This document shows positions 1 through 64,000 of a stretch of 64,000 nt of DNA, one piece after another. Source of the DNA: an uncultured Gemmatimonadales bacterium (GTDB lineage Bacteria; Gemmatimonadota; Gemmatimonadetes; Gemmatimonadales; GWC2-71-9); the NCBI GenBank assembly GCA_963698975.1, contig CAVOSV010000003.1, forward strand, positions 517,864-581,863. Reading direction: 5' to 3'. The notes under the pieces were generated by a model. The model did no database searches. It worked only from the letters and a program-made list of their open reading frames with translations, and was not told the DNA's origin. How positions within the stretch are numbered: the stretch's first letter is position 1; each line of letters opens with the position of its first letter. Both the position numbers and the translations under genes were made by a program.

Positions 1-100
1 CGCTTCAGGGCCAATCCCAATCCCTGACCCATTCTTCCAGCACCGATGATCGTCACTCTAGGCTGCGACAAGCGGTCTCCTTTGACTCGTAGCCTTACAC

Positions 101-141
101 TCTAATACAGAAGCCCGGCTGGCCATACCGGCCAACCGGGC
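101..141 (-). terminator. putative intrinsic terminator after the S41 peptidase gene
   Basis: Read on the minus strand: GCCCGGTTGGCC / GGCCAGCCGGGC 12-bp stem (one G-U pair), 5-nt loop, then TTCTGTATT. It starts about 25 nt past the stop codon at 167-169. Confidence 0.45.
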
Positions 142-166
142 CTGAGCGAGCAAATTACCGCTGAAG

Positions 167-1819
167 TTAGTTCTGCGCAGTTGCCGCCGGTGCCACTCCG
201 ACCCGCGCCAGGCTGAGAAGGTCCTTCGGAGTTGATGCCTTTCGCAGCAACCCAATGGCGGTCTGCATCTGCTGGTCACCGGCAGCCCGGCGGCGGAACT
301 CGGCTGGCCGGCCGAACACGTAACGGGCCACCTCGAAGCTGAGCTGCTCGTCGATCAGAGTGCCGGCACCCTGAAACACGGCGGAACTGACATCCACCTT
401 ATGCGCGCGGAGCCGCTCGTAGACCTGCTGCCGCATCTGGGGCGTGATCTTGAAGGATTCACTTGTTACGCTGTGATTCTTCTTCGCGTCCAGGGCAACC
501 GAAGTCAGGGCATCCTTGTACTGTGGCAAGCCGTTGCCCAGCGCCTTGGCGAATTCCCGCTCCGCTACGGTCAGGGTGTCCAGCCGAACTACCAGGTCAG
601 GAACGATCCCGCCGCCGCCCCGTACCACCCGGCCGGCGTCGGTATGGAAGATGGGCCGCTCCTTCAAGGCCGAGTCAGTCGACTCCTTGTCCGGCGCATT
701 CAGCACCGTATCTGCCACCACCGCCATTGCGGCCTGAGTGGCCTGGTCTTCTTCGTCCTTGGCTATCCGCTGGATGGTGCGGCCGCTCGGCGTAAACCAG
801 CGGGCGGTGGTGAGCTTCAGTGCCACGCCTTCTCCCAGCGGGAAGAGTGTCTGCACCAGCCCCTTGCCGAAGGTCGGCGCCCCCACCACGACAGCACGGT
901 CATGGTCCTGCAGCGCACCGGCGATGATCTCGGCTGCGCTGGCGGTTCCATCGTTCACCAGCACGATGATAGGAAGGTCCGGCCACACCTGTCGGGCTTC
1001 GTCGAAGAACTCCTTCGTCGACCCGCGCGCCCGGCCTCGCGTGGAGACGATCTCCTGCCGCGTGTCGAGGAACAAATCGGCGACCTTGACGCCCTGGTCC
1101 AGCAGCCCGCCAGGATTGCCTCGCAGATCCATGATGAGCGATTTCATGCCTTTGCTCTTCATGGCGGAGATTTCCTGCCGCAGCTCCTCCGCGGACGTTT
1201 CACTCACCGGGTTGAGCGAGATGTAGCCTACGCCAGCACCGAACATGGTTCCCGGCGGCACTGACCGCATGTGAATCTGGGCCCGGGTGAGCTTGTACTT
1301 GATAGGGTCGGTAATACCGGCGCGACGAATGGTGATCGCGATTCTGGAGCCCGCGTCGCCCCGGAGAGCCTTGACCGCCTGATCGTTCTTCCAGCCCTCG
1401 GTAGACTTGCCGTCCACCTCGATGATCTGATCGCCGGTCTCGATGCCGGCTCTCTCGGCCGGAGTCTCGGGCAGCGGAGCCACCACCGTAATCCAGCCGT
1501 CTCTCACGTCGATCTGAATGCCCAGACCAGCGTAGTTCCCTGAGGTTTGCTCGGTAAGTGCTTTATAGTCGTCGCCCGTCAGCAGCACCGAGTAGGGGTC
1601 CTTGAGCTGTTCCAGCATCCCGCGGGTCGCCTTCTGGTAGAGATCGGTCTCCCCAATGGAGTCGACGTAGTAGGTGCTGACGTGACCCAGCACGTCATCG
1701 AATAGCCGAGCCTGCTGGTACACGTTGCCGTCGCTGGCCACGCCCCGTTGCAACAGCCAGCCGCCGCTGAAGAACGAGATGACCGCGACCAGACCAATCA
1801 CACCCCAGCGCTGCTTCAT
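167..1819 (-). CDS. C-terminal processing peptidase, S41 family, with PDZ domain
   Basis: ORF 167..1876. PDZ-like segment GIETGDQIIEVDGKSTEGW and S41 core IIVLVNDGTASAAEIIAGALQDHDRAVVVGAPTFGKGLVQ. Start moved to MKQRWGVIGLVAVISFF (signal anchor), ATG at 1819. Confidence 0.85.
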   Translation of the reverse strand: MKQRWGVIGLVAVISFFSGGWLLQRGVASDGNVYQQARLFDDVLGHVSTYYVDSIGETDLYQKATRGMLEQLKDPYSVLLTGDDYKALTEQTSGNYAGLGIQIDVRDGWITVVAPLPETPAERAGIETGDQIIEVDGKSTEGWKNDQAVKALRGDAGSRIAITIRRAGITDPIKYKLTRAQIHMRSVPPGTMFGAGVGYISLNPVSETSAEELRQEISAMKSKGMKSLIMDLRGNPGGLLDQGVKVADLFLDTRQEIVSTRGRARGSTKEFFDEARQVWPDLPIIVLVNDGTASAAEIIAGALQDHDRAVVVGAPTFGKGLVQTLFPLGEGVALKLTTARWFTPSGRTIQRIAKDEEDQATQAAMAVVADTVLNAPDKESTDSALKERPIFHTDAGRVVRGGGGIVPDLVVRLDTLTVAEREFAKALGNGLPQYKDALTSVALDAKKNHSVTSESFKITPQMRQQVYERLRAHKVDVSSAVFQGAGTLIDEQLSFEVARYVFGRPAEFRRRAAGDQQMQTAIGLLRKASTPKDLLSLARVGVAPAATAQN

Positions 1820-1951
1820 ATCTGCCTCCACTCCCGCAGAATAGCTGACACAGTTCACCCACCCTGGTGAGGCCATTCCTCACGTCGAGACCTGTTCTGT
1901 ACCGGGAATTCGGCGCGGGGGCCGACGGTTACAGCGCGGATCTATATAGGG

Positions 1952-2593
1952 TTAGCCTACCGCAACTCGAAAGATTTCCGGTGCGGCAGCCCGCACCTCC
2001 GACCAGGCCGCCTGCAAGAGCTGGTCCGGCGGAAGGCGTCCGTCTAAATGTCGCACCCCTGGACCCCGAACCGCCAGGTAGTAATCCACGACTCGGCGAT
2101 GGAACTCCAGGCTTTCCTTGTCCAACCGATCCTGCCTCTTGCCTGCCGCTATCTGCCGCTCCTGTCCCAGCTCAGGCGCGAGATCCAGAATCAGAGTGAG
2201 GTCCGGATCGACGTCTTGCATCGCGGCCCGGTTGGCCATGCGGACCAGGGAGGGATCGAGTCCCCGTCCCGCCATTTGATAGGCTTCGGTCGAGAGCGAA
2301 TAACGATCCGAGAGGACCACCTTCCCTGCTGCAAGCGCCGGCCGGATTACGGTATGAACCAGGTCCGACCGCGCGGCGAGATACAGGAACAGCTCCGCGA
2401 GTGGTCCCACGGAGTGGGCCGGATCGAGCAGGGCCTGGCGAGCTGCTTCGGCCGCTCGGGTACCACCCGGCTCACGCACCACGACAGGGTCTACTTGGGA
2501 CTCCCGCATGCGCTCAGCCAGCGGTTTCAGCAACGTGGACTTGCCCGAGCCTTCAGGTCCTTCCAGCACCACGAAGAAGCCGGCGCGGCTCAT
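1952..2593 (-). CDS. tmk: thymidylate kinase
   Basis: Last 213 aa of the artificially long ORF 1952..3145. P-loop FFVVLEGPEGSGKST and LSDRY motif. ATG at 2593 overlaps the upstream stop (ATGA). Confidence 0.85.
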   Translation of the reverse strand: MSRAGFFVVLEGPEGSGKSTLLKPLAERMRESQVDPVVVREPGGTRAAEAARQALLDPAHSVGPLAELFLYLAARSDLVHTVIRPALAAGKVVLSDRYSLSTEAYQMAGRGLDPSLVRMANRAAMQDVDPDLTLILDLAPELGQERQIAAGKRQDRLDKESLEFHRRVVDYYLAVRGPGVRHLDGRLPPDQLLQAAWSEVRAAAPEIFRVAVG

Positions 2594-2943
2594 CCCAGTG
2601 TGATGATGCTGCTGGCTGCGCCCTTGTCCATGCCCTCGCTGATCTGCTGATTGACCTTCTGCATCAGCTTCTCGAAGTTCGAGCGTGCCACTACGTAAGC
2701 CTGCCCGGTGGGACTCATCTCGAGGTCGCGCACCGCAGCCTCGTACGCCTCGGCGGTTGCCTGATCGGGCATTTGGCCGGTGGAGACAGCGTGGTCCACT
2801 TTGCGCGCGAGGGTCTGGATCTGGTCGAGTTTGGTCACCGTCTCCTTGTCTTCTCGCAAGGACGTCTCTGCTCGTCTGAGAGCCTGGTATTCCGCGGACT
2901 GGCCGATCAACCGTCCCAAGTCCTGTGCCTTGTCCCAGATCAC
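2590..2943 (-). CDS. YlbF/YmcA-like (UPF0342-like) helical protein
   Basis: In-frame GTG at 2943 overlaps the prmC stop (GTGA), giving 117 aa starting VIWDKAQDLGRLIGQSAEYQALRRAE. The upstream part of ORF 2590..3084 overlaps prmC and is discounted. Family call is from general resemblance only. Confidence 0.45.
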   Translation of the reverse strand: MIWDKAQDLGRLIGQSAEYQALRRAETSLREDKETVTKLDQIQTLARKVDHAVSTGQMPDQATAEAYEAAVRDLEMSPTGQAYVVARSNFEKLMQKVNQQISEGMDKGAASSIITLG

Positions 2944-3800
2944 CGTGTATCGCTCCTCTGCGCGAGCAGATACCGCTCGCGTCCAAATAGGTCCAGATGC
3001 AGGCTGACATTCTGCCAGCCGTTGCGTGAGGCCAGAGTGGCCGCCGCATTTGCCCGGCTGCAGTCCAGCTCCAACGCCATCCATCCGCCGGGACGAACGC
3101 AGACCCGCCCCTCTCGTAGCAGCCGGGTGGTCTGTTCCATACCATCGGCCCCGGCTATCAGAGCCAGCGCCGGTTCCCAGTCTCGCACTGACGGATCCAG
3201 ACGCTCGTACTCGTTCAGCGTAAGATAGGGTGGATTGGAGATCATTGCGTCAAGCGATCCTGGGGCGATAGAGGTCGCCAGATCGCCGCGAACGAAGTGA
3301 ACCGTCCCAGGTGCGCCAACCAGCTGATGATTCAGCCGGGCAAGCGCCAGCGCTTCGCCCGAAGAGTCCAGGGCGAGAATACTCCCGAATTCCCCCTCGT
3401 CTGCCAGGCTCAGCGCGATGCAGCCACTGCCGGTTCCCACATCGGCCACGCTTCCATTGCGAACCCGCTGAAGCAGCAGCTCCACCAACCCTTCCGTCTC
3501 CGGCCGAGGTATCAGCGCTCGGCCATCGATCTCCAGCGTCAGATGGCGAAAGCCCACTTTCCCGGTGACGTGGGGTAGCGGCTCGCCCGCGGCGCGGCGG
3601 CGGATGGCGTCACGGTAGAACGCCACTCGTTGGAGATCCACGACCACGCCGCTGCTGAGCAGCGACTCGCCCAGGGAAATGCCCTGGAGCTCGGCCCAGA
3701 TTCGAAGGGCCTGCCGACGGGCGTCGGCGACGCCGGCGCTGCCCAGGAAGTCGGTACCTTCCGCCACCAGCACCGCCGACGAGAGGGCCAGCTCAGGCAT
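2940..3800 (-). CDS. prmC: release factor glutamine N5-methyltransferase
   Basis: NPPY motif (ISNPPYL) and SAM-binding VADVGTGSGCIAL. Lies immediately downstream of prfA with an 8-nt overlap. Confidence 0.85.
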   Translation of the reverse strand: MPELALSSAVLVAEGTDFLGSAGVADARRQALRIWAELQGISLGESLLSSGVVVDLQRVAFYRDAIRRRAAGEPLPHVTGKVGFRHLTLEIDGRALIPRPETEGLVELLLQRVRNGSVADVGTGSGCIALSLADEGEFGSILALDSSGEALALARLNHQLVGAPGTVHFVRGDLATSIAPGSLDAMISNPPYLTLNEYERLDPSVRDWEPALALIAGADGMEQTTRLLREGRVCVRPGGWMALELDCSRANAAATLASRNGWQNVSLHLDLFGRERYLLAQRSDTR

Positions 3801-4851
3801 CCACCAGCTCCTGCCGGCTCGCCATCCGGAGTGCGGTGATCATGTCATCCAGATTGCCATTCAGGACTTCGGGCAGGTTGTGCACCGAGAGATTGATCCG
3901 ATGATCGGTGATCCGGCTCTGAGGGAAGTTGTACGTCCGAATTTTGGCCGAGCGATCGCCAGTGCCCACCATGCCCCGCCGATCGCGGGAGCGCGCAGCC
4001 TCCTGCTCGGCCAGCATGCGGTCGAGCAGCCGGGCGCGAAGCACCTCCATCGCCTTGATTTTGTTCTGTAGCTGGGACTTCTGATCCTGCTGACTGACCA
4101 CGACGCCCGTAGGCAGATGGGTGATCCGTACAGCACTGTCAGTGGTGTTCACGCTCTGGCCCCCGGGACCGGATGAGCGGAACACGTCGATCTTTAGATC
4201 CTGGGGCTCGATCTTGATGTCGACTTCCTCGGCCTCGGGAAGCACCGCTACCGTGGCGGCGGACGTGTGAATTCGTCCCTGGGTCTCTGTCGCTGGTACT
4301 CGCTGCACTCGATGCACTCCGGACTCCCGGCGCAGAAGCCCGTAAGCCTCATCCCCACGAACGGCGACGATCGCCTCCTTGATGCCTCCCAGCAAACCGT
4401 CACTCACCGAGATCGGTTCCCACTTGAGACCATGGCGCTCGCTGAAGCGCTGGTACATCCGGTAGAGGTCGGCGGCAAACAAGGCGGCCTCATCACCCCC
4501 GGTGCCGGCCCGGATCTCCATGATGGCGTCGCGGTCATCGTGCGGATCGCGGGGGAGCAGTAGCTCGTGCAGCTCCTCGGTCAGGGCAGAGATTTCGTCG
4601 GGAAGTCGAGCCAGGTCAGCTTTAGCGAGCGCTACCAGCTCAGGATCGGATTCGGAGGCCAGCTCCCGTGCCTGGTCGAGGTCCCGCTGGAGGCGGGCCA
4701 GACGTTCAGCCAACTTGACGACGGGAGCCAATCGGGTGTGTTCTCGACCGAGCGACCGGAGCTTGCTCGGATCTTTTGCTGTGGCGGGGTCTGCCAAGGC
4801 CTGGCCGACTTCATCCGCCCGCGTCAGTGCCTGGCGGAGCCGGGCCTCCAT
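3793..4851 (-). CDS. prfA: peptide chain release factor 1
   Basis: GGQ motif (SSGPGGQSVNTTDSAVRITHLPTG) and RF1-type PAT tripeptide (VQRVPATETQGRIHTS). Confidence 0.95.
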   Translation of the reverse strand: MEARLRQALTRADEVGQALADPATAKDPSKLRSLGREHTRLAPVVKLAERLARLQRDLDQARELASESDPELVALAKADLARLPDEISALTEELHELLLPRDPHDDRDAIMEIRAGTGGDEAALFAADLYRMYQRFSERHGLKWEPISVSDGLLGGIKEAIVAVRGDEAYGLLRRESGVHRVQRVPATETQGRIHTSAATVAVLPEAEEVDIKIEPQDLKIDVFRSSGPGGQSVNTTDSAVRITHLPTGVVVSQQDQKSQLQNKIKAMEVLRARLLDRMLAEQEAARSRDRRGMVGTGDRSAKIRTYNFPQSRITDHRINLSVHNLPEVLNGNLDDMITALRMASRQELVDA

Positions 4852-4854
4852 GCT

Positions 4855-5076
4855 TTACGCCTTGGGCGTTGCGGCCGGCTCGGTCTGATACTTCCGGCGG
4901 AACCGGTCTACCCGGCCGGCGGTGTCCACCAGGCGCTGCTTGCCGGTAAAGAAGGGATGGCACTGGGCGCACACTTCGACGTGGATCGACGCGGCCGTCG
5001 AGCGCGTCTCGAACTGATTCCCGCAGGCGCACTGCACCATCAGCTTGCGGTAATTGGGATGGATATCGGCCTTCAT
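4855..5076 (-). CDS. rpmE: 50S ribosomal protein L31
   Basis: Last 73 aa of ORF 4855..5265: [26 protein letters not shown]...[13 protein letters not shown] (Cys-containing L31 type). Confidence 0.9.
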
Positions 5077-5195
5077 TGCTGCTCCATGGTGATTGCTAAG
5101 CCCAGTAATGTAGCGGGGATGGTCATAGGATGGGAGGGTCGGGATGATCATAACCTTCTGTCCCTCCCAACTTTCCCTTCCTCCCGCCTTTTCAA

Positions 5196-5224
5196 TTGAC
5201 ACGATCACCAGCCCCAAGTATGCT
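5196..5224 (+). promoter_or_regulatory. sigma-70-type promoter candidate for the Crp/Fnr gene
   Basis: TTGACA (5196-5201), a 17-nt spacer, then TATGCT (5219-5224), about 50 nt upstream of the ATG at 5274. Confidence 0.5.
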
Positions 5225-5273
5225 CTACCCAAACACTTCCACGTCCTGCGAGGCACGAGTGCCACTGTCCCCG

Positions 5274-5936
5274 ATGGAGGTCCTCCGTAAGGTCCCCCTC
5301 TTCTCCGGACTGAGCGAAGCCGACCTCGCCGCGTTCGCGGATCTTACCCGGGAACGCAGCTATCCCAAGGGCAGCGTCATCGTTTTCGAAGATGATCCGG
5401 GAGACGCCCTCTTCCTTGTCGCCGCGGGTCAGGTCAAGGTAGTGCTCATCGCAGAGGATGGCCGTGAGGTCATCCTCTCGGTGCTTGGAGAAGGAAGTTT
5501 CTTCGGCGAGATGGCCGTGATCGACGAAGAGCCCCGCTCTGCGCACGTCATTGCCATGGATGATTCCAGTCTGCTGGTGCTCAGGCGGGAAGACTTCCAG
5601 GCCCGGCTGCGTAATTCACCCGAGGTGGCGATCTCGCTCCTGAAAGAGATCTCGCGTCGGCTCCGCCGAGCCGACGAAAAGATCGGAAGTCTCGTTCTGC
5701 TCGATGTCAACGGCCGGGTTGCCCATCTCCTGCTCAGGATGGCGGAAGACGAGGGAGGCGACCGGATCACCCGCAAGCTGACCCACCATACCATCGCTCA
5801 GATGATTGGATCCAGCCGGGAGACGGTTTCCCGGACTATGCGTAACCTCGTCGAGCGCGGCATCATCCAGGTCACCCGTAAAGACATCACCCTCAAAGAT
5901 CGCCGCTCCCTGATGCTGGCCGCCCGGAGGGCGTGA
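5274..5936 (+). CDS. Crp/Fnr family transcriptional regulator
   Basis: Starts [18 protein letters not shown]. cNMP-binding fold ([19 protein letters not shown]) plus C-terminal HTH ([16 protein letters not shown]). Confidence 0.8.
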
Positions 5937-6032
5937 GCATCGTCACCAACGGGCCGTGATTGTTGGCACGGCTGAGCTCCCGCAGACGCGGAGAGGTTGC
6001 GGCATAGCCCCGCACCGGCTGCTGGAGTCGCG

Positions 6033-6899
6033 ATGACACATGAGGTGACGTTCTGGGGTACCCGCGGCTCGATCCCGACTCCCGGGCCCGAGACCGCACG
6101 TTACGGCGGCAATACCGCTTGCATCAGCATTACCGGACCCGACAACCGGCTGGTCATTCTCGATGCCGGCAGTGGACTGCGTCCGCTCGGCCATATGCTG
6201 ATGAAGCAGCGGAACGGGATTCTGTCCGCTGATATCCTCCTGTCCCATACCCACTGGGATCACATTCAGGGCCTGCCGTTCTTCAAGCCATTCAGCTCCA
6301 GAGAAACATCGGTCGTCATCTACGGAGCTCCACAGGAGGGCGTGCCGCTCAAGGAGATCCTGGGCCGGCAGATGGATCCGATGGTCTTTCCGGTACCGCT
6401 GAACGCGCTGGCGGCCTCTTTGATGGTGGTGGAGATCGAGGAAGGTGAATTCGAGATCGACGGCTTCAATGTCTGTGCGCTTCGGCTGCGACATCCCGGC
6501 ACCACGCTCGGCTACCGGTTGGTCCCCACTTCAGGTGGCCGGCAGCTCGCCTATGTCACCGATAACGAGCTGGGTCCGGGAGGAAACTACGAGGTCACGC
6601 CAGATTGGCGCAGCAAGATGGTAAAGTTCATCCAGGGCGCCGACACCCTGGTTCACGACGCGATGTACCTCGACCAGATCATCCAGGCCCGCGCCGGATG
6701 GGGCCATTCGACCCCGCGGCAGGCGGTTGACCTTGCCCGGGAAGGATGCTGTCGCCGGCTGATCCTGTTCCATCACGAGCCTGAGCACGATGACGACGCG
6801 CTGGACCGTCTGGTCGAGGAGACGAGGAAGTACGCGGCTCAGGTTGCTCCGACGCTCGAGGTCGAGGCCGCGGTCGAAGGACTCAGCTTTGGTTTGTGA
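6033..6899 (+). CDS. MBL-fold metallo-hydrolase
   Basis: HxHxDH motif (LLSHTHWDHIQG) with later His/Asp ligands (VHDAMY, HSTP). Start taken at MTHEVTFWGTRGS. Confidence 0.75.
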   Translation: MTHEVTFWGTRGSIPTPGPETARYGGNTACISITGPDNRLVILDAGSGLRPLGHMLMKQRNGILSADILLSHTHWDHIQGLPFFKPFSSRETSVVIYGAPQEGVPLKEILGRQMDPMVFPVPLNALAASLMVVEIEEGEFEIDGFNVCALRLRHPGTTLGYRLVPTSGGRQLAYVTDNELGPGGNYEVTPDWRSKMVKFIQGADTLVHDAMYLDQIIQARAGWGHSTPRQAVDLAREGCCRRLILFHHEPEHDDDALDRLVEETRKYAAQVAPTLEVEAAVEGLSFGL

Positions 6900-8167
6900 C
6901 CCAAACTCCACACCGCGGCCGCAATTCCGGCGTGCGCCGGAAGCGCAAGAGCAATAACCGACTGGTTCACTTGATAGAACGGCGGCAGTGACTTGAGCAG
7001 GAGACCCAGCAGGGAAATCGCAGCGACTGCCATGGCCAGGAACAGGGTAGCTCGGGCAAAACGGGTTGAGCCGAACGCCAACCGAGTCACCAGCCAGATC
7101 AGCGGTACGGCCAGCAGATCGAACTGAAGCACGTTTTCGTTCCGATAGGCAGCAGCATGATCGGTCAGTCCCCACAGCCCCGCCAGCACCAGCCCCCCCA
7201 GCCCACTGAGCACAAGCCAGCTCCACGTCACCGCCAGAAATCCCGCACGCGCAAGGCCGGACGTTCTCGCCCGCCGGGCCAGGGCCAGGGCAGCACCGCC
7301 GATGCCCAGGCCAGCAAGCAGATACCACAGGGTCCAGGAGGGAGGAGTTGCGGAAGGCTCCGGCTCGGTGGACTGGAACAGGGTCCGCTCGGACCGGACC
7401 AGCGGAACACTGCGCCCATCGGATCCGGTCACCCGAATGCGTCGAACATGCGCCCGCATGGCCAGTGGTAAAAACATCTCCTCCCATTGTGAGATGGTAC
7501 GATCAACCGGCTGCCCCAGCGCGAGCAGAAGGCCGGTGTAAATCGGAGGATCGTTGGTGGTCAGCCGCTGCGTGTGAAAGCGGTAGGTCTTCCCGCTGGG
7601 CGTCGACCCGGTAGCCGCGCGGATTGCACCGCCGAGTGCCCGGTCCAGCGCGTCGCGTACCCGAGTAGAGCAGTTGTCCCGATAGTAGTCGTAGTGGTAG
7701 AAGCGATTCTCCGGCAGCTCGTTCCACTCCAGGAATTGCTGCAGCTCGCGCCGCGCCCCAGGTGGTATTTCCAGCTCTTGAACCCAAACCGAGCGGTTGG
7801 CTCTTCGGTAGGACTCGACGTAGGACTGGGCCGGGTATCCCCGCATCCAGTACCACATCCGTCCCTGAACAAAGCGGAGGAGAAAGTTCTGCTGGTGAAA
7901 ATCGAAGAGACCATAATTGTAGGTCTGATCGGTTCCATGGATGGGATCGTGGATCCAGATGGCGTTGTGGCCGAACCGCTCCCACACGTACTTGCCGGGA
8001 CCCATGGTCATGAGGTAGACGGTCAGTCCGGTCTCCGGCGGGGCAGCGGGGCGGCGGGGCGGCGGGGCGGTTCGCTGAGCCTGAAGCGATGTAGCCAGTG
8101 AAACAATCAGGAGGGCCGTCAAAGTCAGACTGCCCCGCTGCCCCGCTGCCCCGCTGCCTCGCCTCAC
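6839..8167 (-). CDS. DUF4105-type periplasmic domain protein with C-terminal membrane segment
   Basis: Signal peptide, then GHNAIWIHDP and YNYGLFDF motifs as I recall them for DUF4105 (Lnb N-terminal domain). The C-terminal ~150 aa is hydrophobic. GTG start overlaps the upstream stop (GTGA). Confidence 0.6.
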   Translation of the reverse strand: MRRGSGAAGQRGSLTLTALLIVSLATSLQAQRTAPPPRRPAAPPETGLTVYLMTMGPGKYVWERFGHNAIWIHDPIHGTDQTYNYGLFDFHQQNFLLRFVQGRMWYWMRGYPAQSYVESYRRANRSVWVQELEIPPGARRELQQFLEWNELPENRFYHYDYYRDNCSTRVRDALDRALGGAIRAATGSTPSGKTYRFHTQRLTTNDPPIYTGLLLALGQPVDRTISQWEEMFLPLAMRAHVRRIRVTGSDGRSVPLVRSERTLFQSTEPEPSATPPSWTLWYLLAGLGIGGAALALARRARTSGLARAGFLAVTWSWLVLSGLGGLVLAGLWGLTDHAAAYRNENVLQFDLLAVPLIWLVTRLAFGSTRFARATLFLAMAVAAISLLGLLLKSLPPFYQVNQSVIALALPAHAGIAAAVWSLGHKPKLSPSTAASTSSVGAT

Positions 8168-9198
8168 AACTCCACATCTCGTTTATCGAAGGCTGAGCGA
8201 TAGATGCCGTCGAGCACCTTGTGCAGGGTGAGGTGTTCCTTGAGCGCGGGCAGCTTGGCGTCTCCCGCGATCCCAGCCTGGAAGTGCGCCCACTCGGCAC
8301 GGTAGGATGCGGTGAATGCGTTCTCCCGTCCCACCGACCCGGTGGGCGAGACGTCAACCGCCATCCCGTGGAGCTCCTTCCAGACATTCAGCGGATTGAT
8401 GCCCGCGGTTCCCTTGCTGCCTCTGAGCCCCACACCGAAACGCTCGCCTTCGCCCAGGTGCCGCCACGTCACATCCACAAACAGCGACATCCCATTCTCA
8501 CAGATGACAAAAGCGCTTCCGGACTGCTCCACGGACCGGTCCTTCGCGACCGGATCGAGACTGGCGCTGACCCGGACCGGGACGGCGTTGCCTCCCAGCC
8601 AGAGTCCCAAATCGAGGATCGACAGTCCCAGGTCGAGCATCGCTCCGCCACCCGACTGCTCCTTGCGCTGTCGCCAGCCCAGTGGCGTGCGCCCCGGGCG
8701 GAAGACGTGCCAGCTTCCCCGAACGCTCTCGATGGTCCCGAGCTCTCCGCTCTGAATGAAGCTGCGCACGATCTGCACGTCGGGACGGTAGCGGTGATTC
8801 ATGCCCACCATCACCACGCGGTCGCGCTTCTCCACCGCCTTCAGGATGCGCTGCGCACTGGTGGCCGACATCGCGAGTGGCTTCTCCACCAGGACGTGGA
8901 GATTGGCCGACAACGCCGCTTGAATGTGGGACTCATGCAGATGGGTGGGCGAGCAGATGACCACGGCATCGAGCTCCTCGTAACGCAGCAGCTCCTCGAT
9001 GTCGTCGAAAGCGTCCTTCACTCCGAACCGGTCGGCCAGAGCTCGAGCCTTGGGCAGATCGATGTCGCAGATGGCGAGCACCTCGACCGTGCGCATTTTC
9101 TTGAGCACGGGCAAATGGGCCACCTGGGCAATCGCCCCGCCCCCGATGACCCCTACCTTGAGCCGCTCGCCGGCGGCTGCGCTGCGACCGGCAGTCAT
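8164..9198 (-). CDS. Gfo/Idh/MocA family oxidoreductase
   Basis: N-terminal Rossmann fold (KVGVIGGGAIAQVAHLPVL) and LVEKPLA motif. Confidence 0.8.
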   Translation of the reverse strand: MTAGRSAAAGERLKVGVIGGGAIAQVAHLPVLKKMRTVEVLAICDIDLPKARALADRFGVKDAFDDIEELLRYEELDAVVICSPTHLHESHIQAALSANLHVLVEKPLAMSATSAQRILKAVEKRDRVVMVGMNHRYRPDVQIVRSFIQSGELGTIESVRGSWHVFRPGRTPLGWRQRKEQSGGGAMLDLGLSILDLGLWLGGNAVPVRVSASLDPVAKDRSVEQSGSAFVICENGMSLFVDVTWRHLGEGERFGVGLRGSKGTAGINPLNVWKELHGMAVDVSPTGSVGRENAFTASYRAEWAHFQAGIAGDAKLPALKEHLTLHKVLDGIYRSAFDKRDVEL

Positions 9199-9210
9199 AG
9201 CACCTCCTCC

Positions 9211-10536
9211 TCAGTAGCGGCGAGTCAGGCTGGTACCGGGAAAGTAGGCCGCCAGAATCTGCGCATACCCCTGCCCCGCCCGAGCTCGGCCGACCGCGCC
9301 CCACTGACAGAACCCCACACCGTGCCCCGCTCCCTGGCCGTCTACCGCGAGATGTGACACCCTCCCTCCACCGCCGCTGGCCTGCAGGGTGAACGCGTTA
9401 CTTCGGAGCAGCTCGCCGTTCGCCGGCCGGAGGACCTGTCGGATGGCGAGACCATCGACTCGCACTTCGGGACCCCCAAGCCCGATGGCGAGTTGATCGA
9501 CTCGGCCGGATGGTGTGCGCCGCGCCACCCGGATATCGCTCACCTGCCGGACCAGCTCTTTCCGGATGCCGGTCACAGGTGGAAGATTTCGCTCCAACGT
9601 GGCCCGAAGCGACTGGTCACTCCACTCCTCGTGCCAACGGTAGCGGGGAGAGATGCTGCAGTACACTGCTCCATGTTCATCCTGGTCCGCGATGGAACGA
9701 AGATAGGTCTGAGCGGCGCCGTGAAAGACTTCGGCACCTTCGGCGGTTCTCCCCCCGCAGGTGGAATAGAAGAACGTCTCGGCCGGCGCGCCGTTGTACG
9801 TCACCAGAATGCCGCGTGTAGCAGCAACGGCAGCCCTGCCCTGGGGTGTCTCGAACAGAACTCCGCCATATACCTGATCGGAAACGCCGGCGGTGAGGTC
9901 GAACCCCTGGGCCTTCCGTTTTCCCATGTTGCGCAGCGCGAAGGTGCGCGACACCACCGCTTGAGCCTCGAGTGCCGCCTGCTCGTTCGGGCTTCGGTGG
10001 CCCATCTCGGCGGAGACCACGCCGTCCACATAGGCTTCCAGACCGAGGCGGTTCACCACGGTGATGCCCGCTGCATCGCGCAGCAGGTCGGCGGTTCCGC
10101 GATAGGGCTTTCCGTTGATCCAGATCGGATCCGATGGACCATTCGCCACGAGCACCATGGCCTCGAGCGCCGGCGAGATCCAGCCTCCCGCACCGAGCAG
10201 CATCAGCTTGTCTCCGGAGGTGGCAACCGTCCAGGCGTGCCCCGCGGGTATGGTGGTGACGCGGACGCCATCGGGCTCACTCACCGACAGACCCTCGTGG
10301 GCGCCGACACTGACTCGCTGCGCTCCCACCAGAATACCAATCCGGATCTCGGGGTCGCGCCGCATGGCACTGGGTTCGGACGGCTGGGGCCGCGCCGGCC
10401 GCGCTGGAGGAGCGGACGGCGCTGAAGGAACCGGCCGCGCTGGAGGAACCGAGCCCGAGACGCAGCTCGCGATCAGGCCGAGCAGCAGCGGGAAGCTCCG
10501 CCGGATCGCGGGGGCGTCAGCCGCGGTAGTTGCCAA
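9211..10536 (-). CDS. SpoIID/LytB domain-containing lipoprotein
   Basis: Lipobox LIASC. SpoIID-like segments AVVSRTFALRN and FFYSTCGGRTAEGAEVF. Confidence 0.75.
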   Translation of the reverse strand: MATTAADAPAIRRSFPLLLGLIASCVSGSVPPARPVPSAPSAPPARPARPQPSEPSAMRRDPEIRIGILVGAQRVSVGAHEGLSVSEPDGVRVTTIPAGHAWTVATSGDKLMLLGAGGWISPALEAMVLVANGPSDPIWINGKPYRGTADLLRDAAGITVVNRLGLEAYVDGVVSAEMGHRSPNEQAALEAQAVVSRTFALRNMGKRKAQGFDLTAGVSDQVYGGVLFETPQGRAAVAATRGILVTYNGAPAETFFYSTCGGRTAEGAEVFHGAAQTYLRSIADQDEHGAVYCSISPRYRWHEEWSDQSLRATLERNLPPVTGIRKELVRQVSDIRVARRTPSGRVDQLAIGLGGPEVRVDGLAIRQVLRPANGELLRSNAFTLQASGGGGRVSHLAVDGQGAGHGVGFCQWGAVGRARAGQGYAQILAAYFPGTSLTRRY

Positions 10537-11020
10537 ACTTGAGCTCGACCCCGAAGTCCTCGCCCTTCAGGAAGGCGATGACCGCCTGCAGCTCATCACG
10601 GGAGGGCGCCGTCACCCGGACCTCGTCGCCCTGGATCCCGGCCTGGACCTTCTTGAAGCCTTGATCCTTGATCGCCTTGACCATGCGCTTGGAAACGTCC
10701 TGGGGAATGCCTTGGGTGAGGCTCACGGTGCGCCGCACGCTCTGACCGGTGGCGGTCTCGAGGTCGCCCACCTTGAGATTCTTCACCGGCACCCCGCGCT
10801 TGATCATCTTGGTCTTGAGCACGTCCACCAGCGCATCCATCCGGAACTCGTCGTCCGCCGCAAGACGAATCTCCGCCTTGGGCCGGTCGAAGTTCACTTC
10901 ACAATGGGTGCCTTTGAAATCGTAGCGTTGGGCGATCTCCTTGATGGTCTGATTGACGGCATTGTCCACCTCCTGGAGATCGGCACCGGTGGACACATCG
11001 AACGAAGCATTGCTGGCCAT
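10517..11020 (-). CDS. yajQ: YajQ family (UPF0234) nucleotide/c-di-GMP-binding protein
   Basis: 167 aa. MASNASFDVSTGADLQEVDNAVNQTIKEIAQRYDFKG is a typical YajQ N-terminus. Confidence 0.85.
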   Translation of the reverse strand: MASNASFDVSTGADLQEVDNAVNQTIKEIAQRYDFKGTHCEVNFDRPKAEIRLAADDEFRMDALVDVLKTKMIKRGVPVKNLKVGDLETATGQSVRRTVSLTQGIPQDVSKRMVKAIKDQGFKKVQAGIQGDEVRVTAPSRDELQAVIAFLKGEDFGVELKFGNYRG

Positions 11021-11117
11021 AGGACGAAGCGTAGCAGGAGTGAAGGTGCTGGCAACGGAGTGCGGGAAGAATGACCTGACCGGCGATAGCGGGCAAGCTC
11101 ACGGTAGGTCTAGGTTT

Positions 11118-11144
11118 GTCATCCTGAGCGAAGCGAAGGATCTC
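11118..11144. repeat. 27-nt repeat GTCATCCTGAGCGAAGCGAAGGATCTC (left inverted copy)
   Basis: Reverse complement matches 11422-11448 at 26/27 positions. Confidence 0.8.
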
Positions 11145-11225
11145 TACTCAAGATACGCGTATAGACGATTGCGGAGGAGCCAATATGAGACGGAGAGTGA
11201 CTGAGAGCATCCGATATTTCTGCGG

Positions 11226-11420
11226 ATGCCACTAGTACGTGGATTCGCCAGAAAGTACCAATGACACGTCTGGTTTTACCTCGAGGAAGCCACCAACGCT
11301 CTGGACGCGATTAGACGCGAGAAGCAGATAAAAGGCTGGGCCAGAGAGAAGAAGGTCGGCCTGATCGAACGACTGAATCCGGGGTGGCGAGATCTCGGAG
11401 ATTTTCTAATCGGTAGGTAA
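11226..11420 (+). pseudogene. GIY-YIG nuclease family remnant (N-terminally truncated, in-frame TGA)
   Basis: Translation is MPLVRGFARKYQ*HVWFYLEEATNALDAIRREKQIKGWAREKKVGLIERLNPGWRDLGDFLIGR*. The REKQIKGW..K..LIE..NP.W.DL tail is typical of small GIY-YIG proteins. Stop at 11262-11264; the GIY/YIG N-terminal half is absent. Confidence 0.6.
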
Positions 11421-11421
11421 A

Positions 11422-11448
11422 GAGATCCTTCGCTGCGCTCAGGATGAC
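11422..11448. repeat. 27-nt repeat (right inverted copy) GAGATCCTTCGCTGCGCTCAGGATGAC
   Basis: Inverted partner of 11118-11144. A degenerate further copy (CTTCCGCGCGCGCTCAGGATGAAGTGC) follows at about 11464-11490. Confidence 0.8.
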
Positions 11449-11493
11449 CGTGCTCCTTTGATGCTTCCGCGCGCGCTCAGGATGAAGTGCTTC

Positions 11494-12363
11494 TTAGGCC
11501 AAGAAACTCTCCAACGCCCGCGCGCGGCTCACGTGCCGGAGACGGCTCAGCGCCTTCTCCTTGATCTGCCGCACCCGCTCGCGGGTAATGCCCAGAAGGC
11601 TCCCGATTTCCTCCAGCGTCATCGGCTCGGGCCCGTCCAGGCCGAAGTAGAGGCGCAGAATCTTGGCCTCGCGCTCCTTCAAGGTCGAGAGGACCTCCTC
11701 GATCGATTCGGTCAGCGCGTGCTCGAAGGTCTCGGAGTCGGGACCGGGATTCTGGGTGTCGGGCAGGTAGTCGAGCAGCTTGTTGTCTTCGCCAGGAGTG
11801 AGCGGCGCGTCGAGAGAGAGATGATTCTGGGAGATGGACAGCGTCTTCTGGACTTCTTCCATCGAGATGTCCATTCCCTCGGCAATCTCGGACGGAGTGG
11901 GCTCCCGACCCAGCTCCTGCAGGAGCGCGGAGGATCGTTTCCCGATTCGATGCAACGTCCCGGCTCGATTGAGCGGTACCCGGACGATCCGGCTCTGTTC
12001 AGCCAGCGCCTGCAGAATGGCCTGGCGAATCCACCAGACCGCGTAGGAGATGAACTTGATGCCCTTGGTCTCGTCGAATTTGTGGGCGGCGCGGATGAGA
12101 CCGAGGTTGCCCTCGTTGATCAGATCGGCCAGGGACACGCCCTGGTTCTGATACTTTTTGGCCACCGACACAACGAAGCGGAGATTGCTGCGGACCAGCT
12201 TGTCGAGTGCCTCGCCATCACCGACCCGGATCCGCTGCGCGAGGCTGACTTCTTCTTCCTGAGGGATCAGCGGGTACTTGCTGATTTCCCGAAGGTACTG
12301 GTCGAGCGAGCCTTCATCGAACGACGGAGCTCGCTTGCCGGGACCTACCTGCATAGGGCGCAT
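11494..12363 (-). CDS. RNA polymerase sigma-70 family factor (RpoD/SigA-like, short form)
   Basis: Regions 2-4 are present: NLRFVVSVAKKYQNQGVSLADLINEGNLGLIRAAHKFD, YAVWWIRQAI, TLEEIGSLLGITRERVRQIKEKAL. The ORF opens with TTG at 12399; ATG at 12363 (MRPMQVG) is preferred. Confidence 0.85.
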   Translation of the reverse strand: MRPMQVGPGKRAPSFDEGSLDQYLREISKYPLIPQEEEVSLAQRIRVGDGEALDKLVRSNLRFVVSVAKKYQNQGVSLADLINEGNLGLIRAAHKFDETKGIKFISYAVWWIRQAILQALAEQSRIVRVPLNRAGTLHRIGKRSSALLQELGREPTPSEIAEGMDISMEEVQKTLSISQNHLSLDAPLTPGEDNKLLDYLPDTQNPGPDSETFEHALTESIEEVLSTLKEREAKILRLYFGLDGPEPMTLEEIGSLLGITRERVRQIKEKALSRLRHVSRARALESFLA

Positions 12364-12408
12364 GAGGGGAACCTTACTCCGGGTTTCTATGAGGCGCAAT
12401 GGAGGTTT

Positions 12409-12533
12409 GAGTCACGAGTCACGAGTCGCGAGTCATGTGTCGTTGCAGGGTGATTGGGGTCACGTACAAAGGATGACTCCTGACCCCTCGCGGACTCCTG
12501 ACTCCGTGACTCGCGACTCGTGACTCGCGACTA
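12409..12533. repeat. inverted arrays of GAGTC/GACTC heptad repeats (19-bp perfect stem 12416-12434 with 12508-12526)
   Basis: Left arm: GAGTCAC GAGTCAC GAGTCGC GAGTCAT. Right arm: GACTC-type heptads in the opposite orientation. 10 GANTC sites in about 125 nt. Confidence 0.85.
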
Positions 12534-14072
12534 CACATCGTACGTATCGATCTGCGCCCGCTGAAGCTTGCCCGAATAGTCCACGTAGCAAACCTTGGTC
12601 TCGGAGTAGAACTCGTAAACCTCCCAGCCGCCCTCGCGGTGCCCGTTGCCGGTGGCCTTGATGCCCCCGAAGGGAAGGTGCGCCTCCGCCCCAATGGTGG
12701 GCGCGTTGACATAGGTGATGCCGTTGTCCAGCTCCTGCATTGCCCGGAAGGCAAGGTCCACGTTTCGGGTATAGATGGAGCTGGAGAGCCCATAGCGCAC
12801 ATCGTTGTTGACCCGAACCGCGTCGTCGAACGAGTCCACCCGGATAACGCTCAGCACCGGGCCGAAGATCTCCTCCTGCTCCAACCGGCTCTTCGGCTTC
12901 ACTCCGGCAAACACAGTCGGCTGGAAGAAGAACCCTCCGTCGAGCTCTGCGCCGGACGGGCGGGTTCCGCCAGTGACCAGCTCCGCTCCCTCTTTCCGCC
13001 CAATCTCGATGTACTGCTCGACCTTTTCTCGCGAGGCCTCATGGATGAGCGGGCCTACGTCGGTCTTATCCTGCCTGCCGTCGCCCAGCTTCAACGCCTG
13101 GGCCGCCTGCGCCAGACGGCGGACGAATCCGTCATGCACCTTTTGATGCACAATCAGACGGCTGGTCGCGGTGCAGCGTTGCCCCGTCGTCCCGAAGGCT
13201 CCCCACAGCACACCCTCGAGCGCCAGATCCTGATCGGCATCGTCCATCACGATCATCGCGTTCTTGCCGCCCATCTCCAACGAGAGCCGCTTGTGCATGC
13301 GGCCGCAGGTCTCGCCGATGATCGAGCCGGTCTCGGTGGATCCGGTAAACGAAATGACGGGAACCTCCGGATGCTCCACCAGCGCCTTGCCCACCGTCTC
13401 GCCTCGGCCGTGGACCAGCTGCACGACCTCAGGAGGCAACCCCGCCTCGAGCAGGATCTCGACCAGCAGGTGCACCGTGTGCGGCACGTCCTCCGACGGC
13501 TTGATGATCACTGAGTTTCCGCAGAGGAGCGCCGGGAACATCTTCCAGGTCGGTATCGCGAGCGGAAAGTTGAATGGAGTGATCAACCCCACGACGCCGA
13601 TAGGACGCCGGTAGCTCATGGCCCACTTGGAACGCAATTCCGAGGGAACCACATGGCCGAACAGCCGTCGCCCCTCGGTGGCAGCGTAGAACGCGGTATC
13701 GATGCCCTCCTGAACGTCGCCCCGGGTCTCAGCCAGCACCTTGCCCATCTCGCGGGTCATCGCATTGGCGATGGCCTCCTTCCGCTGAACCAGGAGATCG
13801 CCAACCCGGCGGAGCACATCGCCCCGGGCGGGGGCCGGCGTTTTGGACCAGATCTCGAACCCTCGTTTGGCCGAGCGGACAGCCGCATCGATGTCGCGAG
13901 GATCAGAATCGGGAAAGCGTCCGATCAGATCGTCCGGCTTGGCCGGATTCCGGTTCTCGAAATAGGCTTGGGACGCGGGGTCCACCCACTGGCCCCCGAT
14001 GAAGTTCTTGAAGGTCTGGGCGTCGACTGGTTTGCTGACGCGTGATTCGCGGACGTTGAACGTGTTTGTCAT
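12531..14072 (-). CDS. NAD(P)-dependent aldehyde dehydrogenase family protein
   Basis: 513 aa. FTGSTETG, catalytic Glu region LSLEMGGKNAMIV and catalytic Cys region GQRCTATSRLIV. Confidence 0.85.
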   Translation of the reverse strand: MTNTFNVRESRVSKPVDAQTFKNFIGGQWVDPASQAYFENRNPAKPDDLIGRFPDSDPRDIDAAVRSAKRGFEIWSKTPAPARGDVLRRVGDLLVQRKEAIANAMTREMGKVLAETRGDVQEGIDTAFYAATEGRRLFGHVVPSELRSKWAMSYRRPIGVVGLITPFNFPLAIPTWKMFPALLCGNSVIIKPSEDVPHTVHLLVEILLEAGLPPEVVQLVHGRGETVGKALVEHPEVPVISFTGSTETGSIIGETCGRMHKRLSLEMGGKNAMIVMDDADQDLALEGVLWGAFGTTGQRCTATSRLIVHQKVHDGFVRRLAQAAQALKLGDGRQDKTDVGPLIHEASREKVEQYIEIGRKEGAELVTGGTRPSGAELDGGFFFQPTVFAGVKPKSRLEQEEIFGPVLSVIRVDSFDDAVRVNNDVRYGLSSSIYTRNVDLAFRAMQELDNGITYVNAPTIGAEAHLPFGGIKATGNGHREGGWEVYEFYSETKVCYVDYSGKLQRAQIDTYDV

Positions 14073-14078
14073 AGATGC

Positions 14079-14537
14079 CTACTGAGCGGGGGCCTGCGAC
14101 GCCGGAGCGGCTGCAGGCGGTGCAGAGGGACAGGTCCATTCCAATGCCTGCTTGGCGTAACCGGCACGCGGCAGGATCTCGCGCGCGGCGATAATGCCGG
14201 CCCACACAATGACCAGGAGTGATACCAGCATCGCTACGCCCTGGCGGTGAGTCCAACTGTTGAAGGCGCCGAGTACGCCCAGCATTATGGCCAGCACCGC
14301 CGCGCCTAGAAAGAAGACGAGCCGAATCCCGCAAGCCTTGTCGTAGGGCCATAATACGAGCGCAATCGCAAGTATCGTTGCTACCACAGTCCAGAGCCAG
14401 GTCAAAGCGACGAACCGGCGCCGTGGAGCGGGCGTCGGCACCGCCACGGGAGAAGACGCGGAGGGTACCGACTGCTTGGCAATGGTGCGATCGATGTGGG
14501 CGAGCTCTTTGTCCCAGTCTCTTGGCTGCTCGGTCAT
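14079..14537 (-). CDS. hypothetical membrane protein (3-4 TM)
   Basis: Hydrophobic segments [42 protein letters not shown] and [17 protein letters not shown]. Start overlaps the upstream stop (ATGA). Confidence 0.55.
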
Positions 14538-15883
14538 TCGGGGCCTCGGTTCAGACCAAAACGTTCCATTTTCTTGTAAAGATTGGAACGGGGAATTTTG
14601 ATGGCTCGGGCCGTTTCCGACAGGTTCCAGTCGTGCTGCCTCAGCTGCTGAACCAGGAATTTCTTTTCCGCCTCGAGCTTGAAGTCTTCCAGGCTGGGGC
14701 TCTCGCCGTTGGGGCCCATGGTGCCGGGGAGCAGATGATCGATGTCCTCCGCTGTCACTTTCTTGCCCGACGCCAGGATGAGCACCCGCTCCACTGCGTT
14801 GCGCAGCTCGCGAATATTGCCGGGCCAGGGTCGAGTCTGGAGCCGGCGCACCGCCTCGTCGCTGAACTTCCTGCCGGGCACCCCAGCGCTGGCGGCCAGC
14901 TGCTCGGCGAAGTACCCCACCAAGGCTGGGATGTCGGCCCTGCGCTCGCGGAGCGGCGGCACCCGGATGGGCACGACGTTCAGCCGGTAGAGGAGATCTT
15001 CGCGAAATCTTGCCTCGGTGATCTCCTGCTCCAAATCCTTGTTCGTGGCGGCCAGCACCCGCACGTCTACTTGAATCGGCTTCGACCCGCCGATCCGGGT
15101 GACCACGCCTTCCTGCAGCACCCGAAGCAGCTTCGACTGCGCCGAGAGAGACATGTCGCCGATCTCGTCGAGGAAGAGGGTTCCTCCGTCGGCCTGCTCG
15201 AACTTCCCTGCCCGGTCGGCAAAGGCGCCGGTGAATGAGCCCTTCATGTGCCCGAAGAGCTCGCTCTCGATCAGCTCGGACGGAATGGCGGCGCAGTTCA
15301 CTTCGATGAAGGCTCGCCCCTGCCGGGGAGAAGCTTCATGCAACGCGCGCGCTACCAGCTCCTTGCCGGTACCGTTCTCACCGGTGATCAGCACTCGCGC
15401 CGAGGTGGGGCCCACCTTGGCGATCAGATCGCGCACCTCCTTGAGCGCCGGACTCTCGCCCACCATGCGAAAGCGGCTCTCGCTCTCCTCCCGGAGCCGG
15501 GTGTTCTCATCCATCAGCTTGGCCTGGGCCAGCGCATTCCGCACCGTGACCAGCAGCCGGTCGGTGTCGAGCGGCTTCTCCAGGAAATCGAATGCGCCTC
15601 GCTGGGTGGCCTCCACCGCGGTCGCGATGGTACCGTGGCCCGAGATCATCACCACCTGGGAGTTGGGATCGAGGTTGCGCAGGCGGGTGAGCGTCTCCAG
15701 TCCGTCCAGTCCGGCCATCTTAACGTCGAGGAAGACCAGGTGGGGACGAAACTCCGGATACACGGTCAGCGCCTCGCCGCCCGAGGCCGTCACCTTCACA
15801 ACGAGGTTCTCGTATTCCAGCACCTGCTTGAGCGCCTGCCGGATTCCCGCCTCGTCATCCACGATCAGAATGCGATAGCTCAT
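14534..15883 (-). CDS. sigma-54-dependent response regulator (NtrC family)
   Basis: REC domain ([22 protein letters not shown]), AAA+ domain ([16 protein letters not shown] loop, ESELFGH) and C-terminal Fis-type HTH ([17 protein letters not shown]). Confidence 0.9.
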
Positions 15884-16527
15884 GACGGTGGCGCTCCGAT
15901 GAGGGTGGCGCCGCTGGGTCGGAGGTGAATTTCCCTGATCCCGGCGGGGATCCGGACCGGGACCGTCTTGCGCGATGGACTGCCCAAAGCCTTGGAGACG
16001 AGTTGAGGGACAGCATCATGGGGCAGCGGGAAGCCGCGAATGCTGAACGAGCGCAGCGCCCATTCCGCCTGACGAGGACCCACCACGGTCAGTGGGCCCG
16101 CCGCCTGGATCGGCTCGGTGGGCTGGAGCGCCATGCTGAGCGGTCCAATCAGCTCCTTGGGCAACCGGGCCGTGGCCAGACGAGCCTTGACCGTGATGCT
16201 CCCATCCTGCAGCTCGACCTGCAACGAGTCCAGCTGACTGCGAAGACTGGGGTCGAGTCCGGACCCGATCATCGAAGCCACCTCGGACGCACTCAGCACC
16301 ACCGAATCCGCCCTCCATCCGTTCAACGAATCGATCTTGGCGTGCGCCGTGACCAGCGCCCGCGAGCCGGGCCGCCCGGACGATGCCGGCTCTTCAGTTC
16401 CACCGAAGGAACCGAACACCCGGCGAGCTTCGCTGGTCAGGCGATCCCGATACATCCAGCCGATGAAGAGAGCGGCCAGCATGCCGAGACATCCTGCGAA
16501 CTTGAACGGCGCCGCCAGGCACCCCAT
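15880..16527 (-). CDS. hypothetical membrane-anchored protein
   Basis: N-terminal TM segment ([15 protein letters not shown]). No recognisable domain. Coupled to both neighbours by 1-4 nt overlaps. Confidence 0.5.
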
Positions 16528-17081
16528 CAGTTAGCCAGATCCAGGGTGAGGCGGGACTCGTAACGAGGGCCTCCGGTCGTCAGCACGCTCTCATAGAGCA
16601 CCAGCTCTTCGGCGACGAAGGGCATCGGCTGGAGCCGGTCCGCGTGAGCGTCCAGTCCTCGAGAGGGAATCCGCTGCCCCTCCCGTACTCGTCCGAGGGT
16701 GACGTGAGGCTTGAAAGGAGTTCCCTCGGGAGCAAAGCCGATGGCCTCAGACCCGCGCTCGATCCGGTCCTGCAGCAGCTCGAGCGACGGTGGCGCGTGA
16801 ACACCGACCCAGAGAATTCGGGGACGACTCCGGCTGGGGAACGCCCCCAACTCGCCCAGAGCCAGCGCCTGGGGTCCGGCTCCGGCGGCGGCGAAGCGCA
16901 GCGCTTCGGCGATGACGTCGAGACGATCGGAGCCCACTTCACCAAAAAATTTGAGGGTGAGGTGCAGACCCTCGTCATGCACCCAGCGCACCGGCCAGTC
17001 GCCGCTCCGGAGATCGGCCAACAGATCCAGAATCTGGCCCCGGGCGGGGTCCGGGATCGGCACCGCCACAAAGAGCCGCAT
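16527..17081 (-). CDS. thpR: RNA 2',3'-cyclic phosphodiesterase (2H family, ThpR/LigT)
   Basis: Two HxTx motifs (GLHLTLKF and KPHVTLGRV). Start MRLFVAVPIP at 17081 shares one nt with the larE stop (TAATG). Confidence 0.8.
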   Translation of the reverse strand: MRLFVAVPIPDPARGQILDLLADLRSGDWPVRWVHDEGLHLTLKFFGEVGSDRLDVIAEALRFAAAGAGPQALALGELGAFPSRSRPRILWVGVHAPPSLELLQDRIERGSEAIGFAPEGTPFKPHVTLGRVREGQRIPSRGLDAHADRLQPMPFVAEELVLYESVLTTGGPRYESRLTLDLAN

Positions 17082-17890
17082 TAATCGGGCAACTGGGAAG
17101 CCAGGGCGAGCAGGCCGCCCCGGCGATACCCGTGCGGGTCCAGCTCGACGGCATGGAAGCCAAGATCCAGGAAAGTGGCTTCGACTCGGGTCCACTGGTC
17201 CTGTACGCGGGCCATCTGATCCGGCTGCAGCTCGAGTCGAGCCTTCTCGCCGTGGTGTCTCACCCGGATATCCCCGGCGACTCCGATGGAACGGAGAAAG
17301 GTCTCTCCGAGCTCCACCTGCCGCAGCCGCTCCGGCGTTATGCCGAGTCCGTACATGACCCGGCTCGACAGACAGGGCGCCGCGGGTGCATTCCAGGTAG
17401 GCAGACCGAAGCTGTGCGCAGCGGCTCGAACCTGCGCCTTGGTCCAGCCAAGCTCCGCCAGAGGCGAGCGTACGGCCTGTTCGCGAGAGGCACGAAGCCC
17501 CGGCCGGTGCTCAGCGAGATCGTCGGCATTGGTGCCGTCGATGACGGTGTCGAACCCGATTTCCTCGGCCACTCCGACCAGCCGGGTCCACAGCTCGGAT
17601 TTGCAGAAGTAGCAGCGCTCGGTGGAGTTGCCCAGGTAGCGGGGATCCGCCAGCTCCCGAGTCTCGATCTCTCGAACCGGAATGCCAAAATCCCGCGCGA
17701 TCTCAAGCGCCGTGTCATACTGGTTCTCGGGATACGAGGCGCTGCGTCCGATCACCGCCAGAAAGCGCTCTGGTCCCAGGGCTTTGGTCCCCGCAACCGC
17801 CAGCACGGCGGAGTCCACCCCACCGGAATAGCCCAGCACCACTCGGCCGAGTGTCTGCAGGTGTGCACACAGGATCTGATGATCGGTCAT
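17081..17890 (-). CDS. PP-loop ATP-utilising enzyme, LarE-type sulfur transferase family
   Basis: PP-loop LGYSGGVDSAVLA, plus CYFCK, RPGL and APCLSSRVMYG segments as in TIGR00268/LarE proteins. Confidence 0.75.
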   Translation of the reverse strand: MTDHQILCAHLQTLGRVVLGYSGGVDSAVLAVAGTKALGPERFLAVIGRSASYPENQYDTALEIARDFGIPVREIETRELADPRYLGNSTERCYFCKSELWTRLVGVAEEIGFDTVIDGTNADDLAEHRPGLRASREQAVRSPLAELGWTKAQVRAAAHSFGLPTWNAPAAPCLSSRVMYGLGITPERLRQVELGETFLRSIGVAGDIRVRHHGEKARLELQPDQMARVQDQWTRVEATFLDLGFHAVELDPHGYRRGGLLALASQLPD

Positions 17891-17953
17891 GGCAGAAACG
17901 TAGCTGCGAAAGCGGAACGAAGGAACGACGGAACGACCGACATACCTTTAGGC

Positions 17954-18391
17954 ATGGCCGAGATCAACGCACTGGAGATTACACCGGAGCTCAGCATTCC
18001 CCTCTCCGAGCTCGAGTACCGGGTGTCCCGCTCCGGAGGGCCGGGAGGCCAGCACGTCAACACATCCTCGACCCGGGTCGAGATCTGGTGGGATGTGGCA
18101 GGATCAGCCGCTCCCACCGCTGACCAGCGGGAGCGGCTCCTGCAGAAGCTGGCGCCACGGCTCGACAGCACCGGCCGCCTGCGACTGGTGTCGAGCGGCA
18201 CCCGAAGCCAACTGAGAAACCGCGAAGAAGTAACCGAGCGGCTCAGGGACGTGGTGGCCGCGGCCCTGGCAGTGCCCAAGAAGCGGAAGCCGACTAGGCC
18301 CAGCCGGGCGGCGAAGGCGGCCCGGCTCGACGCCAAGCGGCGGCGAGCCGCCACCAAGCGGGAGCGCCGCACTCCGCGGCATGAGGACTAG
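17954..18391 (+). CDS. arfB: alternative ribosome-rescue factor ArfB (peptidyl-tRNA hydrolase, GGQ)
   Basis: Last 145 aa of ORF 17132..18391: MAEINALEITPELSIPLSELEYRVSRSGGPGGQHVNTSSTRVE plus a basic C-terminal tail. Confidence 0.85.
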   Translation: MAEINALEITPELSIPLSELEYRVSRSGGPGGQHVNTSSTRVEIWWDVAGSAAPTADQRERLLQKLAPRLDSTGRLRLVSSGTRSQLRNREEVTERLRDVVAAALAVPKKRKPTRPSRAAKAARLDAKRRRAATKRERRTPRHED

Positions 18392-18491
18392 CATGCCGCA
18401 CCCCTGCCCTTTGGTCTAATGGCCTCCTGAGCGATTCAACCCCAAACTCGTTTCTATCCCGTCGTCAGTCCGGAAGAAGAAGGGGGGCCGA

Positions 18492-19463
18492 ATGTCGGTG
18501 GCTCTCGGGGTCGGCATGTACCTGGTGCTCGCTGCAGCGGGCCAGGACGGGTCTGCCCAACATCACGCGGCCACGTTGCCGGCCGGAGTTCCGGGGTACT
18601 TCTCCCGCAACGGACTTCCGCCGGTTCGCGGCCTGTTAACGCTCACCCCGGACGGACTCAGCTTCCGCTCGCCTGGCGGATCCGTCCTGCTGAGTTACCC
18701 ACTCATCCCGAGCAACGAGCGGATGCGCTCGAGCCAGCGTCCAGAACCGCCGCGCGCGAGGCTGGCTTATACCGGAAAGCTCGGCAGTAGAGTCTCCTAC
18801 GTCTTCCGAATCAACGATGGCGTGTTCGAGACCGCAGATCCGGGCGGTCTGCCCGGCATCCTCACCGGACTGGTCTTTGACCCCGTGCCGAGCAACCTGG
18901 TGCGCGGTATCGCCAATCTCGCCACCGCAACCGGTGTAGTCCGGCAGCTGTCTCATAGCGCCTATGCGGACACGCTGTATGCCCTCTTCGGTAAGCCGGT
19001 CAGATCGGTGGGCCTAGTCGGCCCCCGGGGAGTCCAGATGGGCGATCTGGCCGAATACGTGCGACCCCGAGATTCGGTCGCTCTGGATCCGGTCCACATC
19101 ATCAGCCAGGACCAGCTGCGGCACGCCTTCGCTCACGAGTTGGGACACCGGTGGGAACAGCGCGACATGGGCCGGGTGGATTCGATACTGGGCAATGTGC
19201 TCGCGGTGGGCGATCCGCAGCGGTATGGTTACGGAAGCAGGGCCGAGCACCGGGCCGAAGCAATCGCGTTTGCGGTGCACTTCCTCCAGAGCACAATGAC
19301 CGCGGGCTCGTCAGACGAGCTCGATCTGCTGGAGCACTACGAATTCCTGGTGCCCGGTACCCGCGCCATGGTCCGCTACCTGATTCTCCTGCCTCCTTAC
19401 CGGCGCCATCCACTCCGGGGCCCCCTCCAGGATCAGCAGGTTTCCTCGCCTTTGGTCCAATAG
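18492..19463 (+). CDS. hypothetical protein with HExxH motif (putative zinc metallopeptidase-like)
   Basis: N-terminal hydrophobic segment and HAFAHELGHRWEQ. No further family recognised. Confidence 0.5.
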   Translation: MSVALGVGMYLVLAAAGQDGSAQHHAATLPAGVPGYFSRNGLPPVRGLLTLTPDGLSFRSPGGSVLLSYPLIPSNERMRSSQRPEPPRARLAYTGKLGSRVSYVFRINDGVFETADPGGLPGILTGLVFDPVPSNLVRGIANLATATGVVRQLSHSAYADTLYALFGKPVRSVGLVGPRGVQMGDLAEYVRPRDSVALDPVHIISQDQLRHAFAHELGHRWEQRDMGRVDSILGNVLAVGDPQRYGYGSRAEHRAEAIAFAVHFLQSTMTAGSSDELDLLEHYEFLVPGTRAMVRYLILLPPYRRHPLRGPLQDQQVSSPLVQ

Positions 19464-19540
19464 ATCGTCCCGGCCTGCTGTTCTATGTTCGCCCGGCATT
19501 GCCATGTCTTCCATAGAAAAATTTCGACAGGAGCGGTCGC

Positions 19541-21007
19541 ATGCCACGTTCCAGCGCAGTGTTGGCATTCTTCCTGTTCGCCGGTACCGAGGTACTGAGC
19601 GCGCAGTCCCCGGGAAGCTTCGAGATAGCAGGCTTCGCCCGCTACAGCTTCTTTGACGACGCACTTGCCCTCGACGACCAGGTCGGGGGCGGCGGCTCAC
19701 TTGGGTTGTTCTTTATCCGTAACCTCGAGATCGAGGCCGAGGCGGCGACTACCTCCGCTGACGGCGCGGGGGGAAGCTCTATATCGAACACTCCGGTTCG
19801 GGGCCGGCTGACCTACCATATACCTCTTGGCGGCAAGGCCACGGCAATCCGGATCGGGGCCGGTTACGTCCGGGACATGTACGGAAAGGACGCTGACACC
19901 GATGAGGATGGCATCACTGGCGTCCTCGGGCTTCGCCTGGGGCTGAGCGAGAAGCTCGGCGTCAAGCTCGATGGTACCATCGACTACGTGCCGAGCCCGT
20001 CGGGCGGGACCATCGACAACTACATGAATTATGGAGTGCAGGGGGGTCTGAGCCTCCTGCTCGGCAACTCATCCGATAAGGACAAGGATCAGGTAAAGGA
20101 CAACGTGGATCGCTGTGCCGGCACTCCCGCGGGAGAGGCGGTTGACGCCAGCGGCTGCGGAGCGAGCCAGCGTGACAGCGATAGCGACAAGGTGAAGGAC
20201 TCCGCGGACCGCTGTCCCAATACCCCGTCGGGTCAGGCTACGGACAACCAGGGTTGCTCCGCGGAACAGAGGGACGCCGATAAGGATCAAGTCAGCGACA
20301 CTCAGGACCGCTGCAAGAACACTCCCGCCGGCGAGAAGGCCGATCCGGAGGGCTGCTCAGAAAGCCAGAAGGACGACGACAAGGACGCCGTGACGAACGT
20401 GGCCGACCGCTGTCCCAACACGGCGGAGGGAGAGAAGGTTGACGAGCACGGTTGCGGGCCGGGCCAGCTCGATACCGATTCCGATGGTGTTGCCGATGCC
20501 CAGGACCAGTGCCCCAATACCGTGATCGGTGAGTTGGTGGACCCCCGGGGCTGCGGCCGCGACGCCGACGGCGACAAGGTTGCAGATGTGGCCGACCGCT
20601 GCCCGGATACGCCCAACGGTCAGGCGGTGGACGAGAACGGCTGTCCCGTCCTGTTCCAGGGGGCCGCCCGCACCGTCACACTCACAGGAGTCACCTTTGC
20701 AACCGGCAAGGCAACGCTGACGCCGGAATCGGAGGCGGTGCTGCAGGACGTGGCCAAACAGCTGCAGGCCAGCCCGGAAGTGCGGGTGCAAATCGCAGGC
20801 TTCACCGACAATACCGGCTCGAGATCAGGGAACATCAAGATCTCACAGAAACGGGCCGTGGCCGTGGAGAAATTCCTGGAGCAGAACGGAGTCTCGCCGG
20901 CACAGCTGAGCGCGAAGGGATTCGGGCCGGACAAGCCAGTTGCCTCGAACAAGACCGCGGAGGGGCGGGCCAAGAACCGGCGAGTGGAGCTGATAAGGAT
21001 GGATTGA
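19541..21007 (+). CDS. OmpA-family outer membrane protein with thrombospondin type-3 (TSP3) repeats
   Basis: Signal peptide, N-terminal beta-strand region, about 7 Asp-rich repeats (D.D.D.V.D..DRCPNTP.G..VD..GC) and a C-terminal OmpA domain (IAGFTDNTGS...NRRVELI). Confidence 0.85.
   Translation: MPRSSAVLAFFLFAGTEVLSAQSPGSFEIAGFARYSFFDDALALDDQVGGGGSLGLFFIRNLEIEAEAATTSADGAGGSSISNTPVRGRLTYHIPLGGKATAIRIGAGYVRDMYGKDADTDEDGITGVLGLRLGLSEKLGVKLDGTIDYVPSPSGGTIDNYMNYGVQGGLSLLLGNSSDKDKDQVKDNVDRCAGTPAGEAVDASGCGASQRDSDSDKVKDSADRCPNTPSGQATDNQGCSAEQRDADKDQVSDTQDRCKNTPAGEKADPEGCSESQKDDDKDAVTNVADRCPNTAEGEKVDEHGCGPGQLDTDSDGVADAQDQCPNTVIGELVDPRGCGRDADGDKVADVADRCPDTPNGQAVDENGCPVLFQGAARTVTLTGVTFATGKATLTPESEAVLQDVAKQLQASPEVRVQIAGFTDNTGSRSGNIKISQKRAVAVEKFLEQNGVSPAQLSAKGFGPDKPVASNKTAEGRAKNRRVELIRMD
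20072..20650 (+). repeat. coding tandem repeats (about 7 TSP3-like calcium-binding units, roughly 33 codons each)
   Basis: Recurrent DKDQVKD..DRC(P/K/A)NTP.GE.(V/A)D..GC in the translated ORF. Confidence 0.75.
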
Positions 21008-21056
21008 AGGGGCTGGAAGAGGGAGGAGCGAAGCGGAGGGTAGCATGAGGCGAGAA

Positions 21057-21089
21057 GCGGGAACGTAGCGATGCTACGTTCCCGCTTTT
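21057..21089 (+). terminator. intrinsic terminator between convergent genes
   Basis: GCGGGAACGTAGC-GAT-GCTACGTTCCCGC (13-bp perfect stem) followed by TTTT. Embedded in a longer purine-rich/pyrimidine-rich imperfect palindrome. Confidence 0.7.
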
Positions 21090-21128
21090 CCCATTCCCCT
21101 CTTCCCCGCTTCCCTTCTTCCCGGCTTC

Positions 21129-21704
21129 TTAGGCAAATCGCTCCGCTACCCGCTTGTTCAGTCCGCGGAGCCGAAGTCCCAAGGCGAGCAGCAGCAGGCC
21201 AAAGAAGAAGGCGTAGACGCCAATGGTGTAAATCACTACTGTGGCGCCCCACTGCGGGTTTCCGATCGTCACCACACCGAAGATCACGGAGAGAACGCCG
21301 GACAACGCCAACAGCCACTCCCCCGAGATCTCCCGGCGCAGCCGGAAGGCGAGCACCACCTGGAGGACGCCAACACCAATGGCCCAGGCAGCAATCCAGA
21401 TCAGGATTGCCAGCGCGGCTACTCCGGGGCGCGCGAGAGTGAAGCCTCCAACGGCAATGCCAAGAAGCCCGATTAGAATGAGGGGCCAGACCGGCCGGCC
21501 CTCATCCCGGACCTTGAAGGCGGTGGTCAATGCGACGATCCCGTCGGCTAGGGCGTAGATGCCCCACAGCGTCGCCAGAACCAACAGCGTGATCCCCGGC
21601 CGGGTAAAAGCGACAACGGCCAATCCGATCGCCAAAACTCCCCGCAGGACGAGGAGTTTCCATTGGCGACTCATATAGTCGAGAAAACGTCCATTCGTCG
21701 GCAT
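21129..21704 (-). CDS. HdeD-family (DUF308) membrane protein
   Basis: Six hydrophobic helices. LRGVLAIGLAVVAFTRPGITLLVLATLWGIYALADGI is typical of HdeD/DUF308. Confidence 0.7.
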   Translation of the reverse strand: MPTNGRFLDYMSRQWKLLVLRGVLAIGLAVVAFTRPGITLLVLATLWGIYALADGIVALTTAFKVRDEGRPVWPLILIGLLGIAVGGFTLARPGVAALAILIWIAAWAIGVGVLQVVLAFRLRREISGEWLLALSGVLSVIFGVVTIGNPQWGATVVIYTIGVYAFFFGLLLLALGLRLRGLNKRVAERFA

Positions 21705-21733
21705 GCGGTCCCTCGCTTTGAGTCCGGCTCGAG

Positions 21734-22240
21734 TTATTGGGTTGTGGTATCTCCAGCCATCGGCAGAGCGGCCTGAAGGTTGGCGCTGACCACGGTGTTC
21801 AAGGCGTTCTCGACCTGGTAGAAGCGAACCACCTTGGTCCCCGGTATCGCTTTGCGGAACTTCCCGGCGTACTTCTTCTGCAGATCGATCTGCTTCTCGC
21901 GGAGACTGAACCAGTCATCCAGCAGCTTCTTCGATTGATCGTCGGACATGGTAGCGGCCTGATTGGCAAACCGCTCCATGAAGTCGACTCTCTCGTCGCC
22001 CTGTTTGGCGATGTCGTTGCGGAATTCCCGGTAGATCGGCCAGAACTTCTCGCTCTCGGCCGGAGTCAGCTCCATGAGCTGCTGCACGATCTCCTGCCGC
22101 CGGGTCTGGATATTGGCCCGGGTTAGCTCGAGCTGGTCTGCACCGCTCGAGGGTTGGCCGGCCTGAGCGTGGGCTGGAGGGGCAATAAGCAAGCCGCTCA
22201 GCGCCAGCGCGCCGAGCCAGGCTGAGTGAGCCATCCTCAT
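21734..22240 (-). CDS. secreted 168-aa helical protein, paralog A (function unknown, weakly Spy/CpxP-like)
   Basis: Signal peptide MRMAHSAWLGALALSGLLIAPPAHAQA. 122/168 identical (hand alignment) to the ORF at 37079..37585. Confidence 0.7.
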   Translation of the reverse strand: MRMAHSAWLGALALSGLLIAPPAHAQAGQPSSGADQLELTRANIQTRRQEIVQQLMELTPAESEKFWPIYREFRNDIAKQGDERVDFMERFANQAATMSDDQSKKLLDDWFSLREKQIDLQKKYAGKFRKAIPGTKVVRFYQVENALNTVVSANLQAALPMAGDTTTQ

Positions 22241-22324
22241 GAGAGGGTCTCCATAAGTAATGCAGGTGGATGCCCGTCCCTTGCCTGGCGGCGGGCACAG
22301 ATAGCTGCGGTCAGCTGGTACCGA

Positions 22325-22594
22325 TCAGGTCGAGTCAGGCCGAACGGAATCCGCCGGCGCGGAGCTGTCCGAGGGATACGCACCCGTGCTCGCCGCGGTG
22401 GTATCGCTGCTATAGGCGCCAGGGCTGGCAGCCGTGGTGTCCTGGGCCGGGGCCGGGTTGGCACTGGTGGTGTCGGCTGGCGCCTGACCGGCCGCCTGCT
22501 CCGGCGTGGCCTGCTCCGGCTCCTTCTTGTTGCAACCGCTGGTCAGGATCACCGCCAGGGCGATCCCGGCACCCATCATTTTTCCTTTGTGCAT
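22325..22594 (-). CDS. small low-complexity lipoprotein
   Basis: Lipobox AVILTSGC, then a Pro/Ala/Thr/Ser-rich tail. A 20-nt motif copy lies 64 nt upstream. Confidence 0.5.
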   Translation of the reverse strand: MHKGKMMGAGIALAVILTSGCNKKEPEQATPEQAAGQAPADTTSANPAPAQDTTAASPGAYSSDTTAASTGAYPSDSSAPADSVRPDST

Positions 22595-22658
22595 AATGCC
22601 TCCTTGAGTCGTGAGAACCTCTTTCCCAGGATCACTATGGGGGGACCGAGGGTCTATC

Positions 22659-22678
22659 GAAACTGCACTTTATACCAG
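22659..22678 (-). promoter_or_regulatory. 20-nt motif copy 1 (gene-direction CTGGTATAAAGTGCAGTTTC)
   Basis: 64 nt upstream of the start at 22594. Most divergent copy (matches all invariant positions). Confidence 0.5.
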
Positions 22679-22754
22679 TCACTTGCATCCGGGGGCGTCG
22701 GATTGTGCCTTGGCGCCCCTTCAATTCATGAGAGACGCCGGCATGGTGGCCTGA

Positions 22755-22774
22755 CTGTCAGAACTGCCAGTTTC
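22755..22774 (+). promoter_or_regulatory. 20-nt motif copy 2 (CTGTCAGAACTGCCAGTTTC)
   Basis: 94 nt upstream of the start at 22869. Confidence 0.65.
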
Positions 22775-22868
22775 CTCGTGTAGCACCCGCTCCTAACGTC
22801 AAGCAGCGCCCGCACTCGCCACTCAGGCTCTGAGAAATCCTGCCCACGTCCCGCATGAGAGAGTTCCC

Positions 22869-23474
22869 ATGACGAACACCCTGATCGATCCAACGACCAC
22901 GCCAGAGACCGCTACGCGTGAGATCGTAGAAGACTGGTCCAAGCCCGCAGCGATGGCGATTCCCAAGGAAGGATTCTTCAAGCTGGAGCAGGGACGGTAC
23001 GGCCCTGTTTATCCGAAGACCCCCGCCAACTACGGATTTACCATCATCGCCAAGATCAAGCCGGGTACGGAGCAGACCATCCGTGAGTACGGCCACAAGA
23101 TCGAGAGTACCATCAAGGGTCTGCCGGACGGACTTGAGGTGCTCAAGCTGCATTACCTCCGCTGGGTGCTCTTCGATATCGGGAATGAGACCTACTTCAT
23201 GTATCAGGGCATCTTCGATACCGATTTCGACAAGTACACCGAGGACGCTGTTGCGCTCTTCGGCAAGTACGGCATCAGCACGATCTTCGAGAACCTGGAG
23301 GGCTTCCCCATGGACTGGAAGACCAACCCATCGGCGTTCGTCCAGTTCGTCCGCGACCACCACCGTCCCAGCTTCCTGGAGTACGGCGAGTACCCCTACG
23401 TGACCGCCGAGGAGATCAAGAAGGCGCTGCGGCTGAAGGCGGCATTCTCCAACATGCTGGATCAGATGCAGTGA
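22869..23474 (+). CDS. hypothetical 201-aa protein co-transcribed with DyP peroxidase
   Basis: No signal peptide. LKLHYLRWVLFDIGNETYFMYQGIFDTDFDKYTEDAVALF. The stop overlaps the DyP GTG start (GTGA). Confidence 0.7.
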   Translation: MTNTLIDPTTTPETATREIVEDWSKPAAMAIPKEGFFKLEQGRYGPVYPKTPANYGFTIIAKIKPGTEQTIREYGHKIESTIKGLPDGLEVLKLHYLRWVLFDIGNETYFMYQGIFDTDFDKYTEDAVALFGKYGISTIFENLEGFPMDWKTNPSAFVQFVRDHHRPSFLEYGEYPYVTAEEIKKALRLKAAFSNMLDQMQ

Positions 23475-24820
23475 TCGCGTCGCTGGGGGCAACGATGCTC
23501 GAGCTCGACGACATCCAGCACATTCTGGTCACGCGAACCCCGGCGCTGACGGGGCGATACGAATTTCTCACCTTCCGGGACTCCGCCAGCGCCCAGGCCT
23601 GGCTGGCGGGCATTCTGGAGAAGATCCGCTCCGCCTCCAGCGTACGCAGCACGGTTGAGAGCGACAACCGCTGGGTGAACGTGGCCTTCACCTGGGAAGG
23701 ATTGCGCGCCCTCGGCCTGGACGAAGAGTCGCTCGCCACGTTCCCCGAGGAATTCAAGCAGGGGATGGTGGCTCGGGCCGAAATGCTGGGCGACACCGGC
23801 GTCAATCACCCCAGCTGCTGGGTGGGAGACCTGGCCAGTCCCGATCTGCACGCCATTGTGATCCTCTTCGCCCGCACGGCGTCGGAGCACACCCGGTGCG
23901 TGGCCGCCCATGAGGAGCTGCTCGCGGAGCTCCCCGGAGTGGAACGGCTTTCCTATCTGGACCTCGAGGCCACTCCGCCCTTCGATTATGCCCACGACCA
24001 CTTCGGCTACCGCGACCGTCTCTCCCAGCCAGTGATGAAGGGAACCGGGGAGGAACCAACCCCCGGTTCAGGTGCAGCACTCGAGCCGGGCGAGTTCATC
24101 CTGGGCTATCCCGATGAGAACGGTCCTCCCGCTCTGCAGCCGCAACCGGAGGTGTTGTCCCGGAACGGCAGCTACATGGCCTATCGCCGGTTGGAGGAAC
24201 ACGTCGGCAAGTTCCGGGAGTTTCTCGCCGAACACGGAAAGACCCCCGAAGAACAGGAGTTCATCGCCGCCAAGCTTATGGGCCGGTGGCGCAGCGGCGC
24301 GCCTTTAACACTGGCACCCGAGAAGGATGATCCGGTGCTCGGCGCCGATATGCAGCGGAACAACGATTTCAACTACAAGAAGATGGACCCGCTGGGCTAT
24401 GCCGTTCCCCTCGGCTCCCATTGCCGCCGGATGAACCCGCGGGATACGGCTGCCAACATGAACCGGCGGCGGATGATCCGGCGCGGCGCAACCTACGGCC
24501 CGCTTCTACCGGAGGGCGCGCCCGACGACGGCGTGGAACGGGGGATCGCCGCGTTCGTGATCTGCGCCAGTCTCATCCGTCAGTTCGAGTTCGCCCAGAA
24601 CGTGTGGATCAACGACAAGAACTTTCACGAGCTGGGGAACGAGCGCGATCCGATTATCGGGACGCAGGATGGGACGCTGGAGTACAAGATTCCCAAGCGT
24701 CCGATCCGGAAGCGCATCACCGGTCTCCCCGCGTTCACCACCGTCCGGGGTGGAGCTTACTTCTTCCTCCCGGGCCTCAAGGCGCTCAGGTATCTAGCGG
24801 GCTTGAACGATGCGCACTGA
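23471..24820 (+). CDS. DyP-type peroxidase family protein
   Basis: LELDDIQHILV N-terminus, HFGYRDRLSQP (GxxDG-region variant) and proximal-His region GSHCRRMNPRD. An alternative ATG lies at 23495. Confidence 0.8.
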   Translation: MIASLGATMLELDDIQHILVTRTPALTGRYEFLTFRDSASAQAWLAGILEKIRSASSVRSTVESDNRWVNVAFTWEGLRALGLDEESLATFPEEFKQGMVARAEMLGDTGVNHPSCWVGDLASPDLHAIVILFARTASEHTRCVAAHEELLAELPGVERLSYLDLEATPPFDYAHDHFGYRDRLSQPVMKGTGEEPTPGSGAALEPGEFILGYPDENGPPALQPQPEVLSRNGSYMAYRRLEEHVGKFREFLAEHGKTPEEQEFIAAKLMGRWRSGAPLTLAPEKDDPVLGADMQRNNDFNYKKMDPLGYAVPLGSHCRRMNPRDTAANMNRRRMIRRGATYGPLLPEGAPDDGVERGIAAFVICASLIRQFEFAQNVWINDKNFHELGNERDPIIGTQDGTLEYKIPKRPIRKRITGLPAFTTVRGGAYFFLPGLKALRYLAGLNDAH

Positions 24821-24823
24821 GGC

Positions 24824-25732
24824 ATGCGCACTCCATTGCTGGCGCTGGCCTGCAGCTTCATCGCATCCGGGTGGGCGCAAGCCCAGAACCGGGGCGTCTA
24901 CCCGCTGGGCATGAGCGCCACGAGCTCGGGCGTGATGCCGGCCGCCGGGTTCACCTACTCGAACTCGTTCCTCTTCTACTCTCGCAACCGGAGCGTGGAT
25001 GCTGAAGGCGGAGTGCTCGCCACCGGCAGCAACTCGGTCCTGATGGACATGAACGGGTTCGTCTGGGCCAGCTCGAAGCAGGTTCTCGGGGGAGCGAGGC
25101 TGGCGGCATCGGCCACGCTGCCAATCGCCAACAACTCGCTTGCATCTGACGTGAGCGGGGCAATCAGCGGCGGCGGCGGGTTTGCGGATTCCTACTATCA
25201 GCCGGTGATCCTGGGCTGGGCCATGCCACGCGTCGACCTCAAGGCGATCTATGGATTCTTGGCTCCCACTGGACGATTTGAGGCCGGGGAGGATGATAAC
25301 GTCGGATCCGGCTACTGGACTCATGTGGTCGCCTCGGGTCAGACCTTTTATCTGACAGCAGACAAGAGAACGGCCATCTCAGCGTTCGAGATGTACGAGT
25401 TTCACGGCACGCAGGAGAGCACCGGCGTTCGGCCGGGGCAGACGCTCGATCTCGACTATTCGGCCACCCGGTCGTTTCCCCTGCGGGAGGACCTGCAGCT
25501 ACAGCTGGGACTGGTCGGCTACGAACAGCGGCAGACTACGGACAAGACCGGGCCAACGGTGACGGCGGACCAGGCCGCGGCTCACTACAGCGTCAACGCA
25601 CTGGGCTTCACCGCCAATCTGGGCTTCCCTGCACGGGAGGTCGGCCTCGGTTTCAGATATTTCAAGGAGTTTTCCAACCGGTCGACGTTCCAGGGCCACT
25701 CGCTGCAGATCGCGGCCTCAGTTCACTTCTAA
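24824..25732 (+). CDS. outer-membrane beta-barrel transporter-like protein (MetA-pathway phenol degradation / SphA-like family)
   Basis: Signal peptide ending AQAQ, then NRGVYPLGMSATSSGVMPAAGFTYSN. Alternating beta-strand pattern; ends ...AASVHF. Confidence 0.55.
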   Translation: MRTPLLALACSFIASGWAQAQNRGVYPLGMSATSSGVMPAAGFTYSNSFLFYSRNRSVDAEGGVLATGSNSVLMDMNGFVWASSKQVLGGARLAASATLPIANNSLASDVSGAISGGGGFADSYYQPVILGWAMPRVDLKAIYGFLAPTGRFEAGEDDNVGSGYWTHVVASGQTFYLTADKRTAISAFEMYEFHGTQESTGVRPGQTLDLDYSATRSFPLREDLQLQLGLVGYEQRQTTDKTGPTVTADQAAAHYSVNALGFTANLGFPAREVGLGFRYFKEFSNRSTFQGHSLQIAASVHF

Positions 25733-25767
25733 CGATTGGCCTAGGGCAAACGAGAACGGAGCACCAT

Positions 25768-26853
25768 ATGAGTACGGGTAAAGCGGCAAGGACCTACAAC
25801 CAGGATCATGTGCCTCGCAAGTACAAGTCCGGCAAGCGTCGGGTGAGCATCTACTGGACCTGGAGCTATCCCTGGGAAGCGAACCGGGACCCGTCCGTGA
25901 TGGACAACCGCTTTTCGACCTTCACCGAGGTTCGGCGGGTGGCCTGGCCGGAGTATGAAACCCGGGAATGGAACGAGCAGGCCTTCCTTCAGGGCATTGC
26001 GGGCACACTGGAGCTGTTTCATCGCTCAACGCTGAGCTTTCAGCAGTTGGTGGGCGAGGCCACCGACCAGCCCGTCGCCGTCTTCCAGCGGATCGACCAG
26101 GCAGGGTATCGGCAGCCGATCGACGAGCGGATCCTGGCGGATACAGACACGCTGATGGTCTTCGGGCTCGACCACCTGCTGGCTGAGCAGGAGGCTTCGC
26201 CGGAAGAGATCGCGGCCCTCAGCGAGTGGCTCAAGCGCGAGGGAACCTGTCTCCTGATCGGCCCCCACCACGATGTGGGCTTTGCCGCGGACCTGGAGCA
26301 GCGGCAGATGGAGTACAAACATCACGGGGATCCCCTGGTGCCTCGGCAGCAGCGGTTCGGCCAGTACACCAGATCTTTGATGAAGGGGCTGGATGTTCCG
26401 GTGATAAATCAGTACGGACTCCGCCCGGCCGTGGTGAGAGGCACCAACCAGATTGCGCCGCTCCACACCAATCACGACCTCGACACCCTGGGTCTCCTGC
26501 GCAATGTCACCACCTTCAACTTTCATCCCCACCTGCCCCATTACGCCCTTACGACTGGCGACACCTCGTCGGTGCGGGTCCTCTCTTGCCAGGGGATCGA
26601 CCTGGATCGGCCGCACCCCTTTACTGCGGCGGGCAACACCGAATTCAACTGCTTCATCTGGATACCACCTCAGTCCGACCGAGGCGGAGATATCCTGATG
26701 GCCGACTCGACCATCTTCACTACGCTATTCGGTGGCACCCAAAGTCTGGAGAATTTCTGGCGCAACCTCGCGCTGATGAGACGAACTGAGCGAGCCACAC
26801 CAGCCCCCAGCCTGTCACAACTACCAGTTCCCGAGCGCACCTCGCGACTCTAG
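25768..26853 (+). CDS. hypothetical cytoplasmic protein, 361 aa, no family recognised
   Basis: Long ORF with good GC3 bias and no signal peptide. His-rich segments LLIGPHHDVGF, EYKHHGDP and NFHPHLPHY. Confidence 0.6.
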   Translation: MSTGKAARTYNQDHVPRKYKSGKRRVSIYWTWSYPWEANRDPSVMDNRFSTFTEVRRVAWPEYETREWNEQAFLQGIAGTLELFHRSTLSFQQLVGEATDQPVAVFQRIDQAGYRQPIDERILADTDTLMVFGLDHLLAEQEASPEEIAALSEWLKREGTCLLIGPHHDVGFAADLEQRQMEYKHHGDPLVPRQQRFGQYTRSLMKGLDVPVINQYGLRPAVVRGTNQIAPLHTNHDLDTLGLLRNVTTFNFHPHLPHYALTTGDTSSVRVLSCQGIDLDRPHPFTAAGNTEFNCFIWIPPQSDRGGDILMADSTIFTTLFGGTQSLENFWRNLALMRRTERATPAPSLSQLPVPERTSRL

Positions 26854-26975
26854 GGTGGAGCGATTCGCCAGTGCCCCGTTAGGCGGCTAAGAGATCCTGC
26901 CCGTCAGCCTCGCTTTGCTGTGCTCCTGCCGGCAACCAAGGCTGATGACGCCGTCCCTATCAAACGAGAAAAGAC

Positions 26976-29348
26976 ATGAGTTCACCGGACACCATCCAAC
27001 GGTCGATTCTTCCGATCCCTGACGCGCAGCACGGGAGACTGACCACCTACGACGCGAAGGATCCGGACACGAAGTTCCCGCCGATCGAGACGCTGCTCCC
27101 GCCCAAGGCCGCGCCGAACGTGCTGGTGATTCTCATCGATGACGTCGGCTACGGAGCCACCAGCGCGTTCGGGGGGTCGTGCCGGACACCCAATTTCGAG
27201 AAGCTCGCGGAGGGCGGACTGCGATACACCCGTTTCCACACGACGGCGCTGTGCTCGCCCACCCGTCAAGCGCTCCTGACCGGCCGCAACCATCACTCCG
27301 TCGGCATGGGGGGCGTCACCGAGATCGCTACCGGCGCTCCGGGCTACAACTCGGTCTTGCCGAACACCAAGGCACCCCTGCCCTTAACCTTGAAACTGAA
27401 CGGATATTCGACGGCGCAATTCGGCAAGTGCCATGAGGTCCCGGTGTGGCAGACCAGTGCGGCAGGACCGTTCAATGCGTGGCCGACCGGCGGCGGCGGG
27501 TTCGAATACTTCTACGGCTTCATCGGCGGCGAGAACAACCAGTGGGACCCGGCCCTGTACGAGGGCACGACTGCAATCGAGCCGCCAAAGACCCCTGCCG
27601 AAGGCTACCACCTGACCGAAGACCTGACGGACAAGGCGATCGGCTGGATTCGGCAGCAGAAGGCGTTGCTGGGCGACAAGCCGTTCTTCATTTATTTCGC
27701 TCCCGGTGCCACCCACGCACCGCACCATGTCCCCAAGGAGTGGATCGAGAAGTACAGGGGCAAGTTCTCCCACGGCTGGGACCAAGAGCGCGAGATCACC
27801 TTCAAGCGGCAGAAGGAGTTGGGCGTCATCGCGGCTGACTCGGTGCTCACCGCTCGGCATCAGGAGATCCCCGCCTGGGAGGACATGGATCCCAAGCTCA
27901 AGCCGGTGCTCGAGCGGGAGATGGAGGTGTACGCTGCGTTCATGGAACACACCGACTATCACGTTGGCCGCCTGATCGATTCGCTTCGCGATCTGGAGAT
28001 CCTGGACGACACACTGATCTATCTGATCCTGGGCGACAACGGCGCGTCTGCGGAGGGCACTCTGCAGGGCTCCTTCAACGAGATGGCGAATTTCAACGGA
28101 CTGCCTGAGCTGGAAACACCCGAGTTCCTGATGTCCAAGCTGAAGGACTTCGGCGGCGAAGAATCCTACGGGCACTATGCGGTGGGCTGGGCCTGGGCGA
28201 TGGATACACCATATCAGTGGGCCAAACAGGTGGCCTCGCACTGGGGCGGTACCCGCAACGGCACCGTCGTGCACTGGCCCCGTGGCATCAAGGACAAGGG
28301 TGCCACGCGCAACCAGTTCAGCCACGTCATCGACGTTGCGCCCACCGTGCTCGAGGCGGCGGGACTTGCCGAGCCTACTATGGTCAACGGCGTGTTGCAG
28401 AGCCCGTATGAGGGCACCAGCATGGTCTACAGCTTCACCGACGCCAATGCCGCCGAGCGACACGAGACGCAGTACTTCGAGATGTTCTGCAACCGGGGCA
28501 TTTACCACAAGGGCTGGAGCGCGGTGACCAAGCACCGCACACCGTGGGAGAGTGGCGGGAAGTTGCCTGCCTTCGACGACGATGTCTGGGAGCTCTACGA
28601 CGGCAGCAAGGACTGGACTCAGGCCAACGACTTGTCCAAGAGTATGCCGGAAAAGTTACACGAGCTGCAGCGGCTGTGGCTGATCGAGGCGGTGAAGTAC
28701 AACGTGTTGCCGCTCGATGACCGGCAGATCGAGCGCCTCAATTCCGATCTGGCGGGCCGGCCCGTACTGGTGAAAGGCAATTCGCAGCTCCTGTTCCCCG
28801 GGATGGGGCGCCTGTCCGAGAACAGTGTGCTCAACATCAAGAACAAGTCCTTCGCCGTCACGTCAGAGCTGGAGGTGCCGGCCGAGGGCGCCGAGGGTGT
28901 GATCATCGCGCAGGGTGGTCGCTTCGGGGGCTGGGCCCTCTACGCCAAGGGAGGTAGGGCCAAGTTTGTGTACAACCTCCTCGGCATCAAATCGTACGTC
29001 GTTGAAGCCACCACGCCCATCCCTGCCGGCAAGATCCAAGTACGCATGGAATTCGCCTATGACGGCGGTGGCATGGGCAGGGGCGGAACGGTGACCCTGT
29101 ACTCCGGTGGCAAGGAAGTGGGCCACGGCCGGGTCGAGCAGACCCAGGGCTTCATCTTCTCGGCCGACGAGACCACCGACATCGGCTACGAGTCGGGCAC
29201 CACGGTCAGCCCCGACTACACCGCGCACGGCAGCCGCTTCAACGGGAAGATCAAGTGGGTGCAGATCGATCTGGCCGACGACTCCAAGGACGCCGACCAC
29301 TACATCAGCCACGACGAACGCCTGCGCGTGGCAATGGCACTGCAATAA
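26976..29348 (+). CDS. arylsulfatase (formylglycine-dependent sulfatase family, ~790-aa AtsA-like type)
   Basis: Sulfatase signature ALCSPTRQALLTGRNHHSVGMG (C-x-P-x-R). N-terminal metal-site region LVILIDDVGYG. No signal peptide. Confidence 0.9.
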   Translation: MSSPDTIQRSILPIPDAQHGRLTTYDAKDPDTKFPPIETLLPPKAAPNVLVILIDDVGYGATSAFGGSCRTPNFEKLAEGGLRYTRFHTTALCSPTRQALLTGRNHHSVGMGGVTEIATGAPGYNSVLPNTKAPLPLTLKLNGYSTAQFGKCHEVPVWQTSAAGPFNAWPTGGGGFEYFYGFIGGENNQWDPALYEGTTAIEPPKTPAEGYHLTEDLTDKAIGWIRQQKALLGDKPFFIYFAPGATHAPHHVPKEWIEKYRGKFSHGWDQEREITFKRQKELGVIAADSVLTARHQEIPAWEDMDPKLKPVLEREMEVYAAFMEHTDYHVGRLIDSLRDLEILDDTLIYLILGDNGASAEGTLQGSFNEMANFNGLPELETPEFLMSKLKDFGGEESYGHYAVGWAWAMDTPYQWAKQVASHWGGTRNGTVVHWPRGIKDKGATRNQFSHVIDVAPTVLEAAGLAEPTMVNGVLQSPYEGTSMVYSFTDANAAERHETQYFEMFCNRGIYHKGWSAVTKHRTPWESGGKLPAFDDDVWELYDGSKDWTQANDLSKSMPEKLHELQRLWLIEAVKYNVLPLDDRQIERLNSDLAGRPVLVKGNSQLLFPGMGRLSENSVLNIKNKSFAVTSELEVPAEGAEGVIIAQGGRFGGWALYAKGGRAKFVYNLLGIKSYVVEATTPIPAGKIQVRMEFAYDGGGMGRGGTVTLYSGGKEVGHGRVEQTQGFIFSADETTDIGYESGTTVSPDYTAHGSRFNGKIKWVQIDLADDSKDADHYISHDERLRVAMALQ

Positions 29349-29393
29349 GGCGCGTCGCGCTGGCTCGGCAGTCAGCGCCCCGAGGAGGACGAC

Positions 29394-30656
29394 ATGAGCG
29401 TTCCGTCCGACCGCGTGGCCGTGCACGACCATATGAACGTGAACGATCGTGTCGGTAACGTGGGCCAAGGCAGCGCACCGGAGCCGGCCCCTCTGACCGA
29501 GTTCTCCCTGGTGCTGGGCGGGCCGCTCTATCAACTCTGGCGGCGGACCCGTCTGAGCGGAGAGGCGCTGCAGCTGATGCGCCGCCGGATCGTCGTTCTG
29601 ACGGTCCTGGCTTGGGTGCCGTTGCTGGTTCTCTCCGCCCTTCAAGGGCACGCCTGGGGAGGCGTGAAGCTGCCCTTCCTCTACGACATAGAGCTACACG
29701 CCCGCCTGCTGCTGGCCATGCCGCTGTTGATTCTGGCGGAGCTCGCCGTTCACCGACGACTTCGTGGCACGGTGGAGCAGTTCATCGAACGGGACCTGAT
29801 CCCCGATGCGAATCGTGCGGCATTCGACGCGGCCATTTCATCGGCGAGGCGGCTGCGCAACTCGGTCTGGGTGGAGGCGCTGCTCCTCGTCCTGGTCTAC
29901 GTCGTCGGGGTTGGATTCCTCTGGCGCAGACAGATGGCCCTTCCGGTACCCAGCTGGCACGGGGCAATCGTCGATGGGATATGGCGGCCATCACTCGCCG
30001 GCTGGTGGCTGGGCCTGGTGAGCCTGCCGTTGTTTCAGTTCCTGCTGCTGCGCTGGTACTTCCGGCTGTTCATCTGGGCCCGATTCCTCTGGCACATGTC
30101 GCGGATCCAGCTGAACATCATAGCAACCCACCCGGATAGCGCCGGCGGCCTGGGCTTCCTCGCGTCCGTTGGTCGCACGTTCGCGCTGCTGCTTCTGGCC
30201 CAGGGGATAATGCTGGCCGGGCTCATGGCCAACCGGATCTTCTACGCTGGCGCGACGCTGCCCCAGTTCAAGGTGGAGCTGGTTGGGCTGGTGACCGCGA
30301 TGGTATTCGCCGTGCTGGGGCCCCTGTTGGTGTTCACTCGGCAGCTCGAAGCCGCCAAGCGGGCGGGCTCTCGCAGATACGGCGTGCTGGCCCAGCGCTA
30401 CATGAGCGAGTTCGACCGCAAGTGGGTGCGGGGGCAGCCTCGCTCGGATGAGGCGCTGCTCGGGAACGCCGATATCCAGTCCCTGGCTGATATGGGAAAC
30501 AGCTTCGACGTCGTGAAGGGCATGCGCTGGACTCCCTTTACTTTCTCCACGGTGGTGCAGTTGGCGCTGACCACCCTCCTCCCGGTGCTGCCGCTGGGGT
30601 TGACGATGTTCTCGGCCGAGGAGTTTCTCGACCGCCTGCTCAAGGTTGTATTCTAG
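29394..30656 (+). CDS. hypothetical polytopic membrane protein, 420 aa
   Basis: Several TM helices (IVVLTVLAWVPLLVLSAL, LLLAMPLLILAEL, ALLLVLVYVVGVGFLW, WWLGLVSLPLFQFLLL...). No family recognised. Confidence 0.6.
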   Translation: MSVPSDRVAVHDHMNVNDRVGNVGQGSAPEPAPLTEFSLVLGGPLYQLWRRTRLSGEALQLMRRRIVVLTVLAWVPLLVLSALQGHAWGGVKLPFLYDIELHARLLLAMPLLILAELAVHRRLRGTVEQFIERDLIPDANRAAFDAAISSARRLRNSVWVEALLLVLVYVVGVGFLWRRQMALPVPSWHGAIVDGIWRPSLAGWWLGLVSLPLFQFLLLRWYFRLFIWARFLWHMSRIQLNIIATHPDSAGGLGFLASVGRTFALLLLAQGIMLAGLMANRIFYAGATLPQFKVELVGLVTAMVFAVLGPLLVFTRQLEAAKRAGSRRYGVLAQRYMSEFDRKWVRGQPRSDEALLGNADIQSLADMGNSFDVVKGMRWTPFTFSTVVQLALTTLLPVLPLGLTMFSAEEFLDRLLKVVF

Positions 30657-31789
30657 CCCGCCTTCTAGTACTCGCCCTGATCACCGCCTCCTGCGGGACG
30701 GCGTCGGCCCAGGGAGTTGAAACCTCAGACATCCCGTCGATCGAGCCGGCACCCGGAACGGTCGAAAGCAGTGCCGAAAAAGGATCAGGGGTCACGCCCC
30801 TGGTGGCACCGCTGCCGTTTAAGAACTCGCAGATCGGCTGGGGCGTGGCCCTGATGCTGGGTCTGATTCACCGGCTCGATGCCGATACCACGGTCAAGCC
30901 TTCCACCGGGGCAATCGTGGGTCTTGCCAGTGAGAACGGCAGCTGGGGCGTCATGGCGATGGAGATGGCCCGCCTCGGTAAGGACACCTGGCGTGCCCGC
31001 GGCGTGGCCGGCTACATGGACCTGGAGTACGACTTCTACGGGATCGGCATCGACGCCGGGGAAGCCGGCCAATCGGTGCCCATCGACCAGACCTTTTTCG
31101 TGGCCTCGGGTGCGCTCCTTCGGCACGTGGTGAGCGGTCTTTACGTCGGAGGCCAGATCCTGTGGTTGACCACCACCGTCACCCCGCAGGATTCGGTGGG
31201 CCCGAACCAGCCCGTGCTGCCCGACCAGGCTCACTCGGAGCTCCTGGCGGGCGGCCTTCAGGCGGAGTTCGATACCCGGGACGACGACTACTGGCCTCAG
31301 CGCGGGTCGTTGGCCCAGCTCAAAGGAAACTTTTTCACTACGACCACCGGAGAGTCGGGCTCATTTCAACGCTACCAGGCGGCCTGGTCGTGGTATCACG
31401 GATTTCGGGGCCCGCGGCTGGTACTCGCAACCAATCTCCTGGCCTGCGGAGCACCGGGAGACGCCCCATTCTACGGGTTATGCTCGCTCGGCACGGGCCG
31501 GTTCTCGGTTCGGGGGTACACGCAGGGCCGATACCGGGACCACTACACCACTGCGGTTCAGGCGGAGCTGCGCGGCCACACTTCGGGGCGCCTGGGCGCC
31601 GTGCTCTTCGGGGGCTTTGCGCAGGTGGCCCCGGAATTGTCCGAGATTCTCAAGTCGGAGCTGCTTCCAGCCGGCGGCGTGGGTCTTCGCTTCCAACTGG
31701 CCCGGAAGTATCCGATGCACCTGCGGCTGGATTACGCCTGGGGACGGGACGGAGGGCTGCTGTACTTCTCGGTGGGAGAGGCCATCTAG
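30650..31789 (+). CDS. Omp85/BamA-family beta-barrel protein without POTRA domains (start uncertain: ATT at 30650 or GTG at 30803)
   Basis: C-terminal GGVGLRFQLARKYPMHLRLDYAWGRDGGLLYFSVGEAI. The same frame is open upstream and encodes (I)LARLLVLALITASCGTASAQ, a lipoprotein-type signal peptide with no ATG/GTG/TTG. Confidence 0.6.
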   Translation: MLARLLVLALITASCGTASAQGVETSDIPSIEPAPGTVESSAEKGSGVTPLVAPLPFKNSQIGWGVALMLGLIHRLDADTTVKPSTGAIVGLASENGSWGVMAMEMARLGKDTWRARGVAGYMDLEYDFYGIGIDAGEAGQSVPIDQTFFVASGALLRHVVSGLYVGGQILWLTTTVTPQDSVGPNQPVLPDQAHSELLAGGLQAEFDTRDDDYWPQRGSLAQLKGNFFTTTTGESGSFQRYQAAWSWYHGFRGPRLVLATNLLACGAPGDAPFYGLCSLGTGRFSVRGYTQGRYRDHYTTAVQAELRGHTSGRLGAVLFGGFAQVAPELSEILKSELLPAGGVGLRFQLARKYPMHLRLDYAWGRDGGLLYFSVGEAI

Positions 31790-31835
31790 GCCAAACGGGG
31801 CCTTACATCCTAAAAACGGAACCTGACATCGGCTT

Positions 31836-32177
31836 TCATTGGCCCGCGTGGCGGTGCCGCAGCTCCGCCATGTCGCGATCGAGGAAGTAATTAAGGAATG
31901 TTCGAATCACCGCGACCGCACCGAGCCGGGCCACCGCCTCCCAGTGATGAGTTATGGAGGTCTCGAGGATGTCGGCGCCGAGCTGGAAGGTGAGTGCCGC
32001 CACCAGCCACCGGGCGTAGCCGAGCCACACATCGCGGCGCTCCGGCCGAGGCCCTCCCGCCAGGAGCAGCCGGACCACGGCGACGATTGCCTCCACCGAT
32101 CCCGCCAGGACCATCACTAGCGCGAGGCCGTTGAGGAAGGCGACGGAGATCTCGGTCACATGAATCAGCCAGTTCAT
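31836..32177 (-). CDS. DUF1622 domain-containing membrane protein
   Basis: 113 aa. MNWLIHVTEISVAFLNGLALVMVLAGSVEA...FQLGADILETSI matches my recollection of DUF1622. Confidence 0.65.
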   Translation of the reverse strand: MNWLIHVTEISVAFLNGLALVMVLAGSVEAIVAVVRLLLAGGPRPERRDVWLGYARWLVAALTFQLGADILETSITHHWEAVARLGAVAVIRTFLNYFLDRDMAELRHRHAGQ

Positions 32178-32209
32178 CAGCTTGACGATCCGGAATGGCG
32201 GCGCAGACT

Positions 32210-32229
32210 GAAACTGTCAGTTGTGACAG
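32210..32229 (-). promoter_or_regulatory. 20-nt motif copy 3 (CTGTCACAACTGACAGTTTC)
   Basis: 32 nt upstream of the ATG at 32177. Identical 20-mer at 49004-49023. Outer end of the left arm of the cassette. Confidence 0.7.
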
Positions 32230-32290
32230 GCGGTAGGTGAAGCAGCGGGAGGTACTGCAGCGGTAGGACGGTAGATGGAGCGGCGGTAGT
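32230..32290. repeat. left inverted arm of the four-helix-bundle cassette (CGGTAG-containing ~15-nt units)
   Basis: Its reverse complement aligns with 32731-32780: a 33-nt block CTGCAGTACCTCCC.C.GCTTCACCTACCGC with 2 mismatches. Confidence 0.8.
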
Positions 32291-32302
32291 CCGCCCGTAC
32301 TG

Positions 32303-32668
32303 TCAGGGTGACTGTGTTTCCATAACAGACTTGTAAAGCCGCCATAGCAACTGGCCGGCTTGATTCCGAAGTCCATCCAATTCTTGAAAGACCTGTGGCT
32401 GGAGAATTCCCCGGTCCCGGCTGAATCGAAGCAGATACGAGACTTCGAACAACGATCCCAGTGCGATGTCGAGGTATCGCCGAAGCTCTCGCGGCCCTCG
32501 CTTGGCAGATCCTTCAGCAATGTTGGCGGGGACGGAAAGTGCAGCGCGACGAACTTGAGCGGTGAGACCGAATCTTTCGGCAGATGGCCAGTGCTCAGTC
32601 CTGGTATAAACCTCCAAGGCAAGTTGGTGGGCTGCTCTCCAGCAATGGAGCCTTTCGTAGGGGACCAT
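32303..32668 (-). CDS. four-helix-bundle protein (TIGR02436 / '23S rRNA intervening sequence protein' family)
   Basis: YERLHCWRAAHQLALEVYTRT...RFGLTAQVRRAALSVPANIAEGSAKRGPRELRRYLDIALGSLFEVSYLL. Start taken at MVPYERL. Confidence 0.8.
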   Translation of the reverse strand: MVPYERLHCWRAAHQLALEVYTRTEHWPSAERFGLTAQVRRAALSVPANIAEGSAKRGPRELRRYLDIALGSLFEVSYLLRFSRDRGILQPQVFQELDGLRNQAGQLLWRLYKSVMETQSP

Positions 32669-32715
32669 CCCACAGTCTGACAGAAAATTTTTCGCTTGTA
32701 TAACCATCCTCGCGC

Positions 32716-32858
32716 CGTCCCTACCGTCCTCCCGCCGCCTCATCTACCGCTGCAGTACCTCCCACCGCTTCACCTACCGCCGCAGTACCTACCGCTACCG
32801 CCACCGCCATACCTACCGCTGCAACATCTACCGCTGCGGTTTCTCGCTCTACCGCCTC
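32716..32858. repeat. right inverted arm: tandem ~15-nt units CTACCGCYGCARYAY (CTACCG occurs 8 times)
   Basis: CTACCGCTGCAGTAC / CTACCGCCGCAGTAC / CTACCGCTGCAACAT / CTACCGCTGCGGTTT and others. About 76 nt longer than the left arm. Confidence 0.8.
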
Positions 32859-32878
32859 CTGTCACAACAGACAGTTTC
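32859..32878 (+). promoter_or_regulatory. 20-nt motif copy 4 (CTGTCACAACAGACAGTTTC)
   Basis: 31 nt upstream of the ATG at 32910. Outer end of the right arm. Confidence 0.7.
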
Positions 32879-32909
32879 CGCCCACAGCCAAACGTCGCAA
32901 GCTGCTACC

Positions 32910-33776
32910 ATGTGGCGCTTCCTTGTCCTCACGGCCGGCCTCGCCCCATTGCTCGCCTCAACTGCCTCCGCCCAGGAGTTGGACCCCCGTTTGTATCCGA
33001 AATGGGAGATCGACGCCTCGGCTACGCTCCTCCTGTTAGGGGAAACCATCCGGGTGGATCCGCTGAACCAGCCGGGAGAGGGCACCGAATTCGATGCCGA
33101 AGATGTGCTCGGGGTGTCCGGCACCAGCTTCCAACCCCGGGCCGCGCTGCGCTGGAGACCAGGCAAGCGGCACGAGCTGGAGCTGGGCTATCTCCGCGCC
33201 GTGCGGTCGGCCGACAAGGTGCTGCGCGATACCCTCGTTGTTGCCGATACCACCTTCGACGCTGGTCTGAGGCTCAACTCGAACCTGAGGACCAGCCAGG
33301 CATTCCTCACGTATCGCTATAGCTTCCGCGCCCGACCCGAGAGCCAGATCGGCGCCGCCGTGGGTTTGGGAGCCATCTTCCTGAAGAGCGAGCTCGACGC
33401 GACGGCCGCCACCACCCAGGGGGCCTCTGACACAGCCATCGTCGAGCGATCGAAGACCAGCAGCTTTACCGCCCCGACTCTATCACTCGGCCTTTACGGG
33501 CGGTGGAAGCTGGGCGAGAAGTGGTACCTGGAATCGGATGCCCGGGGGGTCTACTTCAAGGTCGAGAACTTCAAGGCGGGCGTAGCCGAGCTGGGACTGG
33601 CTGGACGTCGTTTCTTTAGCGAAAAGTTTGCCGGTGAGCTGGGGTATAATCTCGGGTTCTACACCGTTACCCTGGAGAAGGGTAGCGCGGACAATGCCTT
33701 CCTCAACATCGACGTGGCGGGAAAGATCAAGTACACGGTGAATGGTTTCCACGGAGGGATCGTTTTTATCTTCTGA
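32910..33776 (+). CDS. outer-membrane beta-barrel protein (hypothetical)
   Basis: Signal peptide MWRFLVLTAGLAPLLASTASAQE. Alternating strands; C-terminal GGIVFIF. Confidence 0.7.
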   Translation: MWRFLVLTAGLAPLLASTASAQELDPRLYPKWEIDASATLLLLGETIRVDPLNQPGEGTEFDAEDVLGVSGTSFQPRAALRWRPGKRHELELGYLRAVRSADKVLRDTLVVADTTFDAGLRLNSNLRTSQAFLTYRYSFRARPESQIGAAVGLGAIFLKSELDATAATTQGASDTAIVERSKTSSFTAPTLSLGLYGRWKLGEKWYLESDARGVYFKVENFKAGVAELGLAGRRFFSEKFAGELGYNLGFYTVTLEKGSADNAFLNIDVAGKIKYTVNGFHGGIVFIF

Positions 33777-33779
33777 CTT

Positions 33780-34322
33780 TTATTTCACGCTATACCCCTT
33801 CCCTTCCAGGCACGCGCTCATCCCCTTCTTGAACGCCTCGATCTTCCCGGCTGCCTCTCCCTGGGCACCGGCCACCGCCTGTTGCTCCGCCTGCTTGCCG
33901 GCCTGCTTCTTGGCTCGCCGGCCCTTGACGGCTCCCGCCGCCGCCCCGATCGCGGCACCCGTGCCGGCGTCACCCGCGATGCCGCCGACGATGGCCCCGC
34001 CAGCAGCGCCGCCGGCCGCACCTTTGACTGCCGCACCGTGCGTTGCGGTATCGGCTGCCGCTTTTCCTGCCGCCGCCGCAGAGTCAGCGTTGACGGTCAC
34101 CGTCGCGGGATCGATACCGGTTTGTTCCTTTGACCAATCGTAGCAGGCCTTCTCGTCCTGCGACTGCTGCTCCTTGGTCTGGTCCTTGGCCGGAAACACG
34201 ACCAGTCCCAGCTGGCCCGAAAGTGAAGCCGGCGCGGGGGCCGCAGTCTGGGCCCCCGCCCGCGGGAGGTCTATCCCCAAGGCCCACACCAGCAGCAGTG
34301 TGGCACAGCAAATCTTTGTCAT
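33780..34322 (-). CDS. glycine-zipper family secreted/membrane protein
   Basis: Signal peptide and Gly/Ala zipper GAAGGAAGGAIVGGIAGDAGTGAAIGAAAGAV. Confidence 0.65.
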   Translation of the reverse strand: MTKICCATLLLVWALGIDLPRAGAQTAAPAPASLSGQLGLVVFPAKDQTKEQQSQDEKACYDWSKEQTGIDPATVTVNADSAAAAGKAAADTATHGAAVKGAAGGAAGGAIVGGIAGDAGTGAAIGAAAGAVKGRRAKKQAGKQAEQQAVAGAQGEAAGKIEAFKKGMSACLEGKGYSVK

Positions 34323-34349
34323 GGTGCCTTCTTGAAAACGATCCCCGAC

Positions 34350-35030
34350 CTAGAAGGCGAACACCAGGCCGCCGGTCCACTGGCCCTGGTTCACCCATGC
34401 CGTCCCTTCACCCGCGACGCAGGCATAGAATCCGCACCAGACGCCGTAGTCACCCGAGGGCACCGGTGTCACCCAGAGCTTGATGTCGCTCCGGATGCCA
34501 ATCCGCTGGCTGGAGAACATGTACTTGGCCCCACCGCCGACGCTCCAGGAGAAGCGGGTACTGGAACCGACTCCGTCCGCCTTGGGATCGAGCACGTTGA
34601 TGCCGAGCGAGCCGGTGATAAACGGCCGCAGCTTTTCCGAGTGTCCGAACTCCTGCCGCCCGCCGATCTGGACGTAATTGAACGCGAAGCCGCCGGGCAG
34701 AGGGACGTTCGTTCCTCCGGTGGCTGGATCAAATTCGATGTCGCTGTCCTGCCGGGAGTAGAGCAGCTCGACGGCAGATCCCATGTGGGCCAGGAAGCTG
34801 ACGACCAGACCCCAGGAGAACGAGTCCGGGACCCGGAGCTCGCCCGCTCCCAGCACGCCACCTGCGTCGGTCTGGAATGCGCCGCCAAAGGACCAGGCCG
34901 CAAAGGGCGTGAGCTCGAAGCGGCTGTGGTGCACCTCCTGCAATTGAGCTGCTGCCGGGGCCGCGGTGAGCCACAGCGCTGCAGCGCCAATGACGAGGGG
35001 GAGGATACGGCATCTCATGGTGTGCCTCAC
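34350..35030 (-). CDS. outer-membrane beta-barrel protein (OMP_b-brl/OmpW-like)
   Basis: Signal peptide ...AAPAAAQ. C-terminal GGLVFAF. Confidence 0.7.
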   Translation of the reverse strand: MRHTMRCRILPLVIGAAALWLTAAPAAAQLQEVHHSRFELTPFAAWSFGGAFQTDAGGVLGAGELRVPDSFSWGLVVSFLAHMGSAVELLYSRQDSDIEFDPATGGTNVPLPGGFAFNYVQIGGRQEFGHSEKLRPFITGSLGINVLDPKADGVGSSTRFSWSVGGGAKYMFSSQRIGIRSDIKLWVTPVPSGDYGVWCGFYACVAGEGTAWVNQGQWTGGLVFAF

Positions 35031-35111
35031 TGGGTTCGTAAATGGATGCTTGGCACAGCTCGGCTCAGCCGCCGGGCCGACGGTACAGGGTACGATGTTC
35101 CTGGTGCTCGG

Positions 35112-35131
35112 GTAACTGTTAGTTCTTACAG
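35112..35131 (-). promoter_or_regulatory. 20-nt motif copy 5 (CTGTAAGAACTAACAGTTAC)
   Basis: 81 nt upstream of the start at 35030. 19/20 identical to copy 6, with similarity continuing about 15 nt further. Confidence 0.65.
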
Positions 35132-35144
35132 GACGGCTCCGGCC

Positions 35145-36288
35145 TTACCACCCTACGGTGTACTGCGCGCCCAGTGTGTAGTCTACCTGATCGGCATGCA
35201 GTTCGCCGCCGGGATAGGCGGCAGACCAGGTGCCCCGCCGGTTCACCATTCTGAGCCGGAGCGCAAGATTGGACACGACTTCCCAGGCGAGGGTCAACCG
35301 CTCGAGTTGTTCCGTGCCCCGCGGGGCCAGCGATTGGTCGCCAAAGGCCACCATGCGATCCAGTGTGACCGTGAGAGGAATCCGGACGTCGGTGAGCCCT
35401 CCGTTGAAGGAAAGGAAGTTGGTCAGCTCCTGCATGACGCCTCTGCCGTTGCCGTAAACACCGATCTGCGTACTGACGGTCAGGCCCTTGAGCATGATGG
35501 CGGGGCCAATGCTCGCCCTATAGGCGGTCCCGCTGCTCAGGGCGGCGTTTCCGGCAGTGGGCTGCCAGTCGGCATGGATGCTGCCGAGATGCACCGCCAG
35601 CCCGTATCCCATGCCTCCGGAGCTCCGCTTGATCTCCCGGGAGAGGTCGAGCGAGGCCGACCGGGCCCCCGATGCGAACGAGCCCTCCAGGCGAGCACTC
35701 AAACCCGCCATGGCCAGCTCCGCCTGCAGATTGACCTGCGGAGGCGCTCTGGGCGCCCCGCTGAGTCGGGCTTTGGTTGGAGATCCGGACCGCTCGCCGG
35801 CTGAAGTTCGTGCTCCAGCCGCCGGTGACAGCGACCGAGCGCCGGTTTCGTTCCGGCAGCGCGATCGAGAGCTCGTGGTAATAGGATTGGCAGGAGTGCC
35901 GGCGGCAGACCTCAACCTTGAGTGGCTTCTTCACGACATTGAAGAGTCGGCCCTCATGGCGCGTGGCATACCGCATCACCGGCACGCTGTCGCCGAAGTC
36001 CGGCTGCAGCGAGGCCTGGAGCATTGAGCCGCCGGACGAGTACCGGTCCAGCCCGTTGGCGGAGCTGACCACGATACTGTCGGCCGACGGACTGGTAACA
36101 CTCAGCTGGATCGGCGCATCCGCTCGGCTCACCGCAGGATTCAGGTGCAGCCGGACGGGAGCGGGCCCATCCGCGAGATCGATGGTGGTTGCTGGCGGGG
36201 GGCTACAGGCCCGGAGTGCCAGCGAGCCCGACTGCGGCCCGAGCCACAGCAACGTCCACCGGAGCGTCCTGCAGAGTGCTGCTGGCAA
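35145..36288 (-). pseudogene. lipoprotein/beta-barrel gene with an apparent 1-nt frame break (or assembly error)
   Basis: ORF 35518..36288 has a lipoprotein signal (LALRAC) and plausible sequence to ...VAVTGGWSTNFS, then junk. ORF 35145..35915 is junk first, then plausible beta-barrel sequence from ...PQVNLQAELAMAGLSARLEG to the C-terminal YTVGW. Total length 1144 nt = 3n+1. Confidence 0.55.
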
Positions 36289-36883
36289 AGACCTTCTCTT
36301 TCTTCATCTGGCTGACGGTGGCGTCGACGATGTCATTGACCAGCGTCCGCACCGATTCCGGATTGTAGGTCTTGGTGTGGCTGGCCCAGACCAGTTTCCC
36401 CTGGGTCAGGGAATAGACGTTCGCCTCCACACTCACCACCTGATCCTGCTGGACGTAACCGGGAGAGTAGGCGTAACCCCATCCGGTGCCCCAGTAACCC
36501 CACATCGAGCCATACGCCGACGGTACCACATAGGAACTACCCGGGACGTAGGTGGTCTCCTTGTCGACCGCTACCGGACGCATCACCACAGCCCCGTCGA
36601 AGTTTTGGGCAACGACCAGAGCCTTGGCCCTTTCCTGGTCCCGCAGCGCCTCATCCGGAATAACCGTGTAGGCCGCTACCCCATTCCCCAGTTTCTTGGC
36701 CAGCTCGTCCTCCGCCGCGCGGCGAATACCCACGTCCTTGCTGATGAAAACGGCAAGGACCTTCTTGAACTTTTGCGGCTGCATCGTCGGCTCTTTCCAG
36801 GAGTTCACCACCTCGGTGTTCGGCGCGCAGGCGCCGAGCAGGAGGCTGAGCGCGAGAGCAGAGTGACTTCGGGTGATTCGCAT
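36203..36883 (-). CDS. lipoprotein, hypothetical
   Basis: Lipobox LLLGAC. Aromatic/Gly-rich segment SMWGYWGTGWGYAYSPGY. Confidence 0.65.
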   Translation of the reverse strand: MRITRSHSALALSLLLGACAPNTEVVNSWKEPTMQPQKFKKVLAVFISKDVGIRRAAEDELAKKLGNGVAAYTVIPDEALRDQERAKALVVAQNFDGAVVMRPVAVDKETTYVPGSSYVVPSAYGSMWGYWGTGWGYAYSPGYVQQDQVVSVEANVYSLTQGKLVWASHTKTYNPESVRTLVNDIVDATVSQMKKEKVFASSTLQDAPVDVAVARAAVGLAGTPGL

Positions 36884-36959
36884 ACTCTCTCCTGGTGATT
36901 GAGATCGAGACGCTAAGGAGTAGTCCGGTACCTCACGCTAGAGTCCGGCGCCACTAGAG

Positions 36960-36979
36960 GAAACTGTTAGTTCTTACAG
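36960..36979 (-). promoter_or_regulatory. 20-nt motif copy 6 (CTGTAAGAACTAACAGTTTC)
   Basis: 76 nt upstream of the start at 36883. Confidence 0.7.
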
Positions 36980-37003
36980 GAGTCCTCGGCCATTCTCCGG
37001 CCA

Positions 37004-37023
37004 CTGGTAGAACTGACAGTTTC
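37004..37023 (+). promoter_or_regulatory. 20-nt motif copy 7 (CTGGTAGAACTGACAGTTTC)
   Basis: 55 nt upstream of the ATG at 37079. Inverted partner of copy 6, 24 nt away. Confidence 0.7.
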
Positions 37024-37078
37024 GGGCGGCCCCAGCGCCTCCGCATAGTGGTTCACATCTGCCACCCAAGGAGGCCGC

Positions 37079-37585
37079 ATGAGGATGGCCCACCCAGCCT
37101 GGCTCGGTGCACTCGCTCTCAGCTGTCTGCTTACGGCACGGGCGGCTCAGGCCCAGGCAGGCCAGCCCACCAATGGCCTAGACGAGATCGAGCTCACCCG
37201 GGCCAACATCCAGGAGCGGCGGCAGGAGATCGTTCAGCAGATCATGGAGCTCTCGCCGGCCGAGAGCGAGAAGTTCTGGCCGGTGTACCGGGATTACCGC
37301 AATGAGATCGCCCGGGTGAGCGACCAGCGGGTGGAGCTGATCCGGAAGTTTGCGAACCAGGCCGCAACCATGTCCGACGAGCAGTCGGAGAAGCTGCTCC
37401 ATCAGTGGTTCAGCCTGCGGGAGCAACAGATCGGAGTGCAGAAGAAGTACGCGGGGAAGTTCCGTAAGGTACTGCCCGGCGCCAAGGTCGTCCGCTTCTA
37501 TCAGACCGAGAACCTGCTGGACACGGTGATCAGCGCCAATCTCCAGGCGTCGATACCGATGGCGGGGGACAGTGCCACACACTGA
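37079..37585 (+). CDS. secreted 168-aa helical protein, paralog B
   Basis: Signal peptide MRMAHPAWLGALALSCLLTARAAQAQA. Paralog of 21734..22240. Confidence 0.7.
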   Translation: MRMAHPAWLGALALSCLLTARAAQAQAGQPTNGLDEIELTRANIQERRQEIVQQIMELSPAESEKFWPVYRDYRNEIARVSDQRVELIRKFANQAATMSDEQSEKLLHQWFSLREQQIGVQKKYAGKFRKVLPGAKVVRFYQTENLLDTVISANLQASIPMAGDSATH

Positions 37586-38565
37586 GGCGGAGCGTCAGGG
37601 CTCGGCCGCGCCGCCCCATCCCGGAATGGTGTGGGTTCCCGGCGGCACCTTTGCCATGGGCTCGGAGAAGCACTATCCGGAAGAGCGACCGGTACATCAG
37701 GTGACGGTGGACGGCTTCTGGCTCGACCAGTACCCGGTCACCAACGAACGCTTTGCCCAGTTCGTGGCCGAAACCGGGCATGTCACCTTTGCGGAGATCC
37801 CCCCCGATCCGGCCGACTACCCTGGTGCCCTGCCGCACATGCTGTATGCCGGCAGCCTGGTGTTCTTCAAGCCGGATGGTCCGGTCATCACCCGGGAGAT
37901 GGCAAATTGGTGGCGGTTCGAGCGGGGCGCCGATTGGCGGCACCCGTACGGACCTGACAGCTCCATCGACGGCCTCGAGCGGCACCCGGTGGTTCACGTG
38001 GCCTTCAGCGACGCGGAGGCATTCGCGCGATGGGCAGGCAAGAGCCTCCCGTCCGAGGCCGAGTGGGAGTTTGCCGCTCGGGGTGGCCTGGCGGCCATGC
38101 CGTATGCCTGGGGGCACGAGTTCATCCCCGGTAATCGATTCATGGCCAACACCTGGCAGGGTGAGTTTCCCTGGCAGAACCTGGCGGAAGATGGCTACGA
38201 GCGCACCTCGCCGGTGGACGCCTTTCCCGCTAACGGCTACGGCCTGCACGACATGATCGGCAACGTGTGGGAGTGGACCACCGACTGGTACGTACCCCGT
38301 CATCCGGGCGATGCTGCTAAAGCGTGCTGCGTCCCGGTCAATCCGCGTGGCGCGCCGGAGAGTTGAGAGCTACGACCCGGCGCAGCCGGAGATCCGCATT
38401 CCCCGCAAGGTCCTGAAGGGTGGATCGCATCTCTGTGCGCCCAACTATTGCCGCCGTTATCGGCCCGCTGCCCGATTTCCCGAGCCGATCGATACCTCGA
38501 CCTGCCACGTCGGCTTCCGCTGCATCGTCCGGGCGGGAATCGATGTCACACCGGGGCTGGCCTAA
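37572..38565 (+). pseudogene. formylglycine-generating enzyme (FGE/SUMF1 family) with an apparent +1 frame break near 38363
   Basis: ORF 37572..38366 carries MVWVPGGTFAMGS...YPVTNERF...RGGLAAMPYAWG...GNVWEWT. The C-terminal FGE signature [40 protein letters not shown] is in the +1 frame (ORF 38311..38565). Removing one T of TT 38363-38364 joins them. Confidence 0.7.
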
Positions 38566-40052
38566 TGCGACGCTCCCTCTTTTTGGTTGCGCTCTGGGCG
38601 GTCTCGCCCGCGGCGATCGGTCAGGCGCAGGAGAAAGCATCGGTGACCCTCACCACCGAGCGCCAGGCGGTTACCAAAGGCGCGGCGCTCACCCAGAGCC
38701 GCGCCCTCAGCCAGAGCTTGGCCACTCCGCTCGGCCAACATATCGCCTGTCCCGACTGCAATCCTCCGAAGCGGTTCTGGGCCGGGGCCTGGGAGCTGAT
38801 GGCCGTGCAGTTCGTCCCCTGGGCCTACACCAAGTGGGTAACCGAGGGTGAGTGGTCGAACATCTCGCTCCGCACCTGGGAGGACAACATCAAGTTTCCC
38901 TGGCAGTGGGACAACAACAAGTTCAACAACAACCAGTTCGCCCATCCCTATCACGGCAGCCTCTACTTCAACGCTGGCCGAGCCAACGGTTACAACTTCT
39001 GGCAGTCTGCGCCCTGGGCCTTTGGTGGGAGTCTGATGTGGGAGCTCTTCGGCGAGGTCTGGGCTCCTTCCCCCAACGATCTGGCCAACACCACCCTGGG
39101 CGGAATTACTCTGGGCGAAATGCTGTTCCGGTTTTCCTCGCTCACGCTGAAGAACGAGGCGACCGGCTCCAACCGGATCGTACGCGAGGTGGGCGCGGGC
39201 TTGATCAACCCCATCCGGGGCTTCAATCGGTTGATCCGGGGCGAAGCCGGCCGGATCTCGGAGACCCCGCCCGATTGGCGTCCCACCCGGATTCAGGCAT
39301 CCATGGACGTGGGCTATCGCCGGTTCTCCACCTCGGCATCGCTGGATGACCCGGGCGCACTCGACCAATCGTTCGTTCAGTTCTCCGTGTTCTACGGCGA
39401 TCAGCTGGGTGATCTGGGAAAGGAGCCGTTCTCCGCCTTTCAGGTCTACGGCACCCTGGCGAGTCACTCCAGCAATCAAAAGCCGCTCCAGGAGCTCCGG
39501 GTCCGGGGCAACCTCGCCGCCAAGCCGGTGGGCTCCGGCGGAAACAAGCTGCTGGCCGGCTTCATGACCTACGAATACCTCCAAAATCCAGTGGTGGACT
39601 TTGGTGCGCAGGGCTTCCAGGGCGGGCTTCTGGTCTCCAGCTCGAAGCCTGGCAAGTCCATGCGGCTGTACGGCGAGGCCATGGCCCGGGTGAACCCGAT
39701 CGCGGCCATCCGGTCGGACTACTTCGTCACCGCCGAGGGGCGGGACTACGACTACGGAATCGGATTGGGTGGGCGGGTCGAGGGACGAGCCCTGTGGCCG
39801 GGGAAGGCCACTGTCCGCCTCTCTGGTGGTTACATATGGCTGCCGGTAATCAGTGGCTTCCCCGGAGACCACCAGCTCTGGACCCTGAGCACCGAGGCAC
39901 GGGGCTACTACCGTGGCAAGTATGGAGCTGGAGTGATGTACCAGCGGCTGTGGAAGAACAGCAATTACACCTTCAACCCCGATGTGAACCAGGACATGTC
40001 AGAGGTTCGGGTCTTCCTCTCCCTGGCCATCCCGAGATGGGAGGAACAATGA
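38565..40052 (+). CDS. DUF3943-like secreted protein
   Basis: Start MRRSLFLVALWAVSPAAIGQAQE (TAATG overlap with the FGE stop). FAHPYHGSLYFNAGRANGYNFWQSAPWAFGGSLMWELFGEVWAPSPNDLANTTLGGITLGE resembles DUF3943 as I recall it. Confidence 0.55.
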   Translation: MRRSLFLVALWAVSPAAIGQAQEKASVTLTTERQAVTKGAALTQSRALSQSLATPLGQHIACPDCNPPKRFWAGAWELMAVQFVPWAYTKWVTEGEWSNISLRTWEDNIKFPWQWDNNKFNNNQFAHPYHGSLYFNAGRANGYNFWQSAPWAFGGSLMWELFGEVWAPSPNDLANTTLGGITLGEMLFRFSSLTLKNEATGSNRIVREVGAGLINPIRGFNRLIRGEAGRISETPPDWRPTRIQASMDVGYRRFSTSASLDDPGALDQSFVQFSVFYGDQLGDLGKEPFSAFQVYGTLASHSSNQKPLQELRVRGNLAAKPVGSGGNKLLAGFMTYEYLQNPVVDFGAQGFQGGLLVSSSKPGKSMRLYGEAMARVNPIAAIRSDYFVTAEGRDYDYGIGLGGRVEGRALWPGKATVRLSGGYIWLPVISGFPGDHQLWTLSTEARGYYRGKYGAGVMYQRLWKNSNYTFNPDVNQDMSEVRVFLSLAIPRWEEQ

Positions 40053-40489
40053 GCGGCCGCCGATTCCGCGGGCTGGCTGTGGGTGGTATGGCGCTGGTCC
40101 TGGGCTGCAGCCAGGACTCGATCGTACGGGTGCTCGGTCCGGAGAACGATCCTCAGACCGTAATAACCCCCGCAGAGTTCCGGTTTTCCGCCACGGATCT
40201 GAGAAACGTGAACGATCGGGAAAGCTGGACCTGGACCAACTCCGCGCCGCAGGCGTCGCTGCATCACGACAGCTTCCTGCATCATGGCTACGGCATCCTG
40301 GTCGTGCTGGACGGGGTGGGTCAGGTGGTGGACTCGACCTTGCTCGAACTCAATCTGGACACGGAAACCCGAGTGGGAGCTCCCGGTAACTGGACGCTCA
40401 TCCTGGTCCTTGCCTCCGCGCGCGGCCGCGCCGACTTCACCCTGACTCCGAAGAGCCCGGAGGCGCTCGCCGGGACATCGCGGGAGTGA
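40049..40489 (+). CDS. small lipoprotein, hypothetical
   Basis: MSGRRFRGLAVGGMALVLGCSQD (lipobox). ATGA overlap with the upstream stop. Confidence 0.6.
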   Translation: MSGRRFRGLAVGGMALVLGCSQDSIVRVLGPENDPQTVITPAEFRFSATDLRNVNDRESWTWTNSAPQASLHHDSFLHHGYGILVVLDGVGQVVDSTLLELNLDTETRVGAPGNWTLILVLASARGRADFTLTPKSPEALAGTSRE

Positions 40490-40490
40490 C

Positions 40491-41363
40491 ATGAGCATCG
40501 CAACCCTGCTCCCGCTCCTGCTCAAGACCAGCCTCGCGCTGCTGGTCTTCTCCCTGGGTCTCAGCGCCACCCTGCAGGACACCACATATCTGTTCCGCCG
40601 GCCCGGTCAGCTGGCCCGGGCGCTCGGGGCGATGTTCGTGGTCCTGCCGGTCACAGCATTGATTCTGGCTCGCGCACTCGAGCCGCCGGCGGCGGTGAAA
40701 ATCGCGCTGGTGGCTCTCGCGCTCTCGCCCCTGCCTCCGACGTTCCCCCGGAAGGCCCTCAAGCAAGGCGGCAGGGTCTCCTACGTGGCGGGGCTCCTGG
40801 TTGCCGCGACCCTCGTTGCGGTGCCGCTCATCCCCCTGTCGCTCGAGCTGATCGAACGGCAGAGAAACCTGCCCCTGCAGATGCGGCCCGCCGCGGTGCT
40901 GGCGCTGGTCTTCTGGTCGCTCCTGCTGCCGCTGTTGGCCGGGATCGTGGTTCGGAGGGCCTCTCCGGCGCTCGCCCAAAGAGCCGCTGGCCCGATCACC
41001 ACCATCGCGTTTGCGGTGCTTGTGCTGGGAGTGATCCCGATTCTGGTGCGGGTATGGCCGGCAATGGTCAGCCTGGTAGGAAACGGGACGCTGCTGGCGA
41101 TGGTCCTGCTCGTTGTGGTGGGTCTCGCCGCGGGGCACCTCCTGGGCGGACCCGATCCGGAGGACCGAACGGTCCTGGCGCTCTCCACCGCCACCCGTCA
41201 CCCCGCCATCGCCATTGCGATTGCGCAGGCCAACTTCCCGGACCAGAAACTGGCCCCCGCTGCCATCCTGCTGTATGTGCTGGTGAGTGTGGTTGTTGCA
41301 CTGCCCTATCTGAAATGGGCCAAACGCCACCACGTCGCTGCTCCGCTTCCGGCTAGCTCCTGA
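40491..41363 (+). CDS. bile acid:sodium symporter (BASS/SBF-like) family transporter
   Basis: 290 aa with about 8-9 TM helices. N-terminal LKTSLALLVFSLGLSATLQD and general resemblance to the family. Assignment is moderate. Confidence 0.5.
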   Translation: MSIATLLPLLLKTSLALLVFSLGLSATLQDTTYLFRRPGQLARALGAMFVVLPVTALILARALEPPAAVKIALVALALSPLPPTFPRKALKQGGRVSYVAGLLVAATLVAVPLIPLSLELIERQRNLPLQMRPAAVLALVFWSLLLPLLAGIVVRRASPALAQRAAGPITTIAFAVLVLGVIPILVRVWPAMVSLVGNGTLLAMVLLVVVGLAAGHLLGGPDPEDRTVLALSTATRHPAIAIAIAQANFPDQKLAPAAILLYVLVSVVVALPYLKWAKRHHVAAPLPASS

Positions 41364-44124
41364 CCACCGGACCAGAGCTCCCACCCGAATTGCCGTCGCT
41401 GGCCGAAGATCCCGAGTTCGGCACCGGAGCCGGGAACCATTGCCCCCTCGGCACTACCTTGGGTTGTTCGGGATCGCCCTCATAAGCCGGGACCATGATC
41501 TGCACGCCGTACTCGTTGAACAAGTCCAGAATATTCGAATGTAGCGCGCTGTAGAGCCTCATCATTGCGTGGGGAGTGTCGGTATAAGCATTGATCTCAT
41601 ACAGCACGCCGAACTCGCCCAGCGCTTTCTGCAGCACGAACGGCTCGGGCTGCCGAAGAAGTCCCGGCGTGCGCGCGGCGGCCTCGAGCAGCATCGCTTC
41701 CACTTGGCGCCACGGCGCCCCGTATCCAATCCTTACCGTCGTGTGCAGGATCAGGCCCGGGTCTGGCGCCAGGGTGCTGTAATTCACCACCTCACTGTTC
41801 AACAGCAGCGAGTTGGGGATGACGATCTGCTCGTTCTTGGGAGAACGCAAATAGGTGGTCAGTAAACGGACCTGAGTTACCGCTCCGACGTGCTCGCCCA
41901 CCTTCACCCGATCTCCCACCCTGAAGGCACGGCGGAAGGCCAGGGTCTGCCCCGCCACCAGATTGCTGATCACCGAGGGTGACCCCAGAGAGAAGATGAG
42001 ACCGAGCAGGAGCGTGATGCCCTTGAACGCCTCGGATCCGGAACCGGGGATGTAGGGGTACGCGATCACCAGCGCAAAGGCGACCGTGAGAAGCCGGACA
42101 ATCCAGTCGGTGGGCAGGGCCCAATCGGAATCGAAGCCGGGAATCGAAATCGATCCCTCGCCCACCCGTTGGAAGAACAGTCGGATCGCCCGCAGAAGGT
42201 AGCGGGTAAGCACCACCAGGATGATCAGGAAAAACAGGTTGGGCAAATAGCTCACCGCGCCCGTCCCAAATATGACCAGCGGTCCCAGCAGCCACTCCTT
42301 GAGTCTGGTGCCGACTCCCCGAGTCCAGGGGAAGAGACGGAGCACGTAAGACACAACGGCGTAGCTGGCCAGCACCGTCAGCAGAGCGGCGGTGACACCG
42401 ATTATCCAGTGCAGGCCCTGCCAGAGTTGTTCTCGGCGGACAATGGGAATCGCCCGGAAGTGCAGGTCAGCTATACCCGGCTGCCACCGGCGGTCGAGAG
42501 TCCTTCGCAGCCAGCGAAAGGTCTGGCGTCCGAGCCAGAGCACCAGCAGCAGTGCGAGGAGGGCTGCTGCGGCTCGGGCGATGTTCCTCCCCAGAACGGT
42601 TGGCTCGCGATCGTGCCTGAACGTCTGCACCGCCTCCCGCACCCGAGTCAGGTAGGTCTGCGCCAGAACATGGGGTGTGACACCCTCGAGCTCGGCATCG
42701 GCCTGAAGCACGCCGAACAGCCTGTGGTTGCCGGCTACCACCATGCTCCCATCACGAGTTTCCTGAATCGCGAGTGACTCCGCCGGGAGCGAGCGATCGC
42801 CGGCGAACTCTGCGATCCGGTGGGAGATGTCGGCGGCGCGCCGCTCAGCCGGATAGGAGCTGACTCCCCGAACGGAGAAGAGCACCGCGCCGTCGAGCAC
42901 CACCGGCGCGGTAGGCGCCTCAGCTGTGACGATGGCTCCCGTGGAATCCTGGGCCTCGGCGCGGGCGCTCACGCCGGCGGCGGCCAGGCCGGTTATAACC
43001 ATCACGGCAACATCATGCCGCCGCGTTCGGACCAGCCATAACGCCCCCAGCGCGATCACCGCCACCAGCGCGGTGAAAGCGAGGAAGGCGCGCAGCAGCA
43101 AGCGGCCGAGCACCAGTCCGGCGTGGTCGATGGAGCGCTGGGCGATGCTGTCGATCGAAGCAACCGCGGCTCGCCGTTCCGCATCCACCGCCTCGAGCAC
43201 CGCCTCCCGTTCCGTTCGGATGGCGTCGACCAGCGCGACCCGCTCCGCCGTAATCCCTCCCATCACTGCGGACCGCTCCCCGGCAAGTCCGGCGAAGATG
43301 GCATTGCGCTGGGCATCGACGCCCAGCGATAGCTGGCGCCCCTGATCGGCGATGTCCCGCAGCATCGCCGTGCGCGCCTGCTTCAGAAGCGGCGGAATCA
43401 GCTCTCCTGCGGCCAGTTGGGTTTGCCACTGAACGCGCTTCAGCATCCCTTCGTTGATATAGCCCAGCCGGCTGTTTATTCCGAGGAGGCTTCGCTCCAC
43501 GCTGGCGACGGTGCCGCTCAGATTCGTCTCCATGATTGACAAGGCCTTCCAATCACTGGAGAGGACCGACTGACGAACCAGGTCGCTGCCGCGAATCGGG
43601 TGCCGGTCCGCCCAGCCTTGAACCGACTGCACGACCTGGGCGAGCGTGTCTCCGCCGCTGCCAATCATTCGGCCGGCGACCAAACCCACCAGGCTCTGGA
43701 GTGTATCCGAGGCGGCGAGGGCAATCGGCTGGAGGTTGCCGAACGCTTCGCGCCCGTCACCCCGCCTCAGGTAGTGGGAGAGCTGCATCGTGAGCGCCCA
43801 GAGATCGACGGTGGCGACAACCGGATCGGATCGAAGTGACGCCTCTTCGATCAGCGGCGTCGCCGCGATCTTCCAGCGCAGAGCCCGGCGGCGAACGGTG
43901 GAGTCGGGACTGTGGGCTGCGATGGTGTCCGCTGCGGATTCAACGATGTAGGAAGATTCCCGCCCAGCCTCGTAGATCCGTAGCTGCAGCTCGCCCGCGG
44001 TGACCTCGGATGCATCCATCGCGGCCAGCGAGGCGGATGGCGGCGGGGCCTTGAGGCAGGCGCCCGCCACCAACGGCAGGAAAGCCGCTGCGGCATATTG
44101 GGAGAAGAAGGCCGGCAGGTGCAT
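41353..44124 (-). CDS. large mechanosensitive channel family protein (MscS domain at the C-terminus)
   Basis: C-terminal MscS core FRVGDRVKVGEHVGAVTQVRLLTTYLRSPKNEQIVIPNSLLLNSEVVNYS. About 350-aa N-terminal periplasmic-looking region behind a lipoprotein-like signal (LVAGAC). Confidence 0.8.
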   Translation of the reverse strand: MHLPAFFSQYAAAAFLPLVAGACLKAPPPSASLAAMDASEVTAGELQLRIYEAGRESSYIVESAADTIAAHSPDSTVRRRALRWKIAATPLIEEASLRSDPVVATVDLWALTMQLSHYLRRGDGREAFGNLQPIALAASDTLQSLVGLVAGRMIGSGGDTLAQVVQSVQGWADRHPIRGSDLVRQSVLSSDWKALSIMETNLSGTVASVERSLLGINSRLGYINEGMLKRVQWQTQLAAGELIPPLLKQARTAMLRDIADQGRQLSLGVDAQRNAIFAGLAGERSAVMGGITAERVALVDAIRTEREAVLEAVDAERRAAVASIDSIAQRSIDHAGLVLGRLLLRAFLAFTALVAVIALGALWLVRTRRHDVAVMVITGLAAAGVSARAEAQDSTGAIVTAEAPTAPVVLDGAVLFSVRGVSSYPAERRAADISHRIAEFAGDRSLPAESLAIQETRDGSMVVAGNHRLFGVLQADAELEGVTPHVLAQTYLTRVREAVQTFRHDREPTVLGRNIARAAAALLALLLVLWLGRQTFRWLRRTLDRRWQPGIADLHFRAIPIVRREQLWQGLHWIIGVTAALLTVLASYAVVSYVLRLFPWTRGVGTRLKEWLLGPLVIFGTGAVSYLPNLFFLIILVVLTRYLLRAIRLFFQRVGEGSISIPGFDSDWALPTDWIVRLLTVAFALVIAYPYIPGSGSEAFKGITLLLGLIFSLGSPSVISNLVAGQTLAFRRAFRVGDRVKVGEHVGAVTQVRLLTTYLRSPKNEQIVIPNSLLLNSEVVNYSTLAPDPGLILHTTVRIGYGAPWRQVEAMLLEAAARTPGLLRQPEPFVLQKALGEFGVLYEINAYTDTPHAMMRLYSALHSNILDLFNEYGVQIMVPAYEGDPEQPKVVPRGQWFPAPVPNSGSSASDGNSGGSSGPVVRS

Positions 44125-44187
44125 GGGTCTCCGGCTGCAGCCTTGAATTGTGTTTCCGTCGGGATTTATGGAGCTGGAGGCGCTTCA

Positions 44188-44207
44188 GAAACTGGTATTT
44201 CTGACAG
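44188..44207 (-). promoter_or_regulatory. 20-nt motif copy 8 (CTGTCAGAAATACCAGTTTC)
   Basis: 63 nt upstream of the ATG at 44124. Abuts the stop codon (44209-44211) of the upstream gene. Confidence 0.6.
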
Positions 44208-44208
44208 T

Positions 44209-45414
44209 CTAAAAGACCTCACCGGTGCCGAAGAACAGGCCCTTGGAGCCCTCCGCTCCGAATCCGTAGTCGATGGTGATGTTGGTGTTCGAATGTTTGT
44301 TCAGCTTGATTCGGAGACCCAATCCATAGCCGCGATCGGGAACCTGGAAGCTTCCGGTGCTGTCGGTGGCCGAGGTGAGATTGAGAAATCCCACCGCGCC
44401 AAAGAGCCCGTTTCGCGTCAGGCTGACCCGGTACTCTGCTTCCCCGTAGAGCAGGTTGGTTGCCCGGATTCTGCCCTGGGCGTAGGCCCGTCCGGTACGG
44501 CCGTTGTAATCCCAGCCGATGGCGGGCAGCTCCAGGTAGGGCGGCCTGCCGCCGGTGAACCAGGCCAGGCCCCAGAGCGCGAGCACGCTCTTCTGCAGCC
44601 GTGGGTATGCCCGGGCCTCCAGCTCCACCGATCCCCAATCTTGTTCGCTCCCCAAGGCCTGGGGGAAGAACCGGGCACTGCCCCGGGCGTAAAAGCCACG
44701 AGTGGCATTGATCGGATTGTTCCGCCCGTCCTTCAGCAGATTGAAGGAAACTCCCGAGGTGCTCGTACTGGTGATCGTGGCCCCGCCATTGTACTCGCTG
44801 AATGGCGTAGGACCCAAGGCGGCGCTCTTGTCCACGATGTCATAGTAGCGATTGAAGTGGTACCCGATGCCCGCCAGAACTCCGTCCCTGACTTCGCGGT
44901 ACACCGTCTCGTAGAAGCGCAGCACCTTGAAGTCCATGGGAGACGATAGCGCTTCGGGAAGCGCCGGTCCCAAACCGTAGGTCGGCTGGTTGGTATCGAG
45001 ATAACGCCAGTCACCCTCGAACTTCCAGACATTGCCAGTGGTGAAAAAATTCGAGCGGCTGACCACGTTGAACTGCTGTTTGGTGGTGTAGCTCACCGAG
45101 GCGTACAGCGTGGACAGATTGGTGTTTTCCTCTGGGCCCAGGCGGGTCACGACATTGCCGGAAACGCCCAGCAGGAAGCCCACCGTGGGGTTGGCGCCGA
45201 AGGCGGGCAAAACGCTGATAACGATTCGGGGGGGAAGGGTGATAGTGTCGCCCAGTGTGCGCTTGCCGTGCAGCACCCGGGAGAGCACATCCATCACGTC
45301 CACTTGCCGGACAGTGTCCTGCGTCGTAGGGGCAGGAGCTTGAGCTGTTACCCTCACGGCCGCGAACAGCAGGAAACAGCTACCGAGCGCCGGCCACCGC
45401 GATAGTAATCGCAC
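44209..45414 (-). CDS. Omp85/BamA-family beta-barrel protein without POTRA domains
   Basis: Signal peptide ...VRVTAQA. C-terminal NITIDYGFGAEGSKGLFFGTGEVF. Confidence 0.7.
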   Translation of the reverse strand: MRLLSRWPALGSCFLLFAAVRVTAQAPAPTTQDTVRQVDVMDVLSRVLHGKRTLGDTITLPPRIVISVLPAFGANPTVGFLLGVSGNVVTRLGPEENTNLSTLYASVSYTTKQQFNVVSRSNFFTTGNVWKFEGDWRYLDTNQPTYGLGPALPEALSSPMDFKVLRFYETVYREVRDGVLAGIGYHFNRYYDIVDKSAALGPTPFSEYNGGATITSTSTSGVSFNLLKDGRNNPINATRGFYARGSARFFPQALGSEQDWGSVELEARAYPRLQKSVLALWGLAWFTGGRPPYLELPAIGWDYNGRTGRAYAQGRIRATNLLYGEAEYRVSLTRNGLFGAVGFLNLTSATDSTGSFQVPDRGYGLGLRIKLNKHSNTNITIDYGFGAEGSKGLFFGTGEVF

Positions 45415-45420
45415 GGCGGC

Positions 45421-46233
45421 TCAGACAGCGGCCGACAGGCTGGGCCTTCTCCCATTTGAGGGGGCGGTCTCGGCATCGGCAAAGGACAGGACGCGAGGGA
45501 GGGTCGCCTGGATCCGGGTTCCCTGCCCCGGCGCGCTCTTCACCAGCAGCGACCCGCCCACACCGCGGAGTCTCTGGCGCATGCTCATCATGCCGAAGCC
45601 TTCGATTCGGTCCATCAGATCGGGCTCGAAACCGACACCCGCATCCGAGACGGTAAGCTTCAGCAGGGAATCCGTGGCCTCGAGCTTGACCCACACGGCG
45701 TCGGCGCCGCTGTGCTTGGCCGCGTTGTGCAGCGCCTCCTGGGTCACCCGGTACAGCGTCAACGCGGTGGCACCGGGTAGCTCTCCCGGCCAACTCGTTT
45801 CAGAGACGTGGATGGCGAGTCCATAGTGCTCCAGGTCCTGGCACAGTGCCCGCACCGCCGGCACCAGACCGAGGTATTCCAGCCGAGCCGGGTGGAGCCC
45901 GCGGGTGACATGCTGAATATCGGCGGCAATGGACCGGACCCGCTGGGCCAACTCCGCAATCCTGACCCCCACGGAGCGGGTGAACTGGGAGGTCGGCATT
46001 CCCAGCGCGTCCAGCTCCAACGCGAGCACCGCGAGTTGCTGGCTGATGTCGTCATGCAGCTCCCGGGCAATCCGGCTCCGTTCCGTCTCCAGCATTTGAA
46101 GCAGGCCACCACTGAGCCGCGCCAGGTCAGCCTCTGCCGCCCGGCGGCGCTGGCTGTTGCGCACGGCCGCCCAGACCAGCAGCATCAGTGCAGTGGGTGC
46201 AAGCAGCGCGGCAATGAACATTGAAAGAGACAT
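45421..46233 (-). CDS. sensor histidine kinase, HisKA_3 (NarX/DesK-like) type, single N-terminal TM, no extracytoplasmic domain
   Basis: H-box RIARELHDDISQQLAVL. HATPase segments NAAKHSGA and DAGVGF...GFGMMSMRQR. Confidence 0.85.
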   Translation of the reverse strand: MSLSMFIAALLAPTALMLLVWAAVRNSQRRRAAEADLARLSGGLLQMLETERSRIARELHDDISQQLAVLALELDALGMPTSQFTRSVGVRIAELAQRVRSIAADIQHVTRGLHPARLEYLGLVPAVRALCQDLEHYGLAIHVSETSWPGELPGATALTLYRVTQEALHNAAKHSGADAVWVKLEATDSLLKLTVSDAGVGFEPDLMDRIEGFGMMSMRQRLRGVGGSLLVKSAPGQGTRIQATLPRVLSFADAETAPSNGRRPSLSAAV

Positions 46234-46249
46234 GGCAGGAGCCGTTTTA

Positions 46250-46987
46250 TTAGAAGCGCAAGGTCAGGCCAAGGGCCGGTCCGTAGAAGTGCACGTTCTG
46301 GGTCAGATCCTTTTCGTAATCAACGTCGAGATACCGATACAACGCCGATACCGCGCAGCACTGTCCCACGTCGTATGCGGCACCGCCGTACGCCTGCCAG
46401 GTGAAGTTGGATCCGCCGGCACCCAGGTCTCCCTTGGCAAAGAGATGCCATCGCTCCGCCGGCAGGTATCGCAGTGCAGCGCCGGCAACGGCATCGATCC
46501 AGTCGTGGCTTTCGGACACCTCGTTGGGACTGAGATCCACCCGCAGGTGCCAGTAGCGGGCTCCCACAACGGCATCGATTCCCCCCCAGGGCCGAGCCAG
46601 GATGGTGCGCCCCACCTCCGGCTGCAGCATCAATTCGCTGAGGTCCACCGTCACACCATCTACTTGGTCGCCCAGGTTCAAGAAGAAGACATCGGTCTTC
46701 AGGACCCAGAGCTCTTTGCGCGCCTCCACCAGCCCCATGACGCCGATGTCGAAGTCGTCGATGACGTCTCCCACCCCGATGTTGACGTCGGAAGTCCGGC
46801 CGGCAACTCCGACCTGACCGTTGAGCCCGGCGCCCCAGAGATAAGGTGTGAAGCTGAATTGCCAGGCGGGCTTTTCGCCCTGCGCGTTCGGCACCCGGTT
46901 CTCCTGTGCCTCACCGCTGGCAGCCAGGGTCAATCCGATTGCCGCCAACAGCTCGCCTGCCAGTAGGAACCGGCAGGCGAACCTCAC
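46250..46987 (-). CDS. outer-membrane beta-barrel protein (hypothetical)
   Basis: Signal peptide ...LAASGEAQE. Ends GLTLRF. Its start overlaps the aquaporin stop by 4 nt. Confidence 0.7.
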   Translation of the reverse strand: MRFACRFLLAGELLAAIGLTLAASGEAQENRVPNAQGEKPAWQFSFTPYLWGAGLNGQVGVAGRTSDVNIGVGDVIDDFDIGVMGLVEARKELWVLKTDVFFLNLGDQVDGVTVDLSELMLQPEVGRTILARPWGGIDAVVGARYWHLRVDLSPNEVSESHDWIDAVAGAALRYLPAERWHLFAKGDLGAGGSNFTWQAYGGAAYDVGQCCAVSALYRYLDVDYEKDLTQNVHFYGPALGLTLRF

Positions 46988-47682
46988 CTCGCTACCTCAG
47001 ACGGACGTCCCTCCGGAACTCGGCTGGGTTCAGCGTGCAGCTGCACTGGGGGACGCTCCTGCAGCCCGAATACCGCCGCGGCAGCGGCGCCGCCAAGAAG
47101 CGGGCCTACCAGGTACAACCAGAGCTGGCCGGCCGATCCCCCGGCGATCAGCGTATTCACCAGAATCGGCCCGATACCTACCGCTGGATTGAAGGCGCCC
47201 CCGCTGATTCCCCCTCCAGCAAAGGCGGCAACCACGATAGTGAACCCGATTGCCAGGCCATAGAAGGAGTTGCCATGGGTCTTGGCCGAGGCCGCCGAGT
47301 TGAGCACCACCAGGGCCAGCGCAAAGGTGTAGAGGAACTCGACCAGCAGGGCTGCGGCCGGAGAAACATCCGGTCCCGGCGCCGGAGCGAAGGTCTTCCC
47401 GGTGATCAAGTAAACGAAAAGAGCGGCTGCGACCGCGCCCAGTACCTGGCTGACCATGTAGCCGACCGTCTCGCCGGTCGAGGCCATTTTGCCCCGCAGG
47501 TATACTGCGAGGGTTACCGCCGGATTGTAGTGAGCCCCTGAGACGTGCCCGCCCATGTACACCATCACCATCAGCGATGATCCGATGGCCAGCGGCGCGA
47601 GCGGAGATCCGCTCAGCACGGTGAGGCCGATCGTCAGCACCAGGAAAAAGGTGCCCAGAAACTCCGTGAGATAATTCTGCAT
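46984..47682 (-). CDS. MIP-family channel (aquaporin/aquaglyceroporin)
   Basis: Two NPA boxes (SGAHYNPAVTLA and GGAFNPAVGIG). N-terminal FLGTFFLVLTIG. Confidence 0.9.
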   Translation of the reverse strand: MQNYLTEFLGTFFLVLTIGLTVLSGSPLAPLAIGSSLMVMVYMGGHVSGAHYNPAVTLAVYLRGKMASTGETVGYMVSQVLGAVAAALFVYLITGKTFAPAPGPDVSPAAALLVEFLYTFALALVVLNSAASAKTHGNSFYGLAIGFTIVVAAFAGGGISGGAFNPAVGIGPILVNTLIAGGSAGQLWLYLVGPLLGGAAAAAVFGLQERPPVQLHAEPSRVPEGRPSEVAR

Positions 47683-47697
47683 GGTAGAGTCCGGGAG

Positions 47698-48402
47698 TCA
47701 GATCAGACGACGTTTGACTGCGTATTGCACCAGCTCGGCGCTCGAATGCAAAGAGAGTTGCCGCATGATTCTGTACTTGTGAAAAGCCACAGTTCGGGGA
47801 GTGATCCCCAGTGCCGCTCCCGCCTGCTTCATGGTGCTGCCCCCGGCTACCAGCCGAAGCACTTCTCGCTCACGGGACGATAGCGACTCCGCCTCGCAAA
47901 CATCGGCGATCCGCCGCACGGGGGCCGGGGTAGCCGCTGGGCGTCGCACCTGCTGCGGATACGGTTCTCCCGCCAACACGGTGCGGATTGCATGGAGAAG
48001 CTCTGATGCGGGAGTCGTTTTCAGAATGTAGGCCGAGGCGCCCGACCGGAACGCCTGGGCTGCAAGCTCGGGATCGTCATGCATGGTGAGCACGATGCAG
48101 TGCACCTGGGAGAGGCGGCGCCGAATACGCTGCACCGCTTGGAGTCCGCTGAGCCGGGGCATGCTCACATCGCAGAGCACCACGTCGGGCCGGAGCTCGT
48201 TGGCGGCATCGACCAGGGCTGCTCCATCAGTCACCGTGCGCAGCACGGTAAACTCCCGCTCCAGCATCTGCCGCAGCGCATCCAGGAGCAGGCTGTGATC
48301 GTCGGCGAGAAGAAGGCGAGGACGTTTGATGGGCGACCTGGAGTAACTGCCGGCCCACGGCTCGGGGGTTCCGCTTTGCCACGAAGGGGCAGGTGTACCC
48401 AT
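47698..48402 (-). CDS. response regulator, NarL/LuxR family (REC + LuxR-type HTH)
   Basis: LLLADDHSLLLDAL, DVVLCDVSMP, then SSREREVLRLVAGGSTMKQAGAALGITPRTVAFHKYRIM. Confidence 0.9.
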   Translation of the reverse strand: MGTPAPSWQSGTPEPWAGSYSRSPIKRPRLLLADDHSLLLDALRQMLEREFTVLRTVTDGAALVDAANELRPDVVLCDVSMPRLSGLQAVQRIRRRLSQVHCIVLTMHDDPELAAQAFRSGASAYILKTTPASELLHAIRTVLAGEPYPQQVRRPAATPAPVRRIADVCEAESLSSREREVLRLVAGGSTMKQAGAALGITPRTVAFHKYRIMRQLSLHSSAELVQYAVKRRLI

Positions 48403-48494
48403 ACTGAGCTTGCCCTTAGTAAAGGAAGCAGTCTCTTTGCCGAGTGGATCCCGAATGGTCGATGGCCAACGGTAGGATTGTCGACTTTACGCAG

Positions 48495-48514
48495 TAACTG
48501 GACCTTAGACTAGG
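48495..48514. promoter_or_regulatory. site X: AACTGGACCTTAGACTAGGC, contains a 13-mer shared (inverted) with 53364-53376
   Basis: GACCTTAGACTAG (48501-48513) is the reverse complement of CTAGTCTAAGGTC (53364-53376). Lies about 90 nt upstream of the start at 48402 and overlaps the stop of the upstream receiver gene. Confidence 0.4.
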
Positions 48515-48947
48515 CGGTTGTGCCGCCCTCCCGGTCTTCACTGATGCGTTCCCGAATGTCGGTCCAGGCAGGAACTTTGGACTGACCTGCCAGCGCGGCG
48601 TGTATGGTGGGGATGAGATCGATACCAGCTTGTGACTTGAGGACGTACCCCCGGGCACCAGCCTCAAGGGCGGCAGCGAGCACCGCGGGATCCGAAAGGA
48701 CGCTGAGCACGACGATCGCCGACGTGGTGTTCTCGGCCCGGATCTGCCGGATGGCCTCGATCCCGCCCATCCTCGGCATGGCCAGATCGATGACCACCAC
48801 GTTGGGCCGAAGTGTCCGAGCCAACCGGACCGCCTCCACCCCGTCAGCTGCCTCTCCCGCTATCTCGAACTCGGGATCGAGCAGCCTGCGGATGGCCGCA
48901 AGCAGCGGGGGATGATCGTCGGCAAGCAGAACCCGGAGACGGGCCAT
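48510..48947 (-). CDS. stand-alone receiver (CheY-like) protein
   Basis: MARLRVLLADDHPPLL, VVVIDLAMPRMGG, YVLKS. No output domain. Start chosen at the internal ATG 48947 (ORF opens at 48980). Confidence 0.8.
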   Translation of the reverse strand: MARLRVLLADDHPPLLAAIRRLLDPEFEIAGEAADGVEAVRLARTLRPNVVVIDLAMPRMGGIEAIRQIRAENTTSAIVVLSVLSDPAVLAAALEAGARGYVLKSQAGIDLIPTIHAALAGQSKVPAWTDIRERISEDREGGTTA

Positions 48948-49003
48948 AGGCACGATCCTGGAGGGGCGAAGCTGTGGCACATTAGAGTTTGGGAGGTAGG
49001 GGG

Positions 49004-49023
49004 GAAACTGTCAGTTGTGACAG
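49004..49023 (-). promoter_or_regulatory. 20-nt motif copy 9 (CTGTCACAACTGACAGTTTC)
   Basis: 56 nt upstream of the ATG at 48947, in the divergent region shared with the FixJ-type regulator gene. Exact 20-mer identity to copy 3. Confidence 0.7.
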
Positions 49024-49093
49024 CTTGCAACCTTTCGCCGCGCGGCCTTTGTCTGCATACTCCAGTGCAGTTCCCCCACAGTGTAAGGCAGAT

Positions 49094-49744
49094 ATGCCGA
49101 ATCCGAGTTCGGTTGTGTTCGTGGTAGACGACGATGAATCGCTCCGGCGCAGCCTGGAGCGGCTGCTCCGCGTGAGTGGGTACTCGGTCCAGTCCTTTTC
49201 CTCTGCGGCGGCGTTTCTAGAGCAGCCGGAGCCGGACTGTCCCACCTGTTTGCTGCTCGACATCCGGATGCCGGAGCTGACTGGACTCGACCTGCAGCAG
49301 GCCGTCAATCAGGCGCGCCCCACCTTGTCGGTTATCCTGATGACCGGTTTTGCGGACATGGAGAGTTGCATCCTGGGAATGAAAGCCGGGGCTGCGGACT
49401 TTCTCATCAAGCCGTTCGACGACGACCAGCTGCTCCACGCCGTGGCTACCGCCCTCGTGAAAAGCGAGGAGGTCCGCCAGTTGCGCGCGGAGTACCAGGA
49501 GCTGCGCCAGCGGTTTGACCTGCTCACTCCGCGAGAGCGCCAGGTGTTCGACCTGGTGGCCGAAGGACTCCTGAACAAACAGATCGCCGGGCGGCTGGGC
49601 ACCAGGGAAGGTACGGTGAAGCTGCACCGAGCCAATCTCATCAGAAAGCTGCAGGCCCACTCGGTGAGTGATCTGGTGCGAATGGCCGACCGCCTCCGCC
49701 AGGATCCCGCACGGCAGAATCAGTCCGCTCAAGTCTCCGCGTAG
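49094..49744 (+). CDS. response regulator, FixJ/LuxR family
   Basis: Start MPNPSSVVFVVDDDESLRRSL, then LLLDIRMPELTG and LTPRERQVFDLVAEGLLNKQIAGRLGTREGTVKLHRANLIRKL. Confidence 0.9.
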   Translation: MPNPSSVVFVVDDDESLRRSLERLLRVSGYSVQSFSSAAAFLEQPEPDCPTCLLLDIRMPELTGLDLQQAVNQARPTLSVILMTGFADMESCILGMKAGAADFLIKPFDDDQLLHAVATALVKSEEVRQLRAEYQELRQRFDLLTPRERQVFDLVAEGLLNKQIAGRLGTREGTVKLHRANLIRKLQAHSVSDLVRMADRLRQDPARQNQSAQVSA

Positions 49745-49875
49745 CGCAAAAAAGCCTCGACCAAGGTACAGTGGCTCACCGGCTGACTGGGCCGGTACCT
49801 TGCACCCATCTACTCACAAGGCGGGCGGGTGCGACCATGCACGGCGTATTAGCGTTCCGCCACCAGTCAGCTGAG

Positions 49876-50286
49876 ATGGACCTGAAACCTAGCAATGCTA
49901 TCCTGCCGGAGGCTGACGCCGAGTCGCCTCTGATTGTCATCGTTGACGATGACTCCTCCTTCCGTACCGCCATCTCCCGGCTGCTGCGCCTCTGGGGCTT
50001 CCGCATCGAGAGCTTTGGTTCGGCCGAGGAGTTTCTCCAGCACCGCACCGGGGCACACTGCATGATTCTGGATTTGCACCTAGGCGGGATGAGCGGACTG
50101 GAGCTGCAGACGCGCTTGGCCGAGGATGGCCGGCAGGTACCTATCGTGTTCGTAACCGCGGTGGAGGATGCGATGGTCCGGCGGAGGGCGCTCGATGCTG
50201 GGGCAGCCGCTTACCTGGAGAAGCCCTTTGATGAGCGCCGGCTGATGGAGGTCCTTCTGGCCGTAATCGACTACCGCCCCGAGTAA
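49876..50286 (+). CDS. stand-alone receiver protein
   Basis: MDLKPSNA...LIVIVDDDSSFRTAI, MILDLHLGGMSG, YLEKPF. 136 aa, no output domain. Confidence 0.8.
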   Translation: MDLKPSNAILPEADAESPLIVIVDDDSSFRTAISRLLRLWGFRIESFGSAEEFLQHRTGAHCMILDLHLGGMSGLELQTRLAEDGRQVPIVFVTAVEDAMVRRRALDAGAAAYLEKPFDERRLMEVLLAVIDYRPE

Positions 50287-50287
50287 G

Positions 50288-53200
50288 TCACTGCTGAGCG
50301 GCGGGTTTTGGGTGGCGACCGGCCGGGTCGAGGGCCAGATGGAAGGTCGCGCCGCCTAAGGGATTGTTGACCGCCCAGAGCCGGCCGCCGTGGGCGTGGA
50401 CGATGGATCGGCAGATGGCGAGCCCCAGCCCCAGTCCGCTTTCCTTGGTGGTGAAGAAGGCGTCGAAGATCTGGTCGAGCCGCTCCGGAGGAATCCCGGT
50501 TCCGCGGTCCTGCACCGCCAGCTCAACCCAACCATCCGGCGTCACGCTGGTCGAAATGGTCAGCAGCCGGTGGTCCGCCGGTCTACTCGCCATGGCATCA
50601 CAGGCGTTGCCGATCAAATTCAGGATCACCTGCTGCAGCTCGATGCGATCTCCCTGCACCAGCGGCATGACCGACGTGAGCCGGATGTCGGTGGCCACCC
50701 TCCTCCGGATCAGCTCGCTGTGCAGCAGGTCCCTCACCTCTTGAGCCAGCTCATTCAGGTTCACTGCACTAGTTCGCATCTCCCCCTTCTTCAGGAGAGC
50801 GCGGAGACGGCCGATCACCTGACCGGCCCGGCGGTCATCCACCACAATGTCTTCCAGGATGGCCCGGATCTCGACCAGATCGGGAGCGTTTCGGCTCATC
50901 ATCCGCTGGGCCGCCCGGGTGTTTGCCAGAATGGCCGCGAGCGGCTGATTCAGCTCGTGGGCCAGTGCACCGGACAGCTCGCCCAGTGAGGCCACCCGGC
51001 TCAGATGGGCCAGTTCCCGGCGCTGCGCCTCTGCCGCCACTTCAGCCTGCTTCCGTTCGCTCACGTCCCGCACGTTGACGATGAAGCATTGCTCGCCGGC
51101 CATTTCCATGGTGTCGGCTACCAGCAGGACCTGAAGGATTGCCCCGGAGCGGGTTCGCAGCTCCATCTCGAATTCGTGGAGAAACCCGTCCAATTCCAGC
51201 TGCTGCTGGGCCATGCTGGCCTGACGTTCATCCACAATCATGTTCAGCTCTTGCCCGGTGCACCCCACCGCCTCATTCCTGCCATGACCGAACATCATCT
51301 CCCACTTCTCATTCACCTCCACGACCCGATAATCCCCTTGGCGAATGATGGTGATCCCGTGGGGGCTGGAGTGAAAGGCCTTGCTGAAACGCTCTTCGGA
51401 GCTGCGGAGCGCTCGCTCGGCGGTAACCCGGTCAGCGATCTCCGCCTCGAGCGCCACCACCGCGGCGGAAAGATCGGCGGTGCGCTCATTCACTCGCGAT
51501 TCCAGCTGTTGCTGGGTGTCGCGCAGCTCCTGCTCTACGCTCTTCTGGTCCTGAATGTCGGTACAGGAGCCATACCACCTGATTATGGCTCCCGACGCAT
51601 CGCGAACCGGGTGGGCCCGAGCCAGGTGCCAGCGATAGTCCCCGGTGGCCGAAACCCTGAGCCGGTGCTCGACCTCACAGGTTTCCCCCGTGGCCAAAGC
51701 TCGGAGCCAGGCCTCGCGGGTCTTTTGCTGGTCCTCGGGATGGGTCATGGAGAGCCAGGTCTGATCCGGAATTACTGACTCGGCAGCCGCCGTCATCTCG
51801 TACCAGCGCCGGTTGAAGTATTCCAGGCGTCCCTCGGCGCTGGCGGTCCACACGATCTGGGGCATGGCGTTCGCCATGTCCCGCAGGCGCCCCTCGCTTT
51901 CGCGCAGCGCCGCCTCCTCCCGCCGCAGAGCCTCGGCGTTTTTCTGCTGGGTGATGTCTACGTTCACACCCAGCATTCGCGTCGGCTGGCCGGACCCGTC
52001 GTACAGCGTCTTACCCTTTGCGAGAATCCAGCGCGGCTCCGACCCGGACTGGATTACCCGAAACTCACATTCGTATGGCTTGCCTTCGTCCAGCGCGCCC
52101 TGAATTGCTCCTTGCACCCGCGACCGGTCCTCCGGAACGATGGCGCTGAGGAATGCTCCCAGGGACAGATCTCGATCGGGGGGGAGACCCAGGATCTGAT
52201 TGGATTTTTCGGACCACCAGCCTGAGTCCTCCCCTACCCGCCACTCCCAGGTGCCGAGCTGCGCCGCGCTCAGGGTCAGGTTGAGGCGTTCCTCGTTCTC
52301 CCGGGACGTCATCTCCATGTCTCGGCGCTCTTCCATAACGGCGGCCAGCATCAGCAGCGGAATGGAGAACACAATCATGAAGAGCTGGATGGTCAGCGCA
52401 TTCTCCGCCGGCGAGCTGGTGAGGAAGGGGCCACGGCCGTGTACCGCCCCCCAGATCGCCCAGCCCGCGATGACCAGCAGGAAGCTGCTGGTTCCGCGGG
52501 CTCCGGCGCGCACCGCTGCCCAGAGGACAAAGGGGAGCGGAACGTACGGAAGAATGGCTGACGAGCTAAAGCCGGCCTCCTCGCCGTTGAAGACCAGGGC
52601 CGACACCAATAAAAGACCGGCTGTGAGCAGCCCAATCTCCAGCTGACGCGCGTTTGAGGCGTGACGGAGATCGGCAAAGCCCTCGTTGCTCCAGCTGACG
52701 ATCACCGGCACCAGGGTCAATGACGCCAGAACATTGGCGAACAGCCGGGTGCGCCAGAGGTCCCAGAACCCAGTCCCAGCGGCGTAATTGAGCGTGACGA
52801 AGCCGGCATCCAGAAAGCAGGACACGAGCGTTCCCACGAATGCTGCACCAAAGAAAGTGCCGACGTCGTGCGAGCGATCGAACCGGAGCCGACCGTTGAC
52901 GAGATGACGCACGATCGCGGCACCGACGAGGGCCTCGCTGCAGTTGCTGATGTACCAGCCCAGGATCAATGCCGGAGGAAATCCGAGTGGGATCTGAACG
53001 GCGAGATGCGCCAGCAACGCGCCGAGCAGCACCAGCCACCACGACCGGGTCGGGGTAAGGAGCAGTGCCGCCAGCACGATCGAGTTTGGCGGCCACAGCG
53101 TGGAGATGGGACTGGGTTTGAGGGTTAAAGCAAAGCCGAGCTTGGCGCCGAGATAGTACGCAAGGCAAACGAACAACGCCGCCTTGAGCGCCTTGGGCTC

Positions 53201-53305
53201 CGGAAGAGCCGGAGCCCGCAGGCCGATCTTGGGTAAAGCCGTATCGCTGAAATATCCCACGTCGGATCTGCGGCTCAGCCTGGACCTCTTCTCTGGTTGA
53301 ACCAT
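50288..53305 (-). CDS. MASE1-PAS-PAS-PAS histidine kinase (FixL-like transmitter)
   Basis: N-terminal MASE1-like membrane domain (YYLGAKLGFALTLKPSPISTLWPPNSIVLAALLL) and several PAS/PAC units (e.g. CEFRVIQSGSEPRWILAKGKTLYD, VEHRLRVSATGDYRWHLARAHPVRD). H-box LSGALAHELNQPLAAI. HATPase DRGTGIPPE...GLGLGLAICRSIV. Confidence 0.9.
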   Translation of the reverse strand: MVQPEKRSRLSRRSDVGYFSDTALPKIGLRAPALPEPKALKAALFVCLAYYLGAKLGFALTLKPSPISTLWPPNSIVLAALLLTPTRSWWLVLLGALLAHLAVQIPLGFPPALILGWYISNCSEALVGAAIVRHLVNGRLRFDRSHDVGTFFGAAFVGTLVSCFLDAGFVTLNYAAGTGFWDLWRTRLFANVLASLTLVPVIVSWSNEGFADLRHASNARQLEIGLLTAGLLLVSALVFNGEEAGFSSSAILPYVPLPFVLWAAVRAGARGTSSFLLVIAGWAIWGAVHGRGPFLTSSPAENALTIQLFMIVFSIPLLMLAAVMEERRDMEMTSRENEERLNLTLSAAQLGTWEWRVGEDSGWWSEKSNQILGLPPDRDLSLGAFLSAIVPEDRSRVQGAIQGALDEGKPYECEFRVIQSGSEPRWILAKGKTLYDGSGQPTRMLGVNVDITQQKNAEALRREEAALRESEGRLRDMANAMPQIVWTASAEGRLEYFNRRWYEMTAAAESVIPDQTWLSMTHPEDQQKTREAWLRALATGETCEVEHRLRVSATGDYRWHLARAHPVRDASGAIIRWYGSCTDIQDQKSVEQELRDTQQQLESRVNERTADLSAAVVALEAEIADRVTAERALRSSEERFSKAFHSSPHGITIIRQGDYRVVEVNEKWEMMFGHGRNEAVGCTGQELNMIVDERQASMAQQQLELDGFLHEFEMELRTRSGAILQVLLVADTMEMAGEQCFIVNVRDVSERKQAEVAAEAQRRELAHLSRVASLGELSGALAHELNQPLAAILANTRAAQRMMSRNAPDLVEIRAILEDIVVDDRRAGQVIGRLRALLKKGEMRTSAVNLNELAQEVRDLLHSELIRRRVATDIRLTSVMPLVQGDRIELQQVILNLIGNACDAMASRPADHRLLTISTSVTPDGWVELAVQDRGTGIPPERLDQIFDAFFTTKESGLGLGLAICRSIVHAHGGRLWAVNNPLGGATFHLALDPAGRHPKPAAQQ

Positions 53306-53354
53306 AGTATGGGCACTTTGGCCCAGCCCCGCCAGTAAACCAGGCCGGCGGATT

Positions 53355-53383
53355 TCAACTGGTCTAGTCTAAGGTCTAGTAAT
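53355..53383. promoter_or_regulatory. site Y: TCAACTGGTCTAGTCTAAGGTCTAGTAAT with 12-nt-spaced direct repeat GGTCTAGT
   Basis: GGTCTAGT at 53361-53368 and 53373-53380. Shares the 13-mer with site X. Lies in the divergent region between the MASE1 kinase gene (start 53305) and tamB (start 53492). Confidence 0.4.
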
Positions 53384-53491
53384 CTGCTCGATTGAGGCGG
53401 GCTACCATGTTCTGACTACCCGACTTAGCCCAGTCGTCTCTAGCCCGAAAGCGTCGCTCGCCCGGGGAGAGTCGAGGGTCGAGGTCTATCC

Positions 53492-56400
53492 GTGCTCCGC
53501 ACCATCCGCCGCGTCATGCTCATCATCATCTCGAGTGGAGTCGTTCTCCTGCTCGTGGCCCTGGCCGTGCTTCATCTGGGCGCCGACACCTGGTTAGTGA
53601 ACTCCCTGATTCGCGGCCTGATTCCCGGAGCCACCACCTCGGTGGGTGACGTAGCCGGCAACTACTTCTCCGGAATCCAACTCCGCGGAGTTCGGATTGT
53701 CCGGGACGGCAACATCGTCGTTGGCTGCGATTCGGTACGAGCCACCTATCGAATCAAGGAGCTGCTCTCGAATGATGTCAGGATCCGTCGGGTGGAGTTG
53801 TCCGGCCCACTGGTCAACCTGCAGCAGTCATCCGGCGGATCGTGGAATCCGTTTCCCCCGGAGGGCGGAAAAAGCCTTCGGAGGCAAAGTCGGACGGCCC
53901 CAAGATCGTCATCGAGCAGTTCACCATAGCGCGCGGCCTTGCAACGCTGCTCCCGAACAAACGTCCGGCCCCGCTGGCGCTCCGCTTCAATGCGACGGGC
54001 GGTGAGCTTAGATACCCGCGACTCACGGTTCGGCGCCTCCTGGCACAATCGGACTCCACCAGCGTTGTTGCCGCCGGGGCTATCGAACTCCCCGGGAGCG
54101 GCCGGGAATTGAAGCTCGCAGCAGTGAGCCTGGACTCGGGAGCACTCTGGCTGCCGGACCTGGCCGGCATTGTACCGACCCTTCGAGAAGGAGGACGCGC
54201 TCGACTCAAAGGGTCTTTCCAGGACGATGGCTCAGAAAAAGAGCTGAGTCTCGTGGCGTTGCTGGGAGATCTCCAGGTCAGACCGCTGCAAAAAGCGCTG
54301 AGCTCCCTCACCCCCGTTAGCGGGCGAATAGCGATCGACTTTCGAGGAAATCGAGCCAAGCGATTCGATGGCAGGGCTGGAGCGGAGCTGTTCGACTCGA
54401 GCGGACATCTTCGGGCAAGCCTCAAGCTGAACCAGGGTAAGGCTGACATCGAGCTGGCAGGCAGGCACAGCAGCAGCAGCATCCGGCTCGGCGGCTGGGC
54501 TCGGCTGTTCGACAGTGTTCCCAGCTACAACCTCGCTGCTCGCCTCCGAGCTCGTCCGTCCCGGGGGTCGCTGCTCCCGCCGAGCAAATGGCTGGGCAAC
54601 GCCGAGCGCGTGATTGCGGTTCGGCTCCTAGGCCAGGGACTTCCGCCCCATCGCGCCTCTGGATGGGCGGAGGCTCGAGTCGATCAGCCGCGCAGCGAGA
54701 CTGCGCTGCTTGGCTCAGGCAAAATCGACGCCCAGCTGAACGGTCAACAGGCCGAGTTCACGGCGCGGGCCGGTGTGGCAAAGGGAGCAGTGCATCTGAA
54801 GGGAACTGCGAGCTGGAGCTCTCCACTCCAGCTTCGAGTGACCCGCGGCTCGCTGGAGCAGGTCGAGCTGGCCAGGATCCTCAGCGACTCCGGATGGAAA
54901 GCCCTCACCGGCACGTTCTCCGGTGCGCTCGACCTGGAAGCCGGAGGAGGATTGCGCGTCGCGCTCCACTCTCGGCTCAACCAGACCGGGTTGAAGCTGA
55001 AGGCCCGACTCGGCCGCAGCAGATCTGTTCGTACGCTGGACCTGACGGAGCTCGGGTTCGAGCATCTCGCGCTCGACAAATTCCGGGTTTCCCAACGCTC
55101 CATGGACCTGAACGGCGATGGCTCGCTCAGCGCCGCAGGGAAAACTCTCGAGGGTTCCCAGATAACCGGCCATCTGGAGCTGAGAGGCAGCCGGTTCGAG
55201 CGAGAGGAGATCAGCCGAGCTCAGTTGACAGCGAGACTCGAGCACCGAGAGGTGCTCACTCGCGCAGAGATAGATGCTGCTTCCGGCCGGCTGGCCTTGT
55301 CCGGTACGCTTCGGCCGTTCGACCCTGAGCCCAGCCTCCGCCTGCGCCCGACCAGATTCACCGATCTCGATCTCGGCCGGTTACTGAACAAGCCAAAGCT
55401 TAGGACTCGTTTGTCGGGGACGTTGACCGGTGAGGGAGAGGGGCGCAACCCGAAGAATGCCACGATTGCAGCCACGCTCGAGCTGGATCCTTCCACGGTC
55501 AACCGTCTCGCCCTGGATGGAGGACGAATCGAGACGACGTTGGACGGCGGCCAGCTCGAGGTCGTTGGCCGGGTGAGGAGCCAGGGTGACAGTCTGGTGA
55601 TCGGCGCAGCACTCACTCCTTTCGAGTCGCGCCCGAAAGTGAAGTTGGTGACCCGGGTGCCGCTGGCCCAGCTCTCCTCCGTTTTGCGGTCCAATGACTC
55701 GCTGGAGACAGCAGGCGCCGCGTACCTGGCGCTGTCCGGCACCCTGGGTCGCTCCGACAGCATGCGATTGCAGGCAGAGCTGCAGGCCGATGGCCGGGTT
55801 GGTGGAGTGAAGCTGGATTCGCTGAGAGCCAGGCTGCGCTTGCAGGATGGAATGGTGGAGGTGGACAGCCTCTCAGTTGAGAGCAACGTGGGAGTCGCTA
55901 CGGCAGCGGGTGTGGTCGGCTTGTTCGGCGCAGCGCAGTCGGCTCCCAGCGGACTTCGCCTTCGCGCCAGACTGGATAGCCTGGCCCCACTTGCTCCCTT
56001 CATCGGGATGGACCTGGGCCTGGACTCGGGAAGGATCGATCTCACAGCCGGAGGAAGCAGGAACCATCTGCGCCTGACCGCGAGTCTTACCGCGACCGGA
56101 TTGACGAGAGGCACGCAAAGGCTGGATCAGCTCGCGGCAACTGTGGCCGCGCGTCTGGAGAAAAATCACCCCGCCTCCGGCATGGCCCGGGTGACGGCAC
56201 GCGGGATCCGAACCCGGAAGACTTCGGTTCAATCAATCGAGGTCCAGGCCAGCGGGGCCGGCGGTGAGTTGGCGGTGCGAGGAGAAGCGCTGATCGACTC
56301 CCGAAGTAACCTGCGAACGGTGGCGCGGCTCCGCCGAGAGCATCAGGGGCTTCGGGTACAGCTGGACTCGCTCAATATCCTCTCGAACCAGCGTCCATGG

Positions 56401-58230
56401 GCCTTGCGTCATCCGGTGGACATGCTCCTCGGGGACAGCACTCGGGTCGACGATTTCGTGCTCGCATCGGAAGCACATCGGGTGGCGGTGAACGGCATCA
56501 TCAACCGAAGAGGCGATCAGGATTTCCAGGTAGACATCGATGCGATGCGGATTCAGCCGATCGGGCACCTGCTCGGAGCGGGTCAGCTGGATGGCGAGCT
56601 CAACGCCTCCGCGCGTGTTAAGGGCCCGGCGGCGGCACCGGACCTGCAGGCCGAGTGGGACGTTGCGTTGCGCTCCCGCGACCGTGACCTGGGCACGGTG
56701 CGGGGACGAGCCGGGTGGAACACTCAGGGACTGAGAATCGACGGCAGGGTTGCGCTGCCGAAGAGTGACAGTTTGTCGCTGAAAGGGCGGCTGCCCTTGT
56801 CCTTGTCGCTTTCGTCCAGCGACTCGGGCCGCGGAATAGCGGCGCGCATCCCGGGCGGCGAGCTAGTGCTCGATGCGGTTGGTGACAACGTAGACATCAG
56901 CAAATTGCAGCCGCTATTCGATCCCGAAAAGCTAGAACTTGGGGGGCGGCTGTTCTTGAATGCCCACGCTCGAGGAAGCTTCGAAGCGCTACGCCTTGCG
57001 GGAGACATCGTCGTGCGTCAGGCAGAGTTCAGGATCAGACCCCTGGCCAAGTACCATGACGGACTGCTCCGCCTGGCTTTGGACGGCGCAGAGGCGCGAA
57101 TTGTCGAGGGCCGCTTCGAGTCAGGCAAGGGAGAGGCAACCCTCGCCGGGAAGATCGGCTTCGACCGGTTTCCCCAGCTTACGCTGAACATCGGAGCAAA
57201 GGTCCGGAACTTTGCGGCTCTCTCGGATGACCAGCTCCGGGCCAGCGCGACCGGCGAGGTGCATTTGGGCGGCAACGTCAAGAACCCCCGCCTCTCGATC
57301 ACGGCCCGGCTGCAGAACACCGATTGGTATCTCAAGGCCAAGAACCTCCAGACCTCCGCCGAACCCGTCGAGCTGTCGCCCGAAGACCTCCGGATCCTGG
57401 AGCAGCGATTCGGCCCGGAAGTCGTCACCCAGTCGAAAAAAGTGAAGGGACTGCTTCCGCTCTGGGGGCTCGACTGGAAGCTCGCGTTGGGGGACAACGT
57501 CTGGCTCCGCCGCCGGAGCGATCCGGTGATGGCCGTCGAGCTCGCGGGAAATCTCGAGGTAAGAAAGGAGCCAAACCAGGAGCTCCAGGCCTTCGGAAAG
57601 ATTGAGCCGGTGCTGGGGCGCAGCTTCGTGCAGTTGATGAGCCGGCGCTTCGACCTCAAGACCGGCGATGTAACCCTCAACGGCCCACTCAAGCAGACCC
57701 GGGTCGGGCTGGAGGCGGAGTATCGAACCACTGAGGCCGGCGGCTCGACACCTATCGTGATCCTTGCGACCGTGAAATCCGACACCGGGCTGGTGGTACA
57801 GCTCGACTCCCGGCCGGCCATGCGTGAAGCCGACATCATGTCCTATCTGACCACCGGTCGGCCGGCCAGCACCGACCCGACGCTCCAGTCGGACGAGCAG
57901 GACGTCCTCTCCGCCGGCGCAGGACTCGCCGTAGGAGCAGCGCTTGGCAGCGTCGCAGGAAAGGCGGGCCAAAGTCTGGGGCTCGACGTAGTGCAGATAC
58001 TCCAGGATCGGCAGGGTGGTCAGACAGTGGTCGCCGGCAAATACGTATCTGCTCCACTCTACCTCGGCTTCCGCCAGCCCATCGTGCCCGCGTCCAGCGA
58101 CTCCCGCTCGAGCAGCAGTCAGCAGGATGCGGTGGAGCTGGAGATGGAATACGCGGCGCTGCGCGACATCCTGGTCAATCTGCAGGCCGGAGGAAGCCAG
58201 ATGCGGGTCTTCCTCAAGCTGCGGCGGTAA
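53492..58230 (+). pseudogene. tamB: TamB-like translocation and assembly module protein (DUF490 C-terminus) with an apparent 1-nt deletion near 53855-53873
   Basis: ORF 53492..53929 gives the signal anchor and first repeats (MLRTIRRVMLIIISSGVVLLLVALAVL...RRVELSGPLVNLQQS). ORF 53842..58230 continues in the -1 frame (..KKPSEAKSDGPKIVIEQFTIARG..) to a DUF490-like end (GKYVSAPLYLGFRQ). The break lies at C5/A5 runs. Confidence 0.7.
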
Positions 58231-58235
58231 ACTGA

Positions 58236-60392
58236 GTGCGCGCTCGAGCTGGGGTGGTAGGGCTGGTTCTGGTGGCCTTGATTGGCCCGGCCGGCCGCGC
58301 CTGGAGCCAATCGCCCTATACCGACATCCGCGCTTCGGCCGAGGTGGGATCGATTGGATTCCGCTTCAGCGGAACCGAGAGCTTTTCCTCTGCCGACCTG
58401 GGCGCAGTGCTGGCTCTGAAAGGTCGCAAGTCCCTCTACAAAGTTCGCGAGATTGCGGCGGCGCTGCCGCTGATCGGACCACCCCCAAAGTATCGCTTCG
58501 ACCCGGTCGAGCTGCAGAAAGACGTGGTGCGGCTCACCCGGTTTTATCGACGTTCCGGATTCCTGCGTCCTGCGGTTGACTACGAGCTTCACCCTGACGA
58601 TCAGGGGGACCTGGTCGACGTGACGTTCGTGATCTCGGAAGGTCCGTTCGTCCGACTGGGTGAGTTGTGGGTGGCAAAGCGAGCCGGCCAGGCAGAGGCG
58701 CCCTTTCCCGACTCGTTGCAGCCGGCGTGGACCAAGCTCGAGAGGGAGTTGGCCAAGGCGCGCGGTCACCGCTTCGGCGACGACGAAACAGCGTTGATGG
58801 AGGAGACAACCCGGGCCTGGCTTCACAACCACGGATATCCCCTCGCCAAAGTTCAGGCGGCTCGCCAGGCCGACTCCAATCAGGTGGACGTCACCCTGCG
58901 GGTAGAGCCGGGCCGGCGGCAGCGGGTGGGACAGGTGACCGTCGATGGCCAGCGCTCGGTCAGCGACCGGGTCATTCTGCGCGAGCTCCCCTTCCGCCCT
59001 GGAGATTGGTATTCAGCCCAGGATTTGGTTGACGGAAGGCAACGTCTCCAGCAGATCGACCTGTTCCGCCAGGCACAGCTCAATCTGGACTTCAAACAGC
59101 CGACCGACACGCAGGTCGGTGTGCGAGTGGAGGTCCTCGAAGGGGGTCCTCGGGTGACGCTCGCAGAGCTGGGATACATCTCGGAGGGGGCGGGCATCTC
59201 AGGCCGGGTCCAGTGGACCCACCCGAACTTTACCGGAGGAGCACGGAGTCTGACGGCAACGCTGGAGGGGCAGAGTGGAATCGGCTCGGTAGCCACCCAC
59301 GAGGAGAAGCTGCTTCGGGGATCGCTCACCCTCACTCAGCCTTACATCCACGTGCCCCAGCTCTCCCTCGGCATCGGCCCCTTCACCGAATACCGCGACG
59401 ACCTGAGGGATCGCTCAGTCAGCGTCGGTGTTTCCGGGATCTTCCTCTATCGTCTCGCCAGCCTCTCCACTATTGCGCTGGAATACCGGTACGAGGCCAG
59501 CCACATCTACGAGTACCGTTTTGGCACCTCGTCAGACGGAACCATCACCCTGGCCCGGCTGCTCGCCCTCAACAATCCGGCGCTCCAGGACTCGCTGGGC
59601 CAGGATATCGACAAGAGCTCGGTGACATTGACCGGCTCGTTCGGCAAAGCCGATAACCTGGCCAATCCTCGAAAGGGGTGGTCCATCCGTCCCCGGGCGG
59701 AGATCACGGTCCCGTCCGGAATCACGACCGTGCAGTTCGGACGACTGGACCTGACGCTCGCGGGTTATCATCCGATCAGCCGAAAAACAACACTGGCCGC
59801 CCGCCTGTCGCTCGGCCGGCTATTCCCTTTTGGGAAGAGTGTGCCGCTTCCGGGTGACAGTCCGGTGTTCTCCCTGATCCGCCTGCGCGACGAGACGATG
59901 ACCGCAGGCGGGACCGACGATGTGCGCGGCTGGGGCAGCCGACTCCTTGGCCCCAAGTTCCCCGCGGTCGAGGCCCATATACAAGGAAGCGATACCGTTC
60001 TCTCCGCCGACAGCTACGTACCGGCGGGAATGCTGGCGCGACTCGCCGGAACCGTGGAACTCCGGTTTCCCTTTCCGGGCCTGACGAGTGCCTGGGGAGC
60101 TCAGCTGTTTATGGACCTGGGCAAGGTGTGGACTCCGGATACCGGTTTCAAACTCGCGGTATTGGAGGGCGACACCGACCTTCGTTTCTCGCTGGGCACC
60201 GGGATCAGTTACCAGACGCCGGTCGGCGCCATTCGCCTGGGGCTGGGCTACAAGCTGAATCCGTCCGACCTGGATGTCCGAGACGCTGGAGAGGTATTGG
60301 CTGCGTTGGAGCAGGGCTTACCGGCAACGACGGCGGAAACGGATTGGTCGCGGCGGCTGCATCTTCACCTCTCCTTCGGCATGACCCTGTAA
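58236..60392 (+). CDS. TamA/BamA-family outer membrane protein (POTRA + Omp85 barrel)
   Basis: Signal peptide ...GRAWSQS, POTRA-like N-terminal repeats and an Omp85 barrel ending RLHLHLSFGMTL. GTG start 5 nt after the tamB stop. Confidence 0.8.
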   Translation: MRARAGVVGLVLVALIGPAGRAWSQSPYTDIRASAEVGSIGFRFSGTESFSSADLGAVLALKGRKSLYKVREIAAALPLIGPPPKYRFDPVELQKDVVRLTRFYRRSGFLRPAVDYELHPDDQGDLVDVTFVISEGPFVRLGELWVAKRAGQAEAPFPDSLQPAWTKLERELAKARGHRFGDDETALMEETTRAWLHNHGYPLAKVQAARQADSNQVDVTLRVEPGRRQRVGQVTVDGQRSVSDRVILRELPFRPGDWYSAQDLVDGRQRLQQIDLFRQAQLNLDFKQPTDTQVGVRVEVLEGGPRVTLAELGYISEGAGISGRVQWTHPNFTGGARSLTATLEGQSGIGSVATHEEKLLRGSLTLTQPYIHVPQLSLGIGPFTEYRDDLRDRSVSVGVSGIFLYRLASLSTIALEYRYEASHIYEYRFGTSSDGTITLARLLALNNPALQDSLGQDIDKSSVTLTGSFGKADNLANPRKGWSIRPRAEITVPSGITTVQFGRLDLTLAGYHPISRKTTLAARLSLGRLFPFGKSVPLPGDSPVFSLIRLRDETMTAGGTDDVRGWGSRLLGPKFPAVEAHIQGSDTVLSADSYVPAGMLARLAGTVELRFPFPGLTSAWGAQLFMDLGKVWTPDTGFKLAVLEGDTDLRFSLGTGISYQTPVGAIRLGLGYKLNPSDLDVRDAGEVLAALEQGLPATTAETDWSRRLHLHLSFGMTL

Positions 60393-60393
60393 G

Positions 60394-60927
60394 TCAGCGG
60401 CTCTTCGTTTCTTTCTTAAGAATGCGCACCACTGCGAGTATCGTGTTCCAGTTCCGGGTGGTCACCGGAACGCTGAAGAGCTTGTCGATCTGGCCCAGGT
60501 AGCCGATCGTCCGCATGTGACGGCGATATTCTCCGAACACGAAGCAGCCCTCTGACCCGATCAGTCGGACCAGCCAGTCTCCCTCTCGAGGAAAGGCCAG
60601 CGGAAGAGTCTCCCGCGCTCGCCCGGATTTCGTGAGTACGGTAAGAAATCGAACTACTTCGGGCGGACGTTCCGCTGCGAATGGATTGTCCGTCTCGATC
60701 CGGAGCAGATCGCGACCCTCGCAGATGGCCACCTCCGCCTGGAACGGCAGCTTTCGCAGCAGCTCGGTGCGGAAGCGGCTGCTGGCGCCGGGCTTGCGCA
60801 CCACGAACGTCCCGGCCGCTCCCACATTTACCACATCGTACTGTTTCAGCTCTTGGGCCAGCAGGCTAGGACGGAACGTCCGATGGCCGCCCACATTTAC
60901 GCCGCGGAGAAACACCACCAGCGCCAA
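60394..60927 (-). CDS. DUF1697 domain-containing protein
   Basis: MALVVFLRGVNVGGHRTFRPSLLAQELKQYDVVNVGAAGTFVV is the typical DUF1697 N-terminus. Confidence 0.75.
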   Translation of the reverse strand: MALVVFLRGVNVGGHRTFRPSLLAQELKQYDVVNVGAAGTFVVRKPGASSRFRTELLRKLPFQAEVAICEGRDLLRIETDNPFAAERPPEVVRFLTVLTKSGRARETLPLAFPREGDWLVRLIGSEGCFVFGEYRRHMRTIGYLGQIDKLFSVPVTTRNWNTILAVVRILKKETKSR

Positions 60928-60930
60928 CGG

Positions 60931-61494
60931 TCAGGCACCTCGCTCCCGTGGCACCTCGTACTTGAGTTCGGCGAACCCGGTTCCAACTGCACGGACCGAC
61001 ACCAGCCGAAGCGGCGGACTGGCGATTCTGCGCGGCAGAAGCGGCTTTCCTGCTCCCAATGTCACCGAGCCGATCTGCACGTGGATCTCGTCGAGCAGAC
61101 CCTGATCGTAGAACTGCCCGGCAAGATCGCCTCCACCCACGATCCAGACGTTCTTGCCTCCAGCGGCCTGCACCATAGCCTGATGCACCGGGCGCACGTC
61201 TCCCCTCGCGAATCGGATATCGGCACCCGCGACTCCCGGCAGTTCGCGGGAGGTGAAGACCCAGGCAGGCAGGTCGTAGGGCCAGGGTTGCGGATGATCG
61301 GCCTCAGGGCCAACCACGTGGCGCAACATCCACTGGTAGGTGGCGGAGCCCATTGCAAGCGCGCCCACCTCAGCAATGAAACTCGGGTAGCTGGTTTCGG
61401 AGACGTCGCCTAGCGGAAACAGCCAATCCAGCGAGTCGTCCGGATCGGCAATGAAGCCGTCCAGGCTGGTGGCGGTGAAGTACTGGGTTTTCAT
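60931..61494 (-). CDS. dihydrofolate reductase-like (RibD C-terminal domain) family protein
   Basis: Start MKTQYFTATSLDGFIADPDDSLDWLF at 61494 (ATGA overlap with the upstream stop), then NVWIVGGGDLAGQFYDQGLLDEIHV. Confidence 0.75.
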   Translation of the reverse strand: MKTQYFTATSLDGFIADPDDSLDWLFPLGDVSETSYPSFIAEVGALAMGSATYQWMLRHVVGPEADHPQPWPYDLPAWVFTSRELPGVAGADIRFARGDVRPVHQAMVQAAGGKNVWIVGGGDLAGQFYDQGLLDEIHVQIGSVTLGAGKPLLPRRIASPPLRLVSVRAVGTGFAELKYEVPRERGA

Positions 61495-61823
61495 AGCCGA
61501 GCCGCGAGCCTCTTCGACGCCCGCTTCCGCCATGCCGATGTCAGGGCCTCGAAGACCGGGCCTTTGCGAGCGGACCGCAGCCTCACGTTGGTGCAGCCTG
61601 CTCGGCCCCACGCGCCAGGAACAGGAGTGAAGGTCTCGGGATCGGCTCGCACCAGCCATTCCTGCTCCTCCGGCGCGAGCTTGATCATTGCCCAACCACG
61701 GCCCGGGTAGCCCAGGGTTGCGAAGATTCGGTTTCTTACCCGGAAGTCCGGATGGCCCATGTGAGCGGATTCAGCAACTTCGGGCAGGCTCAGTGCCAGC
61801 CGGCGGAACTCCTGAGCGGTCAC
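61491..61823 (-). CDS. MmcQ/YjbR family DNA-binding protein
   Basis: 110 aa. FRRLALSLPEVAESAHMGHPDFRVRNRIFATL. Confidence 0.65.
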   Translation of the reverse strand: MTAQEFRRLALSLPEVAESAHMGHPDFRVRNRIFATLGYPGRGWAMIKLAPEEQEWLVRADPETFTPVPGAWGRAGCTNVRLRSARKGPVFEALTSAWRKRASKRLAARL

Positions 61824-61839
61824 TGGCAGCCGGGTCTCG

Positions 61840-62256
61840 CTACCGGGACCAGCAGCTCGAGCTTGCCCGGACCACTCGAGCTCCTCCGTCGCGCCCTACG
61901 AGCTGCAGCTCGATAGATTCGTTCTGGCACATTTTCTCATCGGAAAAGACAAACACCTGTGCCGTGTCGCCCTGCTGCTTGCCGGCCGAAGCCTGCATCC
62001 ACCGCTCCCAATGCGCGAGCGATCCATGGTGCGCAAGCCCTGCCGTGAGACCCCAGCTAACGGCCGCCGTGGAGGCGGATAGCCGCGCCAGCCCGGCTGA
62101 ATCCTGGCGAGCGGCGGCGTGGATGTAGCCGCGAATCGGCTTGGAGTACTCGGTTCCCGGAAAGTCGGCAGAATACGGTTGCCAGACCAACGTTCCGAAT
62201 CCAAGCGCCGCCAGGCCGAGGACGGTGAGATAGACCGGCATGCTGGAGTTGATCAT
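61840..62256 (-). CDS. hypothetical secreted/membrane-anchored protein
   Basis: N-terminal hydrophobic segment PVYLTVLGLAALGFGTLVW. No family recognised. Confidence 0.45.
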   Translation of the reverse strand: MINSSMPVYLTVLGLAALGFGTLVWQPYSADFPGTEYSKPIRGYIHAAARQDSAGLARLSASTAAVSWGLTAGLAHHGSLAHWERWMQASAGKQQGDTAQVFVFSDEKMCQNESIELQLVGRDGGARVVRASSSCWSR

Positions 62257-62279
62257 GAATCTGCCACTCCTGGTAATAA

Positions 62280-62738
62280 TCAGCCTGTGGCCTTGAAGCG
62301 TGGTCGAACCCGGCGGCTTACTAAATATGCGATCATCGCTCCCCCGATCGGCAGGCCGATGAGAGTGCGGCGGTCGCCCCGGACCAGAGCGTTGGACACA
62401 TCGCCTACCAGATTCACGCTGAGCACCGCTACCGCCAGGCGATGACCCCAGAGTTTTCCCAGCCAGAGTCCGATAGACGCGCCAGCGCAGCCCGCTGCGA
62501 CCAGCAGCATGAGCGGCACGGCCCAGTTACCCATTGCTTGGAAGCCGGTGCGCGCCGCGGGATTGAATCGCCACAGCTGGTCGGACCAATTGCCCGGCGC
62601 GGCCAAGGCCACTGCCGTTACGGCGCTCATGAGAGTACCAAACCCAAAGAACAGCGATAGCAGCACGAGACCGGCCGGACGAGCACTGGCTTCCACGGGT
62701 GTGCCTTTATGCCTCTCTCCGAGCGGTGGCGCCCACAT
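62280..62738 (-). CDS. hypothetical membrane protein (4 TM)
   Basis: Hydrophobic helices LVLLSLFFGFGTLMSAVTAVALAA, WAVPLMLLVAAGCAGASIGLWL, LAVAVLSVNLVGDV and LIGLPIGGAMIAYLV. Confidence 0.5.
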   Translation of the reverse strand: MWAPPLGERHKGTPVEASARPAGLVLLSLFFGFGTLMSAVTAVALAAPGNWSDQLWRFNPAARTGFQAMGNWAVPLMLLVAAGCAGASIGLWLGKLWGHRLAVAVLSVNLVGDVSNALVRGDRRTLIGLPIGGAMIAYLVSRRVRPRFKATG

Positions 62739-62913
62739 CAGCGACGATGAAGGTAGGCACCGCTGCGTTCAGCCACACGCCGGAAGACTGTGCTCCGAGG
62801 ATATCGGTCATTGGCATCCCAGTCAGCATGGGTGATCCTGATTTATTCCCTTGGGCTTCCCTTCGCAATGTTGAGCGCAGGGTCCTTCCTGCACTCCACC
62901 CGGCTCCGCTCCA

Positions 62914-62946
62914 GACTCCCGATTCGTGACTCGCGACTCGCGACTA
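62914..62946 (+). repeat. five phased heptads GACTCCC GATTCGT GACTCGC GACTCGC GACTA (same array type as 12475-12533)
   Basis: CGTGACTCGCGACTCGCGACTAC at 62925-62947 versus CGTGACTCGCGACTCGTGACTCGCGACTAC at 12505-12534. Confidence 0.8.
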
Positions 62947-62995
62947 CGGCTCCATATTGTGCAGCGCTCCTCGACGGCGGCGTCTCCCCGCGAGC

Positions 62996-64000
62996 ATGAC
63001 AATATCTCACCAGGATTGGTCGAGCCGAATGGCTCACTGGGCAGCGGCACTCGTTGTGATCGCATCCACAGCCTGCGAGCACAGCTCTCCGGCTGAGCCC
63101 GAGCCAATTCCAGTCCTGCCACCGGTCTCATCCACCTCACCGGTCCGGCTCACCTTTAATTTGGCGGACGACCGCACTCCATCCTGGTTGCCCGATGGCT
63201 CGGGCATCATCTACTCGAGCGAGCGGCAAGACCGCAGCGATCGCGATCGTTGCCTCAACGTTCTTCCTCCCGGCGGCGGTACCATCTCGGCGAGCTATTG
63301 CCAGTACGACCCCATACACGACGACTCCACCGACCTCATGGAATCGCCCGCCCAGAATGCCGACGGGCGGCTCTTCTATCACCAAGTCATTTCCTGGGTG
63401 GGTCAGCAGAAATTGGGTGCCTCGGCGCTGGTCCTGGCGAGCAGGGAGGCGCCCCAGCAGGCCACGTTGGTCCAGCCACTCCCTTATACGGCCCCGAATG
63501 GGAGGTACCATTCCAGCATTCGGACCCCGCAGTGGATTGGCCGGGACAGTCTGCTCTATCTGGCCGAGCAGCTCTTCTACGAGGGATCCACCTTCCTTCC
63601 GGACACCTTCTACACCGGGCTGGACGCCGCCATCCTCGATCTCTCCGGAGCCACACCGCGGGTAGAGGTCATACCGGGTACCGATTATGCCTCGGGGGTG
63701 GCACTCGGTGAGGATGGCCAGACCATCTACTACACTCTGGGTGGTGACTCCCGGGTATACCGCCGATCGCTTTCGACCGGTGAAGTCACCACCTTCTATG
63801 ACTTCGGACTCGGTACCATTGTGCGTGACCCCCAGGTTCGGGGCACCCGCCTTGTCGCCGTGATCGGAGGTAGCGTGGTCTATCGCTTCGAGGACGCCCA
63901 CGGCAACGTGCAGCGGGACGAGGGCGGAGACCTGATATTCGTCAACCTGAGCGACGGGAGTCGCCGTCTCTTCGCCGGCGACTCTGTACTCTTCCGGCAT
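62996..64000 (+). CDS. lipoprotein with TolB/PD40-like beta-propeller repeats, 3'-truncated by the window edge (not in the ORF track)
   Basis: My translation of the frame starting at ATG 62996 has no stop through 64000 (335 codons): MTISHQDWSSRMAHWAAALVVIASTACEHS... (lipobox) ...DDRTPSWLPDGSGIIYSSER...GEDGQTIYYTLGGDSRVYRRSLSTGE. GC3 bias favours this strand over the antisense ORF 63137..64000. Confidence 0.65.
   Translation, partial: MTISHQDWSSRMAHWAAALVVIASTACEHSSPAEPEPIPVLPPVSSTSPVRLTFNLADDRTPSWLPDGSGIIYSSERQDRSDRDRCLNVLPPGGGTISASYCQYDPIHDDSTDLMESPAQNADGRLFYHQVISWVGQQKLGASALVLASREAPQQATLVQPLPYTAPNGRYHSSIRTPQWIGRDSLLYLAEQLFYEGSTFLPDTFYTGLDAAILDLSGATPRVEVIPGTDYASGVALGEDGQTIYYTLGGDSRVYRRSLSTGEVTTFYDFGLGTIVRDPQVRGTRLVAVIGGSVVYRFEDAHGNVQRDEGGDLIFVNLSDGSRRLFAGDSVLFRH

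What the first reader, a model, noticed from the sequence alone, without database searches (positions are those of the whole stretch)
22659..49023. Oriented 20-nt motif CTGnnAnAAnnnnCAGTTTC repeated at least nine times in front of envelope-protein genes
Read in the direction of the adjacent gene, the copies are: 22678-22659 CTGGTATAAAGTGCAGTTTC; 22755-22774 CTGTCAGAACTGCCAGTTTC; 32229-32210 CTGTCACAACTGACAGTTTC; 32859-32878 CTGTCACAACAGACAGTTTC; 35131-35112 CTGTAAGAACTAACAGTTAC; 36979-36960 CTGTAAGAACTAACAGTTTC; 37004-37023 CTGGTAGAACTGACAGTTTC; 44207-44188 CTGTCAGAAATACCAGTTTC; 49023-49004 CTGTCACAACTGACAGTTTC. Positions 1-3 (CTG), 6 (A), 8-9 (AA), 14-18 (CAGTT) and 20 (C) are invariant in all nine. 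Every copy is intergenic. In every case the GTTTC end points at a start codon 31-94 nt away (31, 32, 55, 56, 63, 64, 76, 81, 94). The downstream genes are a small lipoprotein, the DyP operon, a DUF1622 membrane protein, three beta-barrel/lipoprotein genes, the 168-aa periplasmic protein/FGE operon, a lipoprotein-type MscS channel and a receiver protein. The core is a CTG-N10-CAG dyad. That is the architecture of lux-type boxes bound by LuxR-family HTH proteins and of the E. coli LexA box CTGT-N8-ACAG. However, the conserved AA and GTTTC make the motif asymmetric. That fits a promoter-coupled activator site or an alternative-sigma promoter better than a plain palindromic operator. The competing explanation is terminal repeats of a MITE-like element (see the paired copies). 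I do not recognise it as a described motif.
Basis: partly seen in the sequence, partly recalled or inferred. Interest (0 to 1): 0.8.

Follow-up and report, generated by a model that had tools for sequence, protein, structure and literature searches.

The report
Response-regulator operator built into ten promoters
The repeated 20-nt motif is real and is most likely the docking site of a two-component response regulator, joined to a weak promoter, that switches on about ten envelope and osmotic-stress operons in an uncultured soil bacterium (Gemmatimonadales), and the same site-plus-regulator pair is also found in Acidobacteriota.

Summary
The window has 10 copies, the nine reported plus 26812-26831, against 0.03 expected by chance. 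All lie between 22.6 and 49.0 kb and all point at a start codon 31-144 nt away.

Each copy is a composite. Positions 1-16 are an inverted repeat, CTGTCA-N4-TGACAG. Positions 17-20 (TTTC) begin a weak -35 hexamer. A -10 hexamer TAnnGT follows exactly 19 nt after the motif, giving a 17-bp spacer. The dyad centre therefore falls near -43.5, a class-II activator position. No TSS data exist.

The best candidate binder is the NarL/FixJ-family response regulator at 47698-48402 (RR1), whose own operon starts behind the copy at 49004-49023. That copy is invariant across Gemmatimonadales relatives with 62-95% identical RR1. RR1 homologues in Acidobacteriota (41-51% identical) keep the recognition helix RTVAFHKYRIM and are surrounded by the same palindrome (267 sites against 14 in shuffles). 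Contigs picked by the motif alone are enriched for RR1-signature genes.

MITE, LexA box, ECF41 promoter, RNA hairpin and CRP/FNR readings were tested and rejected or weakened.

Nothing matching was found in the literature. It is a new member of a known kind: a lux-box-like operator of a LuxR/NarL-type regulator. Binding and activation are inferred, not shown.

The parts
49004..49023 (-). Motif copy CTGTCACAACTGACAGTTTC; autoregulatory operator and -35 of the REC1-RR1-MIP-OMP-HK-Omp85 operon
   Evidence: -10 TAATGT at 48979-48984, ATG at 48947 (56 nt); the block GGTTGCAAGCTGTCACAA(C/A)TGACAGTT(T/A)C is invariant in 11 Gemmatimonadales sequences while the flanks diverge.
44188..44207 (-). Motif copy CTGTCAGAAATACCAGTTTC in front of the 923-aa MscS-type channel gene (41353-44124)
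   Evidence: -10 TAAATC at 44163-44168. The same variant sits upstream of MscS orthologues in L003 and L009.
37004..37023 (+). Motif copy CTGGTAGAACTGACAGTTTC in front of the 168-aa periplasmic protein and FGE genes (37079-38366), with the DUF3943 gene (38448-40052) following on the same strand
   Evidence: The -10 is CATAGT-like, 20-21 nt after the motif. The site stands back-to-back with the 36960 copy, 24 nt apart.
36960..36979 (-). Motif copy CTGTAAGAACTAACAGTTTC in front of the DUF4136 lipoprotein gene (36203-36883)
   Evidence: -10 TAGCGT at 36935-36940. A DUF4136 orthologue in L008 carries CTGTAAGAACTGACAGTTTC.
35112..35131 (-). Motif copy CTGTAAGAACTAACAGTTAC in front of the OMP beta-barrel gene (34350-35030), with the glycine-zipper gene (33780-34322) following on the same strand
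   Evidence: -10 TACCCT at 35087-35092. The OMP orthologue in L006 has the identical core.
32859..32878 (+). Motif copy CTGTCACAACAGACAGTTTC in front of the 288-aa protein gene (32910-33776); predicted leaderless
   Evidence: -10 CAAGCT at 32898-32903. The predicted TSS coincides with the ATG at 32910.
32210..32229 (-). Motif copy CTGTCACAACTGACAGTTTC in front of the DUF1622 gene (31836-32177); predicted leaderless
   Evidence: -10 GATCGT at 32185-32190. The ATG lies 32 nt after the motif. The same 32-nt arrangement occurs in metagenome loci L096 and L125.
26812..26831 (+).
   Evidence: -10 TAGGGT at 26851-26856. Sulfatase and FGE genes lie next to sites in L010, L059 and L077 as well.
22755..22774 (+). 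Motif copy CTGTCAGAACTGCCAGTTTC in front of a run of same-strand genes: 201-aa protein, DyP, MetA-type OMP (22869-25732)
   Evidence: -10 TAACGT at 22794-22799.
22659..22678 (-). Weakest copy, CTGGTATAAAGTGCAGTTTC, in front of the 89-aa gene (22325-22594); a paralogue of the 168-aa protein gene (21734-22240) follows on the same strand after an 84-nt gap
   Evidence: (PWM 21.4 bits against 30-35 for the others) and 61: -10 CATAGT at 22634-22639.
47698..48402 (-). RR1: NarL/FixJ-family response regulator (REC + GerE HTH), the proposed binder of the motif
   Evidence: Response_reg 6.6e-27, GerE 1.1e-17; recognition helix RTVAFHKYRIM is at least 90% conserved in 92 homologues. Searches show co-occurrence with the motif in both directions of search.
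48510..48947 (-). REC1: single-domain receiver, first gene behind the autoregulatory copy
   Evidence: It is conserved next to RR1 in Gemmatimonadales, and REC1-like genes are frequent in the acidobacterial loci (57).
45421..46233 (-). HisKA_3 histidine kinase in the same operon; presumed phosphodonor for RR1
   Evidence: HisKA_3 7.9e-11, HATPase_c 2.7e-15. Conserved synteny. The pairing with RR1 is inferred from the operon only.
49094..49744 (+). RR2: FixJ-like response regulator transcribed divergently from the 49004 copy; alternative binder, less likely
   Evidence: FixJ model 2.4e-57, below its cut-off. Its recognition helix differs. No full-length RR2-type gene occurs in the acidobacterial loci that carry the palindrome.

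Best explanation
Each copy is the operator and -35 region of an activator-dependent promoter. Positions 1-16 are an inverted repeat, CTGTCA-N4-TGACAG. It is bound by a dimer of the NarL/FixJ-family response regulator RR1 (47698-48402), presumably after phosphorylation by the HisKA_3 kinase of the same operon (45421-46233). Positions 17-20 (TTTC) are the first four bases of a poor -35 hexamer, TTTCnn. A 17-bp spacer and a -10 hexamer TAnnGT follow. The dyad centre therefore sits at about -43.5, abutting the -35, the place from which class-II activators recruit RNA polymerase to promoters that have no good -35 of their own.

The regulon in this window comprises about ten transcription units. They encode outer-membrane, periplasmic and membrane proteins (MscS channel, aquaporin, OMP beta-barrels, DUF4136 lipoprotein, DUF1622, glycine-zipper protein, DyP, sulfatase/FGE) plus the regulator's own operon, which gives positive autoregulation.

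Shown here: the motif, its statistics, the fixed geometry relative to a -10-like hexamer, its conservation, and its two-way association with RR1-type genes. Inferred: binding by RR1, activation rather than repression, the kinase partner, the TSS positions, and the physiological signal (envelope or osmotic stress is a guess from gene content).
For: (1) The window has 10 copies against 0.03 expected. All point at a gene start, and the nine reported copies are intergenic (P = 1.8e-7).

(2) In 29 distinct Gemmatimonadales promoters, the hexamer 19 nt after the motif reads T 19, A 26, n, n, G/T, T 23 of 29, preceded by a pyrimidine in 29 of 29. In the window alone, 9 of 10 have A at hexamer position 2.

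(3) Two genes start 31-32 nt after the motif, exactly where this geometry places the TSS. They have no room for a Shine-Dalgarno sequence, whereas longer leaders carry AGGAGG-type sites. The 32-nt arrangement recurs at DUF1622 genes in L096 and L125.

(4) In the footprint upstream of the REC1-RR1 operon, a 28-nt block with the motif and the A and T of the -10 are invariant in 11 sequences whose RR1 proteins are 62-95% identical, while the flanks are diverged.

(5) Site variants are conserved gene by gene across species, for example CTGTCAGAAATACCAG at MscS and CTGTAAGAACTAACAG at the OMP gene.

(6) Loci retrieved with RR1 from Acidobacteriota (41-51% identity) carry the palindrome A-CTGTCA-N4-TGACAG-T 267 times in 47 loci, against 14 in shuffles. 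The highest peak lies in the 500 nt upstream of the RR1 homologue (28 sites). 74% are intergenic against about 18% of the sequence being non-coding by my gene calls. When sites are oriented to the downstream gene, a T is enriched at the same -7 position.

(7) The recognition helix RTVAFHKYRIM is at least 90% conserved in 92 RR1 homologues, whereas the proteins as a whole are only 41-51% identical to RR1.

(8) Reverse test: 120 metagenome contigs (587 kb) chosen only for an exact motif match hold RR1-signature genes in 10 loci, and hold one CRP-family hit.

(9) 200 kb of an acidobacterial megaplasmid without an RR1-type gene has no such site.

(10) A canonical sigma-70 scan finds no promoter at any copy, as expected for activator-dependent promoters.
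Against: There is no binding, TSS or expression data. The organism is an uncultured Gemmatimonadales MAG lineage.

RR1 and RR2 are both syntenic with the autoregulatory copy in Gemmatimonadales, so within that order synteny does not separate them.

In the acidobacterial loci, 24% of all other genes have a site within 350 nt upstream against 39% of RR1-type genes. The association with RR1 is therefore regional rather than exclusive. A different factor that happens to co-occur is not excluded.

Many of the loci are orthologous and not independent. The shuffles preserve only mononucleotide content. Gene calls are my own heuristic.

The strict polarity of the central AA with TTTC in Gemmatimonadales (30 of 30) is not explained by a symmetric dimer alone.
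Confidence: 0.62

Rival explanations
1. The palindrome is bound by a different dimeric regulator: the neighbouring FixJ-like RR2 (49094-49744), or a CRP/FNR-family protein such as the one at 5196-5936. TGTCA-N4-TGACA has the 5-4-5 layout of FNR-type sites, which also act from about -41.5. Under this reading RR1 is merely one of its targets.
For: RR2 is encoded divergently from the 49004 copy and is syntenic with it in the Gemmatimonadales loci that extend upstream of the site. The window encodes a cNMP-binding/HTH_Crp_2 protein. The half-site geometry fits FNR-type sites (from general knowledge). Sites precede 24% of non-RR genes in the acidobacterial loci, so linkage to RR1 is not exclusive.
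Against: No full-length RR2-type gene was found in the 66 non-Gemmatimonadales loci that are rich in the palindrome, and the RR2 recognition helix differs from RR1's. Motif-selected contigs contain RR1-signature genes in 10 loci but only one CRP-family hit in 587 kb. The conserved outer C and G, and A/T beyond them in Acidobacteriota, make a 16-18-bp CTG-N10-CAG box. That is typical of LuxR-type boxes, not of FNR boxes (general knowledge).
Confidence: 0.15
2. The whole 20-mer plus the downstream hexamer is the promoter of an alternative sigma factor. Candidates are an ECF sigma, or the group-2 sigma encoded at 11494-12399. No separate activator would be needed.
For: The motif is oriented and sits at a fixed distance from a -10-like element. 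Several -10 regions contain CGT(C), as ECF promoters do. C is frequent at -13 (18 of 29), with a pyrimidine at -14 (29 of 29), reminiscent of stress-sigma promoters (general knowledge). A group-2 sigma is encoded 10 kb away. TGTCACA is the ECF41 -35 (PMC3426412).
Against: The 16 bp upstream of the -35 form a true dyad, with both halves conserved. In Acidobacteriota the site is symmetric, is used in both orientations and has no TTTC. The ECF41 rule TGTCACA-N16(+/-1)-CGTC is not met. CGT lies about 34 nt from TGTCACA, and half the copies lack TGTCACA. No ECF sigma gene is linked to the sites. A stress sigma could still read the -10 together with the activator, which would add to the best explanation rather than replace it.
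Confidence: 0.08
3. The copies are ends or remnants of a small mobile repeat (MITE or REP-like) that happens to land between genes.
For: There are two back-to-back pairs (22659/22755 and 36960/37004). There is a third pair (32210/32859) whose flanks extend into a 38-nt inverted repeat, 95% complementary, around a low-GC four-helix-bundle gene.
Against: Similarity between copies ends after about 20-24 nt, except for that one pair and for two paralogous promoters. The copies are at orthologous promoter positions in relatives down to 62% RR1 protein identity, with gene-specific variants kept. Every copy is oriented to a gene, with a -10 at a fixed 19 nt. No target-site duplications were seen. The back-to-back pairs are divergent promoters.
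Confidence: 0.03
4. It is a LexA-type SOS operator (CTGT-N8-ACAG), or else a transcribed hairpin acting as an attenuator or terminator.
For: Seven of the ten copies match CTGT-N8-ACAG. The dyad followed by TTT could fold as a 6-bp hairpin. The 44188 copy starts 1-2 nt after the stop codon of the upstream gene.
Against: None of the downstream genes is an SOS gene. The site lies upstream of the -35 rather than over the -35, the -10 or the TSS. Stem positions 4-13 and 5-12 can pair in only 9 and 8 of 17 distinct sites, with no compensatory changes. Most copies have no co-directional upstream gene to terminate.
Confidence: 0.02

Closest known systems
lux/las boxes of LuxR-type quorum-sensing activators (LuxR, LasR, RhlR, TraR)
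   Same: Both are a 16-20-bp dyad with a CTG-N10-CAG frame. The window variant CTGGCAGTTCTGACAG differs at two positions from the lasB-type core CTGCCAGTTCTGGCAG as I recall it. In both, the site is centred about -42.5 to -43.5, next to or overlapping a weak -35. Both are bound by a dimer with a GerE/LuxR-type HTH, and the regulator gene is often autoregulated. RhlR, QscR and SdiA are among the PDB matches of the RR1 DNA-binding domain.
   Different: RR1 has a phospho-receiver domain, not an acyl-homoserine-lactone-binding domain. It sits in an operon with a histidine kinase, so the input is phosphorylation, not a diffusible signal. No LuxI-type gene is present in the window. The lux/las box sequences and the -42.5 position are from my own knowledge; I did not check them against a paper.
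NarL/FixJ-family response regulators acting from palindromic sites next to the -35 (DevR/DosR dormancy regulon of Mycobacterium; GacA/UvrY box TGTAAG-N6-CTTACA; EvgA)
   Same: The domain architecture is the same (REC + GerE). The best PDB and NCBIfam matches are NarL, VraR, DesR, EvgA and GacA/UvrY-type models, all below their family cut-offs. As in those systems, there is a palindromic operator, autoregulation of the regulator operon, and a regulon of stress-type genes clustered near the regulator. The half-site variant TGTAAG equals the GacA half-site (recalled from memory).
   Different: The spacing differs (N4 between hexamers here; N6 in the GacA box as I recall it). The recognition helix RTVAFHKYRIM is distinct. 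No NCBIfam equivalog is reached. The phyla differ. The regulon content differs too: envelope, channel and sulfatase genes.
ECF41 sigma-factor promoters (TGTCACA-N16-CGTC)
   Same: Five window copies contain TGTCACA, and several -10 regions contain CGTC. The consensus is taken from PMC3426412.
   Different: The spacing is about 34 nt, not 16 +/- 1. The motif is a dyad. No ECF41 sigma gene or carboxymuconolactone decarboxylase/oxidoreductase/epimerase gene is linked to it.

Membership tests
Operator of a LuxR/NarL(FixJ)-family HTH dimer at a class-II activated promoter | Inverted repeat of about 16-20 bp with two half-sites about 10 bp apart | tested here: met
   CTGTCA-N4-TGACAG. Both halves are conserved in 29 Gemmatimonadales promoters, and the repeat extends to A...T in Acidobacteriota.
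Operator of a LuxR/NarL(FixJ)-family HTH dimer at a class-II activated promoter | Site centred about -41.5 to -43.5, abutting or overlapping a poor -35, with a recognisable -10 | tested here: inconclusive
   A -10-like TAnnGT lies at a fixed 19 nt. That gives a centre of -43.5 and a -35 of TTTCnn with a 17-bp spacer. Two genes begin exactly at the predicted TSS. No canonical promoter is found. There is no experimental TSS.
Operator of a LuxR/NarL(FixJ)-family HTH dimer at a class-II activated promoter | A cognate regulator of that family is genetically linked to the motif and co-occurs with it | tested here: met
   RR1 has a GerE domain. The autoregulatory site is invariant. Motif and RR1 co-occur in both directions of search. 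The recognition helix is conserved.
Operator of a LuxR/NarL(FixJ)-family HTH dimer at a class-II activated promoter | Direct, sequence-specific binding and regulator-dependent transcription | not testable with these tools
   This needs EMSA or DAP-seq and reporter or in vitro transcription assays.
Quorum-sensing lux box (LuxR/LuxI type) | The regulator carries an autoinducer-binding domain and is paired with, or responds to, an AHL synthase | tested here: not met
   RR1 and RR2 carry Response_reg domains and no Autoind_bind domain. No LuxI-type family was found among the window genes scanned.
LexA SOS box (CTGT-N8-ACAG type) | Located over the promoter or TSS of DNA-damage genes (lexA, recA, uvrA, etc.) | tested here: not met
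   The downstream genes are envelope and signalling genes. The sites lie upstream of the -35.
ECF41-dependent promoter | -35 TGTCACA and -10 CGTC separated by 16 +/- 1 bp, upstream of COE or ECF41 genes (PMC3426412) | tested here: not met
   The distance is about 34 nt. TGTCACA occurs in only 5 of 10 copies. There are no ECF41 or COE genes.
MITE / REP-type mobile repeat | Extended terminal inverted repeats with target-site duplications; variable presence between relatives | tested here: not met
   Similarity is limited to about 20-24 nt. The copies are at conserved orthologous positions. One pair (32210/32859) has longer inverted flanks around an inserted gene and is the only exception.
Structured RNA / intrinsic terminator | Base pairing maintained by compensatory changes | tested here: not met
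   Inner stem positions pair in only 9 and 8 of 17 distinct sites, with no compensatory pattern.

The most novel reading that the evidence does not exclude
A single, so far undescribed subfamily of NarL-type response regulators, defined by the recognition helix RTVAFHKYRIM, together with its lux-box-like operator ACTGTCA-N4-TGACAGT, forms a cross-phylum master regulon. It occurs in Gemmatimonadota and Acidobacteriota and in a few Gammaproteobacteria MAGs. It governs envelope and osmotic remodelling: MscS channels, aquaporin, outer-membrane proteins, periplasmic proteins, PPK2 and sulfatases. In Acidobacteriota several paralogous regulators, many of them orphans, converge on the same operator, and about a quarter of the genes across regions of at least 20 kb carry a site. 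In Gemmatimonadales the operator has become fused to the -35 and is strictly polar.
Probability: 0.35. Interest if true: 0.6.

Novelty: new member of a known kind. Interest (0 to 1): 0.45.

Why it matters
Gemmatimonadota and Acidobacteriota are among the most abundant soil phyla, and almost nothing is known about how they regulate genes. This result gives a concrete and testable regulator-operator-regulon triplet: a 16-18-bp operator, a signature recognition helix and a promoter geometry. The triplet can be scanned for in thousands of MAGs. That would allow prediction of which envelope, channel and stress genes respond together, possibly to osmotic or wet-dry transitions. It also gives a first sketch of promoter architecture in Gemmatimonadales (-35 TTTCnn, 17-bp spacer, -10 TAnnGT, two predicted leaderless genes). 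It does not reveal a new type of mechanism.

Tried and rejected
- **Exact-sequence look-up.** The look-up of RR1 in public assemblies found nothing. The organism is known only through relatives at up to 95% identity.

- **Literature.** Searches for the motif strings, for lux boxes in Acidobacteria, for Gemmatimonadetes regulator motifs and for acidobacterial promoter motifs found no description of this site. The one relevant paper (ECF41) served as a negative test.

- **Plasmids.** A tblastn search of RR1 against plasmids found only relatives of 38% identity or less, so there is no cultured or annotated counterpart there.

- **Canonical promoters.** The sigma-70 scan finds no promoter at any copy.

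- **Family assignment.** NCBIfam and PDB searches give no equivalog or close solved homologue for RR1 or its DNA-binding domain.

- **General promoter element.** I asked whether the palindrome is a general feature of acidobacterial promoters. 200 kb of Granulicella tundricola pACIX901 has none. I could not scan unselected DNA from a genome that carries RR1, so the size of the regulon in Acidobacteriota is unresolved.

- **TTTC as a general -35.** I looked for TTTC as a general -35 in other upstream regions of the window. The sample is too small to say.

- **Rejected readings.** The MITE, LexA, ECF41 and RNA-hairpin readings were rejected, as set out under the rival explanations.

Full report
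**1. The observation**

A search for CTGNNANAANNNNCAGTTTC with up to one mismatch finds ten copies in the 64-kb window. They are the nine reported, at the reported coordinates and strands, plus 26812-26831(+) (CTGTCACAACTACCAGTTCC). Dinucleotide-preserving shuffles give 0.03 matches on average. Every CTG-N10-CAGTT in the window is one of these ten. All lie between 22.6 and 49.0 kb; the other 37 kb has none.

With my own ORF/GC3 gene calls, the nine reported copies are intergenic. The tenth overlaps the last 42 nt of an ORF. The chance of at least 9 of 10 being intergenic is 1.8e-7. The reported distances to start codons are reproduced. The reported gene identities are borne out by Pfam for DyP, DUF1622, OMP_b-brl, DUF4136, FGE-sulfatase, MscS and Response_reg. 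The small lipoprotein, the 168-aa periplasmic protein and the 288-aa protein have no family hit.

**2. Anatomy**

I aligned the copies in the direction of the downstream gene and added copies from relatives, giving 29 distinct promoters. Three parts emerge.

- Positions 1-16 are an inverted repeat, CTGTCA-N4-TGACAG.
- Positions 17-20 are TT(T/A)C.
- Exactly 19 nt further on is a hexamer reading T (19/29), A (26/29), n, n, G/T, T (23/29). It is preceded by a pyrimidine in all 29.

If that hexamer is the -10, then TTTCnn occupies -35 to -30 with a 17-bp spacer, and the dyad centre lies at about -43.5.

The -35 matches TTGACA at only two positions, and a canonical sigma-70 scan finds no promoter at any copy. 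That is what activator-dependent promoters look like.

There is an internal check. The two genes whose ATG lies 31-32 nt after the motif (32177 and 32910) start exactly at the TSS predicted by this geometry, and they have no room for a ribosome-binding site. Genes with longer leaders carry AGGAGG-like sequences. The 32-nt arrangement recurs at DUF1622 genes on two unrelated metagenome contigs.

The inner positions of the dyad vary without compensatory changes; they pair in 9 and 8 of 17 distinct sites. The symmetry is therefore that of a protein-binding site, not of a hairpin.

**3. Who binds it**

The copy at 49004-49023 precedes an operon that encodes, in order:

- a single-domain receiver (48510-48947);
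- a NarL/FixJ-type response regulator, RR1 (47698-48402);
- an aquaporin;
- a 245-aa protein;
- a HisKA_3 kinase (45421-46233);
- an Omp85-like protein.

A FixJ-like regulator, RR2 (49094-49744), is transcribed divergently.

RR1's closest relatives are from Gemmatimonadales MAGs. In 11 sequences whose RR1 proteins are 62-95% identical, the intergenic region is diverged except for two elements. One is an invariant 28-nt block holding the motif. The other is the A and T of the -10.

Site variants are kept gene by gene across species, at MscS, at the OMP gene and at DUF4136. That indicates selection on each individual site.

The same genome search returned 66 loci with RR1 homologues of 41-51% identity. 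Most are from Acidobacteriota, and a few are from Gammaproteobacteria MAGs. These loci are full of the palindrome A-CTGTCA-N4-TGACAG-T. There are 267 sites in 47 full-length loci against 14 after shuffling, and the highest peak is in the 500 nt upstream of the RR1 homologue. 74% are intergenic, where about 18% of the sequence is non-coding by my gene calls. When sites are oriented to the downstream gene, a T is enriched at the same -7 position.

Across 92 homologues the recognition helix RTVAFHKYRIM is at least 90% conserved, although the proteins overall are only 41-51% identical to RR1. RR2 has a different helix. No full-length RR2-type gene occurs in the acidobacterial loci.

I also ran the reverse test. 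120 metagenome contigs (587 kb) chosen only for an exact motif match contain RR1-signature genes in 10 loci, against a single CRP-family hit.

As a composition control, 200 kb of an acidobacterial megaplasmid that lacks an RR1-type gene has no such site.

Together these results make RR1 the best candidate binder. They do not prove it.

**4. What it controls**

In the window the targets are:

- a small secreted protein and a paralogue of the 168-aa protein;
- a DyP peroxidase cluster with a MetA-type outer-membrane protein;
- a sulfatase cluster;
- DUF1622;
- a 288-aa protein;
- an OMP beta-barrel plus a glycine-zipper protein;
- a DUF4136 lipoprotein;
- the 168-aa protein, FGE and DUF3943 cluster;
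- a 923-aa MscS channel;
- the regulator operon itself, which includes the aquaporin.

I collected 123 non-redundant downstream genes from all loci. The recurrent families are receivers (16), DUF4136 (5), PPK2 (4), histidine kinases (4), OMP beta-barrels (4), sortase (3), MscS (3), FGE, sulfatase and DUF1622. MscS, FGE, sulfatase, the 168-aa protein and the 420-aa protein recur next to sites in both phyla.

The content suggests envelope or osmotic adaptation. That is a guess from gene names.

**5. Rivals**

- **CRP/FNR-type or RR2 binder.** This is the most serious alternative, because TGTCA-N4-TGACA has an FNR-like layout and RR2 is syntenic in Gemmatimonadales. argue against both.
- **Alternative sigma alone.** This cannot explain the dyad. 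The ECF41 rule TGTCACA-N16-CGTC (PMC3426412) fails on spacing. However, the C-rich -13/-14 context and a group-2 sigma gene at 11494-12399 leave open that a stress sigma reads the -10 together with the activator.
- **MITE, LexA box and hairpin.** These are rejected.

**6. What remains unexplained**

In Gemmatimonadales the central AA (positions 8-9) is always co-oriented with TTTC (30 of 30), and divergent genes each have their own copy. In Acidobacteriota the site is symmetric (AA 24, TT 33) and lacks TTTC. A symmetric dimer does not predict this polarity.

In the acidobacterial loci, 24% of non-RR genes have a site within 350 nt upstream, and the density does not fall within 10 kb of the regulator. 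I could not tell whether this reflects very large islands or a genome-wide regulon.

**7. Comparison with what is known, and novelty**

In function and in form this is a lux-box-like operator used from a class-II position by a LuxR/NarL-family HTH protein. The nearest analogues are LuxR/LasR boxes and NarL-family regulators such as DevR/DosR or GacA; these comparisons rest on general knowledge.

It is not a quorum-sensing lux box, because the regulator has a receiver domain. RR1 reaches no curated equivalog and has no close solved homologue. Five literature searches found no description of the motif.

I therefore rate it a new member of a known kind. The regulon is real, conserved and previously undescribed, in poorly studied phyla, and it works by a familiar mechanism.

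**8. Caveats**

- There is no experimental evidence of any kind.
- Many loci are orthologous and therefore not independent.
- The shuffles preserve only base composition.
- Gene calls outside the window are heuristic.
- The lux/las, GacA and DevR comparisons are recalled from memory and were not checked against papers.

Noticed in passing
window 32230-32858: The divergent copies at 32210 and 32859 are separated by a low-GC insert. It carries a four-helix-bundle protein gene (32303-32743, minus strand; TIGR02436, E = 1.6e-28). The insert is flanked by a 38-nt inverted repeat (32229-32266 / 32744-32781, 95% complementary) and by CTACCGC-rich tandem repeats (32728-32845). On metagenome contigs L096 and L125 the DUF1622 copy has GAAA on its upstream side, so it reads GAAA-core-TTTC. 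This suggests an ancestral bidirectional site that was split and duplicated by the insertion.
   Followed up: partly
window 12409-12437, 12505-12533 and 62925-62946: Tandem heptads GAGTC(A/G)C form two inverted blocks about 70 nt apart, directly upstream of the group-2 sigma factor gene (11494-12399, minus strand). They recur upstream of 62280-62738. There are 14 matches against 4.95 expected.
   Followed up: no
window 11494-12399 (-): A 301-aa sigma factor with regions 1.2, 2, 3 and 4 but no region 1.1. Its best NCBIfam matches are RpoD C-terminal, RpoS and SigB models, all below their cut-offs. It is a group-2-type sigma encoded 10 kb from the regulon island.
   Followed up: partly
window 21734-22240 (-) and 37079-37585 (+): Two paralogous 168-aa secreted-protein genes, 77% identical over 492 nt. 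One directly follows a motif promoter; the other lies in the same-strand gene run behind one. Homologues lie next to sites in six other loci, including acidobacterial ones.
   Followed up: partly
window 32177 and 32910 (start codons): Two genes are predicted to be leaderless. The ATG lies 6-7 nt after the -10-like hexamer, and there is no Shine-Dalgarno sequence.
   Followed up: partly
Gemmatimonadales loci L001-L013 and the window, against Acidobacteriota loci L014-L079: The central AA of the dyad spacer is co-oriented with TTTC in 30 of 30 Gemmatimonadales sites. In acidobacterial sites followed by TTnC, the same positions read AA 24 times and TT 33 times, with other dinucleotides making up the rest. 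The polarity is unexplained.
   Followed up: partly
metagenome loci L081, L084, L095, L100, L101, L110, L113, L115, L136, L148, L166, L185, L188, L189, L197: A conserved, longer element, GGAACTGTCAGAACTGACAGTTTCGGGAAGATTCTCTGCCAGG, recurs on at least 15 contigs of another lineage. In L081 it lies about 140 nt upstream of an adenylate-cyclase/TPR gene. No RR1-signature gene was seen on these short contigs.
   Followed up: no
window 49024-49093, and alignment A1 columns 55-85: On the RR2 side of the autoregulatory copy, the sequence CTTGCAACCTTTCGC is conserved. It contains TTGCAA directly after the dyad, and a second TTTCGC lies 17 nt upstream of CATACT. This is probably the divergent promoter for RR2.
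   Followed up: no
window 21021-21121: A 49-nt inverted repeat (71% complementary, 3-nt loop) lies directly after the OmpA-family gene 19541-21007.
   Followed up: no

Follow-up and report, generated by a model that had tools for sequence, protein, structure and literature searches.

The 64-kb stretch of Gemmatimonadales DNA analysed here (hereafter the window) contains a gene for a small four-helix-bundle protein lodged between two inverted, repetitive arms, in the intergenic space that separates a DUF1622 gene from a divergently transcribed outer-membrane protein (OMP) gene. The features of the locus, with the arms and the gene together referred to as the cassette, are listed in Table 1.

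Table 1. Features of the cassette locus, with positions in the window and arms named in gene sense
Feature	Position	Strand	Remarks
DUF1622 gene	31836-32177	minus	
Left copy of the 20-nt palindromic motif (putative host promoter/operator)	32210-32229	minus	CTGTCACAACTGACAGTTTC on the minus strand; points to DUF1622
Arm 3' of the gene	32230-32290	minus	pyrimidine-rich on the minus strand, G-rich on the plus strand; 4 CTACCG cores in ~15-nt units
Four-helix-bundle gene	32303-32668	minus	121 aa; PF05635/TIGR02436
Spacer (52 nt) from upstream arm to ATG	32669-32720	minus	candidate promoter at the family position; degenerate match here
Arm 5' of the gene	32721-32858	minus	G/purine-rich on the minus strand, C-rich on the plus strand; 8 CTACCG cores on the plus strand
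Right copy of the 20-nt motif	32859-32878	plus	CTGTCACAACAGACAGTTTC; points to the OMP gene
OMP gene	32910-33776	plus	

The inverted arms that the initial annotation had described around the PF05635 gene are confirmed by alignment: the best pairing joins 32229-32266 with 32744-32781 (38 nt, 95% complementary), and a second one joins 32210-32233 with 32855-32878 (24 nt, 92% complementary). The upstream arm is longer than the downstream arm, and about 76 nt of it (32782-32854) have no exact partner. The arms are built from units of about 15 nt, as had been noted, with TRF reporting periods of 15 and 30 in the right arm; the earlier count of eight CTACCG cores on the right is correct, whereas the left arm holds four rather than three. 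The extended unit CTACCGCYGC occurs nowhere outside the cassette arms in the window, where arms and gene are single-copy. A motif search likewise recovered the outward-facing 20-nt motif that closes each arm, with opposed 4-nt spacers in the two copies (CAAC in the right, GTTG in the left). The left copy also forms the outermost portion of the inverted repeat of the cassette.

When positions 32200-32890 were folded as RNA, the gene-sense strand reached -319.1 kcal/mol, against -261.9 +/- 4.5 kcal/mol for shuffled sequences (z = -12.7), and the opposite strand reached -283 kcal/mol (z = -6.2). The predicted stem is built from the arms and motifs on both strands, and its stability, far above that of the shuffles, agrees with the long stem that had been foreseen. 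No rRNA, tRNA or other Rfam family was found anywhere in the window, in line with the original remark that the cassette lies far from any rRNA.

The enclosed gene is a member of its family, since its product scores 104.4 bits against PF05635 (cut-off 33.8) and 99.1 bits against TIGR02436 (cut-off 24). The protein has 121 residues, is basic (pI 9.9), and contains RxxxSxxxNxxEG in the stretch QVRRAALSVPANIAEG; the published family motif is GxxRxxxSxxxNxxE (PMC3936711), from whose spacing only the leading G departs. Residues 3-87 match PDB 2GSC (Xcc0516) with E 2.8e-20, the sole solved relative found by sequence, which is a four-helix-bundle pentamer. A longer ORF of 146 aa, which opens at 32743, probably extends too far and runs into the arm, as judged from homologues, nearly all of which have 121 aa and the N-terminus MxPYER. 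The dN/dS of the cassette gene is 0.39 relative to a related copy (locus L086, described below), a value that rests on only 13 differences and suggests some constraint.

This protein family is the one encoded in the loop of the ORF-bearing intervening sequences (IVSs) of 23S rRNA in Leptospira and Coxiella burnetii. The Coxiella IVS is 428-444 nt long, carries an S23p ORF, ends in a 28-bp terminal stem and is cut by RNase III (PMC4990558). The cassette, with 629-669 bp, falls within the 428-759 nt of rRNA IVSs, and its 38 + 24 nt of complementary arm are comparable to the 28 bp of the Coxiella stem. Both the rRNA IVSs and the cassette are sporadic, and a mobile-element origin, proposed for IVSs by Ralph and McClelland, has long been suspected (PMC4990558). 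There are also clear differences. The cassette has the terminal complementary stem around an ORF but not the location in a 23S or 16S helix, being placed between two divergent protein-gene promoters with no rRNA gene within 64 kb; in addition, its arms consist of tandem repeats, and its gene has, at the family level, an apparent promoter of its own. We regard it as well supported that the cassette is a PF05635 gene bracketed by mutually complementary arms, in the manner of the ORF-bearing IVSs of 23S rRNA.

Several other systems share part of this architecture. Avd, the homologous basic four-helix-bundle protein of diversity-generating retroelements (DGRs), assembles as a pentamer and holds an RNA stem-loop, and base pairing within DGR RNA joins the two sequences that flank the template (bioRxiv 10.1101/2023.10.23.563531). 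An identity with DGR/Avd was nevertheless rejected: the cassette protein scores only 20.1 bits against the Avd equivalog model NF033474 (cut-off 80), no product among ten neighbours matches a reverse transcriptase in Pfam/NCBIfam, and no template/variable repeat pair lies among the neighbours. MITEs and integron cassettes are, like the present unit, small and discrete, have inverted or hairpin ends, and come and go; MITEs, however, are geneless and multicopy, and integron cassettes depend on an integrase and carry a single attC hairpin at one end; neither describes the unit. The MITE-like nature suggested in the initial annotation is therefore not upheld, as the unit bears a 121-aa gene and both gene and arms are unique within the window. 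A CRISPR array was also rejected, the units running head-to-tail without spacers. RAYTs belong to the HUH nucleases, with REPs dispersed over the genome in hundreds of copies. A REPIN-RAYT locus resembles the cassette in placing a single small gene between short inverted repeats able to fold as a hairpin, but the cassette protein has no nuclease fold and, in the window, its repeats are found only at the cassette. Finally, the GGGAATC repeats of Xanthomonas, often inverted pairs with the potential to form stem-loops (PMC4692102), and the GGGGAYT repeats of Nostoc are short (7-9 nt), G-rich intergenic tandem repeats as in the cassette arms. Both of these hosts carry PF05635 genes, although the heptamer-repeat work (PMC4692102) tied the repeats to no gene, unlike the arms described here.

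The 20-nt motif has to be distinguished from the cassette that it borders. With up to three mismatches it occurs at seven sites in the window, against 0.00 expected, and all seven sit upstream of a gene and point toward it; at 36960/37004 two outward copies lie only 24 nt apart between divergent genes. It consists of a palindromic core, CTGTCA-N4-TGACAG, followed by TTTC, and at several sites a CTCTAnnG-like box is found about 16 nt further on, a combination suggestive of an operator that overlaps a -35 region. The motif also resembles lux-box-type sites of LuxR/GerE-family regulators, which we treat as a lead only. It was found beside none of the 85 loci bearing relatives of the cassette gene (see below), and therefore is not part of the cassette; because it lies upstream of host genes, and also precedes DUF1622 and OMP in relatives without the cassette, it was not brought in by the cassette either. 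The proposal that the insertion had delivered the motif is thus contradicted by at least seven window genes and by the cassette-less relatives, and by its sequence and placement the motif is a predicted palindromic promoter/operator element of the host. Elsewhere in the neighbourhood, the 420-aa product encoded upstream of Omp85 has no family match in Pfam/NCBIfam.

Relatives of the cassette protein are numerous (1451 at E <= 1e-10, with identity up to 81%), and almost all belong to Gemmatimonadales. We fetched 85 loci carrying such relatives, and 68 Gemmatimonadales loci had sufficient flanking sequence. For each, an arm score was defined as the best alignment of the 300 nt upstream of the gene with the reverse complement of the 300 nt downstream, and the 99th percentile of 457 control placements was taken as the criterion. 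Sixty of the 68 loci score above it, with a median of 52.5 compared with 20 in the controls, whose maximum is 37; other TIGR02436-family genes thus have the same kind of arms. The upstream arm contains more G than C at all of the 60 (60/60), with a median purine fraction of 0.74. It is well supported that the 5'-side arm is purine/G-rich on the gene strand and that the 3'-side arm is its reverse complement. Since a 5'-purine...pyrimidine-3' arrangement reads alike on both strands, this polarity belongs to the arm pair and not to the orientation of the gene.

The units themselves vary from locus to locus (for example, GGCGGTAA, GGCGGTAC, GGCGGTCA, GACGGAAG and GGAATGAT). The commonest length is 8 nt, a 15-nt unit being found in L001, L008 and the window cassette, and most arms hold 3-14 units. 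Perfect tandem 8-mers occur on both sides of the gene in 28 loci, which between them use 20 distinct units. In 26 of these loci the unit downstream matches the reverse complement of its upstream counterpart with at most one mismatch, whereas over 2000 permutations of the pairing the number averaged 7.1 and never exceeded 13. Loci can differ in unit number, as the arms of L004 and L005 do by one 8-nt unit, and L054 has three arms, in that a G-arm/C-arm hairpin precedes the gene and a C-arm follows it. The conserved property of the arms is, with good support, their mutual match rather than their sequence, the unit having been turned over many times in both arms together.

Such concerted change could also be expected if the arms were two mirror-oriented arrays to which the encoded oligomeric protein binds, one upstream of the promoter and one downstream, with a role in autoregulation, DNA looping or roadblocking, since arms that track the specificity of a protein would change their units together. 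Short units with a dominant 8-nt period, mostly 3-14 to an arm, are suggestive of an oligomer, and the basic pI of the protein, the constant polarity of the arms and the different units of paralogues within one genome are all compatible with binding. So are the unequal copy numbers within a locus (8 versus 4 in the window, 14 versus 3 in L045), which a stem does not need. However, the arms of L017 and L030 are complementary without being repetitive, and the outer, non-repeat portions of the arms are likewise complementary in L007, L041 and L058; non-periodic complementary arms of the L017 type speak for conservation of pairing rather than of repeated binding sites. A period of 8 bp would, moreover, set successive sites on different faces of duplex DNA, and in the one nucleic-acid complex solved for a member of the family, the partner is an RNA stem-loop rather than duplex DNA (bioRxiv 10.1101/2023.10.23.563531). 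We consider binding arrays an unlikely explanation of the arms, for which the position of the promoter is also relevant.

A position matrix built from 59 loci shows a -35-like box, GGTTGA, at about -38, and 26 of 57 loci have TAnnnT at 4-9 nt ahead of the start codon, compared with 1.9% of random positions. No Shine-Dalgarno sequence is seen, and the Gemmatimonadales gene is probably expressed from its own sigma-70-like promoter in the spacer, as a leaderless mRNA. The upstream arm often ends beside the -35-like box, as binding by the protein would suggest, but arm and promoter may be anywhere from about 40 to 160 nt apart, which argues against it. The window copy is degenerate (TTATAC-N18-CAGACT-N5-ATG), matching the family promoter weakly, and a strict sigma-70 scan of the window cassette returned no consensus match. 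With the promoter downstream of the 5' arm, the mRNA of the gene itself would be without that arm, and because both neighbours are transcribed outward, an arm-spanning transcript is not expected at this locus. The transcript with the ORF in the loop of a long stem, as pictured in the initial annotation, is therefore upheld as far as the predicted stem is concerned but may not be made at this locus, where any role in RNA may be idle.

We added ten further loci from annotated plasmids of Gemmatirosa, Azospirillum, Nostoc (three loci), Calothrix, Geminocystis, Picosynechococcus, Stanieria and Pseudanabaena. The arm layout is repeated in nine of these ten (eight on cyanobacterial plasmids, with Azospirillum and Gemmatirosa making up the rest), with units such as GGAGGGCA, CAGGAGT, AAAAGGG, AGGGTGT, AGGGAAC and AGGAGATA, among others, and an end-to-end stem is predicted in all eight of those that were folded. 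The exception is Pseudanabaena (L106), in which the downstream array is direct and a complementary array lies farther upstream. The Gemmatirosa locus (L092) has three arms, arranged as a G-arm/C-arm hairpin, the gene and a C-arm. Across 11 cassettes, the predicted folds show no consistent strand preference. In seven of the eight cyanobacterial loci the cassette is located within co-oriented gene arrays, in contexts such as cmr2-FHB-cmr3 of Picosynechococcus, cas6-FHB-cas4, integrase-FHB and TraM-FHB, with its arms close to, or flush with, the ends of the neighbouring genes. These contexts agree with an earlier report of PF05635-type genes within cas loci and operons (PMC3936711), and repeat-armed cassettes embedded in operons may be the source of the score that links the family to CRISPR arrays (PMC10910872). 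The stem-plus-ORF layout is thus common to nearly all family members examined, in several phyla, which we consider well supported.

The breadth of this distribution bears on the notion that the arms are functionless by-products, slippage-prone repeats homogenised as the inverted copies undergo gene conversion. The arms do change fast in length and in number of units, as the single-unit difference between L004 and L005 illustrates, and recombination between arms does occur. There is also no wobble signature, since mismatches between arms that would form G-U pairs number 129 in the sense-compatible and 119 in the antisense-compatible direction (p 0.57); for the same reason, neither RNA nor DNA is singled out as the level at which complementarity is kept. 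However, the arms keep their layout and polarity in 60 of 68 loci, and from phylum to phylum, even though the sequence of the unit has been replaced completely, and control placements never attain the arm scores of the family, so that we give this notion hardly any credence.

The history of the locus was followed in relatives, the orthologous regions of which were reached through homologues of the OMP gene; exact-sequence look-ups of DUF1622 and OMP matched no record, and homologue searches were needed. In the closest lineage (OMP 85% and glyzip 90% identical in nucleotides to the window) the site is empty, with DUF1622 and OMP separated by 132 nt in four contigs from four samples (L096, L097, L099 and L100). 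The empty allele has a single perfect 24-nt palindrome, GAAACTGTCA-GTTG-TGACAGTTTC, whereas in the filled allele the cassette is enclosed by two inverted copies of its 16-nt core, the left one with the spacer GTTG and the right one with CAAC. The alternative proposal of the initial annotation, that the insertion split the motif, is correct to the extent that one palindrome corresponds to two copies, but the copies are inverted and each retains a 16-nt core. As a direct repeat, the two copies in the filled allele share only GACAG, and about 40 nt on the OMP side have also been replaced, so the window site is not a clean insertion footprint. Neither simple insertion at the centre of the palindrome nor integration of a circle at the motif reproduces the observed junctions, and both were rejected. 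In another relative (L091, OMP 77%), a 203-aa gene homologous to window gene 36203-36883 lies between two inverted motif copies; as a different gene occupies the same position there, the two-copy state may be old.

L086 carries the cassette in the opposite orientation with respect to OMP. Window positions 32210-32660 align with L086 474-1 at 90% identity, and at the junction, sequence from inside the left end of the window cassette is joined to sequence from outside its right end. The dS between window and L086 is 0.07 for the cassette gene (6/90 synonymous sites) but 0.23, 0.32, 0.68 and 0.80 for flanking genes (Fisher p 0.006 to 4e-12). The low dS, the occurrence in either orientation and the absence from the nearest relative together indicate that the cassette is younger than its surroundings and has been moved or exchanged as a unit, although exchange by homologous recombination could also account for the low dS. 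It is well supported that the cassette is, in this lineage, a discrete unit of gain, loss and inversion, and the comparison with relatives thus reveals polymorphism in presence and orientation at exactly this intergenic site. None of the three contrary outcomes named in the initial annotation, all of which were examined, was encountered: an unstable stem, arms missing from other copies of the gene family and from the rest of the genome, or relatives with the identical arrangement and no sign of insertion/deletion polymorphism.

The inversion raises the question of whether the cassette is an invertible switch (inverton), in which flipping of promoter and gene redirects read-out to DUF1622 or OMP. 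The opposite orientations in two related genomes, junctions that fit exchange within the inverted repeats, and an arm polarity that is the same in both orientations would be accommodated. However, opposite orientations were encountered only across genomes whose flanks have a dS of at least 0.23 and not within one population, no recombinase was detected among the immediate neighbours, and each neighbour already has its own promoter motif; flipping would, in addition, break the operons around the cyanobacterial cassettes. We regard a switch as very improbable.

The same observations could be read as those of a transposon-like element, moved in trans or aided by its own protein and targeting palindromes or hairpins, with the arms as its terminal inverted repeats and any RNA pairing incidental. 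Presence and absence, opposite orientation and low dS at one site, insertion at a palindromic motif, and arms flush with neighbouring stop and start codons all agree with this reading, as do the strain-specific family genes of Arthrospira (PMC8700078) and the old transposition hypothesis for IVSs (PMC4990558). On the other hand, no transposase or nuclease domain is found within or beside the unit, no clear direct target-site duplication and no near-identical copies of the cassette were found, and the arms are unique in the window. Paralogues of one genome share only about 50-70% identity and differ at their ends, with no recent bursts seen, and one trans-acting enzyme could not recognise ends that differ in this way. 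Taken together, these points make transposon ends a decidedly unlikely account of the arms.

The explanation that we prefer, with a probability of roughly 55%, is that the cassette is the free-standing counterpart of an ORF-bearing rRNA IVS, whose arms pair in RNA or single-stranded DNA and loop the insertion out. The arms would pair whenever the segment becomes single-stranded, above all in RNA that crosses the element, and would thereby loop it out as a stem of 40-150 bp. By analogy with the rRNA versions, this stem may be a substrate for RNase III, and we propose that an element excisable in this way would be tolerated within rRNAs, operons and intergenic spacers. Tandem repeats would preserve pairing in many registers despite slippage, and the basic pentameric protein, a homologue of Avd, probably acts on the stem structure. 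In double-stranded DNA, the arms as inverted repeats would promote inversion and hairpin-mediated loss. Looping out in RNA would best fit the copies that are embedded in operons, while simple pairing leaves the universal purine-5'/pyrimidine-3' polarity unexplained. The IVS-like character assigned in the initial annotation is borne out by the arms throughout the family, the predicted stem and the polymorphism of the locus.

The architecture of the family is a more interesting result than the single locus. The function of the "23S rRNA IVS protein" and the origin of bacterial IVSs are questions dating from 1993, and the stem-plus-ORF module is now seen outside rRNA, with arms that co-vary in nearly every member examined. 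Together with the dynamics of the locus, this makes the old idea of a mobile element with a self-serving ORF directly testable, and the locus on plasmid 1 of Gemmatirosa kalamazoonensis KBS708, at about 1,007,560-1,007,925, and NPUN_RS35280 on a plasmid of Nostoc punctiforme PCC 73102 provide cultivable test cases. In the literature covered, which lies mostly outside subscription journals, no paper was found that describes free-standing members of this gene family as flanked by repeat arms.

A broader reading, speculative and on balance doubtful, is that PF05635 cassettes form a pan-bacterial class of very small selfish elements in mRNA, intergenic regions and rRNA, homing to palindromes or hairpins in either orientation, and that the encoded nucleic-acid-binding pentamer recognises their self-complementary purine/pyrimidine repeat arms and may even create or preserve them. 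If true, it would account at once for where rRNA IVSs come from, for why the family appears time and again to be associated with CRISPR arrays and cas operons, and for part of the unexplained inverted G-rich heptamers seen in Xanthomonas and cyanobacteria. For genome annotation, it should be noted that the repeat arms of these cassettes can mimic small CRISPR arrays, and that the cassettes can occupy operons, as between cmr2 and cmr3.

The motif CTGTCA-N4-TGACAG, a palindrome followed by TTTC, is present in seven copies in the window, all of which are directed at a gene and lie 24-145 nt upstream of it. It resembles the lux-box-type sites that are associated with LuxR/GerE regulators, and it probably forms the operator/-35 region in a single regulon.

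Copies of the palindromic motif in the window and the genes that they face
Position	Strand	Gene faced
22755-22774	+	201-aa protein
26812-26831	+	sulfatase-like protein
32210-32229	-	DUF1622
32859-32878	+	OMP (outer-membrane protein)
36960-36979	-	DUF4136-like lipoprotein
37004-37023	+	168-aa protein
49004-49023	-	response-regulator receiver

In the cassette-free relatives L096, L099 and L100, the DUF1622/OMP spacer carries a single copy of a perfect 24-nt palindrome, GAAACTGTCAGTTGTGACAGTTTC (492-515 in L099), a compact form of the motif that works bidirectionally and is common to the two divergent genes. The spacer of more distant relatives (L091, 2819-3430) is filled by a gene for a 203-aa lipoprotein-like protein that is 64.5% identical to the product of window gene 36203-36883 (-), which lies ~3.5 kb from the DUF1622/OMP spacer and has a divergent motif pair of its own. 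The motifs are the points around which the DUF1622/OMP neighbourhood was reshuffled. Between the window (29000-36000) and L086, the relative with an inverted cassette, synonymous divergence ranges from 0.23 to 0.80 among adjacent genes, and this unevenness suggests frequent recombination in the populations of the two genomes.

Some cassettes are stably inherited, since in each of three Gemmatimonadales MAGs (L007, L012 and L045) the cassette is followed, about 20-25 nt downstream, by the start of a short-chain dehydrogenase-like gene (N-terminus LVTGAT.GIGR); this gene may rely on read-out that comes from the cassette. The cassettes of cyanobacterial plasmids (L107, 751-1178; L106, 586-1265; L093, 1442-1860) are located in cmr2/cmr3, cas6/cas4 and other gaps between co-oriented genes, where the arms fill the space between the neighbours and may be mistaken by repeat finders for small CRISPR-like arrays.

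The arms themselves vary. Slippage alters their length on short time scales: two contigs with an identical protein in the same context, L004 (2880-2950) and L005 (2872-2950), have upstream arms that are nevertheless one 8-nt repeat unit apart. Three-arm variants are found in L054 (2868-2960), in Gemmatirosa (L092, 1327-1423) and in Pseudanabaena (L106, 580-800); upstream of the gene, a purine-rich arm and its immediate complement make up a hairpin that encloses no gene, and another arm lies downstream. These variants could be read either as alternative pairings or as what is left of a second cassette. In the window, a 208-aa ORF with LPPxxLP-like repeats (32696-33322, +), which overlaps the OMP gene in a different reading frame, is artefactual and arises from translation of the tandem-repeat arm.
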